64,000 nucleotides of DNA, from assembly GCA_011109175.1 (NCBI GenBank), contig RDEW01000106.1, forward strand, positions 17,314 to 81,313. Direction: 5' to 3'. This document shows positions 1 to 64,000 of the stretch, piece by piece. The stretch comes from Dicyema japonicum (lineage: Eukaryota > Animalia > Dicyemida). Numbering within the stretch: position 1 is the stretch's first letter; every line of letters begins with the position of its first letter. Position numbers and translations under genes: made by a program. Under the pieces are notes generated by a model that was not told the origin of the DNA, did not search any database, and worked only from the letters and a program-made list of their open reading frames with translations.

Positions 1-321
1 ACAGCCACTCGATCATATCCGCTGGACTTTAGAACGATTTTATTGTTATAAATAAATATGTCTTTAAAAATAAATAAATAAATAAAAAAAAATAATTTTC
101 TTTATCAAAGCATCTAACTATACTGCAGCTTTGTGCTGTATTGAGTTTAGAGAAATTTTAATAAAAATAATGTTAAAAAGTACATAATTATTTTTTAAAA
201 TAAATAAAAAAATTATTTGGTGGATTTATAAATTTTACGATTGTTCTATTATTCATATTTAGATGCCGATTGTTCTATTAAATTGGTTTTTACATTATCT
301 TATAAGTTCTAGCGTGGCGTT

Positions 322-2200
322 ATGTGGTCCACCAATTCAAAAAATTCAAAAGGATTTGGCAACGCCCAGAGGGCTTCTAATGCCTTCCCAAAAAGGACCA
401 TTAGACCCTTTCCTCCTGGGGTCATCATCGACCCCCGGCGATGTGGTTCAAAAAAGTCCAAACATTCCCGGAGAAAGCCCTCAGCCCACTGTGGAGAAAG
501 GAAATTTACTGCTCTCCAATTGAACATCAACGGAATTAAAGGCAAGGTCAGGGAACTCCGTTCAATCCTGTCAAATATCGACGTGGCTATGATCCAAGAA
601 ACTAAACTCCGCATGAATGATCCCAATCCTTCATTCCCTGCATACGAGGCTATCAGGATGGACCGTAAAAAGAGAAGAGGGGGTGGACTACTTACTCAAT
701 TCAAAAAGAACCTGAAATGCAAAGACATTAGTTCGGAAGTGAGGAAACTTGTTGGAAATGGCGAGGTTACTGAGGCAATTGGAATCTCGCTTGGGACAAC
801 AAAAGGAACTCTGTGCTCGTGCTATCTACGAAGTGATCATCAAATGTGGAGATGTAAACTCAAAGCACCCCTTATGGTTGTCAACCCAACAGGCCGACAC
901 GAGAGGGAAGCTATTGTTATTGAAAACGGACTCCTAACGATACTGAATGACCCAGCGAAAAATACAAGGACCCCACTCAGAGAGACGAATCAGCTTACCT
1001 CTCCCGACGTAGCAATCTGCTCCACATCACTTTCATCGAAAATTACCTGGTCAGTCTTCTACGAAACAAGTAGCGATCATAACCCGATTGTGATGAAGAT
1101 CACGAGAGAAGCCAAAGTTAGGAGAACATCTACTAGCTATAACTACAAAGCTGCTAATTGGGAATTGTATCGCACAATCTCGGATGATAGACTGAAGAAT
1201 TGTTACTTGGACAGCTTCAAATCGCTAAAAAAGCGATCAAATACTTTACTTGCACAATCCTAGAATCGAGATAATTGGCAATTCCCAAGCATCGTCTACA
1301 TTCCTCTAATGGTCGAGGGAAGTCGGCATTGATTAAAAAAAGAAATCACCTCAAAAAATCTAATTGGATCACATTAGAAACGAAACTCCGGATCAGAGCT
1401 CTAAACGACGAAATAAAGGCCAGACAGTTCAAGGCCCAGAAATTGAAGTGGAATCGGATTCTTACATAGGTAAATCGTAACCGTAGTACCGGAGAAGTGT
1501 GGAAAGCCATTCGAAACGTTGCAAATGGCGAAGAAACTTGATGACTATACGAGACCTTAACAAATTGATAAAATTCTACACAAAACTTCGTAAAAAACAC
1601 AGGAAGTCGGCAGTGCTTCTCTCTTCACGACGAAAACTGAAGAAGGATTCTAGCCCAGTATATTTCTCGGATGAAGACGTGAAGAATGCGCTGTGTTTTA
1701 CAAGAACAACGTACTCTTCCGGTCTCGACAACATTCCAGTAGTGTTATTGAAGAATCTTGGAGATTTGGGAGTCGGTTTTATAACGTCGATTTTCAACTA
1801 TTCAATTAATTGGGATGTAATACCGTTGTTATGGAACCAAGCCAACATCCGACCTACACTGAAACATGGAAAACCTAAGGAAGGTCCGGCATCATTTAGA
1901 CCTGTGTTAACCTGGACCGACTCAACGCCTGGGTAATGAAGAACCGACTCGCGGTAAATTCCAGAAAGTCGGTCACGTCTATGTTTACTTCGGACAAAAG
2001 GTTGGGGAAGAAGACTGGCACCTTAAAATTGGACAACGTTGAAATCCCCTTCAGCAAATGTCAGAAGATCCTGGGCCTAACACTGGATACGCACTTATGT
2101 TTGTCACCACACGTGGAAAGCATTGTTCTGAAGTGCGAGAAGAAAATCAATGTATTGAAATGTTTATCAGGAATATGGAAAACTTCAGAGTCACGGAACG
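322..2200 (+). mobile_element. Decayed APE-endonuclease/RT non-LTR retrotransposon (Jockey/I-like LINE), internally deleted
   Basis: APE motifs QLNING..IQETKL..SDH and NYKAANW in ORF 322-1263; RT motif W.QANIRP..K.GK...SFRPV at ~1830-1910; then a jump to the late RT region (KILGLTLD); stops and frameshifts between ORFs. Confidence 0.85.
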
Positions 2201-2204
2201 GTGG

Positions 2205-2465
2205 AGTTGTGGGAGACACAGAACAGGGCCGACTTTCTGGAGGCCCTCATAAAACCACCCACAGTCGTCGAAAATTTCTGGACGACGTACTCCCAACTCG
2301 TACCGTCAGTTCTGTGTTCGACAATAAAACTTCTATCATCCTGACAGAATCCTTATTAAGGAATCCCCGCAAAACATCAATAAGCTTTCCTCGGCGATTT
2401 GTGTCAAAAGCTCTTGAGATGTCGATCACCAAAATTGTAGTCGCACTCTCAAATCTTTGGTAACT
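2205..2465 (-). mobile_element. RTE-like reverse transcriptase fragment
   Basis: ORF 2247-2432: IDISRAFDT...IEVLLSNTELTVRVG; related to the fragment at 51676-51984. Confidence 0.6.
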
Positions 2466-4115
2466 GGCACAACGCCACCTATGCTCTAATAATAATAATA
2501 TTTTTTAAGCAAAAATATCCAAAAAATTAAAAAACTAAAGTATTCATTTTATAAAAGACAATTAAAAATTTAGACTAAATTCAGAGTAACAGACAATCTT
2601 CTATATTCCTTATCTCTTTTAACATGTGTCTAAAATCTCAGCAGAATCCTTTCAGTTATTGTCACGAGATCTTCATTAACTAAATATTTAATTCTTCACA
2701 ATTGTTTGGTGAATTCCGGCTTACATAACATTTCCATTTGCTAAGCATGTTCTCAATAGGATTAAAATTTGGTGTTTATGTAAGTAAAAATTTTACTGAG
2801 TGCCCCTCGTTACAAATCAATTATGCTATAAAGTAAACACTCATTAATCCGAAAACTTCAAATAATCCGAATTTTTTTGATGAGTCAGCAAAATTTTAAC
2901 AAAGATTATTTGTACACGATTCCATTCTCAGTCGCATTTTTTTGTTTAATTGACAATAGTTTTATTTAGTGATCGAAAACTCCTTTAAATCCTGCCGGCC
3001 TGTTTTCCCTAAGAATGTCGAAACTTGCCTTTATTCCCTCAACAGTAGCATTCCAAATCATTCGCTGGGGGATTTTCCATATTTATGTTCACAATCTCTT
3101 TCTTAATTGCCATACAATATTCTTCACACGTTTTCTCACATAAGCATAATTTTTCCACAATAAAACGATCCAGATAAGCTCTCTTCTCTATATCTCCATA
3201 TATTCCGAAATATCTTTTCATTCTGAAACGTCCAACAAGCAGTTTATGATCACTATGAGTGTTGGCGCCTTCATAGCTGTGGGAATTTTTTTAATAACGT
3301 ACAAAGAGATCTTTTGCTTAATATATAGTCTATCTGGTTGTATATGGGGTAATCTCCAGTTCCATCTTTCTGAGTCCAGTCCATGTAGTTTTATGTCTCG
3401 CATTATGATCGAATGACAAATAAAGTAATCAAACACGTTACAAAATTGTACAAGCGACTCTCTTGACATATTTTTTCTCATAAACGAGGCTTTAAGATCA
3501 GAGATGGTATCTACATGCGAAACAGTTCATTCGTAAAAAACCCTTGCCTTTGTGGGCGCGTAAACAATAATTACGGATCTAAAGGAATTATCTGTCCTCC
3601 CACTCTTAATCTGAAATACTGCTATTCTGTCATTGACCCTCCACCTCTGTGAATTCTTTCATCAAGACATTGATGTATAGCAAAGCCAAGTCCGTAGTGG
3701 TTGCATTCGCAGTCTAGTAGTATAAGTCTAAACTCTCCGTAATTCTCCTCAACTGCAATATCAAATTTGTACAAGATCAATTCCCTAACATCCAAATTGG
3801 TACGTCTAACGAATCTACCTGCCGATCTTTTCCCAATGCTTGACCACGCCTCAATTGAAAACAACGGTTCCGGTTTCATCGGTCTTTATGGCCACGAAAC
3901 AAGTCGTTTCTTCCATTAAAGACTAGAAGCCTCAAATCCACGTAAAATGGAAAAAAAACCCTCTTCAAAATCTAATGAAAGGTGATCGTCGTTGGTACAA
4001 GAAAGCCGTGGGTACTCTGGAGGAACATAAAAAACCTCTCGATCCTTTTGAGTTGTACCGGGATCACTTAATTAGTTGGTTTACTCTTTCTTTCTTGGTG
4101 GTCCCTTTTCGGGGT

Positions 4116-4527
4116 TATAAAAATAAGAGCGGCTGCTGACATTACGGAGTAAGCGTTTCTGCGGACAAATGCAACCCCAATTTGTTGCCTCAGCCAGACC
4201 GCTTCCCGCACGTCTTTCTTACGATGGGCCAATTTCCCCCCGATTTCCTTCAGTAAAGAGGCTGTGATACTTCTCGCAGCACCAGACGTTTCGATTGCCA
4301 TCGGTACAAAACGAAAGCGATCTCCAATTTCGCCATATTTTTTTATCTTGATTTTCTCGGCCAAATCGGCTGCCGATCCAGCAGACTGCGCCAAGTTGAG
4401 CATTATCGAGTTCGAGAAGGAATCTACAACAGTGCAGTCCCATACGAGTGATTTTCCCTCAGTGAACGGAAAGATAGTTAACTTATCCGGTCTTTTCCTG
4501 TTTCCGCGGTCCAATCCCACGGCTGTC
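4116..4527 (-). mobile_element. CRE-clade non-LTR retrotransposon 3' end (restriction-like endonuclease domain), 5'-truncated
   Basis: GLDRGNRKRPD..IFPF..GKSLVWDCT...AE..K..KY...RF.P.A.ETSG (PD-(D/E)xK RLE); about 85-90% similar by eye to 19085-19335. Confidence 0.85.
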
Positions 4528-5136
4528 ACGCTGTTTACCACTACAAAAGACAGCTCTGTATCGAACCAAAAATTTTTATGAAGAACGAAGTGATTTCTAT
4601 TAACAAAACACCGACGATTCTGGGAGTTACCTTTGATCAGGGACTCACATTTATCCGACATGTTGAAAACAAAGTGACTGGTCTGAAGAAAATGAGAATT
4701 TTAAAAGTGCTCTCAAAAACACTTAGAGACCAAACTGGTTGCCTTGCCACGATTTATGAACAATTTATACGACCAACGATGACGTATGCAAGTCCTTCAT
4801 GGGCAATGCAGATCTCACGATCTTCCTCATTGAAACTATCCGCAATCGAGGAGACTGCAATAAGGTTAATTGGACCATAACACAAAATCCAGCCCATTGA
4901 AAGTTTCTTAATCGAATTACAACGGAAACTCTTAAAGTAGGCTATTTTACCGAGCTGCCCTCTATTCCATCTACAATCACACTGATATTCTGATCCGATG
5001 CCCAATGAGAAAAACTGTTCAGGATTCTCGACCACGCCGGATTCGTCCTCTCCTTTGTCGGCCTGGGATCACTTAGTTAGATGAGAACTTTTATTTCTTT
5101 TTCTTTGACTTAGTGATCCTGAAGGTAATAATAATA
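4522..5136 (+). mobile_element. APE-type LINE 3' end with (TAA)n tail
   Basis: ILGVTFDQGLTF..H, IYEQFIRPTMTYASPSW; 3' UTR motif gggatcact..agtgatcc then taataataataat. Confidence 0.8.
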
Positions 5137-5402
5137 ATGATATCTTGTACAACCAACGATGAGTTATATAGAATTACTCAAACAACAAAGATTGAGAATT
5201 AAGTTATTTCTGCGAAATGGCAGCTCTTTGGACATATCCTAAGAACTTCGAAATTGGCCCCGGCCAATCAGACATAGAATCATATTTTTCTGTATTAAAC
5301 AAAACAACGTATCGAGGTTGACAAAGAAAAACTTTTCCGTCGACGCTCAACAAAGAACTCATTTTGATAGGAAGAAAACTGAAAACAGGAAAGGATCTAG
5401 AT

Positions 5403-5612
5403 CAGTGGTTTTCAACGCGGTTCCTGAGATTTTTTTGCGGCCCCGACAAATTTATTATCAGACTAAAAAATATTATTATTAATAATAATTTTAATAATAG
5501 TTTTAACTTTTGCTTCCGTTTTATATTAATTAAATTTAACAAAAATTGGCGGCCTTACAAATAAAATAATTTATTGATTTGGCCCCTGGGTCAAAATTCT
5601 TGAGAACCAATG
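5403..5612. mobile_element. hAT (Buster-type) MITE
   Basis: TIRs cagtggttttcaa / ttgagaaccaatg; degenerate 8-bp TSD atctagat/atttggat fitting nnnTAnnn. Confidence 0.75.
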
Positions 5613-5809
5613 ATTTGGATGATCTGAGGGCGGATGAGTGAAACAGGGGAGGATGGAAACGACTCACAGCGCGAATCCAGAAATGCATGAAAAAAGTGGA
5701 ATCTCAAATTTGTTAACTTTTCTGGTTCAACGGACATTGCTAAATAACAATAATAATATTCGGTTACCATGGAAACACGCAAAAGAATTTGCAAAGATTT
5801 GAGCAGACA

Positions 5810-5915
5810 CTACCATTAGTACGGATAAGGATGTAACGAGCAATCAACCAGACATTTTCGTTCACTACAAGAAGAGGAATAGAATCACGCTTATCGAGGT
5901 TAGGATCATTTAACA
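5810..5915 (+). mobile_element. RLE-type (R2/R4/NeSL-like) retroelement fragment
   Basis: Translates as SNQPDIFVHYKKRNRITLIEV, an RLE PD..IE motif; same superfamily as 59902-60417. Confidence 0.5.
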
Positions 5916-5977
5916 AAGTTGATCAACGTAGATTGTTTCATTACATAGTCAAGTTAAAGTAAACAACTAATTAAGTA

Positions 5978-7914
5978 AAGTCTAACTCTTTTTGGAACGG
6001 ACCTCAAGGGTGGAACACCTCTGTTTTTGATACACCCTCAGGATTTGGAACACTTTGTAAATTTTATTAGAAAATTAATAAAATCCTTACAAAAAGACCT
6101 CGTTTTGGAACAGGTATAATTATTTTAATTTAAAATTAAATTTTACAGTTTCTATATTTTACTATAATTAATTTTTAAATCACGTGCATATTTTTGTTCA
6201 TTTTTTTGCTTGTCTTAAAGTTATCTACACCTTTTATGGGCTTAAACTACGACAAAAAAGTTGAAATTGCTAAACTTCTTTCAAAAAAGGAACATTCAAT
6301 TTGAAAACTCACGAGAATGTTTGACACAAGTATCGGAACAATCTCTAGAATTAAGAGAAACATTGTTCCATTTACAAAAAGTGGACAGATTTATTCAAAT
6401 GCAGAGACTTCAGAGTCAGTCACTAGTGAATAGCATAAACTTTTGGATTCAAAAGTGTTGGATGTATTTCAACACCTAAGAAAACAAAACGTTCCAAAAA
6501 TTTTTTATTCAAAGCAATGAAGAATTATTTGGTTTCAAGCAGAGCAAAGAAAAAGTAACTGTCTTGCTCTGCTGCAGCCATACAGGAGAAAAATTAGACC
6601 CTTTGATCATTGGAAAGTTTCGTAATCCAAGGTGCTTCAAGAATTTCCTCCCGTCAAGCCACAATGTTGTCTATTCTTCATCCAAAAATGCATGGATGAC
6701 AAAAGATGTGTTTAGATGTTGGCTTCATAGAATTAATAAACATTTTTTTATCACAAAATCGGTAAATTATTCTGTTATTGGACAATGGCATAGTGGTTAG
6801 GTGTCGGGCTAAAGTGACTTAGGTTATTATTAATTGTTAGGAAAAAGTGTTTAGCGAACACCAATCCGAGGATCTTAATGGTCATTTCATCAATGAATAA
6901 ATTGAAAAAGCTATCGAATATGTTTTAAAAGAAAATGACCCTGAGTCAGAGCAAAATTTTTATAATGAAATTGAGGCTGGAACAGCCATTGATAACATAA
7001 ATAAAATTGAGGAAAACATTTTAAAAATGTTGCGGATTGTCTTTTTTTATTTAACCCAAGACCACGGTAAAACAAAACTAATTATCACGTGATCCCGATG
7101 CATTCTAGCAGAGACCTCATCTTTGCCCGGTGTTCTTCCTTCGTGCCCGCGCATGAACGTACAGGCTGCCTGAATTTTCAGGGCCACCTTCCCGTGATCT
7201 GGAGTCTAGTCTCATAAGAGCCTCCAGAGGCGTAGGTTCGGGTCGATGATCTTCACAAATCCAACGCTCCGTTACTCTGTAAGCCCTCTTTTGCATTTCC
7301 TCATTTTTGTCCAAGATATGGACGGACCCCACGAGGCGCATGTATATGAGAAACATGGCTCGATGTATTGTTTGTATTCGTTCATCAAGACTGGGTGAGT
7401 ACCACTCTTCCATATTCCCGATAAACTTTTCAATACGTTCAGTTTTCTCGCATTTCAATAGAATGTTTTCTACGTGAGGTGTTAAACAGAGATGCATATC
7501 AATTGTTACACCCAAGATCCTTTGACATCTGTGGAAAGGGATACCGACGTTGTTTAACTTCAAGGTGACTGTCTTCCTTCCCAATCTTTTGTCCGAGGTA
7601 AATAGTGACGTGGACGACTTTTCTGCATTCACCACGAGCCGGTTTTCCATTATCCAGGCATTAAGCCTGTTCAGGTAAATTTGTATAATTTAAAAAAAAT
7701 ATTCATGCGCAATTTAAAATTTAAATATGGTTATGGACAAAAAATTACTGATTACTTTAAACAATGTTAGTTTTCGTTAAATTCTAGGGTTTTAATCAAC
7801 GAAGTATAGTTGTGCACTCAATAATAAATTTTTGTACGATTTTACGAGTAACTTCTATTTTTGGAACAACCATTGTTTTTGAAACAATTGGTGTTCCAAA
7901 TGGAGGCTAGACTG
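5978..7914 (+). mobile_element. pogo/Tigger (CENP-B family) DNA transposon remnant with nested insertions
   Basis: DDE_1 segment VTVLLCC..TGEKLDPLIIGK..NPRCFK..AWMT..F..WL (6540-6750); imperfect TIRs aagtctaactctttttggaac / gttccaaatggaggctagactg flanked by TA. Confidence 0.8.
7050..7680 (-). mobile_element. APE-type LINE 3' fragment nested in the Tigger remnant
   Basis: ORF 7117-7650 matches 1936-2200 (NRL.VN..KS..LFTSDKRLG..ILGVT.D.HLC..PHVE); shares its 3' UTR with 9390-9500 and 19465-19530. Confidence 0.85.
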
Positions 7915-8170
7915 TATATCCAGTTTCCACTTTTACAGAAACAGAGTCCATCCGGAATCTGCATAAAGCGTAAAAGACGTCCATACCTGCTGTTGTGGAA
8001 ACCCCTCCAGTGGAGTAGAGGAGAGAAAATTATCCTTTTCTTACCGGCCTGAGCGGCACCTATACAGGTAGATCACATGACGCCTGTCTTATAAGAAAGG
8101 AAAGGGGAGGAACAAGCAAAACAGTCAGAAACTTTGAACCAATTAGCACCACATGGCCCATGCAACGAAG
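7913..8170. repeat. Unclassified dispersed repeat (family X), copy 1
   Basis: tatccagtttccacttttacag...gtggaaacccctccagtggagt...gatcacatgacgc recurs at 41507-41775 and partially at 30495-30640. Confidence 0.75.
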
Positions 8171-8226
8171 GACAAGATATAACTTATAAATAAGACAAAC
8201 TATTAAATATATTTTAATATCAAAAA

Positions 8227-9275
8227 TCACCGTGTTTTGGTAAATTTAATATAATCTTCCTCAGAAAGTCCGACTTTCTCACAAAACAAAGGAATCCTTT
8301 TCTCAGAAAAAGTACTCAATGGAATGAATCCTGGGAGACGGGGACAGTATTTGTTCATTCCAAATGTCTTCAACAACTCATGTCTCTCGTTCAGGAAGGT
8401 CAGGGATCGTCTAAGGACGTTTGGGTAAGACAAGATGTGTTCTGTGGGGACTTTCATCACATCAACCACAAATTTGGCCCTCTCATGCAGAAAGTCGGGG
8501 TCTACAAATAAGAGGACAATAAACTTGTGAAATATATACGAGGACATTTCTCCATAATCATCACTCGGTCATCCAAATTGGGAAACCCGACTGTTAGGGC
8601 AAGTCTGTCATTGACTAGTCGGAAGAAATGAGGTTTGTATGACAAGATTCCTCGGTGACTTTAATATCAGGGACCTCATTTGGAAGGCTGAGGTAAAGTA
8701 TAAAGAGATACAGTTCAGATTGAGCGTCGAACTCACAGTTGATAGAATTTTCTTGATATCGGGGATTTCGAGAATGAACAGAGGGGGATATTTGCTAGCC
8801 ATCAATCCAAAGTCATATTTGGTCACTTTAAGAGTCTCAATCAAAAAATCCTGTTGGAAACCAAGATCCTCGATATTCTTGGACAAAATTAGAGGAGTTC
8901 GGTTAATCAAATCAGTCAAATCTGGTCCCTCAATGTTAAGACCTTTGAAGAAGTCAATATAAGGGACAAAGTCACGGTCATAGTTGAACAAGACGATTTT
9001 ATCTGCGTAACGAAATAATAGAAACCAGCCACATGCTTGTATTTGTCAAAAAGGAAGATGTCTATTTTGTGAAGTTTTACCAGATTCTGAAGAAATGCGG
9101 ACTTATCGAAATAAGTCGATAAAGTAAATGAAGGGTTAGGTGCTAACTTGCTGACTTGTGGTATAAAGAAAGGACGGGAGAGAAGGGAGACTATTTGTTG
9201 GGAGGAGTTTTCAAGGTAGTTGACATTTGATAGACCGGTAGTGAGTCTTCGGTATAATAATCCACCACAAAACAT
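8227..9275 (-). CDS. MTERF3: Mitochondrial transcription termination factor 3, ~317 aa, 4 introns (23, 24, 25, 23 nt)
   Basis: Spliced model is in frame (introns include 9003-9025 and 8688-8711); STYFDKSAFLQNLVKL and C-terminal ERHELLKTFG..KYCP..PGFIPL..FCEKV...DYIKFTKT match MTERF3; N-terminus resembles a presequence. Confidence 0.9.
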
Positions 9276-9389
9276 TCAAATCAAAGAAATGATGTATATT
9301 TTAAAATTTATAATTTTAAGAAATATATTTTTTACTCATAAGTAATTTGTTAGTTCAAAGGCATTTTTGGTTGGTGACGTGGTTCCTGG

Positions 9390-9840
9390 CAAGTATTTAT
9401 TTAAACAACCCAAGACCACGGTCAAAAATCAAAACTAACTATCACACGATCTTGATATGTTCGAATAAAGTCCTCATCTTTGCCCGATGTTCCTCTTTCG
9501 ATCTCACACATGTATGTATCGGGCGGCTGTTTGTAGAGGTGCCTTGAGTCATCCCGGAATCTAGCCGCATGAGGACTTCTAGAGGAGTCGGTCCAGATCC
9601 ATGTTCCCCCCCCACGAGTCCATCGCTTCGTAAATTTGAACGCTCTCCTCTTCATTTCCTCCACTTTTCTTTTATTTGTATTTGGATGGAGGATCCCCAG
9701 AAACGCATGCATATGAGATACATGGCTCGATGTACTGCTTGTAAGTTTTCAGGTATAAATTTGTCTTATCAACCCGGACAGTATCAACAGCCCGGACGCT
9801 ATCACATACGACAATAATTAACCCATTATCACATTGAGGA
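9390..9840 (-). mobile_element. APE-type LINE 3' fragment
   Basis: Same 3' region and UTR family as 7050-7680 (gatcgtgtgatagttagttttgatttttgaccgtggtcttggg). Confidence 0.75.
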
Positions 9841-12341
9841 GTTAGTAGCTAGCGAATAAGTGGAAGACAGCAAATGACTCCTTTATGATGCCGTCCTACA
9901 CTGGGCACTTCCTGAGACGGATAAATCAAAGATACTACGCCAATGGAAAGAATGAAGACACGGAGCTGATCAAAGGGTGAGAAACCCTGCTACTAAACAG
10001 GGAACCCAAGGACAATTGTCATTTGTGTGATATCCAACCGCTACTAGTAATTTCCTGATAAATCAGTTTATCATATAATTCTTCATATAATAGAGGGCAA
10101 TTATAATTCCAATAAAATGGTTGTTTTGCTGTGTTAACACATTCAGGTAAAATATCCAAAAAAAATAAATAAAAAAAAAATAAATATCCAATATATTATA
10201 AAAATAATCTATTGGAAGGTAATAAGGCGGACTCCTGTTTCCGATATGGAGTCTATTTTGGGTCCACAGGGCTCATACGAAGAGACGATTTAAATCAAAG
10301 CAAATTAATTCGCACACTTGGATCGCCCACCTAGAAAAAACTATAACATTCTTGAAGAGAATTTTCAGTTCTGGAATTTCAACTGTCTTTTAGTATCCAC
10401 CCCTCTTCTTAACATATTTCTTAATTTCTGACTTTAAAATATCTCAACCTTAATCAAGATTTTGAATTTATACAATTCGTATTTTTAAAATCAGATTTTT
10501 TGTAAGCTGCTTTTTAAAAATTTTATGAATTCTTGAAATTTTTTGGTGACCCAAATTTTTTGAAAACCATCTACAAGAAGATGATGTAAAATGAAAGAAA
10601 GCTGAATGTATTTTTTTATGACAGTAAATGAGCTTTATGAGGAATTTTTATCGGTTCTTCCTCTAACTCGCTTTATTTCTCACTACAGCGGCCTATCTCA
10701 AGCCAAATTCTCAGCTACCTTACGGATCGCACGCTGCACTCTCTTGGAGGCTCAATATTTTTGGACACGTCTGAACCTTTGAACGCCAAAAATCTTTGAG
10801 AAACAGTTTTTACTATCAAATTGATCAAACTCAAATTTGACCAACATCAACATGGATGTATTGGCCCCAAATCGATAAATAAGGCTCTTTTCGCGGCTTT
10901 TCTCTGGACATTTATAAACAATTACTAAACACACATAGGAATCCTCTCCTGTCACATGAGCAAAGAACTTCACATCCAATTCTTCCACAAGACGATCAAC
11001 GAACTAATAGCAAGAGGCTCGAGGCTACAAAGACTAAAACGTTGCAAAAAGAAAATTATTAAATTCTCTGCTCTTAATTCGTTTCCACCTTGGTTGAAAC
11101 ATCATCGGGACAAAGTTCCCCGCCCTCCACTGTATTATCAGATCGTCGATACTCAGAAAGTGGAGGTACATCGGAGAAAAAGATGGTTGATAGAACTCAT
11201 TCAAATACGAGTTATAAGAGAAAACGTACCTCTCCAACCAACTACTTTGGAGTCAAAAATTTCACTAACCAGAGATCACTTCTTCATGCTCAACCTACAA
11301 TTTCTTGATAAATGTAAAATACCGAGCCATCTTCCAACAGCCTATAACACTTAACAAATACCAAGAATTGGCTTTCTACTAATTCCATCAATAGCCTTGG
11401 TATCAACTACATTCTGGAGTTACCGCAGAATTGACAGAGGTTCTCTTTTCCGAGAGTTCTCATCAATTTGGCTTGTTTTTTAGTGGTCACTATATAGCTT
11501 TACAGAACAGTCCTTACCCTCTACCTCGTCGACAAAGGACAAGTCACCGTTTCTCTTCCCCGATGCATCATATCCAGTTCTCACCTCTTAAAGCGTCCTC
11601 TTGTACCCAGATTTCCCATCAAAGAGAAAAGAATATTATTTGAAACTCCGGAATCAACGGGAAAGAAAGACAGAACGTTGAATTGTTAGATGATCCCAGT
11701 TCCCACAGAAAGTGCTAATCCAAAGTATGTGGTCTACCATTGTCCCCACTACCGTATGGAAGTGGCTTCTCTCATTCCTGCTGAGGAATCTGAATGGAGA
11801 AGGAAACTTTTGGACAATCGGTTTTCGTTTGCCAAAGGTGAAGAAGGGTAGTATTCTCCAGTAAATGGATATTGTTGACCCTGGGTTCGATTCCCTCACT
11901 TTTTATATGTCTAAGGTTTATCTTCCTTTCTTCCGTTCTTTCTCTTTTGTCTTGTTTCACTAGAATGGCGTTTTGTGACGTACTTTTTCCGGTTCTCCTT
12001 TTCTCTGACTCTGGATGTCTTGTGTGTAATGTTGGAGATCTCAGCAATACCAAATCATAAACAAAAAATTAAACCCATGTAAGGAGAGAAAAGACCCCAC
12101 CTCATTGACAAATCTCGGTATCCAACACTAGAGCAGACGATATCAAACCTATTCCAGTACAAAGCTACCATAGTCCCCACTGCCTTATCCATAACAAAAG
12201 TACATACTTTGAACGCCAAAAGCAAAAGAAACCTACGTGAGCTTTCTTGGAAGACCCAACAAACCCAGCGAAAATGGTTATCCTAGCAGAACTCCGTAAA
12301 AGAACACGAATGATGTCTATGATGAGAGGGAGACAAAACCT

Positions 12342-13376
12342 TTAAATGTTCCTAACCAGAGTGGACCAAAGTTCCATATTTTGACGAGATTTGACAGCAA
12401 AAAAGAAAAAGATTGAAACTGATTGGAGAACAAACATTTCCACCAACATACATTTTTGCGGAGACACGTGGTATGTTAAAGGCATCATAGCAGACAAACT
12501 GATGACGTAATTCGGGTTGTAAATTATGAAAAATAGCACCAAATTCTCCAGAAAAATAGGATTTTCAAGAGTGATTTTAGGAAATGTTAACCGCGGAGAT
12601 TTTTTAAGAAACGTAACCCCCAAGTTGGAAAACCAAAGTGAGAGCAAATAAGCTAATATTCGCGACTGAATATAAAAGTTGATAACGGAAAGGATTACGC
12701 AGCAGCAAAACTTTGAAATCAGCCAATATTGGGGTTTCAGCAAAAACAGAGTCTCTACCAAAACAGCACACAACAGATTAAAAATACAAAACTGAACGGA
12801 ATCAGAGGTTTTACAGAGTTGAGAGTCCATAACCGCAATTAATCAAGTTTTTGCTAATTTCAAGAATATTTGGACCATGAACAGTCAATCACCCCAATGA
12901 ATATAAGGACAATAGTAACGCACAAATGCCCCCAAGAAATAAAAAACGTGGCAGAATACCGTGAGAATGAATCCAACAATCCCGATATATATCAGATGGT
13001 ATTCGAATCGGTTCATTCCCCTCAACAATCGCGCTACTAAACCCACGTGGTGTTTGTAAAGTATAGCCGCTGAGAAATTGTTATTAGATTTTTCTAATTG
13101 CGCCAAAATGAACTTTTGGGAGATCAATCGTTTAGATTCCGTTGATATCCCAGAGAGTTTGCGGAGTGAGTTTATGCAGTTTTGTACTCCAATACTGTTC
13201 TCCTGAATATATCGATCTTTGATTTCTGCCAATAAATTTCTAAGAAACATAGACGCCGGGACAGGTGGTTTCGAAGTTGTTGGGGAGAAGATCCTCGATC
13301 GGAAATACAAATTCATAAAAAGAGTCAAAACCCCCAGTAAACGAGACAATGTTGAGGCAAAATCAATTTTTCTCAC
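12342..13376 (-). CDS. Putative multi-pass membrane protein in two tandem ORFs; weak resemblance to GPI transamidase subunit GPAA1
   Basis: Two consecutive 163- and 162-aa ORFs on one strand with several hydrophobic segments; RYIQENSIG, LLRGMNRFE and YWLISK weakly recall GPAA1 motifs; the junction between the ORFs is unresolved. Confidence 0.35.
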
Positions 13377-13439
13377 ACATTCTGGTATTTAGCACAATTT
13401 ACTGATTTTTGAGGTTCAATAAGCTCACATGAGGAGTAT

Positions 13440-14040
13440 ACAAACATGGCAGACTGTCGACTCTCAATTTGGTAGGACGAATGTGTCCCGTCGACAGTAG
13501 CCGGGTGGTCCCCCATCACAAAGAGGATAGAACTCTCGTCCATGTGGTGGATAGTTGTTCTAAGTATGAATACTGGAACACTTTAAAAGGTGATTAAAGT
13601 TTACCAGAGCAAGTCCTACGTTAAAATTGTTCACCGTGTAATCGTGACAGAAGCTATCAAATTCAGCCTTTTTTACCAGATCTATGTGATTGATCTCTTG
13701 GAACCCCTGTTTTTTGTTGTTACCCCCCGTTAGCCACCGGGTTCCTTAAAGAGACTGGGGGTAAATTAATGAAAATATCAACGATCATAGAATCACTTTA
13801 CTTGCAACTGAGTGATGAAGGATATACACATTTAGTTCAATAGGTAGCCTCAACCTTCTGCCAATTAGCTACTAGGTCAACAGGACTGGGAGGAATTGAT
13901 GAGAAAATATAATGTCCATGTGATTTCTCCGAGAATAGACCGACCATAAGTCCCAAGGTCAGAACTAAGAGATGATATATTGATAGAAAAAGGGTAATTT
14001 GAATACCCCTCGTCGATATCCACTAAAACAAGCCAAAACC
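13440..14040 (+). mobile_element. Highly decayed non-LTR RT fragment
   Basis: Residual G.P.....LS..WW and GLGG-like motifs in broken frames. Confidence 0.35.
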
Positions 14041-14298
14041 AACACGTCTAGCTTAAAATTATCTACAAATTTAAATATATTTTTAAAATTCACATTTATT
14101 GCTAAATTCCCTAATCTGGAGTAGTTGGCTAAAGTTGTTGATTATTATTGTAAAAATTTATTGAAGTGAAAAAAGTAATTGTGACTTTGATGGAATTGGA
14201 ATTTTATCGAAAAATGCTTAAAGAAATTACGCAATGTTGGTGTATTTGATGCGCCAGATTAACATTAAAATTTATTTATTTTTAATTTAATTAATTAA

Positions 14299-14614
14299 GC
14301 ACTACCGCGTTGCCATAAGCACGTAAGATGCCTAGGGTTTCGCTTGTGCAGAACACACACTTTATTTAAGTAAAGAACAGTATTTATAACTAATCGTAGA
14401 GAAAGAACCAAGGAGTGCTCTTCACTTCTTTTTTTTCTTTTTCTTGTGTGTATGTCCATTTGACTATCCAGTTCCGAAGTGAATCTCCACTGATGATGGC
14501 GTCACTCGTTAAACCCTTTTGGCATCGTAGATGCGTGGAACCTCCCACCAGGTGAACAGTAGCGAGAATCGAACCCGTGACCTAAGCCACTTTAGCCCGA
14601 CACCTAACCACTGG
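14299..14614 (-). mobile_element. tRNA-derived SINE
   Basis: Minus-strand head cagtggttagg (A box) and ggttcgattc (B box); conserved body shared with 16690-16925, 22900-23160, 31005-31170 and 44737-45038. Confidence 0.85.
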
Positions 14615-15729
14615 CTGATTTTTCAATAAATTCTTATTTGTCTCTCAGTACCAACTGTTTACATAGCTCCTATGGAAAGCCGTCATGCTTTGTCCACGGC
14701 TAATCCTTTATTCCTTCGTCTTCTGAACGAATGCACTCGTTGGACCCAGCTCTGTTTTGGAATAAAAAAAGTATGTTGTTCTACAGCTTTAAACAAATGT
14801 TACTTGGATGAGTGCACTATTTGTAACCAAAGAATGTCTCGGATAATCTGAGAAATTTAATCTTCAACTAGAGACCCTCGGCCTAACTCTAATCATTTCG
14901 AAATATGAGAACAAAGAGTGGAATCAGTGAAACTAACAAAAGAACAACTTAAATAGACATTTACACGTCGGGAGATGTTGAACACACATACATCCGTTTT
15001 CCTGCTCTTATCAAAAATTAAACTACATTTTTAAAGTTTCACCTTGTTTTCCTGAACAATCGACTCCCTTTTCAAGGTTAACGTCTCAAGAAAGTTAAAT
15101 TTGACGACTAAGGTCACTTCGGTGGTCTGGGAAACCATTGACTTCTGATTTCCATGTTGATCAAAATGATTCCCAATATTAGAGGCTAATAAAGCAATCA
15201 ACCAACAACGACTCATCTGTTTTGTTACTGGAAGATGCGAAACGGGGGCTCTTGGATCAATGACCTCCCGATCAGAAGCGTTGGGATCTATCATGAAAAA
15301 ATGAGTCTGCTGGATACTTTAAATCCTAGAACCGGTTAACCTAGACAGAGGAGACGGAAACGATGCCATCTGAAGTAAGAACTGAACAGTATTCTCCCAT
15401 ATCTCGTCATATGGTGGGGGATGCCATCAGTGTGGAATGCTACGTGCATCTTTGTCTTTCAAACAACTATACACCACGAAAAAGGGTGAGAAGGACAATG
15501 TGTTATTGACAGGTTCACGTTCTGAAGTGTTATGGTGAAACAACTGAAGAAAAAAAAGAATTTCATTTTCCCAAGAAGATTGGACTTTCATGATGTAGGT
15601 GAGACCAAGGGGATGACAATATAATCTTTAGCCAGAAATTCGCTTAAATTATTCTATCCAAATCTTAGTTGTAACGAGATGGGATAGCTAGATAAGTGCA
15701 GATAAATACAACTCTATGTATGTTATGTT

Positions 15730-16075
15730 GTTTAATTTAGTCGTATCCGACCCTTGGAGATCTCATGAACAAGTTTCCTCCACTCTCCCCGATCCGTTGC
15801 AATTTGAAGTAGCCTTGATATAGGCATATGCGTGACGTCTTCCACCGTGGATAGCCACCGAGTCCTTGGTCGGCTAGGTCTTCTCTTCCCAATAATATTG
15901 CTCAGCATAATGGTTCTTTCTAGTGATTCAGACCGGACAACATGCCCAAAGAACGCCAATCTGTGTTTTACAATTCTTCCCTCTAGCGAAATGTCAGTCT
16001 CTACCCGTTTGAGTACATTGATGGTTGTTACTCTATACATCTTCCCTAATCCGATAATATCAATCACTATTTGAT
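15730..16075 (-). mobile_element. RTE-clade LINE 3' end
   Basis: RLAFFGHVVR...GKRRPSRPRTRWL...DRGEWR, the typical RTE C-terminus. Confidence 0.85.
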
Positions 16076-16079
16076 TTCA

Positions 16080-16270
16080 TGAAATGGAGGAATAAGTGGA
16101 AAATCGCTTCGCTTCCTAAAGAAACTTGGACGCTTAGCTACAATAAAAAGCCACGACGCACGTGAGACACGGTGGCTACTCCAGTTGATCTCTGTTGCAA
16201 TCGTGAGTGGCAACGCAACGTCGATAATGTCGGCGGGGTCCACTTTGGATGGATGGCAGTTTTAAATAAA
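16080..16270 (+). mobile_element. CRE-clade 3' end, 5'-truncated
   Basis: Aligns by eye with 54610-54775 (ggaataagtggaaaatcgctt...ggcaacgcaacgtcgat). Confidence 0.75.
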
Positions 16271-16689
16271 AGAATAAATTGAAAAATTAATTTTCTTTAT
16301 TGTTTGTGATTTGATTTCATTCTTAACAATTTTTATAGGCTTTTTAATTTTTAGGTAAAAATGTCGTTAATTCCCATAAACCCCATCAAAGGACAGTACT
16401 TATATCCGTAGACGTTCAACTCAATTTTATAGGTAAAAATATGCTATTTTCGGAAATTATTCGCTACTAAAAATTGCTACAAATTAGTGAAAATTGACAT
16501 AATTAAAATTAATAAACATTTCTCAATTATTCCAATATAAATGGCAATTAAAAATAATTAATTAAAAATTTACTTATATAAACTTTTCACTGTGTTATAA
16601 CCTGAAGGGGGTCATGAGAACCAAGATGACCGACCTATCAGCATGTCACTCTATTCTAACCATAATAGTTATTTTGTACAATTTTAAGT

Positions 16690-16925
16690 CGTTGTTAGCC
16701 CTTACTGATACCAGTCTATTGTTTTCTAGACTTTGTTTTTTCTTTTTCTTGGGTGTATGTCTTATATAGACAATCAGGTTCCGCAGTTAAATGTTCACTG
16801 ATGACGACATCACTCGTCAAGCCAGAGCATATTAATGCTTGGAACCTTCAACTGAATGTACAGTATCGAGATTCGAACTAGCGACCTTAAGGCCTCTTGC
16901 CCGGCAACCCTTACAGTGCGTTACC
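16690..16925 (-). mobile_element. tRNA-derived SINE, diverged copy
   Basis: cactgatgacgacatcactcgtcaa and cgagattcgaac blocks match the SINE at 14299-14614. Confidence 0.7.
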
Positions 16926-17455
16926 CAGATTAGAAAAATTACTAAGAATCTAAGAATTCTATATTATCTAGTCAAAATAGATGTAACCTCACTTCAACCT
17001 CTTCTTGATGACATGTGAACTAAAGAGACATGTGAACTAAAGAGACATTGAATATACGAAACCTCAAAATAAGGAAGCGTCAATACACTATGTTTGGGAT
17101 TAGAATCTCATTGGCACTAAATTTGAAGGAACTTTGACAAGTCTACTTTGAGGAACTGGCCTCTGAGTCTTTTGTAATCGAGCTTTTTAATATTTATGAA
17201 ATTTATGAACGGGACTCACGAAGAAAATGTATAAATTTGAAACGTACGTCAGCAAATAGTAAAACTCCCATCACTTATATAACAAAGTAGTCCCTCTTCA
17301 GTATCCTTAAAATCTTAACCTTATTGTGAACACCAAAATAAAGTAATTTTAAATTTATTGAAGCAAAATAATATTAAAAGTAGCCGAAATGAACAACAAT
17401 GATGAAATCAACATACTACTATTCTTTAAGAATTCTACTAATCTCAATCAAATCA

Positions 17456-18229
17456 CTAGCCATAATGGGTTTTTTCTGAATTAAACATAATTTTAAAAAA
17501 AATTGCATTTTGAATATCGTAGAGTTTTTTGGCAGCCATGCAACGATAGTTATTATTTATGAAATATGAGGACATTCGATAAACGAAGTCTCGATATCTC
17601 AGTAGAAGAGACAACAAGTGATAGGCATCAATTTGGTTTTGGACGTCGAGTATATTTGGCTGTTGAAACTGCGGAAGATCAGATTTTACAAGTTCACTAA
17701 TAGAAAATGATTTATTGGAAGGCCTCGCTTTGGGCTTATTTTTTATAAATGGTGGTTCCTCCTTGGGGACATCCAAAATTGGACATCCGTTGTAGAAAGG
17801 AGCGATTGTCTAATCAAATAAGCTCTAACACAACTATGTTATTATTTTTTTTCTTCACAACACGGAGTTTTACTCTCTTCCAATTATCGATGTTAAAGTT
17901 ACTGTCGACATCTCCCGCATGTTTGGAAATGATATGCATCTTCAAAGTATTTCCCTGGCTTGATCTGTATCCACATGATCCACAAAAGTATGGCATTTCT
18001 TCTAAAAATAAAAAAAACCAACACTTGTATGAATTCTCATGTGGACAAACACATTGCTGTAGTGAATTGTCTTATAATTGCAGAATGTGCACTGGTAGGT
18101 CTTTTTATTAGAGACAGGCAAATCTGCTTTCTGGTTTTTCAGTTTGTATGCCTTTTCTGGGTTTTTACCATTTTCAAGTTTTTGTTGATTTGGCACAATC
18201 TCTGGATCATCTTTTTTGTTGGTTCCCAT
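17456..18229 (-). CDS. C2H2 zinc-finger transcription factor (2 fingers) with an eh1-like FSISELV motif; introns 18002-18024 (23 nt) and 17810-17834 (25 nt); start codon uncertain
   Basis: YQCTFCNY...HMRIHTKEMPYFCGSCGY...HIISKH after splicing; removing the two introns joins three ORFs in frame. Confidence 0.8.
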
Positions 18230-19084
18230 TATGCAAAAATATATTTACGAAAATCTCGCTAATTCTTAAATATATAATATTTGTGGTTTATGCTGTAATT
18301 CCGTGGAAATGTACTCTGGTGAATATTCTACCACAATATATGTTATGTAAACTAAATTTAAAGTACTCGTGGGTTTATAACATAAACGATTATCAATTAT
18401 AATAAATTATATTTTATCAGAAAATATCAATTTGGTTTTAAGTTGAAAATTAATCAGAATATCCAAAATTCTAATTATTTACCACAATACGTGACTTTTT
18501 CAGGTGTAAAGTTCAGTCATCAAAATAATTTGTGAGATTATGTCATGATTGGTAACCATGATTTCTATGTTGGTAGTAAGTTATGTCATTCATTAACAAA
18601 ATTCTCGAATCACCACATTTCTATGACATTGATAATATTTCGTTAGTGTTTTTTTATTCTTAATTTTTATTAAACGTTTTTAAGTTAGTTCTTAAACTAT
18701 AGTAATTAGGGCAATTAGAAAATTGCAATTTTTAAAATATAAATTGCAAAAAATAATTAATTGTAGAAAATTGCATTATGGAAAAATAAACGAAATCATT
18801 TATTGTAATGCAAAATAAAATATTTCTGAACATTTTCAGGTTTAAAGTTTCGATTTTTAGTCAGAAGTTTGTCATAAGAGATATCACCTTTTCAACTAAG
18901 GTTGAGCTTCTGCAACAATTTTGAAGGTATGAGTAAATTTCTGGCGAAATAGTTTTATTTAGAAATCAAGAATACTTAGTATCCCAAATTTCTGAAGCTT
19001 TTTTGATATATAATTTTTTTATATTGCACCGATCTGATGAAAATTCTATGCTGTTCAGATCTCCATAAGATTTTTTAATTCAAT

Positions 19085-19335
19085 ATTCGAGAAAATCAAG
19101 ATTAAAAAATATGTCGAATTTGGAGACCGCTTTTGTTTTGTACCGGTGGCAATCGAGACGTCTGGTGCCGCGGGAAGTATCACATCCTCTTCTTTGAAAA
19201 AAATCGGGGGAAATTGTCCCACCGTAAAAAAGACGTGCGGGAAGCGGTCTGGCTGAGGCAACGAATTGGAATTGCAGTTGTCCGCGGAAACGCGTACTCC
19301 GTAATGTTAGCAGCCGCTCTTCCTTATAGTTAATA
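19085..19335 (+). mobile_element. CRE-clade 3' end
   Basis: KKYVEFGDRFCFVPVAIETSG...EAVWLRQRIGIAVVRGNAYSV followed by an A-rich tail. Confidence 0.85.
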
Positions 19336-19464
19336 AAAAATATTTTATTGTAAAATAAAACGCAGTAGTTCGGTAATTGAAATCATTTCAATTAAATCCA
19401 AATAGTTTTAACTGATTTTGGTTAAACTTGGAAACAACGTGGAAATATTAACTGATTATTTTTT

Positions 19465-19745
19465 TATTTAACCCAAGATCACGGTAAAACCAAACTAATT
19501 ATCACGTGTTCCCGATGCATTCTAACAGAGACCTCATCTTTGCCAGATGTTCTTCCTTCGTGCCCGCGCATGAACGTACAGGCTGCCTAAATTTTCAAGA
19601 CCACCTTCCCGTGATCTGGAGTCTAGTCTCATAAGGGCCTCCAGAGGCGTAGGTCCGGTTCGGTGATCTTCACAAATCCAACGCACCGACAAAATCAACT
19701 TCCCGAGTGTTCGAAATCCTCCATAGATATTAAGAACCAATTTCT
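19465..19745 (-). mobile_element. APE-type LINE 3' end
   Basis: Near-identical to 7050-7270. Confidence 0.85.
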
Positions 19746-20829
19746 ATTCTTTCCATCAATGATTCACCTGCTAACTGATTGAATTTATACAAGGATGGTT
19801 AGAACAGTTTAAAAATTTGTTTAAATTGAAAAAAAATCATCATGATGAGTCATAACCCAAAATTATGATCGTTCTGCAATATGTGAATTTCTTAATGCAA
19901 CCAAAACTATATCCAATTGTAGAAAACCTACCACGTGGTGTCATGTAATGCCATGTGGATGCTTATTAATTCTAGGAGCTACTGAGTTTTGTGAACATCA
20001 TAGCTTCTCAAAGTGTCTTTTTCCTTGGAGGAAGAAATAGTCTCCGGATGGAGTAGAGTGAACGGTTCTCCTTCTATATTATTAGCAACATTCGTATATT
20101 AACTTTCGTTCATACGTGCAACATCTGACAAAATCCTCCAAGTTCTTTCAATTTGGGACTGAACTCTGATAAGTCGTACATCCCGTACATCCCGTACATC
20201 CCACACTTCCATTGTTCAGTACTTTGCTTTCGTATGTCTCATCAGTCAAAAAATAAAAAATGACACAAAATAACACATAAACTTTTTTTGAAATTATAAA
20301 ACATTTATATATTAATTTTTTCAAATAAATTATTTCGATTCAATTTCATATTTTCTAAATTATGAAGATTGGTTCCAAACATGAAAACGTAACTATATTT
20401 TGTTATATTTCTACGTTGCATGCTGATTATTGCAAAATTGAAATATTATTATTCAAATGAAACCAGGCAACTTAGAACCCTACTCTCTATACATAAGAGT
20501 AGGAACACCATACTAACGTTGGCGCCACGTGGCATTTTCACGTGGCATATCAATTGAAGATTCATAGATATTGAGGGACAAATTAATAATTTTTTAATTG
20601 AAATGAGCAAATGTTGAATTTTTGTGCTATCCTTTATTTTTAAGTGGAATTTTCAAGGAACCTCGTCTATCCTTAAAAGTGCATTTATTTGAACCACCAA
20701 ACCACATTATGAGTCTCTTTAAATGTCAATATGAATGATTGTATGAGAATTTTTATTAATAAAGTATGGCTTTTCAAAAATGGAAAAATTGTTAAAACAT
20801 AATTACATAATATAAATCAATAAAACACA

Positions 20830-20990
20830 AAAGCCTCAAAATTAACGAAAAAGTCAGGCAAGTTGTTTTTTTTGCTTTGGGGAATTCTGAGTTTCTCCTC
20901 CTCTGTGTGGGCTAATTTGCATTTATCCCTAATCGGCAATGAAATAATCACACAACCTTGTCTTGTAGTTCCTTGGCTCTTTTTTATGAG
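20830..20990 (-). pseudogene. Degenerate CCCH (TIS11/ZFP36-type) zinc-finger remnant
   Basis: PRNYKTRLCDYF...CRLG[D]KCKLAHTEEEKLR; needs a frameshift and is several codons short of C-x8-C-x5-C-x3-H. Confidence 0.4.
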
Positions 20991-22138
20991 AATCCGTTGA
21001 GTTCTCCTCTTTTACTGGCTATCATCAATTTTTTTTGACTTACTGTCGTGTAGTGGATCATTCCTTACAAAATTATCGGCGTGAGTTATTAAGGGAAATA
21101 GAAAACCGTTAACGGCAAACGAAAATCTATCGAATTTTCAGTGTAACAAATCGAGGTTTTAACTTAAACTTTATGGAATATTATAAATAAAACGTATCAA
21201 TTTTTTTGTGGTGTATTGTAAAAAATGTCCAATTCTACTCCCAAATATAAATTTATATCTGCATTTCCACTTAAAGAAAAAAAAGAAACTCAAGACTCAC
21301 TCAGTACAAACTGTGGTTATGAATGAGAATGTCGAAATAAGAGTGAACATTTTCATTAAGACTATTCAAAAACAATAAATATTATAAAAAATTATTTTTT
21401 TGTTAGGAGCCCTTTTCTTGTGGGCCTTACGAGTATTCTTATCCCCCCCAATGTTGTTTTTGGACTTAACTTTTGTCTTAATTTATAGAAGGAATATTCT
21501 TTTTCCACGTGCGATATAGAAAAAAACAAACCTCCCCAATCTTCACCTAACCTTTAGGGGGAACCACAAAAGTTCATTTAGCGTCTCGATTAACATTCAA
21601 GTGCGTGCTTTAGTCTGAATGGGAGAATAAAGGAAAATATCTGAAAGGTAATCAGAGGAGACTCAAATATACGGAAATGGCACATCAGATTGACAAAGTC
21701 CTTCTTAGAACTCGGATGTTTTCAAGGACTTTTGGTCTTAATTGGAATATACCTTTGAGAGAACCTTCTTGCGTTTATTGGTAATAACTTTGGGGATATG
21801 CGAGACCTACTTGATATCTCAGATAAGGTGGAATGGATGGGGATATTAAGAGAAGAGTACTAGTTAATGAATAACATTCTTTTTTTCAATATACTTTAAA
21901 ATCTTTCATCCATTATAAACTGCCACGTGTGTTCTTCGGTTGCAAAAAAGAGTAGTAATCAAACTTGGGTTTGGAGACATTAGAGACATTGAGTGATGAG
22001 GACGCAAAACTCATGTGACCACTTCAAATGAAACCATGTGAATCGGAGACTTTGTACTAATGATGGAAGTAACATAAACGTGATGAGGGTTCTGGTGAAG
22101 ATTCCAAACCTCATAGGGATGATTCGTTGTTACCTACG

Positions 22139-22900
22139 TTAATTTTTATACGTTTTTTTTAGATCCCGAACAACTATCCCAGAAAGAGACGATGTTAACA
22201 AGGTAAACGAGAAAGTTTCACTCTGACGGCTCACGGAAGCAGTTCGAAGCGCTTTGTCTAAGCTCCAGTATCTTTTTCTCTTCGAGGGTTCATATGCCAC
22301 GTGCAGACAGAAAGTCATGTATACTTTAGTCTTGTCTTTTGTTGGAGGTAGGATTTGTCTGAGTGTTCTTTGGAGATCCGTGAATGTTCTTCGTACGAGT
22401 TTGTGTTTTGTGGATTCAAGTAATGGGAAGGTTGGATGGTTGGGGTCAAGCGTTTGTCTGATATACTGTAGGTTCTTCAATTCAAGGTGGTCACCTAAAG
22501 CAGGATTTTCGACTCCTTGTGTAAGTCCCTAATGGGAGATGATTTAACAGCCTGTTACAGCCCTCAATACATAATTTTGTACCTGTGCATGTTTTGAAAA
22601 GGAAGAGTGATATGCATGGAGCCCAGCTTGAGGGCCTCCCCAGAATCATCCTGATGAATTGCATATACATGAGCGTTAGACACTCTTTTTGACGGCCATT
22701 CGAGTGACCAGCTACTACTCGAAGGATGTTTGAATTTCGCTTTAGTGCAAAGTTGTTCAACGTGTTCGTTGAAGCAAATTGACGTGTCAAAAATAACTCC
22801 GAGAATTTTAGAATATTTAACAACTGGGGGAAGTTCGCTGTTGAGGTATATACTAGGACAGTTGTGTATACTAACTCTTCTCCGTATAATCATACTCTAC
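22139..22900 (-). mobile_element. APE-type LINE 3' fragment
   Basis: KILGVIFDTSICFNEHV...ILRVVAG..G.QKECL.LMY.QFIR. Confidence 0.75.
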
Positions 22901-23160
22901 TTTAGTTATAGCTCCTCCCAAGCAGGACACACACTTCATTGTAAGTAAGAACATCTAATCGATAGGGAGAACCAAGGAATGGTCTTCATTTTTTTTCTTT
23001 ATGTTGCGTGTGAGTCCATAGACGATCCTGTTCCACAGTGAGATGTACACTGATGACTGCGTCACTCGGCAGGCCAAAGCCTCGACATGCTTGGAACCGT
23101 CAGTCGGAATGTACATCAGCGAGATTCAAACTAGGGGTCATCAGGCCTTTTGCCTGGCTT
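22900..23160 (-). mobile_element. tRNA-derived SINE, diverged copy
   Basis: Matches the SINE body (gaaccaaggaatg, cactgatgac, gagattcaaac). Confidence 0.7.
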
Positions 23161-23209
23161 GAATAAAAAATAAATTATTAAAATTAAAATAAATAAAAAT
23201 AAATTAAAA

Positions 23210-24170
23210 TCAATTAAAAAGAAAACTAAGTGGTTTATTATCATTATCAAAATACGGACGAATATCAGCAAAGTCAAGGTCATCACCATTAATATTATGA
23301 AAATTAATAATAGAGTTGACCATCATCATCACATTTGACATACAACTCATTCTACCGCGAAATTTGATACACTTTACACCAATCACTGCCTTCTCATGCA
23401 ACTTCTCCACCGACAAAACATACACCAGAATATTTAACAAAATCATCAACAAATCAGCAGAAAGTTCAATTCTAATGGAATCTGTCATATATCCCTTCGT
23501 ACAAACACTACATATCCACAATAACTACCTTTGAACAAATAGTGTGAATTTTGAGAGGACGCAGGTGGGTAAAATAGGACAATACTCTCTAAAAGTCTCC
23601 ATTAAGCACGTGACTATCATTAATCTTAATAAATACCAACTTTACCTGTTTGAGTTGGTAATTTTGATAATATCAACATATTTGATCCTTTTAACGTCGA
23701 GGTCTTCACTTTTTGCACTTTGAAGTTTTTTATTAGTTTGATCCGGTTTTATTTGAAAATTGAAATATTTTATTTTTAATTTATTAATATTCTTTAATTT
23801 TATTAAAATAAACTAATTTGTATAAATTTAACATCATGTTGTCCAGCTGGGGACATTCCCTTTGTTCGGCAAAATTACGCAGAAAAGTCGATGAGATCGC
23901 GGGGAAGAACTGAATTGCTGAGACTTGACGAGATTTTACGTTACTGTCATAGAGTGTTGTGAGAAAGCTGTAAATTACGTCACTTTCAGACTGCAAGGTT
24001 ACTAACTGAGAATACATGAATATTCTTCCTTAATACTTTGTCAATCTTGTTAGCTATTTGTTCATTAATTGTAAAGTCTGATGATGGGTCTGTAAATTCG
24101 TGACTTTCCTAATAAAAATAAATTATCAATCAACTTGTGCGTTTGTTATGTATTTACGTATTTTATGCAT
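23210..24170 (-). CDS. FAM126: Hyccin/FAM126 family protein (PI4KIIIalpha complex subunit), ~281 aa, 5 introns (26, 25, 22, 21, 21 nt)
   Basis: Spliced length 846 nt is in frame; SAIQFFPAISSTFL, ITNSNRLMIVTCLM, SVCTKGY, RIELSADLL and FRGRMSCMSNVMMMVNSI match hyccin blocks (LQFLPELIWCYL, LTAQNRFEVL, ICVCGY, YRAQLELYPEPLLVANAI). Confidence 0.85.
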
Positions 24171-24479
24171 CACTACACTTGTTTTTAAATATTTTTTTAA
24201 TTTTTTTTATATAATTTATTTATTATTATTAATACTCCAGGATCACTGGGTAAAAGAGAAATAAATAAAACTTTTCAACTAACTAACTGATCGCAGACCG
24301 ACAAGAGAGAGGACGAGTTTGGCTGGGTCGAGAGTCTTGTAATACTCTCCTTATAGAGTCATATGTCCCGCCTTCTCCTTTCTAGGGAAGAGTAGATACG
24401 TTGGAATTCAGGCAGAACCAATGAGGATCAGTAACTTCCGTAAAATGGGTGGCTAATACAACTACAAAACCCCTAGAGG

Positions 24480-25460
24480 TCCCCTTTGCAACCTTAGACC
24501 AATAATTCTACTAACTTCCATACGCAAAAAGCACTACCTCTCATTGTACTACACTGGATAAAACAGTGGGGTCTGTATGTTCATTCCTATCCCCAGCCAA
24601 AGTGGATTTCGGACAGGCAGGTTTACAGATTGTATTGTGCTCTATGGCAAAAGTATAAAAAATCTATTGAAATACTTGGCAATGATATGTCCCGTGAATT
24701 CGATTCGATCACCGGAAAAAACTTATGGAGGTTCTGAAGAATTTTCTTTACCCTGGCGACGTACAAATAATACGCCTGCTCATGCAGAACATTCATTTTT
24801 CTGTCAAAATCGGTTTTTTCTGATTTCACGTGATTTCCACATGGGAACTCACTATCCTCGGTCCTCTTCGTTGTCTACCTAGAAGCTGCACTAAAAGAGT
24901 TCAGGGCCTTGATTGGAAACAACTATGACAAGATAATTTATGCGAAGATCTGGATTTTGTCTCTGAGGATACTCAAACATTTCAACACGTGGTCAGCGTA
25001 CTCCCACACATATCTTCGAAATGGTTCTTATCCGTAAATTCCAACAAACAGAGTTTACAACGCTTACACGTACTGATCGGGGATCGGACGAGTCATGGAG
25101 AAGGCAAAAGAAGGTTGGCTCGCTTCTAAGACACTCTGAAGATGTTACTCGTAGGAAGATCCTTGCTATAAATCCACTGAAAAAATATCGTTAATATGAG
25201 ACCACTTTGGCCACGTTTACCTCTAAATTACTAGGTCCCCGCAAATGTCGCAATGGACAACTACTTCACACAAGAACCGGATTCTGTAGAAGGCCAAGAA
25301 CGATACTTCCGACTATCTTGAACGGAGACCTATCGACGATTGGTATGAGACTAATTCGGCAGACGACCTTAGAGAAATAGCTCGCAGTAGAAGATCATGG
25401 TCGAGACTGACGGAGAGTATGATTCTGAACACCGAACAAGGGAGACTTAATTAATTTATG
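24480..25460 (+). mobile_element. Decayed RTE-like LINE, internally deleted
   Basis: QSGFRTGR motif at ~24595; the 3' part (LGHV..GRPRTILPTIL..DL) matches the family at 35715-35950. Confidence 0.65.
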
Positions 25461-26639
25461 TTCTCTCGGTCTGGGAAAATTAAAGACATTAGCTGAAGCT
25501 TCAAGGAATCAATAAACTGTTTCTGGATCGCTGCAATAAACTGTTTCTTATGACTTTTTAACCTAAAGATGTCGAGGACCTTGGTAAAATGTGCCACTTA
25601 TTCATATGACCCTTTAAAATCAATTTTTATAAGATTTAAAATAAATGACTTTTTTACCTAAAAAAGTCATTCACATTCTAAAATATCTCGTGATGTTTAT
25701 TGATGAACTTGTCTAAAACTTGACAAAATTGGAGGCCATTTTAAATGGGAACCTTGGAGACAGCTATTTTTCTATTTGGGAGAGAAAAATCAGATATACA
25801 GGCCGTTGAGTTGATTGGGGGTGCTCACGTGTCTCAAAATTTATACAAACTGTGGGGTCTGTCTGTTCAAACCACCGACTAATGACCAGAAGGAACTGCT
25901 ACTGAGTTTACCTGCAGGGACATCACTGTCAACTTGATTCAGGCTAACGTTGAGCTATGGGGGACCATTTACCTTGATTGCCTCATACTCTGATGACCTA
26001 AGACTGTTTAGCCAGACTATTGCTAACTTCAAAGTTGAACTAGAGAGACCTTCTAAGAGAGTCAAAGTATAGTTCATTGTGGATATGAATGGGATTGCCA
26101 AAGAGAGCAATGCTATTTTGGTGGAGAAATACAGAGGAGGTTGAGGATGTATGACAGATTCCGCTGAAAATTTCCGTAAAAGATTCAAATTCCCAAAAAC
26201 TCCCATTCAAACGGATATCCCCTATGGAGGTTAGGGGAAATGAAGATGAGTAGGATAAGCTAGTGGAACAGTTGAAATGAACTGCTGTTGTTCATTAGAC
26301 TTGAAATGGTGTTGGAAGCCTTGAAGAACAGACTGAGGATTTAATACTCAACTCCGCTCTGATTTTGAGAGACATCTTCAGCCCTACATAATTCCTGATT
26401 ATTTCTCAACCACAAGTTGAAAAACGAAATGAAAGCAGATGAAAGCTTACAAAATAAGGGTTGAGACTACACTTGGATATGATTAGAAAACTTCGTATTC
26501 CGAAATACATTTATTAAAATTTCGGATTAATTTATTTTGTTTTTTATTATACATTTAAATGAGTTTACATTTTAAATTTAAAATCTCACAGTGTTACGTG
26601 GTTAGAAAAAGGACGAGATTTCTATTTCATAGAGAAGAA

Positions 26640-27150
26640 TGATTTGTGAGATAAAATACATCAAGATGACTTTGAAAGAATTATTCCATATTTGTGAATA
26701 ATTTCGACACTTTCATAAATCCTAAAAATTGTAAAACTATGATTAACAAGTAGATACACCCAGTGGTAAACAATAATTCACAGATTTCAAGGATGAATGC
26801 AATCAATGGTTTGATTACTGAAGATATCATCATTTCAAAAGCTAAGGTATTTGGTGAAAACCTTGAAATAAACGATCACGAATTTAGAAAAGGTTACGCA
26901 GATATAAGGGGACTTAATCCTAAACTAAAACTTCCTCATGGAGAAGCTAACAATTAATTTGAATGGACAAATATGATTAAGTTAAAAGTCGACCCTGACG
27001 TATTTGCTAACATGGATGAATTGGAATCTCCACATATGAGGTTTCATTTTCATTCAAAAGTCCTAAAAAATGTTCGGCAACAATCTCAATTTTTCTCTAT
27101 TATGTGACATGAGCAGTCCGCTACATTTTTGACCTTGAAAAGGTCTTTTG
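26640..27150 (+). mobile_element. pogo/CENP-B-type transposase fragment
   Basis: GLITEDIIISKAKVFGENLEI..F resembles the CENP-B HTH. Confidence 0.45.
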
Positions 27151-27439
27151 ATTATCCGACATTTAATTTTTTATATTCGATCTTATCATGTTAGATTATT
27201 TTTTATTCATAAACGTTATGATTATAAAGATTTATTTTTTATAGCGGCTAACCTTAATTTCTAGCGTGGAAGATTATTTTGTCGCAATGGGTTCTTTCAA
27301 GTGTTTTGTGAAAGACAGCGTGGAAATTTTAAAAGATGCTTTGAATAATAAATTTCCCGAAAATCTTCCGAGGCACAGAAAATATAGGCTTGTTAAGAAG
27401 ATAGAGGATTTTTTTACTATCAGTGATGGATTTGTTCAA

Positions 27440-28350
27440 TAAATGTACAGACTGTATCTTAGATGCAGTGATCTCAAGTTAGTCATATCCCTGGATAATG
27501 AAACCGAAATGGAGTTCGTGGCGAAATCAATACACGAGATTTCACACGGGGGAGTAAATAAAATTGAGCATCAATGTCGGCAAAATAACTTCACTGTCCA
27601 GAATGAGATTTTCGAAAAAGTCATTCGAAATTGTGAAATTTGCAAATTTTCGCGTCCTTTAAAGTTTTAGATTTCATAAATTGGAGATATAAATCACCAC
27701 GTGTTCGCTTTTTGTCAAATGAACGTTTTAGAGTGATCTTATAGATGTAAAAAAGATATTCAACAGTGAATAAAAAATTCAAACGGATTTTAACGGTAAT
27801 TGCCATATATATCGTAGTTTCGTTTTTTAAACCAATTTTTATAGACTCGCATTTGTCTGACCACGCTCTAATAAGTCTGGAAAAGCTTCAGTCAGACAAT
27901 GACTCTAAATTCATAAATCAAGAAATAACAAAACTTTACACTGACTTCAACATCAAGCGAATTCACGGAAGGTCTAACAATCCCTGTCGAAAGATTCAAT
28001 CAAACGATAACGAGGCATTGGCTGTGTTTTTTACGTTGCTATGACTTTTTCCAGGATAAATTTCATTTAAAATTTTTAAAAATCAAAATAAAGATGGAAT
28101 CTAATAACTACTTAAGAATAAACTGCGAAAGAAAAGAAGATGGAAAAATGATGAAGAATCGTTGAATGTAAGAGACAGAGTCATTCTACGAATGGACTGT
28201 GATTACAATCAAACAAAAAAAAGGTTCATTATATGAGCACTTGGACACTACAGTTTATCTAGTATTGGATATTCAAGGAACTATGGTCCACGTGGATGGT
28301 GGCAACTCTGAAATAATGATAGTCCACCATAGGCGAGTATAAGATTATTT
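27440..28350 (+). mobile_element. Retroviral-type integrase remnant (Ginger/Gypsy/KRBA2-like)
   Basis: HHCC zinc module (IHEISHGG...CEIC) and core LQSDNDSKFINQEI..L....IKRIHGRSNNP. Confidence 0.7.
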
Positions 28351-28612
28351 TAAATGACTTTCCATTCAAGAAATATTTTTTAATTTTTTGCCATAACGTG
28401 GAGATTAGATTTAGTTGTTGATTAGGAATGAGATTAGGTATTGATTATGGTTGATGTTGAAAATTGCTTTATGGATAAGATCACAATTATGTATTTTTAG
28501 GAAAGGAATTTGAATTCGTCAAAGTTATGGTTAAATTAGAATTAGATATGGATGGTTAAGGGATAGGTTTTATGATATTTTTAAATTTAAGAATAAAACT
28601 TACGGTTAAAAG

Positions 28613-28702
28613 TTAGGGTTTATATTTAGGGTTATGGATTTGGGTTAGGGTTAGGGATTACGGTTAGGGATTTCAGTTAGGGGTTAGGGTTCTTGATTAG
28701 GG
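28613..28702 (+). repeat. Degenerate interstitial TTAGGG tract
   Basis: Eight TTAGGG hexamers in 90 bp, inside a ~350-bp G/T-skewed stretch. Confidence 0.8.
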
Positions 28703-30659
28703 ATAGGGTGTAAGTGTTATGTTCGAGTAGGAATTTTAACAGTATGGAACATATGTTAGTTAGTAAGGGAAAGGGCTAAAAAAAGAATAATTTTTTAATA
28801 TTAAAAGTTAATTTTCGCTTAGTTTTTTATATTTAAATGTTTAATAGATTTTCGACATTAATTGTATTGAATTGTTTCAGGTTGTTATAATTTTATTTTT
28901 TGCATTAATAATTAAGGCTAGACATCCAACGGATTTGAAAAAATTGGTATATTTAACTAAATAAAATAATTAGAGTCAGGAAAAATGTTATAACAATGCA
29001 AAAAAATCGATAGAGTTCCACGTACGGACTATTACATTTTTTATTTTAGTTATAGACAATTGGGATGCATGTCCAAAACAGTTTTAAAAAGGTTCTTTTC
29101 CATTTGTGAGGGAATAATTTAATTTGTAATAGGAGCATGGGTGTGTACTATGGATGACTTTTGAGAAACTGGTCCACAAGATATGGAAACCAGTCTGCAG
29201 CAATCATATCCTTTATATTTGTTCTGTTGAAGGTTAGAACCCACCTCAACCGATGCTAATAAGCCTTGCAGGGCCTTCTTCCTCTTTTGAAGTGATTGTC
29301 ATATAATTGAGGGGTAATTCTCTTGTACGTTCTCAGAGTTCTACTGGTACAGGGCACTTCACGTAGCTCACCTTGTGTCCATCACTTCCAAGTTGACGCA
29401 CTTTTCTTTTTGAATAGCAAGCCTTTCGTATTGAGTACATCTTGGAATCTCAAAACTAATGCCCATGTTCGACGGGCCTTGCTTTTTTGTTTTGGGAGTA
29501 TGGTTGATGAAAATATCAGTGAAATTGCCAAACAGCTACTCAAGTGGTGGATGATAGTTTTTTTATGGACTCCTTTTTGATTTATACGATTAATAGAACA
29601 AAGATTGTTTCATCTTGTGGAATGGTCGGTGTAATTTTGTATAAAAGTTCTAACTATACACAATTGTGTCCACAGATATTACATGGATATTTGAAAGTGA
29701 TCCAAGGATTGTTTCAAAAGCACCTTTACGCCGGGGTTGTAGCGACTAAACCTGAACTTGCAGAAATTGAATAACATATGCATGATCTCAACGACCAGAA
29801 ACCCATGGCCCATAAAAACGGGGAGACAAGTGACCCATCTAACTTTTTTGTATTCTTAAAAATCATGCTAGGAGGACGTGTAGTCAAATTAAAAAAAATT
29901 TCTTTGAAAGGGCTAACGACAGCTCACCCTCTTGCCTATTGAAGTAATAGTTTGAGCTCCTCCAAGAATCCTTTTTTCTATTAGGCATTACGTACATAAA
30001 AAATGAAAAAGCAAAGTTACAGTCAATGTCACTGATTTGGTAACAAGATATGGATGTTACAAACATGGGGGATTGATGAATCTTGTTATTTCAGGCTATA
30101 ACCACCTGGTCTTGAATGGGTACCTTTAGCTTTCTAAAATGCCTGAAACTAATTTGTTTAATAGTTTTTTTATATAGAAATCACTTGTGGGTTTGTGTGA
30201 TGCATGGCAGACAAGGAAGATAGAGAGCCCGCTCCACGAGTTCCCAAATTGGGGGAACACTCTCTTACTTTGTTAGATACAATCTGTAAACTTTACTGTC
30301 AAATTCCATTGGACATCTTTGAAAGAGATCTTCTAGTCATCTATAAGGTAGAAAGGACACAGCGACGAGGCTGATTGTCTATATCTGTCAAATAGTCTTT
30401 AAATCATTATGTGGACACGAACTCCCAACGTATGGAAGTTTCCTCTTCACATCAAATTAGTAAATTTCTCGAGGCTTTTTTCCATTCATGCACACGTGGG
30501 AACTCCCAGTGGAGTAGGGGAGAGAAAATGATCCCTTTACATACATCCCTGGGATTGGGCACCACTTGAGACAGATGGGTCACATGACGCCACTCTTTTG
30601 AAAAGGGGTTGCCTCTCATGAACCCTATGGAGACCAACTGGATAAACCAGCGTGTTTCG

Positions 30660-30990
30660 GAGTCGTCGTGGATTCTGAGAAAGGCATACGTTTGAGTTTC
30701 TTGATGATTATTGCTCCAGCTATTCCAACAGCGGAAAGTATATCTGTCGAGGAGTCTTCTATACTTATTTTCTAAGCTCCCATTGCTTTCACGTCAGTAG
30801 AACGTGCCTTTGCTGGGCTCCCGATAGGATATGGAGGGACAGAGTCGACACATGCTGTACACAAACAAACCGTTTCCCTCCTCAAATGGAAAGATTATTA
30901 CTTCGTCCAGTCGCTTTCCATTTCCCCTGTCCAGAGAAGCAGAATCCACTATGGAAGCGTGTCCAACAGAGTCTAATGTGCGTTTCACGA
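30660..30990 (-). mobile_element. CRE-clade 3' fragment
   Basis: SLDRGNGKRLD...FPFEEG in ORF 30794-30988. Confidence 0.75.
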
Positions 30991-31004
30991 CATCATTCGA
31001 GTTA

Positions 31005-31170
31005 GTGTGATGCGGGAACTGGATAGTCTAGAAAGGACCTACACACAAGAAAAAGAAGTGAAGATCATTCCTTGGTTCTACGATTAATTAAAATTAACTG
31101 TTCTTTACTTAAATAAACTGTGTGTCCTGCCTATGCGGAGCTATAAATACTATAGATCTCGTGAAAAGTC
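31005..31170 (+). mobile_element. tRNA-SINE 3' half
   Basis: Reverse complement of 44737-44900, nearly identical. Confidence 0.75.
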
Positions 31171-31539
31171 TTTTATTATTAAATGAGTTCTTTGTCGACG
31201 GCAACGTTGCTCTTTTTCGAAGATGCCCAAGAGAAGTCGTAGTTGTTTTCTGTGGAAAAAGTTGAGGTTCTTTGGCGGTTAGGCTCAAGGTCCTCTCGTT
31301 ATAAAGTAGAATTGACTCAATAAAGGAGTTGTACAAAAATAATAAAATTGTCTCATTTTTTTCTAAGATGTCCTAATTGTACTATTTTGTTTTTAAAATG
31401 TCCTAAAAATGTCCTATTATTTCCGCCCTAGTTATTAATTTTGTTGGTGAAGCCTTTTGAAAAAAGAAAATCAGTTTTTACAGATCGTACTCGAAAAAAG
31501 AGAATTGAAATAAGAAATGCCCGATCGAATGAAACTATG

Positions 31540-31990
31540 GAGCAACATAGTGATCGTTTAATGCAATTGAGGATACATTCACAACAAATGCGGGCTGAAG
31601 AATCAGCAGAATAGCAGAAACTTCGTTTAACGAATTGAAGAGACATGAACAACACATGCGAGCTGAAGAATCAGCAGAACAGCATAGCAGTCTGTTGACT
31701 GAATTGAGAACACATCCACAACAAATGGGGGCTGAAGAATCGGCAGAACAGAATAGCAGTTAGTTAACTTAATTGAGAACACAAACCAAACAAATGCGGG
31801 CTGAAGAGTTAGTTTTTGCGTTTAAATAAAATTTGGTTTTCAAAAAAAGAATCAGCAGAACATCAAAAACATCTCTAACCGAATTGAGGACACGAACAAC
31901 AAATTCGAGCTGAAGAATCAGCAAAACATCATAGCAGTCGGTTAACTGATTTGAGAACACATGCCCAACAAGTCCGGGCTGTGGAAGTCC
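31540..31990 (+). repeat. Decayed ~69-bp tandem array encoding a 23-aa repeat (QQMRAEESAEQHSSRLTELRTH-), like the N-terminal repeats of Helitron ORFs
   Basis: About 6-7 units of caacaaatgcgggctgaagaatcagcagaa with stops and indels. Confidence 0.7.
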
Positions 31991-32084
31991 CAAAAGAGAC
32001 TCAGCGTCTTTTGTAAAATAATAGATGCTCGCGACAGGCCCTCCACAGGAGCTAGAGCATGTGCACGCGGAGCGATTGCCTCAT

Positions 32085-32330
32085 TTGTCAGGAACTACCA
32101 AAAATGCCTCATTTGTCAGGAAACTCCGAACCAAAATAAAAAATCAAAATTGGAACGACATTTAAAACAAAGCATGCGAATTTTGCAAAAAAATCCAATT
32201 GGCGACTCACGAATGAATGCTGTGTAAGAACTTGCAAAAAATATTCAGATTGAGAGTTCAGTTAAGAGATCGCAAAAAAGGGGAAAATTATTTCACGATT
32301 TTTCAAATAAGACAGAAATCGTGAATAAAA
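32085..32330 (+). mobile_element. hAT (SPIN/GTF2IRD2-like) transposase N-terminal zinc-finger fragment
   Basis: KCLICQE...NKKSKLERH...NPIGDSR..AV. Confidence 0.6.
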
Positions 32331-32829
32331 TGAAGAATATAAGTTGCTTTTCTGTTTAATGAACTCGACTTTTTTCATTTTTAATGCTTTCATTAAAAAA
32401 TAATGAATAAATTTGTCAAAATTTTAAAATCAATTTAATAAATTTTTTAAGAATAATCAAGATTATTTATTTAATTTTTTCATAAAATGAGTTATTAACG
32501 ATTTTCACTTTTTTAATTTCTAATAAAGTATTACCAGAATTCCGAGAATTGATAATCCACTATTTCCGTATTTTAAAAGTATTTTTAAAGTTCTTCAATA
32601 TGATTTATCGCGTCTGCATACCCAATTTCCTTTAATTTTTTTAAAGTTCATTGTTATCTTCATCTCTTCAGAGCTTTTACAGCTTGACTCTTAGATTTTT
32701 TCCAAGAATTCTACATAATTAAACAAATTTTTATCGATTGTAGAAAAGTTATTGAAATCATATTTATTTTTGAAGTTGAAGTTATCTAGGGTTTTATTCG
32801 CAATAAATTCAATTGATACATAACACTCT

Positions 32830-33250
32830 AAGAACAACAACTAGAGACAACATTCAGACGTCTGGAGATGCTAGACGCACATACTTCCCTATTCCTGCTG
32901 AGAACGCCTTTATCAGTACAGAAACTGAACTACGTTCTTCGGGGGGCACCCTGCTACCTGAAAATACAACAGCTCGATGCTATAGATTCCCTCTTCCGGA
33001 CCACTATTGAACGTACTACCAATGTGAAATTTGACGACCGTGGTGGGACTAAGCAACCCTACCCGTTAGCTTGAGTGGACTGAGAATCCCTTCACCAAAA
33101 ATCTGGCTTGCCCCGAGTATCTGTCCTATTTAGGCTCCAGCCGACTGCTTATCAGGATGATTCTCCTACTTCAAACAGAATCATCTGAAATCACAGATAT
33201 GGAGCATTTGAAAGGGATGATGTCTGAGCAGAAGAAATGTTTCCATAAAA
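32830..33250 (+). mobile_element. CRE-clade post-RT fragment
   Basis: LDAHTSLFLLR..SVQKLNYVLRGAPC, homologous to ORF 45046-45639. Confidence 0.75.
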
Positions 33251-33299
33251 CTTAGTTTTTGACATTAATGGTTCACAGTCTATAATGATTATGCAATTT

Positions 33300-34603
33300 A
33301 AGTGAGATAGAGATTGTAGATAATTTTTTTGCTAACAGTTAGAAATAATTTCAGCATACATTACTCCATGCATCTGAGATTATTGTTACCACTTATCACA
33401 AGAGGTAGATTCTCCTGACAATGCTATGAATTTTAATTGATGCCTCTCTTTGAAAGGGAAGAACCTTGAGATACTTCATAGGCAAGGGGTCTCTTGATTA
33501 GTTAGTCTTGACGTTCCCTTCTTTGTGTTAAATAATGACCATTCAAAATGCACTGAATTGACGGCGATGTAAGAAATCATTAGATATGAATAAAGGAATC
33601 CTCTTTCGATAAACGGTAGAATATTTTTTATTCGAAAAATAGTTCCCTTGTTTGCATTGTAAATGATAGATAAACTCCTTTCAGAATGTTCCTTTTTTAA
33701 GATATGATCTGCAATCTTCAATTTTGTTTCATGATTCAAACGCACCACAATCAACAAAAAAAATTTGAATGAATCGTGACTTTTAAAATATTTATTTTTA
33801 AAATCGGTTAAATAAAATCATATAATTATTTTAAATAATAAAAAAGTAATGCCCCAACTCGAGGTGCTAAATTTAATCGACTTGCCAGACATTTGGTATA
33901 AAATTTATAGATCGCCCCAAAACGGAGTTTTCCCCGGTTCTAGGTAAATTCATCGCGGTAAATTATCGCCGTAATTTCATCGCTGGTAAATTCATCGCTG
34001 GTAAATTCATCGCCGGTAAATTCAAGCGACCACGTGGGTTCTTCAAAAAGAGGTCGAAATTTTGATTTTTATATTATCATTAAAATGTAATTTTGGAGAT
34101 TAATTTGACGATATGAGTCACGTGGCCAGATCCCAAGATAGAAGAAATTTGAAAACCTCAATTCTCCAAATAGTGTTAGATTTACTCAACGATGTGCACC
34201 ACACGTGTGTGTATTGGTTAAAGTGATAGAAAATTATTGATTATCTTACTGATTATTGATTAATAACAAAGGTCAAACTTTAGAAAAAATAGGTCCCCTC
34301 TCTTCAGTTTTCATAGTCCTACCGTCACGGATACATGATTCATATCGCCGAATAATCTCCAAAATCGCAATTTAACTATAATATAAAAAATCAAATTTCG
34401 ACCTCTTCTATTTAGACACCAGCCCACGTGGTTCTTTGATTCAACTGGGATGAATTTACCTCGCGATGAATTTACCTAGCGATGAATTTACCGGCGATGA
34501 TAATTTACCTTGCGATGAATTTACCGGCGATGAATTTACCGGTTACCGTTTTCCCCAAAAAGAGATGCCCTACCTCGGAGGTGCCCTGAATATAGGTCGA
34601 CTG
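33300..34603 (-). mobile_element. pogo/Tigger 5' remnant interrupted by a MULE foldback
   Basis: TIR TA|cagtcgacctatattc at 34603; psq/CENP-B HTH-like ORF 33476-33757; left boundary uncertain. Confidence 0.6.
33936..34547. mobile_element. Non-autonomous MULE-type foldback element
   Basis: Perfect 9-bp TSD gttttcccc (33927-33935 and 34548-34556); ~180-bp TIRs built from 15-bp repeats (ggcgatgaatttacc); GG...CC termini. Confidence 0.85.
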
Positions 34604-34836
34604 TATAAAGTCATTGCTTATGTACAACTCGGTACACGGGGGTCACCGAGCTTCTATTTCTAACAAAATCAAAAGGCTCATGTCTTTATAATCACCCATG
34701 GGGTTAAATTTAATGAGTAAAAGAGAGATGGGAACTTTAGAGAAACACAATTGTCATATGGAAAAAAAAATTCGAAACGTGGCACCTTAGTTAATATAAC
34801 GTTTTTTTGGTTTTGTGAAAGTGCTTTTTAATAATA

Positions 34837-36229
34837 AAGTATGACCTCCGTTTGGGACAGACCTCTGGCTTGGGGAACCTCTATTTTTGTGGAAACCTGT
34901 GTTTTTGGGGTAGTTTGAAAATGGCATAATTTTTATGCGGCACTTTCCAATTTGAAAATTATCGGAACCTCTAAGTGGGGCACTGGATTTTTAATTTATG
35001 TACATATTTGCCATTAATATTAAAATTAATTATTTGAATCTTCGTGTAATTATTGCATTCTTGTGGTTATGGCTCGTAAGCTTAGTCTTGAGGATTAAAA
35101 TTGCTAAGGAAAAAGTGAAAATGAACATATTACTGAACGAGATATTGTAAATAAATACAAAATTAGTAAAGGTTGTTTAATAATTTCAGTTTTTAATCAC
35201 TGTATCACGGATAAAAAATTATCTCAATTTTTTAATACAGGAACTGTTTAAACAGATTTTCCAGAAAAAAGTCAATGCTCTCCTAATACTTCATCTCAAA
35301 AATTGAATAAAATTGTTTTTGAGGTTTTACCAAGACAAGGAAGAAAAGGTCACGATTCTTTTCTCAATCAGTGCTTGTGGGGAAAAATTGAATCCGTTTT
35401 TAGTGGGGGAAATTTAAATCTCTATAGTGTATGAAAAACTTTAACCCTAAGAACATGGAGTTTTCTATTCATCATCCAAAAATTCTTGGATGACATCAGA
35501 ATTATTTATTACTTGGCACACCATTACAAATGAACAATTGATTAAGCGATCGATTCCATAAACGACTCAAAATTCCAGCGTTGCAGGCGCAGGGAACCAG
35601 ACGTCTCAACGGCGAGTGGAACAAACAAAAAATCCTTGTGTAGGCTTTCTCAGCGCAGAACACGCTCAATATAAGACACGCTTTTTTCCCGTTTCATCTT
35701 CTCGGCCATATTATTATTATAAGCACTTATCGCTATGTCATAGGACTTGACAAAGCATGTGCAACACGAGTTAGCAAATCACTGGTTAGTTTCATCCACT
35801 TCCTTCTATTCAAAGCCGCAGTGCGCAACCAGTCAAGATCCTCTCCACTTCCAAGATGTTGTCCCATTTCTTTGAGGTCCTCGTCGAGAACGACTGCCAG
35901 TGTCGTCCTTGGTCTTCTCGGCCTTCTCAGCGGCAAAACACGCTCAATATAAGACAGATTATTTTCGTGTATTAGAATAAAAAATAAAATAACAGATATT
36001 TTAGTGTAATAGAATAAAAAAATTTTTTCTGTTTTAAAAAAATACATTAGTTATAGAATTAATGGAAAACATGCTTTAATGTTCATAAAAATACTTATTG
36101 ATAAAATTAATGGAAAATACGTTAAAACTGTTAAAGTTTTTATAAAAATGTCGGACCTCTATTTTTGGGGAAACCTCTGTTTTTGTGGCAATTTTTTTAA
36201 AATGGATGCCCCAAATGGAGGTTATACTG
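34837..36229 (+). mobile_element. pogo/Tigger non-autonomous element with nested CRE (35550-35625) and RTE (35715-35950) fragments
   Basis: TIRs aagtatgacctccgtttggg / cccaaatggaggttatactg flanked by TA; HTH-like MARKLSLED...KYKISKG at ~35070. Confidence 0.75.
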
Positions 36230-36799
36230 TAATATGGAATATTTATCAAATAAGTTGTTTTTGCTAGATTCCATGAGGCACAACCACAGCTAACGATTGG
36301 CCCAAATAGTGAGTACATAGAGAATCTAATGTTGAACATGAGCTACCGTATTGCTGAGAATCATCACTTAATTAGAAATGAAATTATTCCAAAGACTGAG
36401 AGTAAAACCAAACTAACTAATATCGTTGTCCTGACGAGTACCGGTAGAACCCTCATCAAGGAACAGTGATCCAGAGTACATTAACCTGCAAGTTCAGACT
36501 CGTCCCCATGAACAAAATAGTTTCCCGGTTGAATGAAGAGATGGATCCAAATGACATTTTATATTTCCTGAGTTAGGCGGACTCGATGACGTCACTAGAT
36601 GGAAGGAAGAGAAATATTCAATCAAGTAACCACATGGCGTGACGTAAGCTTTAATTTTTTTAATCTGAAATAAACTTAATATGATTTTTAATAAAAAAAT
36701 TATTAGAATTTGAATATTTAATAAATTAAGATTAATTTAAAATTAATTTTTTGAAATTTGAAAAAAATAGAAAGAAATAAAATTTAAATAATATAACAA

Positions 36800-39284
36800 A
36801 TGATCAACTCGAACGGATCTAATGAAAAACACGATGGTTCAATACAAAAAGCTGAAAAGTCTGTATATGAACCAACAGAGCACGTGCTAAACTCAAGTCA
36901 TTTACAGAAAATGACGGAATATAAACGAATGTATTACATGTCTGTCATAAATCCTAAACAATTTTGGGGACAAATTGCAAGACAATTTTACTGGAAAAAT
37001 TTTGAAGACAACAACAATGTCACGTGGAACTTTGATATATCAAAAGGTCCCATCTTTACAAGATGGTTCAGGGGAGCCAAAACAAATATGAGCTATAATT
37101 GCCTCGACCGGCATATTATCAATGGACGTGGGACAGAGTGGCTTTCTTTTGGTGAGATTTACCCTTAATAATTTTGTAGGGAAGGAAATGATCCCTCTGA
37201 TAGCAGAAAAATCACATACAAGCAGCTTCATCAGCAAGTTTGTAAACTGGCAAATGTGCTAAAATCAAAAGGTTATTTTCTAAACACAATAATACCACAT
37301 GTGCCACGCCTTATACACCTAAACCTCTAATTACCTACACATTAATACATTCTGTAGGGTTAAAGAAGGGAGACACTGTTTCTATCTACATGCCCATGAT
37401 CCCCGAACTCATAGTGGCAATGCTGGCGTGTGCTAGACTTGGAATTATTCACTCAATTATTGTAATTTTGCTTAATTAGTCAGTTTGCTGGATTTTCGGC
37501 AAATTCTCTCTGTGTTCGGTTTATTAGTGCAAAGCCGAAATTGGTGATCACTGCTGGTTTATAATAGTGTTACCATTAGATGCCTTTTGGCGGGGGACAA
37601 AACTGATAAATTTAAAAAAGATATGTGATGAAGGAATCGAATTGTACGAAAAACAGTAGAATATATTTTTATACGAATAAAGGGGCAATTCCATTATTGG
37701 TGTGATATGGAAGAGACATTTGAATCCAGGCCCTCATCAGACGGCTAAGGAAGAACTGGGATCTCGACCTTACAATGTGGAGGTACCTTTAAGCTTAAAT
37801 GAAAGATAAATATTAAAAAAGGCAGAGATACTTCGTGGGATAAGGCAATGGAGAAAGTGAGTGTTTTATGTGACCCCGTTTGGCTTGATGCGGAAGACCC
37901 TTTATTTATGCTTCACACAAGGTTGATTCCTTTGCTTAGAATTAGCGGTTCTACGGGAATTCCTAAGGCAATTTTGCATACAAACGGGGGATACATGTTA
38001 TATACAGCCACCACATTCAAATATTCGTTTGACTACAATCAACGAGACATTTACTGGTGTACCGCGGACCTCGGTTGGATCACAGGACATTCTTACATAT
38101 GCTATGGTCCTCTTCTAAACTGCGCACGGAGTGTTATGGTTACCTTGCATGTAAACATCGGCTAGTTTGAGGGGGTAATGACATTCCCAGACGTCAGCAG
38201 ATTTTGGAGAATTTGCGATAAATATGAAGTGAATCAGTTCTACACATCTCCCACTGCTATTCGGTCACTAATGTCATACGACGAGAGTTACGTGACAGAG
38301 TAATCTGCCTTGAGATTATTTCGCAGGACAAGCAACCGTGATTCCCTCAGAATTATCGGAACTGTGGGGGAGCCAATAAATCCTGACGTTTGGGAGTGGT
38401 ATTACAGAGTAGTAGGAAAATCTCGTTGCGCAGTAATCGACACATATTGGCAGACAGAAACAGTTTTTTTAATTTTCCATTTTGTAGGGAGGGCACATTA
38501 TCACCCCCATGCCATGCTTTAAGGCCAAGCCAGGATCAGCTGTAAATGTTACTCAAACATTTTAGACTCTTCCGTTTTTCGGGATTGTGCCCGTGATTCT
38601 GGACGATAACGGAAAGAACTCAAAGGGAAGGCTGATGGTTACCTGGTATAGCCTTACTCTGAGATTAGGGAGTCAAACAAGCCTGGCCTGGGATGATGAG
38701 GACTATTTATGGAGATTATGAACGTTTTAAGAAAACTTACTTTGAACGATTCCCAGGGTACTACATTACTGGGGATGGTTTAATCACACGTGACTTTGTT
38801 AGGCGCTCATCGAGACGATGATGGATATTTCTGGATAACGGGCAGAATTGACGACATGCTCAACGTGTCTGGACATTTACTGAGCACTGCTGAAGTTGAG
38901 GCTGTTCTGGTGCAACATCCCAGCGTCGTTGAAGCTGCTGCAGTGACTGCTCCTCATAGTATTAAGGGAGAGTGCATATATTGCTTCGTTTCACTCCACC
39001 AGGGAGAGGAATTTACTCCACAAATCGAAAAGGAAATAAGAATGGAAGGTAAAAACAGGAGTCATTTAGTTCGCAATACGATCGGTCCGTTTGCAGCGCC
39101 AGAATATGTACAGCACGCCAAGGCATTGCCAAAAACACGATCAGGAAAAATAATCAGACGCGTTTTGCGTCAAATTGCAAAGGGATCGACAGAATTTGGG
39201 GATCTCTCCTCCATAAACGACTATTCCGTCATCGCTGATCTTCAGGCTGGGTACGAACTAATCCTTCGATCAAAGCAAGCATAA
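36800..39284 (+). CDS. ACSS2: Acetyl-CoA synthetase (ACSS2-like), ~693 aa, 14 introns (13 of 21-28 nt, one of 86 nt); needs +1 base at 37130-37132 and at 38613-38615
   Basis: [65 protein letters not shown] and [10 protein letters not shown] motifs; spliced length 2080+2 nt gives 694 codons. Confidence 0.95.
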
Positions 39285-39394
39285 TTCTCGACATTTACTA
39301 ACAATTTTAAACTCAAAAATGAAAATGTTAAATTTGCTGTAAAGCTATAAGCGTGACTCCCACCAAAACCCCGTGAATGACTAAATTTAAGAGA

Positions 39395-39797
39395 TCAAAC
39401 AACCATTAAAGGATTCCCCTTGGAGAGGACAACACATTCGATAACAACATCGGTCTTCAACTTCCCGGAAACAATTCCATTTTTAACGAATGTATACACA
39501 GGGGTGGTTTCAACCATTTTATTGGTCATTTTGAGGAAATAGTTCCCATTTCCACAGACTCCAATCGTATTAGTGTTATTTCCCACAAACACATGCTTGT
39601 CATTCGCCTGATATATGTCCCAGCCAGCTAGATGTCCTCTATGTTCGAGCATATATCTTTGTCCCGTAGTAGTTGTTGTGGCAATGAATCTGTCACAAGT
39701 TACATTTCCTGGTTTCTCAAATGTATTTTGAGTTGTCAGAAAACCTTAAAGTCAAATATTCTTAAATACATAGAAGTAACGCAAGGTGGACGAACAT
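39395..39797 (-). CDS. Small secreted orphan protein, 125 aa, one 25-nt intron (39745-39769)
   Basis: Splicing gives MFVHLALLLCFLTTQNTFEKPGNVTCDRF... in frame with ORF 39395-39652; hydrophobic signal-like N-terminus; N-glycosylation sequons NVT and NNT. Confidence 0.7.
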
Positions 39798-40964
39798 TTC
39801 ATTTTTGTCGTTATTTGACTAATTAAGCTTGTTATTTTTCGTTAATTTCCTGTTTAGGAAACTTCAGTTAACAATGAATGTTGTTCGATTTGAATTTATT
39901 TAAATAAATTATATTTTAATAAAATGTTTTAGTTTAAATTTTATTTAATTTAATGGTTTTATTTTATTTATTTTATTTAAACCAAGAATCACCGATAGAT
40001 TAATCCAAGATTTCAAAACTAACCGCAGGAAAAGGACTGGTATGGACACCGGGATCACTTAATTAGACGATAACTTTTATCCCTTTTCTCGTGATTTCGG
40101 GGTTAATAAAATAAATAAATTAGGAGGGAATAAATGGCCGTTAGGTGATCCCGGGGTCCTTAAGCACCATCTCACTTTCCTTGTTGTTCGTCCCGAAATA
40201 TGCATGTCGGTGTTACTTTTGGGAACTTTGGAGGTTTCAATAAGGCCCCCGTTCTTTTCACAGCGTCTCGAAAGGAGTTTTTCTTAGCAGTGAGGTGAAG
40301 ACTTGGATCTTTTTTCTATTGGACAGGTTTGTCCCCCATACAGCCATAGCTGATTGTCAGTTGTATTACAGAGTGAGCTTACGTTGAGTTTTTTTATCAA
40401 ACAATTTTATGAGACCAATGGTTGTAGTATCAGTGGATCATTTAATTCGTCAGATTATGTGGACTTAATTCCGAAATACTGAAGGTAGCCCAATCAAACG
40501 ACCTTGTCCAGAATCAGTCTGATGTAATGTTTCAAGGATACGTGTAATTTTCAGTTGTTGGTTATTTCAATCATTGGGTTACTTCCTATTTTAGAAAGTC
40601 CCCGATAATGGGGAATATTATCAAAGACTGGGGGAAGTATCTATTTCCTTTTTTGGAGACAAAATTGACAAAAAACCAAAGTGACATTCCGCGTAGTTAT
40701 GAATATTGATTAAATTGAGTAAGGATAAAATTTGTGGGAGATCACAGCCAATGGTCTCTCCTAAAATTCCATATTTACCCCCGGACCCTTCAAGCGAAGG
40801 AAACTGGTGGCTAACAAGAGCTTAGTTACCAGGACCAGAGGTTTCCACCTTTTTTACACGCCTCCCTCAGAAAAAATACAATCTTGCGCCTCCCTTTATA
40901 TTCCATGATATAATAAAAATATTATTTTTAACAGAAACAATTTTTTAACACAAAAACTTAGTGC

Positions 40965-41095
40965 TTGCCAGGAAAAAAAGGATCAACAAGAAGGGTTCTG
41001 ACTGAGACAAAAGATTGGAATGGCCATTCTCCGAGAAAACTCGTTCGCGATTTACGCAGCAGGCTCCTCAATTAACATTTGTTTCTTTGTTAAAA
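40965..41095 (+). mobile_element. Very short CRE 3' end
   Basis: Closely matches 46160-46290. Confidence 0.8.
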
Positions 41096-41506
41096 ATTGT
41101 CTTTAAAAAAAGTTAGTGAAATAATTTTTTTCATTCTTGACAATTTTTTAAATCTCTGTGTCATTGAGGAGAGTGATACCCTAGCGCACCAATAAACGAG
41201 TTTGATATTTAGATTCCATTGCATCTAGTGCAGAAAATCCAGTTTCGAATAAATATGAAGTAAAAATGGAAACTTTCATGCTTTTATCTACAAAATTTCA
41301 TATTTTTTACACCGATAATAATGGCAATTCTATCGATTTTTTTTTCAAAAGTTGTCAATACAAGTTATCAATGAACAGATCATGTATCCATCCAAACGTT
41401 TTACATGCGAAATCTTCAAAATAGTGAGCAAAAATGCTTTGACAAACAATTAAATTTATCAACCCTGGATACACCGAGAAAGAAGTTAAAGTAAACAACT
41501 AATTAA

Positions 41507-41775
41507 GTGTATCCAGTTTCCACTTTTACAGAGACAAAGCCATCCGGAGTCAACATAAAAGGAAAAAGACGTCCATATATGTGCAGTTGTGGAAACCCCT
41601 CCAGTGGAGTGGGAAAGAGAAAATGGTCCTTTTTCGTGCCGGCCAGGCACTAGGCGCCACCTAGACAGGTGGATCACATGACGCTACTCTAATAGGAAGA
41701 GAGAGATGAAACAGACAAAAAAACATAAAACTTAAACCAATTAGCCACGCAGCACCACATGGTTCCACGCGGCGT
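41507..41775. repeat. Dispersed repeat family X, copy 2
   Basis: Aligns with 7913-8170. Confidence 0.75.
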
Positions 41776-41859
41776 AATTCATACGGACAAACAATATTCA
41801 AGCAAAAATGCTTTTGTTTGCTTGAATATTGTCTATGGCCCAAAAAGTATTTAACAGTG

Positions 41860-42630
41860 AGAACATGTCATAGATTTTTTATATAATAGATTTCCATAAC
41901 TTCAGTTTTTTAATGAATTCTACTTTGTGTGAATGAATGTGCTCCCTGCATAGATTTATGCAATACACTCAATTTCCCAAAAATGTCAACCAAATAGGCC
42001 AATTTACAACAAAATTATCATTCCTGGACAATTTTGCATCTTCAATGTCATTTTCCTCAATAAAATCCGCAACTTGATCCTTGAGTTCAACCACCCTTCG
42101 AATCACTTTTCACAGCCAGCGCTCACAGTAATATAAAATGCTGTATCATTTGCATCAACATCTTCTCAAAAAGCTTAGCTTAAAAAACTGTGTTTTATGT
42201 AGTTTATAACTTTTGGAATTTTTGTAAAAATATTAAGTTCTAGGCTCATTTGAAACACGTGCTGATTTGTGAGGCATGCAGTGCGTCCAGATATATTGTG
42301 CGTTTCTTGTATTTTGCGATTTTGTAAGAAACTTTGTACGAAGCTATTTAACGTTTTCGTTTGGTTATAGCACTATTCTAATTTTATTTAAAAAATTCTT
42401 TAGACATGGACATATTCAGAATGAATCGTTTCAAAATGTCTTCTTAATTTGCATGGCCTCATACTATCTGCTACAAGTGTTTTGAAACAAAGCAAACAGA
42501 GGGGTATTTCAAAGGTATCAACAAAAATACCAGTGAATGCTAGCAATAAGTAGGTTGGACAATATTTTCTTGTCTTTGGAGTCGTATTGATTATATTCAA
42601 ATTATTTTGACTATTTGAGCTCTTCACTAT
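41860..42630 (-). mobile_element. hAT Buster/ZBED5-like transposase remnant
   Basis: RKYCPTYL..FT...PLCLLC...L...SMRPCKLRRHFET.H; VINYIK...YYCERWL...VVELKDQV. Confidence 0.8.
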
Positions 42631-43449
42631 TCGTCAATTTTCTTTTACAACCACCCAAGAATTTATCCATACTGTCAAACTGATTTAAATTGAATTGATT
42701 TTTGAAAAATATAATTTTTAAATTATTAACTATTATTATTTTCATATAATCACGATTTTTATATAGATTTAATTTTACAAAAAAATATTTCTGATAAGTT
42801 TTTCGCGACTCCCTGTACGCTCATTGTTTACAGCCATTTTCTTGAGCTCAGTCACAGATATAGCAGTACTGAATCTATCACTGCAGAGCTCCGCCAAGTA
42901 TGGCCAGCCATCAGGGGGCATTTAGGATAGCGTGTTACAAACCTAGGGACTACCTCATTTGGGTCAGTTGCCACAACGCTCTCGGATATGGCAAGAATTA
43001 CATTCTTACCATCTGTAACGTAAGTGACCCTTCTTTTTTTTCCTTCCAACATTTTTACCCATTCGAGGGAGTTATAACGTCACCGAATCCCACAGTGCAT
43101 GTTATCGACATCCAGTAACCCTTATATTGACTGAAATATATGTTTGACTGGTTTGACGAGTGAAGACAACGGTAAAGCAGAACCCTAACGTGGGAGTGCT
43201 TTTAACTAACTGATTTAACGTGTTTTTTAATAAACCATTTTGGTTAACGACAAAGTTAGAGTTAGATCCCCGCAGCTTTGATTGCGAGGTTATTCCCCCT
43301 CTGAATTGCACGGGAAATCCGTTCAAATAACCACCACCGTTAAGGGTCTCATGAGCGGAATGAGATAAGGTTTCTGAGTATTTAAAAAAACTCTTAGGGT
43401 GAGTGTCGAGGACTCCAGATGTTTTCATAGCTGGTGGAACGAATGTAAA

Positions 43450-43830
43450 ATCACCGGGGCCAACATATAAATTTGAATGTCGGGTCTCTTAGCAGCTGAC
43501 ACTATCGAATGACGTTGTCCAATGCTTACGTAAAGTTTTGTTAGCACTTTTCCTGCAAGCGAGTGAAAAGTCCAAATCATCAATTCACTAGCAATGTCTG
43601 ATCTGGTGTGGCTTACAAATCTTCAATCCAAGGCGCAGTGAGACTCCTACTTCAATGGAATCGTCGTTGATTAGTTAGAATACTCCGTTTAGAATGACGT
43701 TGAGCTATGCCTTTCCTTGGGAGAGGCTCCGGACAGTAGAAGGTGTTGGTGGAGGACTCCAAAATCTTAAAATTATTCCTGCAAACAACATCGTCTAGAC
43801 TGGGAAAAGCGAGAACGAAAATGATCTCGG
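43450..43830 (-). mobile_element. CRE-clade CCHC-region fragment
   Basis: VGVSLRLGLKICKPH...LACRKSA. Confidence 0.6.
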
Positions 43831-44199
43831 GTAGATGACCGACTTCTCGTCAGAAGATCCTAAGCATAGTCGACCCTCGCGACCTGGCCATTTTTGGTTC
43901 CTAGAATTTTATTTTTTCTGATTCTTGCAATTTTCTAAATAATTTCATTTTCATTAAATGCAAAAAATGCGGCCATGGTAGATATTAAGGCATCATATAG
44001 AAAACCAACAAGAAATTCGATTTTCGAAAAAAATACCTTTAGACTCTACCACCTCCATCCATTCTGCAAACTTCTCTTCAAGCTTTGGAAACTTTGGCTT
44101 TAAAAGAAGGTCGATATTTTTTAGAATCTATCAAAATAGTGTCCTTTTTCAGTATAGATTATTGTTTTTTTTCGTTTTTTGATACATTTATTTATCAAA

Positions 44200-44725
44200 A
44201 ACACAAAAATCAATCAAAAATGATCTCACTAACATAATCGACGTTGCCTTCACGATCGCAACAAGATCAAATTGAGAAGTCACCAATATCCACGTGCGTC
44301 GTGGCTTTTTAGTGTAGCTAGGCGTCCCGCTTATTCGTCCTGTTGTTTCAACTACGAGGGGGCACGTGAACCGATCGTGCAACACTTCCTATTTTTTCCT
44401 TTGCTTTCATTGTTTTTTTCAGCGGCATGCAGAGTGTCTACCGCGCTCCCGACTATGTTGATGGCAAAGGGGTCGACGTAAGTAGCATCCCATACCAAAG
44501 GATTCCCTCCTCGGATGGAAAAATTGTAATTTCGTCCGTTCGTTTTCCATCTCTTCTGTCCGGGCCAACAGATTCAAGTATGCAGGGGTATCCATCAGAC
44601 TCCAGGACTCGCTTAACAATTCCGTTCATAGCCTTATGTCTTGGGAATCGTCCTGCACTTATTCGGGAAAAAAGAGCATGCTTTCCATTATTTTCTCGAC
44701 ACGAGAAGCATTGGAAGACGTGTTA
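44200..44725 (-). mobile_element. CRE-clade 3' fragment
   Basis: Reverse complement of the 16140-16240 and 54360-54775 family (LLARTEEMEN frame-shifted GLDRGDGKR). Confidence 0.75.
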
Positions 44726-44736
44726 ATAATAATAAA

Positions 44737-45038
44737 GCCTTTTCACTAGAGCCATAGTATTTATAGCTCCGCATAGGCAGGACACACACTTTTTTAAGTA
44801 AAGAACAGTTAATTTTAACTAATCGTAGAACCAAGGAATGATCTTCACTTCTTTTTTTCTATTTTGTGTGAGTGTCCTTTCTAGACAATCCAGTTCTGCA
44901 GTGAGTATCCACTGATGACGGCGTCACTCGTCAAACCCTTTCTGCATCGTAGATGCGTGGAACCTTCCACCAGGTGAACAGCAGCAAGATTCGAACCCGT
45001 AGCCTAAGCCACTTAAGCCCGACACCTAACCACTATGC
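44737..45038 (-). mobile_element. tRNA-derived SINE, full length, (TAA)n-type tail
   Basis: Head gcatagtggttaggtgtcgggc...gggttcgaatc; shared body. Confidence 0.85.
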
Positions 45039-45071
45039 ACAAATTTTATTTTTTTTCAATTTCTATTAAAA

Positions 45072-46328
45072 GGCATCCCAGCCTTTGTCCGATTCCAATC
45101 ATCAAAGAATCGTCGTCCAAAAAGGTCCCGAGGTTTGGGCAAGGTATTGCACCAAGCCATGCTCCACTCCCTCGACTTAAAGCTGACACCAAACAAGCCA
45201 GACGATGTTGATTTGCTTCTTTTTTAAGGTCTTCCAAAGTTTTGGAGCAGACAATGTCATCCCAATTACTTTGCTTCGTTGTGTCTTCGGGGATTTTGAG
45301 TCCGGACCCGTTCCATTTCCGACAAGCTTCGTCAAATGACTCATTCCAGCGAAGTCCAATAGTGTTATGAAGGACTTGCCGTGTCAAATGGCTGCAGCTT
45401 GAGAGAGACGATAGATATGCCGGGTACGCAACCTCCAGCGCCGATCTTATTCCGACACCCCCAAATCCAGAGGGAAGCTTACATTGTTTCCAACCAAGTT
45501 CGTCGAAGCGGACGTTAATTAGTGACTCAACAGTTTGCTTGAGAGACTTGTCTATTGAAAGTAGAATGTCATATTGTTCGTAGCAGGGTGAACATCGGAG
45601 TAGATATAAAAGCTTGGGTAGTCCGATGTTGTTTCTCATCAGGAAGAAAGATGTGTGAGAGTCAAGACATGATAATCTTTTCGCAAGGCGTGTTAATGGC
45701 TGGGACTAGACGTTTGCAGGAGCACCGATGCCGATGCGGGAAAACAGTCGATGCGAAAGGATTGCACCCGCTATCCTGCAGAAGAAGCGCCGGAAGGGGA
45801 CCACGCCATGCCGCTCTGAACGATGTGATCGTCAGAGCTCTGAAGGCTTCAGGCTTCCCAGCACAGCTTGAACCAGTGGGTCTTGATCGAGGAGATGGGA
45901 AGAGACCTGACGGGATGACCCTTTTCCCCTTCACGTCTGGAAGATCTTTGGTCTGGGACGCAACTTGCATAGACACGTTCTCAAGCGCGAACATTTTTAA
46001 ATCGGTTTAGACACCTGGATCAGCTGCTTCGACTGCGGAAAACCAAAAAATCAAGAAATATTCTTGCCTCGGGAATCGCTACCGATTTACTCCTGTTGCG
46101 ACCGAATCATCGGGAGCCGTTGGTCCAATGACGGCTGAATTCTTGCAAGAACTCGGAGGATTGCTTGCCAGAAAGAAAAGGGATCAACGAGAAGGGTTCA
46201 GACTGAGACAAAAGATCGGAATGGCCATTCTCCGAAGGAACTCGTTCGCGATTCACGCAGCAGGCTTCCTCAAATAACATTTGTTTTTTTGTTAAAAAAT
46301 TTTTTTGTATTAAAAAAAAAGAAGAAAA
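45072..46328 (+). mobile_element. CRE-clade insertion with 5' inversion, A-rich tail and 14-bp TSD
   Basis: TSD aatttctattaaaa at 45058-45071 and 46329-46342; post-RT region on the minus strand (45076-45697); CCHC and RLE on the plus strand (45698-46270). Confidence 0.9.
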
Positions 46329-46439
46329 AATTTCTATTAAAATAATTTCAAAAATTGTGGCCAATTAATAATAAGAACTGTCTTAAATAATAGAACGTTT
46401 TCCCAGGCACTCCTGTCTTAACATGACATTAAAGAATTC

Positions 46440-46865
46440 CCTTGCCTCTGCTGGACACCATTGCCTGTTAGAACCTGCTGGTCTTTCCCGAAACGATGGA
46501 AACGCCCTGATGGGATGACGACTTTTCCATTCGCCAACGGACGAAACCTGATCTGGGACGCGACGTGTGTTGATACTTATTCCCCGTCTAATTTGGTTGC
46601 TTCTGCTTCAAACCCAGGACATGCTTCAAAGCAGGCCGAGGAACGAAAGAGGAGGAAGTATCAGAGAATTTCGGAGAGTATCTTTTTGTTCCATTCGCGG
46701 TGGAAACGTCAGGAATCCTTGGCCCCCAAGGCAGATGAGTTGGTTCGTAAGATTGGCTCCATGATTCAAGCTGTGACCAAGGATCCGTGAGAGACTGGTT
46801 GGTTCCGAGAACGTATCTCGTTGGCTATTGTTAGGGGAAATAGCATGGCCATTCAAATGCCTTAA
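46440..46865 (+). mobile_element. CRE-clade 3' end (another subfamily)
   Basis: KRPDGMTTFPFANGRNLIWDATCVDTYS...AEERKRRKY. Confidence 0.85.
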
Positions 46866-47689
46866 TTTAATTTTATTCATTTGATAATAAAACCATAAAA
46901 TTCAAAAAAATAATAAGAATAGGATTTTTTTCTTAGAAAATTTTTCAAAATGTGGTCAATTTAAAGATTGTCCATTTTGAGAGGTCGGCCAATTTGCGAG
47001 GGTCGACTGTATTGATTCCTATTGGCATAATTAAATCCTAATACCATCGAGATCAACTGGAGGAGGTATTGGGTTTCACGGATGGCTTGTGAGTGTAACC
47101 AAACGACCCAGAGTGTATTGGAAAGACAGACTTTTTGCTTATCGCTCCAATTGTCTCGACAGCAATTGCATGGAGCAATAAATTGTGATTTTGTGAAAAT
47201 AAGACAAAAATTAAATAAGTTCAAGGAAAATTAAATGTAGGAATGTTAATCTTATTTAATTTTGTATTAATGTTCAAAAATAAACTTAACCATTGTCTTC
47301 AAATAGTACTGGCATAAATCCACTGCACAGAATGTCTAGATAGCTTCATGATGAATGAAATCCCTTATCTTCCTTCTCATCAGCATGAACGAAGTTATTG
47401 ACTCAAGATTCATTGGAAACCTGAAGTTCCGAATAGGTGAAGGGTTGGATGCATATAAGAATCGGGTTCGTATCTGGTCTAATTGAATGAACTTGAAGGG
47501 ATCATCTACCAGAAGCTACATATGACATGTAATATGTTGCTAATAATGTCTTCCACTTAAACTTTTCACATTATACATGAGGATCTCATACTTTTGTATT
47601 TCGAGAGCATTAATTGCTTGGTCAAAAATTCATTTCCAATAACCGGATTTTATATGGTTGAACTATGACTAGCTCGGGTGCATGAGGAT

Positions 47690-47880
47690 AGTACCACGGC
47701 ACCATGGACCTTTTCGTTTTCCAGCAAATCTCCGTCAAGACGTATGGCGCTATTGGCCCGAGCACGTCTGAGTTAATCAAGTTAGTCAGATGGCTAGCGG
47801 AGCAGCGGAAGGGTGAAGCTAGAATGACGTGAAGGCTTATCGAGAAAATTGGGTTCGCTACTATGAGATCCCTCAGGATC
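47690..47880 (+). mobile_element. CRE-clade 3' fragment, diverged
   Basis: VKTYGAIGPSTSELIK...LIEKIGFA. Confidence 0.55.
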
Positions 47881-48003
47881 CTTTTCAAACTAGCCAATCT
47901 TCTAATTTATGAAGAGAAATGTCAAAACGTGTTACAAAAAAGTAGAGTACCCCAAATAAAAAATGACAAATATACAAAGACTATAAATGAGTGCTCCGAT
48001 TCC

Positions 48004-49615
48004 TTATTTTCCGTAGTAAATTAATTCTATAATCTCTTTCACTCAACCGACATCCTTCATCCCTTCTAACTGATTCCTCTCCCCGAAATCATCCACTTTC
48101 GTATAAACGACAAACCGAACACATCCTTCAACCAGCTCAGGCTTCTTGAACACATACGCAGACAGACTCACTTCAGGCCACAAAGAGGGCATCCAGCTGT
48201 TCTCTACATTTACAGCCAACACCAACCTCTGAGATCCCTGAACCAACAAGAAGGGAATCCTCTCTTCGGCTGTAGCTCCACCACGGTGGTTATCAAATAC
48301 ACGGAATCCCAATCAACACAGCTCTGTTGACGTCAAAAGTCCCAAGTCCCCCTTTTGTGCTCACAAACAGCACGGAAGACAGTCTCACAGGTCTGTATTC
48401 ATTCACAATCTCCCCACCACAATCTCCGCACGTGCTCACAGCTTCAAACGAGGTTTTCTCTGCGGTAAACTTCGCCTCAACCTCCAAGAGGGATCTTTTA
48501 ATACTAAAAATAAGCCAACCATCACCTTTGACTGTGTGTTTTAGTACAGATGCCACAAACTGATACGTGGGAGATCTCAAAAGAGCAGAACTTGGCCAGA
48601 TTCGAGGACTGGGAGACGATTTTTCTCAGAAGGTGGAAGAAATTGAGCTCACCGTCGAAAGAGAGAGTGATGGTGGAACAGACGGTCTCCTTTGACATCA
48701 AAATCTGCCTCTGTTGAGCCTGGAACTCCGGATTGGCGACAATTCCGTCCAACATGAACCTCAGTGATTTCAACAACTCTTGAGGGGGGTTCCCAAAGGC
48801 TTCAAAAAGGCCTAAGGGACTCAATGAAGTCCCCAAAAGTTGTCTGATCATACTCTGAGCTCTGATTCTGAGTGACACGTGCTCTGCAAATGCAAAGAAT
48901 GTTCCCAAGGAGTCGGTGGACGCTTCAGTCTGCTCGGTGATCCTCGTAGTCATGAGGGGATCCTCCACAATCTGTCTGTAAAGACATCCCTGTTGTACGA
49001 AGACGTCCAGAATGGCATCAATCCAGGCCTTTCCGTCCATTTGGGACCAAAAACAGTGTATTTTGCGCACAAAATCCCTGAGTTGATCATTCACGTAGGT
49101 AACGGAAGACCATTCCCGGTTCAGAGACGAAATCACGGATTTTCCGGAACTTTGCAGGGAAATCTCGGAAGTACATGGATTCTGTAGGGATCCCGAGGAA
49201 CTGAGACAGGAAGTGATTGAGGAGGCACAGGAATTACTGGGATTGGAAGGAACCACGACTCCGCTGTCGTTGGATTGACAAGGGGATCCAAACTGGTTGA
49301 TGGAATTCGCAATTTTTTGAGATTTACTCAGTTCAGTGAGTAGACGTTTGCTTCTCCTGGGCTTCTTTTGGACGGGAGATGTATCGTTCCGTGAACCTGG
49401 GGGATGTGGGTTATCGGTAGCATTAACGAAATCAAAAAATGACCCCAAATCGATTGGGTAGGAGCACTATGAGTTATTGTTTAAAATACCTTGTCTGACT
49501 CGCAGAAATCAGCGGTTGATCCCTTACGATCCAACTTGTAGGTAATGAGACGGTTCTTTATTCCACTTTTGGCGCAAACGGGACACAAGGACGATATATC
49601 TTGATTAGAAGCCAT
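48004..49615 (-). CDS. USPL1: USPL1 homolog lacking the catalytic Cys/His/Asp; introns 49467-49489, 48504-48525, 48204-48226 and probably one near 48030; needs +1 base at 48308-48310; 3' end is 48043 if the last intron is not used
   Basis: N-terminal CPVCAKSGIKNRLITYKL...FCESDKCSYP matches USPL1 CPAC..KGKL..LKTYRI...LCED.QC.YP; USP-fold blocks W....AWIDAIL, C..C, C..C, YLITTVV, ENSW and FVVYTK are in the right order. Confidence 0.8.
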
Positions 49616-50829
49616 TAACACCACTAGCAATACTTGCGAATATGAATTTTTAAATTTAAATGTTTAGTTTTTAGTAAAAATTATTTTTAATCGTTAATTA
49701 TTTTAATTATTTTTTTTATTTTTTGTATTACTTTGCTACCGATTACTTTTTAGCATTTTATTTTCTGGTTCAATAAATATAAAATTAAAAAATCTGTGAA
49801 CGGATTCCTGTAGCTCGTCCTGTAGCCACAACCAAGCAAAAATATATTTGGTAGTTGCTTGATAAGGACAAGAAATTGGGTATATTCACAACAAATGCAG
49901 GCAGTTTTCTCCACTTGTAGCTGACCCACATGAGCAAGTTATCAATTGCCGCAGGTTGAAGTAGTAAGATGTTTCTATCATGCTTAATGCGGAGGAGGTG
50001 ATTGAGTCGTGAGACATTAAAAACCTGAAATTCTGTGGAGAGGAAAAAAGCGTCGAATTAGGTCTTGTTCATATCACGCCCAACCCGCAAATTGAATGAA
50101 CTAGGAGGATCATCTCTCACAAACTGCACATCTAGATGATAGTGACCCCATATATGAATGCAATTTTTCGTAAGTGATTCCAAATGAGGTAAAATATTTC
50201 TGGTATCACTTTATACCCACGGAGGTAACCTCTCGAAAGAGAAACCTTTGTTTTTTTTCACCAGAGTCATCTTACCCTCCCTCATGCATTTGTGAGAAGA
50301 TTTTTCTCGAAAAAAAAGGCAGAGATTAATTTTGCCTTTCGGAAGATTTTGGGGGAGCTTCTAAATTGGAAAGAGGACAACTTAACAAGCTCTATATTCC
50401 GTTGAGATTTAGGATGGAGGGTTATCATCCAGTATTTCTACGACCGTCTACCAGATAAACATTGAACCCCCGACTATAAAACTCCAACTCCCATAATCTC
50501 CCTCACACTTCCGACTACAAATTCCTACTCATTTACTGACTCTAAGATTTCTTTTCTTAACCAGACCAAGAGTCTGATTTGCAGACTTAAACGAACTGGC
50601 ATGACGTCCCCGAGTAATCTCAATAGCCCGTAGCTCCAAAGCTGGAGACCCCGGTTCCACCGTTTCCACAGAACTAAAGTAATTGGGCAAATATGAAGTC
50701 GAACTGTGCATACATCATGTTTCATAAATGATGAAATCGTTCTCGTTTCCAGGGATATTGAGTCTAGAATAAATGGAGGACGCCCTGACTTCATGGTTGG
50801 CTCAATTACTGCAGGAAGTACCCCGGTGA

Positions 50830-51200
50830 AGTCTTCCATAACCCTATTTACTGCATGTAAGAAGCGTTGTTATTCGAGTCAAGATCCCCTCAAGAACAAA
50901 TCAATACCATGGAAAAAATTCTGGGAGTCCAAGACTCTCGCGAAGACATGAGAAATCGTGTTACATCTGATCTCTTCACCATCTACCGCCAGTTTATCCA
51001 ACCAATACTGGCCTGCGTAAGTGCCATAGTCAATGGCCATCTCCCGTTCTTCCCTACATAACTTATAATCCGAAAAGCTGCTAACTGAGTCATGGGTCCT
51101 CATGAATGCGGCCATTAGATAATCTGACTTCTCTCAGCAACCACTTCATTTTCAGTGGTGTTTCTTGTGAGATCCCACGCACTATGTTTATTTAAGAGAC
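50830..51200 (+). mobile_element. APE-type LINE 3' fragment
   Basis: EKILGVQ...LFTIYRQFIQPIL. Confidence 0.6.
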
Positions 51201-51236
51201 AAACGAGATCACTTAGAAAGTATCAAAGTCAACAAG

Positions 51237-51990
51237 CTAAGTAATCTCACCTTGTAGTAACTCATGGACTCCTCGAGTAGGGCGCCAGCGAACCAACCAC
51301 CTTCCGGAAGTATCTCGTTTGATTCTTAGAATTTGACACAAACAGTTCATCTTCACGACCAGGGTGCTCAGAGGTCCAGAGGAGCATTTTTTGTATAATG
51401 CTTCACTCCTTACACGCATTGGCCACTTCAATCCAAGAGAGACCGAGTAATTCCTACGCAAGGAATCGAGTCTTTGTTCGTCCGGTTTGAGATTCCCCAT
51501 GTTCCAGAGTTACAAGTAAGGATCGGTTTCACGAAAGCCTCATACAATCTGAGTGTGAGTGATCGGCATTCGGATCTATCCTTTCGTGGTCACCGTATAT
51601 ACAATTTCCTTCTGACAATGTCTTCGATACCCACAAAAAACGGGAAGTCTCTTTGAGGTGTGCCCACTGTTGTCACTATTTCCAATACGCACCTGAGATT
51701 GTGCTTGATAGGAGTATCCGTATTAAGGTGACCGAGTCCTGATCCAAAAAACTTTCAAGCACTTCAATGAGTTTCCTCGACGACTGACAGAAAGCTCTGG
51801 TGAGATCAATTCCAAGAATAATCCTTGAACTTTGGAATCTTTGCTGAATAGCATAATTATATACAACATCAGCTGTTGATCTCCCAGTCCTGAAATCACT
51901 CTTGCTTTTAGCCAAGTACCCGTCCACTGAAAAAAACCAAGGATTTTTTTGGTTGAGGTGCTGACGTCCCTCTATTGCACTCATGTCGAA
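51237..51990 (-). mobile_element. RTE-like LINE, internally deleted
   Basis: SDFRTGRSTADVV...GIDLTRAF; LGLKWPMRVRSEALY. Confidence 0.7.
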
Positions 51991-52059
51991 TACTTGTTTA
52001 AGAACACCAATATTTAATTACATTTTTTGTTAATAAATTTTTACATAAATTAATCAATT

Positions 52060-53190
52060 GATCGCGACAGCCTAATTCAAATTTATCATCTCCTTGTGTG
52101 CCTTCTGGGATCCAACTCAGCTTCTCTGTGGGCGGGATGATTTGGGAAATAGAAATTGGAGAGGTGATGTGTACTCTTCTGATTTGGGAAATAGAAAAAT
52201 TGGGAGGGGTGATGTATACACGTCCTGGCTGTGTACTGCTGGGAGTTGCATTGACTGCTCAGGGCAGCAAATCCCTTCCAATTTTGTCGGATAAGATCTT
52301 CAATCGGGAGTAGTTTCTCTAGTTTTCCGAGATTATAATAGAAGTAGCTGTCAAGGACTGAATGTAGCAGACTTTCTATTTGTTCGTCCAAGACAGATTG
52401 ATACCCCATGACGCACAGGCATAGCTGACAGATGGCTCAATGAATTGTTTGTAATTTCAAAGTTGGGAAAGGAGTCTTAATGCCACCAAAAATAGATTTG
52501 ATTATCCCTAGCTTTCCCAAACATCTTCCGAAGATGCCTTCCACATGAGAGGAAAGAGACATGTGTGTGTCGAAGGTGATCCCCTGGATTATCAGTTTCT
52601 TCGTGAAAGGTATTTTAGTCTGGTTGAATAATATATCCACGGTCATTTGTCCAAGTTGTTTGTGTGAGGTAAATAAGGATGTAGATGATTTTTCAGTAGA
52701 TATGTCAAGCCAATTATAATTTAGCAAAATTTGAATCCTGAGAAGATATTTTTGTAGTCTCTGATGCCTTTAGGAGATCTTGGTTGCGGGATCCGGATAA
52801 TAGGACATCAGCGACTAATTGTCTTTATTACCGGGTTGTGGTGAATCGGACATATACAAGTTAAATAAGGCGGGTGATAAAGGGGAACCTTGTGGGACAT
52901 TATTAGGTGGTAATCTTGAAACTGATTTTGTCCCATCCATGTATAATTGGGCCCTTCTACCATTGATGAAGTTAGCAAGCCAGTGTGTATATATTATGGT
53001 CGACGGAGATGCGAAACAATTCGAGGTTAGGATTATCCTGGAGACAGAGTCGAAGACCATTTGTAAATCGACCGAGCAAACGACTGTTTTGAGGGGGCGA
53101 GGATTTTTTATAAATTGGTTTAGGAAAATAGGTTTTCTAGTTCTTGTCAAGTTCCCGGTTCTTTACGGAAAATAAAGAAATGACACAATT
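52060..53190 (-). mobile_element. APE-type LINE RT and 3' end
   Basis: VDLQMVFDSV...VPQGSPLSPALFNLY; GITFDTHM. Confidence 0.85.
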
Positions 53191-53242
53191 GTAAATTATA
53201 AAAATTTCTCATTATTAGTAAATAAAATTCAAATTAAATAAC

Positions 53243-53834
53243 ATGGACAAATCAGTTCTTGTTGTGTTCGACTTGGGTGTCTAATTTTATTCACTAATAG
53301 ACTACACGCTATGGAATTGCTATATTGAGTGTGTCTCCCACCGACTCTTCAGAAATGGGTTCTTATTCTTTTTGATAGAGGACGAGTTATTGGGGACATT
53401 CAGAAGTACTCCTACAAGGACTCGACCAGAATTCTTGAGAAATACTCCACTATATATCTGCTCGCAGTCGCCTCCAGGTATTTGTTGTGGTGATCTCCCA
53501 GGACAATTGACCTATTGGGGGCTGAAGACATGCTGAAATCTCTAAAATGGGATAGATTCTTTACAGAGACCGTGATTAAGCCACGTGACAAGATCTATCA
53601 CTTTGAAATGTTATCTAACATGGTTATTCCAGACTGAGAGAACGGTTATCGATTCCCTTCGAGAAGATGATCTTCTTTGACGATGAATACCAGAATATCG
53701 AGGATGTTTCGTCTCTGGGTTTGGTAGTCTTCATAATTCTAGGGGTTACTGCTGTTTTTGTGGAAGACGGCGTCACTATGGAGTTTATGGATAAACACAT
53801 TAATGACTTTATTAGCAAGGCTAACAAATTATAA
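53243..53834 (+). CDS. MDP1: Magnesium-dependent phosphatase 1 (HAD IIIC), 158 aa, 5 introns (24, 20, 24, 23, 24 nt); absent from the ORF track
   Basis: Splicing yields VVFDLDYTLW...AVASRT...DKIYHFE...IPFEKMIFFDDE.QNI.DVS.LGVT; 477 nt in frame. Confidence 0.92.
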
Positions 53835-53929
53835 AGTTATTCTTAAACACGTGTGTTATCTTATAACTAGAATTTTATCAAGTCATTACTAAACACGTGT
53901 CTGGGATCTTGGGACTATATAATTTTATA

Positions 53930-55181
53930 AAAATTCACTCACATCCAGCTATTCTTTTCCTTGTGGAGGTGGAAAAGTCACGTTTCGACCGTTTCTATCT
54001 TGGAACCTGCCCACGTGGTCCCTATCGCGGAATTGATCTCCAAAGTCTCGTGTTAACACTTCGTGGACATATCTTGTTTCGGAGTTGCTTTGTTATCAGG
54101 AAGATTTCACTTTTCCCCATTTGAGCCTCCTACAAAATTGGTTGGAGACGAACAGATGCACTAATTTACAAAATCTAGTATTGAGTGTCATAATTGTTGT
54201 GGCTATTGGTCTTAATAATCGGCATCCAATTCATTAGAGTCAATATTAGTAGGGGACATATCGTATTATCAAGAGAATTTAAAAACTCAGTCGGATATTG
54301 AAACATCACAGTATTGAACTTTGTTTTGTGATATTTCACGTAATAAATTTATTTTGTCTCAATACCTGAACCTGTTGGCCTGGACAGAGGAGATGGAAAA
54401 CGTCCAGGTAGGATCACAATTTTCCATTCGAAGAAGGGAAACCTTTGGTCTGGGATGCTACTTGTGTCGACCCGCTCTGCCCATCCAACATTGTCAGGAG
54501 CGCGGTAGACACACTCAATGCCGCGGAAAAAAACGATGAGGGCAAAGGAAAAGAAATACGAAGCCCTACAAGATTGATTCGCCGCGTTCTATCCCACTAT
54601 GGTCGAGACAACTAACGGAATAAGTGGAAAATCGCTTCCCTTCCTAATGAAACTTGGACGCCTAGCTACGCTAAAAAGCTACAAAACATGTGAGATCCGG
54701 TGGTTTTTCCAGTTGATCTCTGTTGAGGGCCAACGCAACGTCGATAGTGTCAGCAAGGTCCACTTTGGATGCCTTGTTATTTAATTATCAAATTGATATT
54801 TTTTCGTCTCAATATTTTCAGTCCCAGAAAATAGATGAAAAGAAATTCAATACTTTTCTTAAACATCAATATGTCTCAGGCACGTGCGCTATCGATAAGA
54901 TACTAATAACCACATACATTGCGAATAAAATTGTCCAATCATAATTACAAAGACTAGGACTTATCAAAATCTCGAGCACGTGTCTATACAGTGCTATTCT
55001 ATATGAATGCCAGTACTTATGCATTACAATGACTAGGATCCAATTTTTAGTCACGTGTACTCCATCACTGTCATTTTAAATCCTAACACCCAGGTACCCA
55101 TCTCCCAAGAGTAAATTACTCCACAAAAATAGTATCCACTGATAAGTCGTCAATCACAAAAATCGATGACAACACAGTCAT
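53930..55181 (-). pseudogene. Possible mu-adaptin (AP-3 mu-like) longin-domain gene, frameshifted and interrupted by a CRE insertion
   Basis: MTVLSSIFVIDD...IFVE, VP...LRKVLNFFSSIF and SLDN..P..IDSNEL recall the AP mu N-terminus; no clean spliced model obtained. Confidence 0.35.
54365..54805 (+). mobile_element. CRE-clade 3' end with 9-bp TSD
   Basis: TSD gtctcaata at 54356-54364 and 54806-54814; EPVGLDRGDGKRP..FPFEEGKPLVWDATCVD. Confidence 0.85.
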
Positions 55182-55237
55182 TTTAAAAACAAAATATTAA
55201 CATTTACTTTCTTATCGCATCCTGACTGGCCACAAAC

Positions 55238-56570
55238 CTACAAATCAATAGAAAAGTCAAACATGCACAAGTCCTCAAAGCACTGACAAACCAACCCGAA
55301 TCTATCCTCATTCAACGGTCTCTCCACAATTTTAGGAAATACAACTGTCAATGCAACCCACCACTTACACAACAATCTAGCAAAGACATCAATTCCCAAG
55401 GTCAGGGACGGATGATCACACTCCATGTACTCCTCACTACACAGCTCGAACCCTTTGAGCTCACCAAGAAGCTCTACGTGCTTGCTTTGAGTCGAGAGAG
55501 AACATCGGAGTCGATTTTTAATCTTGTCAGAGCAGATGTTTAAGTCTATGCCCAGCAGACTAGTCACTCGGACGAACAAGTCCCCAACTTTTACGTCACT
55601 CCCAATTCGCCTCCTCTGGGCTTCCTTCTCCGCTGTTGTGAGCAACCAGTCCTCCCCATAGTGATCGAACATGTCCCTCATATTAGTCACAAATTCCATG
55701 GTGAGTGCCAATCTGACATTAAAATCAACACAACCTTGCTCGAGCACCTTCCACGTGGGTCTCTCTAATAATCCAAGCACACGTTTCCACAAAGTATTGC
55801 TCCAACAGGTTTATCACATTCAGTTTCTTGCTGACAGGGCAACTGTCTCTTCTGGAGTACCTACTCACGACTCCATTTCTAGCAAAATTGGCAAGGTCAG
55901 GCGGAATAAATTGGGATAGTCGCTAAAATAAGCCACGTGACAACACTTCCGTAGGAATTCTCTTCCCAGACGACGTTTTTTCCAGAATCCTGCAAATTCT
56001 CACTCTCCTTTCGCTCAGCGTGGGTTTTTTTCCTTATACAATTCAATTTTCTGTGTTCCCTCTTTCGTTGGAGAGAATTCTTCTTTCTTGCACGAATATA
56101 AATGTAGTGTTTGGTCCCACGAGGCTCTCAAGATCGAAGAGTATGTTGTATCCGCCATTCCAAACCCTCGAGCAAACCTTCTAATATATAAAAGGGATAA
56201 CCTGGTCTTGTAAGCTGAGATCTTTTTGAGGAAAAACTGGACCTCATAGTTGTATGGAATGAGACAGTCGTGGGAGATGACTCGACTGTAACTAGACACG
56301 TGAAACAACAAAACCACTCCTTGGGATCATTTTCAGCATGGATCAGGTAGTTGGTGGTCCCGTCTCTTTTCGCAGGCAGAACTTGGAGAATCTATTAACG
56401 TTACATTGATGAAAATAAGCTGAAAAACAGCCAGTAACAGCAAAAAGGGGGAAATAGCAGAGAACACTAACCAAAGCCTTCTTGAAAGACGTCTCAAGGG
56501 GATTCTCTTCAAGAAAGCTTACGACTTGAGCACCAATTTCGAAAAGAGAGAAAGCACAACGTTTAGACAT
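55238..56570 (-). CDS. MSL3: MSL3-like MRG-family protein (chromo-barrel plus MRG domain); several 20-30 nt introns; central exons only partly resolved
   Basis: FEIGAQVVSF.EENP, YLIH, NVINLLEQYF, MEFVTNMRDMFDH..DWLL..AEKEAQ and PS..LG..FARLL match MSL3/MRG15 blocks. Confidence 0.7.
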
Positions 56571-56654
56571 GAAAGATAATAATTGTATAATTAAACATTA
56601 ATTAAACAAATAAATTAAATATTATTTTATCATATATATATTTTCAAGTGTGCT
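56571..56654. promoter_or_regulatory. 84-bp AT-rich divergent intergenic region (bidirectional promoter candidate)
   Basis: Lies between the ATG at 56570 (-) and the ATG at 56655 (+). Confidence 0.6.
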
Positions 56655-58780
56655 ATGTCCTACAAATTCTGCAAAAAGTTTGAGCCCAATCGCTTCAGTC
56701 GAATCCGCTGCCAGAACTGCTTCGCGGCCAAGAACCAGCACTCCTCCGAGGCCCTTGAGCAGCCAACTGTAGTAATTAATTTAAAACAAGGTCGACGTAC
56801 GGGCGATTCATCGTGGATATCTTTTTATCAGCCATGACACCGACTTTTCCACCAATCTGGCACGTGCTCGGGTTTGGGGACTCTTTTACCCTAGAGGTGG
56901 ATTCGACGGTTTTTTGTAATTTTCAGCGACGCTCATGTCAAATATTTCCTCGACGAAAACGTAGACGAGATCCCCTTAGCTGACTTGAACCTGAATGACC
57001 TTGTTGAAGTCCAGGATGCCGAAGAGATCACAACTCACGCTAATTCCGCGGTCCTCCGTTTCAAAAACTCTGACTTTTATGTGAAAGGAGTCAGTCGTGA
57101 AGAAATCCGACGGTTTGGGTTCGTTAATCACGCTTAGCTGGAGGAAGATCTTCAACGAGTTCATAACCGACTATAAAACCGAGAAGAAAAGTCCCGGAAT
57201 TCGTACAATTAGCAAAATTCAATCTGCTGATCGGGAAACCGCAAAAATCTCCCAATCTGGGGATTCTTGGATTTCCGTAGAAATGATTCCTCCCAAAGTT
57301 TATTCAGTCGAGCATCTGAACCCAAAGCTGTCTGAATCTCCCACGAGATGTAACCTCTACGGTGACAGTGCCGAACTTGAGGTCCCGTTAATTCTAATTC
57401 CAGGGTCTTTTCTACCAAAAGAGTGGGTGGCTGATGCTGAGCGACGGAAATGTATTTTTTTGTTAAAATTGGCAGGAATGGATGAAGTGCTGGTGTAAAC
57501 TGAAGAATGGACAACTTTCGATCAAAATGGAAGGGGACTCCGTGGTCACTCGGTTGGTGGACGTCAAAAAGTGCGTCAGAGTGGTGGAGACCTTGCTTCC
57601 ATTTAACTATGGTTTCTCTCTTGACGTTTGGTTTTTTTATTTCCGGCAGACAGTGGATGATTCACTGATGTTTTCAGCCACCACGGAATCGTCACGTGAC
57701 AGCTGGCAGAGCATGTTAGATTCGATAATTGTCCACGGGGCGGTTCATTCTGGCCGACCAAAGAGTCCAGTGATGGAAACGAAGGACAGTGGGGTCGAAA
57801 CCCCGAACTTCGATTTCGTTCAGGATCCTTTTCTGCAGCCTTGTTCTGTAATTGAGCGAGAGGAACCGTCAGTGTCGAGTCTGCACAGTCAGATTGTGAC
57901 TCTACAGTCTCAGTTGACCCAAGTCCAGGCGAATTTCACCTCCCACTGCAATCAGTATTGTGCTGAGCGGGAGAGGTCGGTAGAACAAATCAACTCACTC
58001 GAGAACCAAAAGTGACCCCCTAGTTATAATCCCAGATCTGAGCTTAACAGGCGTTTGGAAGACGTCCTGGAGCAATTTGACAAGCTGAACGAAGAGAAAG
58101 ACCAGATTGAGAGGTCCTATCTGGAAGCGAGGAAGCTGTTGGAGCAGAGGACAGAGATGTACGAGATGCTGAAGGAACGGGCCTCCAAGATGAACCCAAT
58201 CTCGGACGATGAGCCTACTGAGGTCGGGCTAGATGAGTACTCATTGGTGGTTTAAGGCAGGATTTATTCTCTTGAGGATATGCCAGTGAGGGAGACAGAC
58301 AAGGATGTGGTTGGGACTCTCGTGGCGGTAGTTAAGGCGAGGGATATCAACATTGCATACCTAAAATCTCACTTTCGCACGTTTCGAAGAACTTGTCGGA
58401 GTTCCACAAGCAGCTGATGACGAGCATTGATAAATACAAGACGACCAAGGATCTACTAAAGGCTGAGAACGAGAGGATCGCCAGGATGGTGTCGAAGTCT
58501 CTGGAGGAGATTGAGAATGATGAGCGAGTGGGTGGGTCGATAAGTGACTGCAAACTGATTCACGATCTCAAGGTGGCCCTATGTGTGAAGGATTTTGAGA
58601 CTCAGAGGCTGAGAGCCCACGTGCTGATGTTGGAGGACGAGATTAGTCTGGTTTTGGCGGTAATCTTTGAATTATTGGAAGCACGAGGAGAAGACGATGA
58701 GAATGTATAGACTTTGTCTTCATGAGAAGAATGAATTGACGAATCTTTACAATCAAAGACTGTCGGCTATTATCAGGTGA
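56655..58780 (+). CDS. MPRIP: MPRIP/TRIOBP/outspread-family protein (N-terminal Cys motif, 2 PH domains, coiled coil); at least 7 introns of 22-25 nt; one central junction near 58230-58380 unresolved
   Basis: CKKFEPNRFSRIRCQNCF matches CRKFQANIFNKSKCQNCF; RRWIRRFFVIF..HVKYFLDE (PH1); KSGWLML..EWMKCW (PH2); C-terminal coiled coil. Confidence 0.85.
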
Positions 58781-59184
58781 CATAGTTAGGCTTTTTCAAT
58801 TAAATTTTTCATTGTGTTTATTAGACTTTTTCCCGCTTTGTTTATACCTCAGCAGTTATCGCATCCTTGGACTTGAAGGAAGTGCCGTCCAGGGGAACTT
58901 TTTTGGATGGTTGACATTCTAGATGAGCTCCAATGGGAGTGGTATAATTTTAAAATATTTCGCCGTTTGAATTGTTATTTTTAAAATATTAAAAATCGAC
59001 AGGATTTTCCATTTTCAAAGAATTTTAATGATATCTGAATACTCACAATTAGGACAATCACAAATATGACCTAAAAAATTAAAACTATAAGACCTTAAAA
59101 ATTAAATACGACCTTAATAATTTCGTGCAGTTAATTTTTTTTTAATTTATTAAATAATTAATTCATTAAGTAAAAAAGTGAGTA

Positions 59185-59440
59185 ATTGGTCATATAGCGG
59201 CCGTCCTGACTGTGTGGCTATTCCCTCTTAGGATGGGGAGCGAGATTCCCTCAAATATCCAACAGCGCTCACGGGGTACTCCTGATCGTGTAGAAATCCG
59301 ATTTCTTAGCTGACTCGAATTCCAGCGTCGCAGGCTCAATGTAACCAGACGTCTCAACGGCGAGTGGGAGAAATTTATTGACAAAAGCATCAAATAATTT
59401 TACCCTTTCATCATTAAAGTTTCTATCCTTTTCGAGCATT
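59185..59440 (-). mobile_element. CRE-clade 3' end
   Basis: FLPLAVETSG...IPLPIL.GNSHTV. Confidence 0.7.
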
Positions 59441-59734
59441 TTATTTAACATGGAAAAACTTATTTCTACCAAAATAGTTGTTCAGGCCACTTCATAAATT
59501 TGCACAAAAATATGGACAAAATTTTTTTAATTTCGCATTTTTGATATCTTCAATGGCATCCTTTTGTTCGAATTTGATTGAATCTATAATTCTATGCTTC
59601 CAAAATAGTAATCTTGGTATTTCTTAATTCCAGAATAACTGGATGGTAGGCAGAAATCAATTTCGTTAAATTATCTGATTGTATTGAGGCCTTAGCGATT
59701 TCCACAATTTTTCATCATTTGACGAGGAGTTCTC

Positions 59735-60440
59735 AACCAAAGTTAATATCTAACAATCAACAGCCTTCCTCGTCTGCCTTTAATATTTCGTTTAGTAGCT
59801 GAGTAATACGTTTTTCGCTCTAAGGTTTTATTTACAGGCAGGTACGATTCTCGTTGCTGAACAGCTCCGAGAACGCCTTATCCAACTGAACCACTGCCTA
59901 TATGCCATTTCCTGGCTCTGCCCCCTATAATCTGGTTTCAGGCTGTCTAGGGTTCGTTTTAACACAGTGGACTGTAGATAGGCCCGGAGCTTTCTATCTA
60001 CCCCCAACTGCTTCAGATAACCCTTGTGGTACGGGCATCACGTCTCAAGACCGTTTGCAGACTGTGGAGGTGGAGAAAAAAAGGAAGTATGACTTTCTTG
60101 CAAACGAGATGGGGCAGATGCTTGGTTGCAAGGTCCTCGTTATTCCTATAGTAATGACGTGGGAAGGAATTGCAACAAAGTACCACAAGGGTTATCTGAA
60201 GCAGTTGGGGGTAGATAGGAAGCTCCAGGCCTATCTACAGTCCACTGTGTTAAAGCGGACCCTAGAGAGCCTGACACTGGAGTATAGGAGGCAGAGCCCT
60301 GAGATGCCATATGGGCAGAGGGTTCAATTAGACAAGGCGCTCTCGGAGTTGTTTCAGCAACCAGAATCGAACCTGCCTGAGGAGGCTGGCGAACAGGCAG
60401 GCGAGGAAGGGTGTTGATTAAATATATTAACTTTTTTATT
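59735..60440. mobile_element. Two 5'-truncated RLE (R2/R4/NeSL-like) 3' ends joined head-to-head: minus 59735-60031, plus 60031-60440
   Basis: GITSQDRLQTVEVEKKRKYD.LANE...VIPIVMTWEG; 59835-60031 is the reverse complement of 60181-60380 with scattered substitutions. Confidence 0.85.
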
Positions 60441-60754
60441 GTTTGTTAAATAAAGTGGGGTTCAATAACAAAGTAATTTTTACATATTTTATATTTTTTA
60501 AGAAGAGCCTCATTTTGGGAGACACATCAAAATTTGGGAATTTTTGCCCCATTTCGGGGTCGAACTTTTCTACAAAATGTTTTTTTCGAAAATTGGGTCT
60601 CATTCACAATTAAAAATGCATCTATTCTAGTATAGTATCTTTAATTCTCGTAATTGAACAATTTTTACAGAAAAAGTGAGAAAATGATCATATAGCGGTC
60701 TCTCTCATTAAATAATAAAAATAATTAAAAATACCTCTTGATTTGTCGTGTGTA

Positions 60755-61121
60755 ATGTCCGAGTACGATTATGTTTAGCGTAAAAAACTCAAATTCAAGG
60801 GATCTTCAAAGAAAAGGAGGTATAAAATCTTAATTAAGTTTAAATTAGTTATATGAAACCTGTTGATAATATACCAAAAGAAGAAAATCTGAGAGATGAG
60901 ATTTTATCCTCCCTAAAGAAAGTAGACCAAAGGACAGCGTCTCAAAAACGTTTTTCGGAAGCCCAATTAGAACGAGTTTAATATTATAATATATATAGCA
61001 CATTGCAAGAATTAATAAAACTGAAATTAAAACTCACAGACAGAAAATAAAGGACTTTAACGAATACCTTGATTCCATGACTGAACACTATGATATTCCT
61101 AAAGTTAGCTGGACTAAATGA
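60755..61121 (+). CDS. FAM32A: FAM32A homolog, 104 codons, introns 60820-60848 (29 nt) and 60976-60998 (23 nt); in-frame TAG at codon 8; absent from the ORF track
   Basis: MSEYDYV*RKKLKFKG...DQRTASQKRF...KTHRQKIKDFNEYLDSMTEHYDIPKVSWTK; the C-terminus is almost identical to the FAM32A signature. Confidence 0.9.
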
Positions 61122-62514
61122 GTAATATTACTTCGTAGTTGTTTTTGTAATTTTAATAAGGACTAATTCTATTATTTAATATAATTTTAGATAACGACTA
61201 CATTCCCTCAGTTGACCAAACTATCAGTGATATATCGAAAGTCAGATTAAAGCAACGTCCATTATCTACCGCTAGTTTATCAGTTACATTTATTACGGAA
61301 GTTCATACCCTCAACTGGAAAGCAAATGATTGTCCTTGTGTTCATAATTTTTTATCAAGAACTCGACTGCTGCCACAATTAAGTGAGACACTGTAAAGAC
61401 TAGAATGGAAAAATAGTGTTGTCTTTATCGTACTTTCAGTCTTCCATTGCAAATGTCAATGGAATCATATTGGATCGTTGAGAAATCGATTATGTTAGTG
61501 CACCCTTCCAAATAAAAGATCAACAAGATCAATTGATAAGCTTGATGATTTTTATAAATATATTTTCGATGTTGTTATGCAGATTAAGTCCAAGTAAGAA
61601 TTAAACATGGTGGTGAATCAAACTTGATGGGAACCCAAGTAAGAATTAAACCCCTTCTCGCATTTTCGATAAAATTTTCTGTTTTTTATAAAAGAAATTT
61701 ATGTTTTCACATATATTTATACGATTTCGCAGATCAGCCAATTTTTCCAACTCTATAATAAATGCATGTAAAAACTCAAAAAAGCTTCTGTCAGTTACCT
61801 TTGGTATAAATTTTCTGTACTTCTGCATAGAAAAAAGTAAAACGATATTCAATACCCAAACAAGTTTTGTAAACTTTATTGTTCAATTTATGCAAGGAAA
61901 TCATATTCGAGTAAGCATTAGTTACCTCATGATCCTAGAGTCGGTTGATGGGATGAGAAAATCAGATATTTTACTGTAGCACCTGTGAAATAGTAATAAA
62001 ATGACCTGTCAGTTTGAAATGTTTGTTAGACAAAAAATTCAATTAAAGCTGTTGTTAGAAAATTGGTGAGTTGATAGTAAATTCACCAGGAAATTTTCTA
62101 ATAACAGTCTTAACTTTTTCAATGACTTTATTGATTGAACGACAAAGTATTTTATTCAAAAACTCAAAAAATTAAAAATAAAAATTTTTTTACCCAGTTT
62201 TACTTTTTTTGACTTTATAATTTTTGATTCATGTAATATTAAAAATCACATTTTATAAGTTTTAAACAATCTTAAAAAAACATAAACAAAAATTGCCCGA
62301 CTAATAATAATGGACTACCGTTCATATGGAGGAACATTGTAATTAACAGACTTAATGCAGAATTAACCTTTACATCCAAAGGTTTAAGATATGGCGTTTT
62401 TTTTTCAGGTATAAACAGTACGTCAGTATTCTTGTTTAGTTCGTTAGTTATGGATTCCTTTTTATGGACTTCAAAAAATCCATATATAATAAAGACTTTT
62501 TATTAGAAAAAATA

Positions 62515-62585
62515 TCGTGCCAAATTTTTCCGAAAATAAGCCTCAAATATTTCGGAAGGGCTTATTTTCGGAAAACCCCGGTATT
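62515..62585. mobile_element. Miniature pogo-type inverted-repeat element
   Basis: Perfect 17-bp stem ttttccgaaaataagcc / ggcttattttcggaaaa with a 16-nt loop. Confidence 0.5.
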
Positions 62586-64000
62586 AGAAAATTTATAAAT
62601 CGACCAAATAGTTTTTTATTTATTATAAAACATACGATAATGAAATGTCGACTTTTATAAAAAATCAGTGAGGAGATTTCCCATGTTCTGATTTTTCTGC
62701 GAAATCAAGTTTCCCTTGACTCATAGCTATTTTGTAAGAATTAATGCAACAAATTCTTGTGCTTAATCGTTTTCTTGTGTCAGTCAATAAAATATTTTTT
62801 ATAATTGTTAATTTTTACATGGCTTGCAATAGAATCACTTATCGAAGCTATAACAAAATTCTTCTTTAAATTGACAAATATTTTCTTTTTAATCTAAATT
62901 GAGACGGTTTGAACGTGGCATAACAAGGAATAGTAATTTTACACGTGTTTAATATTTTAAAATTAAAAATGGCATTTATGGCAAATAAAATGAATTATGG
63001 CATTTAACACCAAAATAGAAAAAATGGCACGTCAGGGCAGCTTCTACATAACCGTTACTATATTTTCTTTCCTAAATAAATTCTTTGACTTCTTCAAGGT
63101 AAAACATTTTTAAAAATTATATAATTTAACTCGTTAATAAAAAATGACCATTCCTTAAAAATTGCATTTATGGCAAAAGTTGCCCTAGTCATAACTAATT
63201 AATCCAAGGAAGCAACCCAAGGGAGAACATGTTCTTTTGTCCGAAAATATATTTACCCTTATCCCAATTTTAATGATTAGAAAGTGACGCTATTGATCGG
63301 GAAACCCTATAAAGTGATAAGTCTCCATTTTGGCCTGCAGGCATGAGAGTTACCTCTCATAATCGCAGGTCCAAAATTTAACATTGAGATCTATAAAGGG
63401 CTATTTAAAATCGTCTCTCGTTGGGCACTTACACTAGGATTCGAGGATCATGCCTTTGGGTGTCCACCTTAAATGAGGATCGTACAATATTTCAGACCAC
63501 TCAACCTTCCCTTTATCTAAAAAAAACACTCAGGAAAATCCCACATCCGACAAAAGACCTAACCTGGACAAAAAATATACATGATTTTGTGTTTAAGAAC
63601 CCTCAAAGAGAACAAGATACAGGAGCTCAGATCCTCTGAGATTAGCGCTTCAGAACTGCTATTTCCGAGGGCCATCAGAGTGAAATTTTCTCGTTTAAGA
63701 AGTGTACATCATCAGAATCTGACTGGGATAATAGTTCGGGATCTCTTTGCTTACCCTGGACCACCAGGGCTCGGTGGATCTCTGGGAGCATCTTGTTTTT
63801 TGAATACCACCAGTTTCATAAAAGTTACCGAAACTAGGATTAATAATTTAATTTAATTCAGAACAGGGGGATAGAACGGAAAAGTCCATTACTGTCGGTG
63901 TCTTTACTCATATGCACTTAATAGTTTATTTCAAGATCTTCTCAAAATTTTTTTTAATGCAATGATGACTATTTGGTGGACTCTGAAGCATTCAGAGAAT

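Follow-up and report, generated by a model that had tools for sequence, protein, structure and literature searches.

CACGTG is an over-represented, dispersed palindrome in a 64-kb window of the Dicyema japonicum genome

Bacteria have drives that act at the level of DNA words, examples being HIP1, Chi and the uptake sequences. Short words of this kind, Chi and the DNA uptake sequences that Neisseria and Haemophilus use, occur at ~0.2-1 per kb and owe their enrichment to DNA-processing machinery and not to gene regulation. They are non-palindromic, show a strand or orientation bias and need RecBCD or natural transformation. The very-short-patch repair of E. coli is a sequence-specific repair bias that alters the abundance of CCWGG-related words; its effect is of small size and comes with depletion of the neighbour that the mismatch gives rise to. 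Biases in oligonucleotide abundance across animal genomes are usually ascribed to mutation context (CpG decay) or to repeats. E-boxes function in promoters and enhancers, and to our knowledge no genome-wide over-representation of an E-box has been described; we also know of no precedent for a eukaryotic word enriched through protection or biased repair. Orphan methyltransferases are associated with HIP1 (PMC4390886, PMC6105098), which was reported to be quasi-periodic and conserved (PMC13756078). The earlier note on the DNA analysed here was correct in describing HIP1 as a context-independent enrichment of a palindrome that has been linked to methylation (PMC4390886). The searchable literature holds no link between dicyemids and CACGTG, no iterated palindrome described in a eukaryote and no earlier report of an iterated CACGTG in an animal.

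The window, a 64-kb stretch of Dicyema japonicum DNA, was scanned whole for exact matches and compared with shuffled sequence. It contains 46 CACGTG sites with starts from 2110 to 62942, spanning 2110..62947; here and below, features are given without strand unless one is stated. The coordinates listed in the earlier note were all correct, and the list was complete and free of false entries; the GC content, put there at ~35%, was measured as 37.5%. The density is about 1 per 1.4 kb in all kinds of sequence. Dinucleotide-preserving shuffles (n=100) gave 5.80 ± 2.38 sites with a maximum of 11, so that the observed count is ~8 times the expectation. Base composition predicts 7.7 sites, and Markov models of order 1, 2 and 3 predict 5.7, 8.9 and 15.1 respectively; the order-4 model, which already holds the word's own 5-mers, predicts 26.9. 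The Poisson probability of 46 sites is ~4e-26. Merging six paralogous or tandem pairs leaves 40 sites, with a probability of ~1e-20.

CACGTG ranks first among the 2080 hexamer classes, both by the ratio of observed to expected counts and by the order-4 z score. Its one-mismatch neighbours are found at 0.38-1.88x expectation and are not depleted, the transition neighbours CATGTG and CACATG being at 1.4x. The excess is therefore a property of the full hexamer, and the earlier description of the neighbours as near expectation holds. Other CpG palindromes are mildly raised, GACGTC to 2.6x and GTCGAC to 2.45x; the GACGTC count is 17, close to the ~16 given before. Most other palindromes have ratios of about 1 or less. 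With ratios of 0.41 for TACGTA, 1.26 for CGTACG, 1.07 for CATATG and 0 for CGCGCG, a general preference for palindromes, for those containing CpG or for Z-prone hexamers of alternating purines and pyrimidines was rejected. The orthologous acetyl-CoA synthetase (ACS) loci of scallop and nematode, used as controls, have no CACGTG excess. The analysis thus confirms that the over-representation of CACGTG in the window is genuine, hexamer-sharp and dispersed.

The gaps between sites fit an exponential distribution (KS p 0.37, CV 1.1), a Poisson-like scatter rather than a quasi-periodic one, with a surplus of close spacings (9 gaps <150 bp vs 4.7 expected). The count exceeds the local dinucleotide expectation in 15 of the 16 4-kb bins. 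Among 30 ORFs with a length of 100 aa or more, Pfam searches matched only an endonuclease (weakly), mTERF and AMP-binding_C. Because only these three families were matched, a clean partition between host and transposon DNA was impossible, and open-stretch length and intra-window repeats were used as proxies. The window gave no matches in scans for Rfam families and tRNAs. With cut-offs of at least 80, 100 and 150 codons, the density is 0.70-0.87 per kb within open stretches and 0.70-0.74 per kb outside them. Repeat-related DNA holds 28% of the sites, the same share as for random positions. Sites in open stretches fall in all three codon phases (10/5/2), and 17 of them are observed there against 6.1 in synonymous-codon shuffles; none of 400 shuffles attained 17. 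These shuffles, together with the equal density outside ORFs, rule out that a bias in codons or dipeptides is responsible, and the excess within the window persists under both Markov and codon-preserving models. No promoter-type concentration was seen in the window, the ORF, non-ORF and repeat classes being equal and the scatter Poisson-like. The window therefore supports two proposals of the earlier note, that the enrichment does not depend on context, be it ORF, non-ORF, intron or repeat DNA, and that its pattern is not that of promoter E-boxes.

The sites in genes illustrate this independence. An acetyl-CoA synthetase gene has two sites on the + strand (36881..37026) in its first long exon (ORF 36800-37168), the one at 36881 in phase CAC-GTG (His-Val) and the one at 37021 in phase x-ACG-TG (Val-Thr-Trp). 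The last exon of the gene matches AMP-binding_C at 1e-19, and the best identity, 60%, is to animal ACS. Reading of the sequence places another site of this gene (38787..38792, +) midway in a GT..AG intron of 25 nt. Removal of this intron (38776-38800) restores the ACS frame and forms a conserved motif. Both the intron site and the use of three codon phases, pointed out previously, were verified. The densest stretch, which is ORF-rich, has 13 sites in 5.0 kb (53582..58623). This cluster, noticed before at 53.5-58.7 kb and with site starts from 53582 to 58618, is real, with P 1.4e-4 for a fixed window. Its sites in ORFs include 55752 (-), 57693 (+, phase xCA-CGT-G) and 58618 (+, phase CAC-GTG). 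In Logan contigs of four DNA runs, none of the variants listed lies within the 13 sites, and 12 more variants are outside those listed; three of the four runs are from one sample and may be the assembly's own source, and the contigs have no intron joints. The region was present in none of the RNA runs.

The bases next to the hexamer are biased. At position -1 (n=92), C occurs 31 times vs 20.0 expected and T 20 times vs 32.2 expected (p 0.005), and for CCACGTGG the count is 8 vs 0.27 expected. MYC:MAX and MAX:MAX disfavour tCACGTG (PMC5515408). The transcription-factor set of D. japonicum is very small, and HLH is its second-largest family with 14 genes (PMC6736024 supplement). Since the one-mismatch neighbours stay at their low ratios, the full 6-bp palindrome appears to be read, as it is by dimeric proteins. 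The flanks favour CCACGTGG and disfavour TCACGTGA, which would make a bHLH-Zip protein of the Max/Myc type the most plausible reader.

The reading preferred here, tentatively and from sequence evidence, is that a sequence-specific process acting on the DNA itself raises CACGTG, with a bHLH-Zip protein as its most plausible reader. A dimeric protein, most plausibly of the Max/Myc type, would read the duplex hexamer, and its presence on CACGTG in the germ line would tilt the balance between gain and loss. If the rate of loss were several times lower than that of comparable words, or if mismatches were repaired in favour of CACGTG, the word would rise to a new equilibrium everywhere, whether useful to a gene or not. 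Several points count against this proposal. The flank bias is modest and may have other causes, the neighbours are not depleted, and bound transcription-factor sites are usually reported as mutating more, not less. A stronger form, which must be called doubtful, is that CACGTG is a self-maintaining iterated palindrome of an animal nuclear genome, driven by a bHLH-Zip protein via biased repair, conversion or protection. If true, it would be a eukaryotic counterpart of the HIP1 and uptake-sequence drives, with tens of thousands of sites serving no individual gene.

Selection could be at work instead. It is possible, on the unlikely side, that the sites are selected functional E-boxes of a global bHLH-Zip regulator or a chromatin-barrier protein; the candidates would be a general factor resembling USF or Cbf1, or an amplifier of the Myc/Max kind, used everywhere in a genome poor in transcription factors. 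Hexamer specificity and flank bias are both consistent with this, as are the mild clustering of 13 sites in an ORF-rich 5-kb stretch, the surplus of short gaps and the relatively good retention of HLH genes in D. japonicum. The equal densities of ORF-rich, ORF-poor and repeat DNA argue against it, and so do the sites that fall in every codon phase of exons and inside an intron of 25 nt. The D. japonicum genome has 5,012 genes in 67.5 Mb (PMC6736024), and extrapolation from the window gives about ten sites per gene. Weak selection on so many sites would be hard to sustain, the effective population of a parasite being presumably small.

An enzyme could also be responsible, as in a HIP1-like system. 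This would be a methyltransferase, or an enzyme derived from restriction-modification, specific for CACGTG or ACGT and possibly of bacterial origin, whose mark would be coupled to repair or replication so as to favour the palindrome. It counts against such an enzyme that restriction targets are usually avoided, not enriched. The perfect palindrome, the strong excess and the occurrence in all frames and in non-coding DNA would fit it (PMC4390886), and the mild rise of GACGTC and GTCGAC points the same way. No methyltransferase was seen in the 64-kb window, however, the CpG observed/expected ratio is 0.85, the context table has no methylation signature peculiar to ACGT, and the spacing of CACGTG is not quasi-periodic. 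An enzymatic origin of this kind is improbable. The window data reveal no HIP1-like mechanism, and the broad inference of the earlier note, that a sequence-specific modification, repair or DNA-binding process creates or protects CACGTG genome-wide in this lineage, is wide enough not to be contradicted; taken as a whole, the interpretation in that note is supported in part.

Mobile elements might spread the word, either carried within repeat families or duplicated at insertion by elements that target it. Three repeat families in the window have the site in more than one copy. CACGTG is common to the 94%-identical repeat copies 7086 (7086..7091) and 19503, and a third copy, 69-74% identical, has CACACG in its place. 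A SINE-like repeat has the site at 16159..16164 and in its copy at 44291, as seen from repeat comparison and reads. The SINE-like copy at 54617-54771 reads CATGTG; other genomic copies in the reads have CACGTG (loose-end consensus). Words of this family have a depth of 470-1000 times single copy, and from the copies in reads CACGTG appears to be present in most members of this very high-copy family. The site at 2110..2115 (+) lies in phase CAC-GTG in a degenerate LINE-like ORF; a 76%-identical copy at 7408-7679 has CACGTA. A homology search with a LINE ORF gave a best protein identity of 31%, and an exact look-up of one ORF of the window gave no match. Sequence comparison also revealed a foldback-like element (33943..34540) whose inverted arms have 15-16 bp subterminal tandem repeats. 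Two of its sites (34031 and 34425) are within the arms and two (34119 and 34202) between them.

Local duplication accounts for three close pairs, as judged from their flanks. One pair, 13 bp apart, comes from a 13-bp direct duplication (20526..20544). Two others, compared by eye, lie in diverged local duplications and are 46 bp apart (53848..53899, with 17/25 upstream bases common) and 75 bp apart (54977..55057). These repeats and pairs favour spread by mobile elements, but about 36 of the 46 sites have unrelated flanks, with flank information of about zero beyond position -1, and the association with repeats equals that of random positions. Hidden old repeats were rejected as the source on these two grounds. 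No site pair within the window has inverted termini or extended direct flanks, and the single dated insertion has an AT-rich 14-bp target duplication with no E-box within 600 bp, so that target-site duplication by cut-and-paste or CRE elements was rejected for the window. In addition, sites lie inside conserved ACS exons. Spread by mobile elements is thus very unlikely. Pairs of repeat copies retain CACGTG no better than predicted from their overall identity (3 of 9 vs ~2.3), which counts against the preferred reading, but this test has almost no power. The earlier note had taken the young CRE copies at 45-47 kb, empty of sites, as a sign of accumulation with residence time. The absence is true, but it is uninformative (P 0.24-0.40), since zero sites in 1.3-2 kb are expected 24-40% of the time. 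Both 94%-identical repeat copies and, apparently, most SINE-like copies also have the site, and accumulation with time is not supported.

Only a slight chance is given to CACGTG being a cis signal for somatic genome processing, for example a mark for retention or for the licensing of replication. Dicyemids are reported to undergo elimination of chromatin, formation of circular DNA and selective amplification (PMC6543705, citing Noto 2003 and Awata 2006), and a signal for retention or an origin would call for a dense, even scatter. No link between sites and breakpoints was seen in the window, and read depth over the 13-site region is flat, repeats excepted. That the excess is a quirk of this locus, or an artefact that arose in assembly or sequencing, is scarcely credible; although the data are one 64-kb window, nearly all of its 4-kb bins lie above expectation, and contig builds of the four DNA runs agree with the assembly at the checked sites.

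If the excess is genome-wide, a sequence-specific force would act on all germ-line DNA of an animal. D. japonicum, with ~5,000 genes and 14 HLH genes, would then offer a simple system for studying the effects of transcription-factor occupancy on mutation and fixation. Motif-based regulatory inference would be affected as well. E-box counts near genes would be uninformative alone, because of the background excess of CACGTG, and would be meaningless unless that background were taken into account.

The iterated words known elsewhere resemble CACGTG in part. HIP1 (GCGATCGC, cyanobacteria) is likewise a perfect palindrome, far above composition, found in all frames and in non-coding DNA at the order of 1 per kb. 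It differs in being an 8-mer of another sequence and bacterial, with 0 copies in the window, and it is reported as quasi-periodic whereas the scatter of CACGTG is Poisson-like. Chi and the uptake words are also short and iterated, but the word here is a palindrome, and RecBCD or transformation is not applicable to an animal. Unlike the case of very-short-patch repair, the transition neighbours of CACGTG stand at 1.4x here and are not depleted. The class-B E-box bound by Myc/Max, USF, TFE/MITF and Cbf1-type bHLH-Zip dimers has the same core hexamer; it differs in that CACGTG in the window is equally dense in exons, an intron, spacers and repeats. The flanks in the window are alike to those set by the Myc/Max rules, with C favoured and T disfavoured (PMC5515408).

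The excess of CACGTG in the window is real and surprising. All 46 sites listed in the earlier note, spanning 2110-62947, are exact, and a script and a pattern tool found none missed and none extra. The window has 37.5% G+C and a CpG observed/expected ratio of 0.85, and 7.7 sites are expected from its base composition. Markov models of order 1, 2 and 3 predict 5.7, 8.9 and 15.1 sites, and the order-4 model, whose 5-mers are inflated by the word itself, predicts 26.9. Dinucleotide-preserving shuffles (n=100) gave 5.80 ± 2.38 sites with a maximum of 11. CACGTG ranks first among the 2080 reverse-complement hexamer classes, both by observed/expected ratio and by order-4 z-score. The excess is not a single hot spot, since 15 of 16 4-kb bins lie above their own local expectation. 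The flanks of most sites are mutually unrelated, and when the six non-independent pairs are collapsed 40 sites remain (P ~1e-20).

The excess belongs to the complete 6-bp palindrome, because neither its neighbours, nor other E-boxes, nor palindrome classes are comparably raised. The nine classes of one-mismatch neighbours occur at 0.38x-1.88x, near expectation as had been claimed. Other E-boxes (CANNTG), other NACGTN words and most palindromes are of ordinary abundance in the window, where no class-wide enrichment of alternating purine-pyrimidine hexamers or CpG palindromes was found. The next most enriched palindromes, in mostly unique contexts, are GACGTC, far rarer than CACGTG with 17 sites against 6.5 expected (2.6x; ~16 in the earlier count), and GTCGAC, with 16 against 6.5 (2.45x). 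TACGTA, CTTAAG, CCCGGG and GGGCCC are depleted across the whole window, at 0.2-0.4x. Outside the hexamer only position -1 is informative: the 92 half-sites have C 31, A 22, T 20 and G 19, where C 20.0, A 25.6, T 32.2 and G 14.3 are predicted once the C that follows is taken into account (p 0.005). There are 8 copies of CCACGTGG, where 0.27 would be expected.

The gaps between sites are exponential (KS p 0.37, CV 1.1). Gaps under 150 bp are slightly over-abundant (9 vs 4.7 expected, p 0.04), in part because of local duplications. At thresholds of at least 80, 100 and 150 codons, long open reading frames carry 0.70-0.87 sites/kb and the remaining DNA 0.70-0.74/kb, which bears out the claimed independence of context. 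Open stretches with a minimum length of 80 codons, 73 in number, free of mutual overlap and totalling 26.4 kb, contain 17 sites, with all three codon phases occupied (10/5/2). Synonymous shuffling of each stretch gave 6.1 ± 2.05 sites, 0 of 400 shuffles reaching 17, and control words were normal under the same treatment. Reading of the sequence showed that 36881 encodes His-Val and that 37021 belongs to Val-Thr-Trp, both within the first long exon of an acetyl-CoA synthetase gene. The sites at 57693 and 58618 have the phases xCA-CGT-G and CAC-GTG, and the one at 38787 falls in the middle of a GT..AG intron, 25 nt long, of the synthetase gene. This gene, at 36800-39284 (+), has GT..AG introns of ~25-27 nt, the lower limit known for animals. 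In Dicyema japonicum the genome is 36.7% G+C and 49% repeats, and its introns are very short (PMC6736024). Outside the Myxozoa no other animal has introns so short, and Henneguya salminicola, the one myxobolid for which that source states a composition, has 29% G+C (PMC13644364). The window probably fits D. japonicum in its G+C, its intron lengths, its TTAGGG-like array and its abundant LINE- and SINE-like repeats. The dense island of 13 sites at 53582-58618 is a cluster that is real but moderate (fixed-window P 1.4e-4). The site at 28289 lies ~300 bp upstream of an interstitial telomere-like array (28594-28709) of degenerate TTAGGG units with periods 6, 13, 19 and 32; the DNA around the array is unique. 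The longest site-free interval, 7086-12465, contains an ORF at 8608-8991 (-) with an mTERF domain match (2.2e-5) just above the Pfam cut-off.

Accumulation with residence time, which had been read from a CACGTG-free retrotransposon copy at 45-47 kb, is not supported. With a density of 0.72 sites per kb, chance alone leaves 24-40% of stretches of 1.3-2 kb without a site, and the five longest site-free intervals (4.1-5.4 kb) equal the Poisson expectation. Young-looking repeat copies (94% identity) carry CACGTG. Between paralogous copies, most changes in the hexamer are transitions (CACGTA, CATGTG, CACATG), and one older copy has CACACG. The hexamer is kept in 3 of 9 paralogous comparisons against ~2.3 predicted by overall identity, a test without real power. 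The 1.3-kb insertion at 45058-46342, earlier assigned to the CRE clade, has a real, AT-rich 14-bp target duplication, the direct repeat AATTTCTATTAAAA at 45058-45071 and 46330-46343. No E-box was found near this insertion and no Pfam match in its ORFs.

The method shows no excess at the orthologous synthetase locus of scallop (0 sites vs 1.7 expected) or of Toxocara (4 vs 4.9). Logan contigs from four DNA runs, three from one sample and one from another, reproduce the region 53400-59300, which is an independent control only if the assembly came from a different sample. Among the differences listed, all but 12 of the total, none falls inside a CACGTG site.

A perfect 6-bp palindrome of such sharp specificity implies recognition of CACGTG as duplex DNA by a symmetric dimer. 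The word is known to be read by bHLH-Zip proteins and by PmlI-type restriction-modification enzymes. MYC:MAX and MAX:MAX dimers disfavour tCACGTG (PMC5515408), as the lowered T at position -1 would suggest. In the minimal transcription-factor repertoire of D. japonicum, HLH ranks second in size among the families, with 14 genes (PMC6736024). That the sites are spread evenly over exons, an intron, spacers and repeats speaks against ordinary use in promoters and agrees with the earlier view that this is not an E-box promoter pattern. Extrapolated to 67.5 Mb from the density of one window, there would be ~48,000 sites for 5,012 genes. This number and the even scatter tentatively favour a force acting on the DNA as such, possibly through occupancy by an abundant germ-line factor. 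A word lost ~8x more slowly than its peers would be about eightfold enriched everywhere at mutation equilibrium; alternatively, mismatches preferentially repaired towards the word would produce the same enrichment. An abundant germ-line factor occupying CACGTG could cause either the slower loss or the biased repair.

Selection acting on genuine sites bound by a global factor is possible, if somewhat unlikely. A methylation-linked system like HIP1, the highly iterated palindrome of cyanobacteria, is doubtful.

Spread by mobile elements is improbable. With the hexamer masked, the ±100 bp flanks of 13 of the 46 sites match elsewhere in the window, the same rate as random positions (28%, n=599), and no pair of sites in the window encloses inverted termini or extended direct flanks. 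The six interdependent pairs are as follows: 7086/19503 lie in two copies of one repeat (94% identical), 16159/44291 in two copies of a SINE-like repeat, and 34031/34425 in the two arms of a foldback-like element, while 20526/20539, 53848/53894 and 54977/55052 arose by local duplication. In the foldback-like element (33943-34540), the left end carries a subterminal tandem array of 15-bp units and the right end the reverse complement of this array (period 16/33); the arms are ~79% identical, and the element holds four CACGTG sites within 400 bp. Very high-copy repeats lie at 54385-54778, 58719-58915 and 59113-59300, with contig word depths 20-1000x those of single-copy flanks in 4/4 DNA runs. 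The first, SINE-like, has CATGTG here and CACGTG in other genomic copies (word depth 470-1000x single copy). A 69-bp tandem repeat at 31565-31807 (3.5 copies, 80% matches) has related units dispersed at 14348, 22903 and 44723, with up to 5 intra-window copies there. That CACGTG signals somatic chromatin elimination or amplification, processes reported in dicyemids (PMC6543705), is as improbable as spread by mobile elements. A local peculiarity or artefact is the least credible reading, given the excess in nearly every bin.

In the literature searched, neither a comparable excess in dicyemids nor an iterated palindrome in any eukaryote turned up. CACGTG resembles HIP1 in being a dispersed, frame-blind and strongly over-represented palindrome (PMC4390886). 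However, the two differ in sequence and length, HIP1 itself is absent from the window, the spacing of CACGTG is not quasi-periodic and the methyltransferase link that defines HIP1 is hypothetical for CACGTG, so membership cannot be claimed. Although the sites lack the promoter concentration expected of regulatory E-boxes, their core is identical to the canonical E-box, CACGTG, and the public assembly offers a direct test of the excess.
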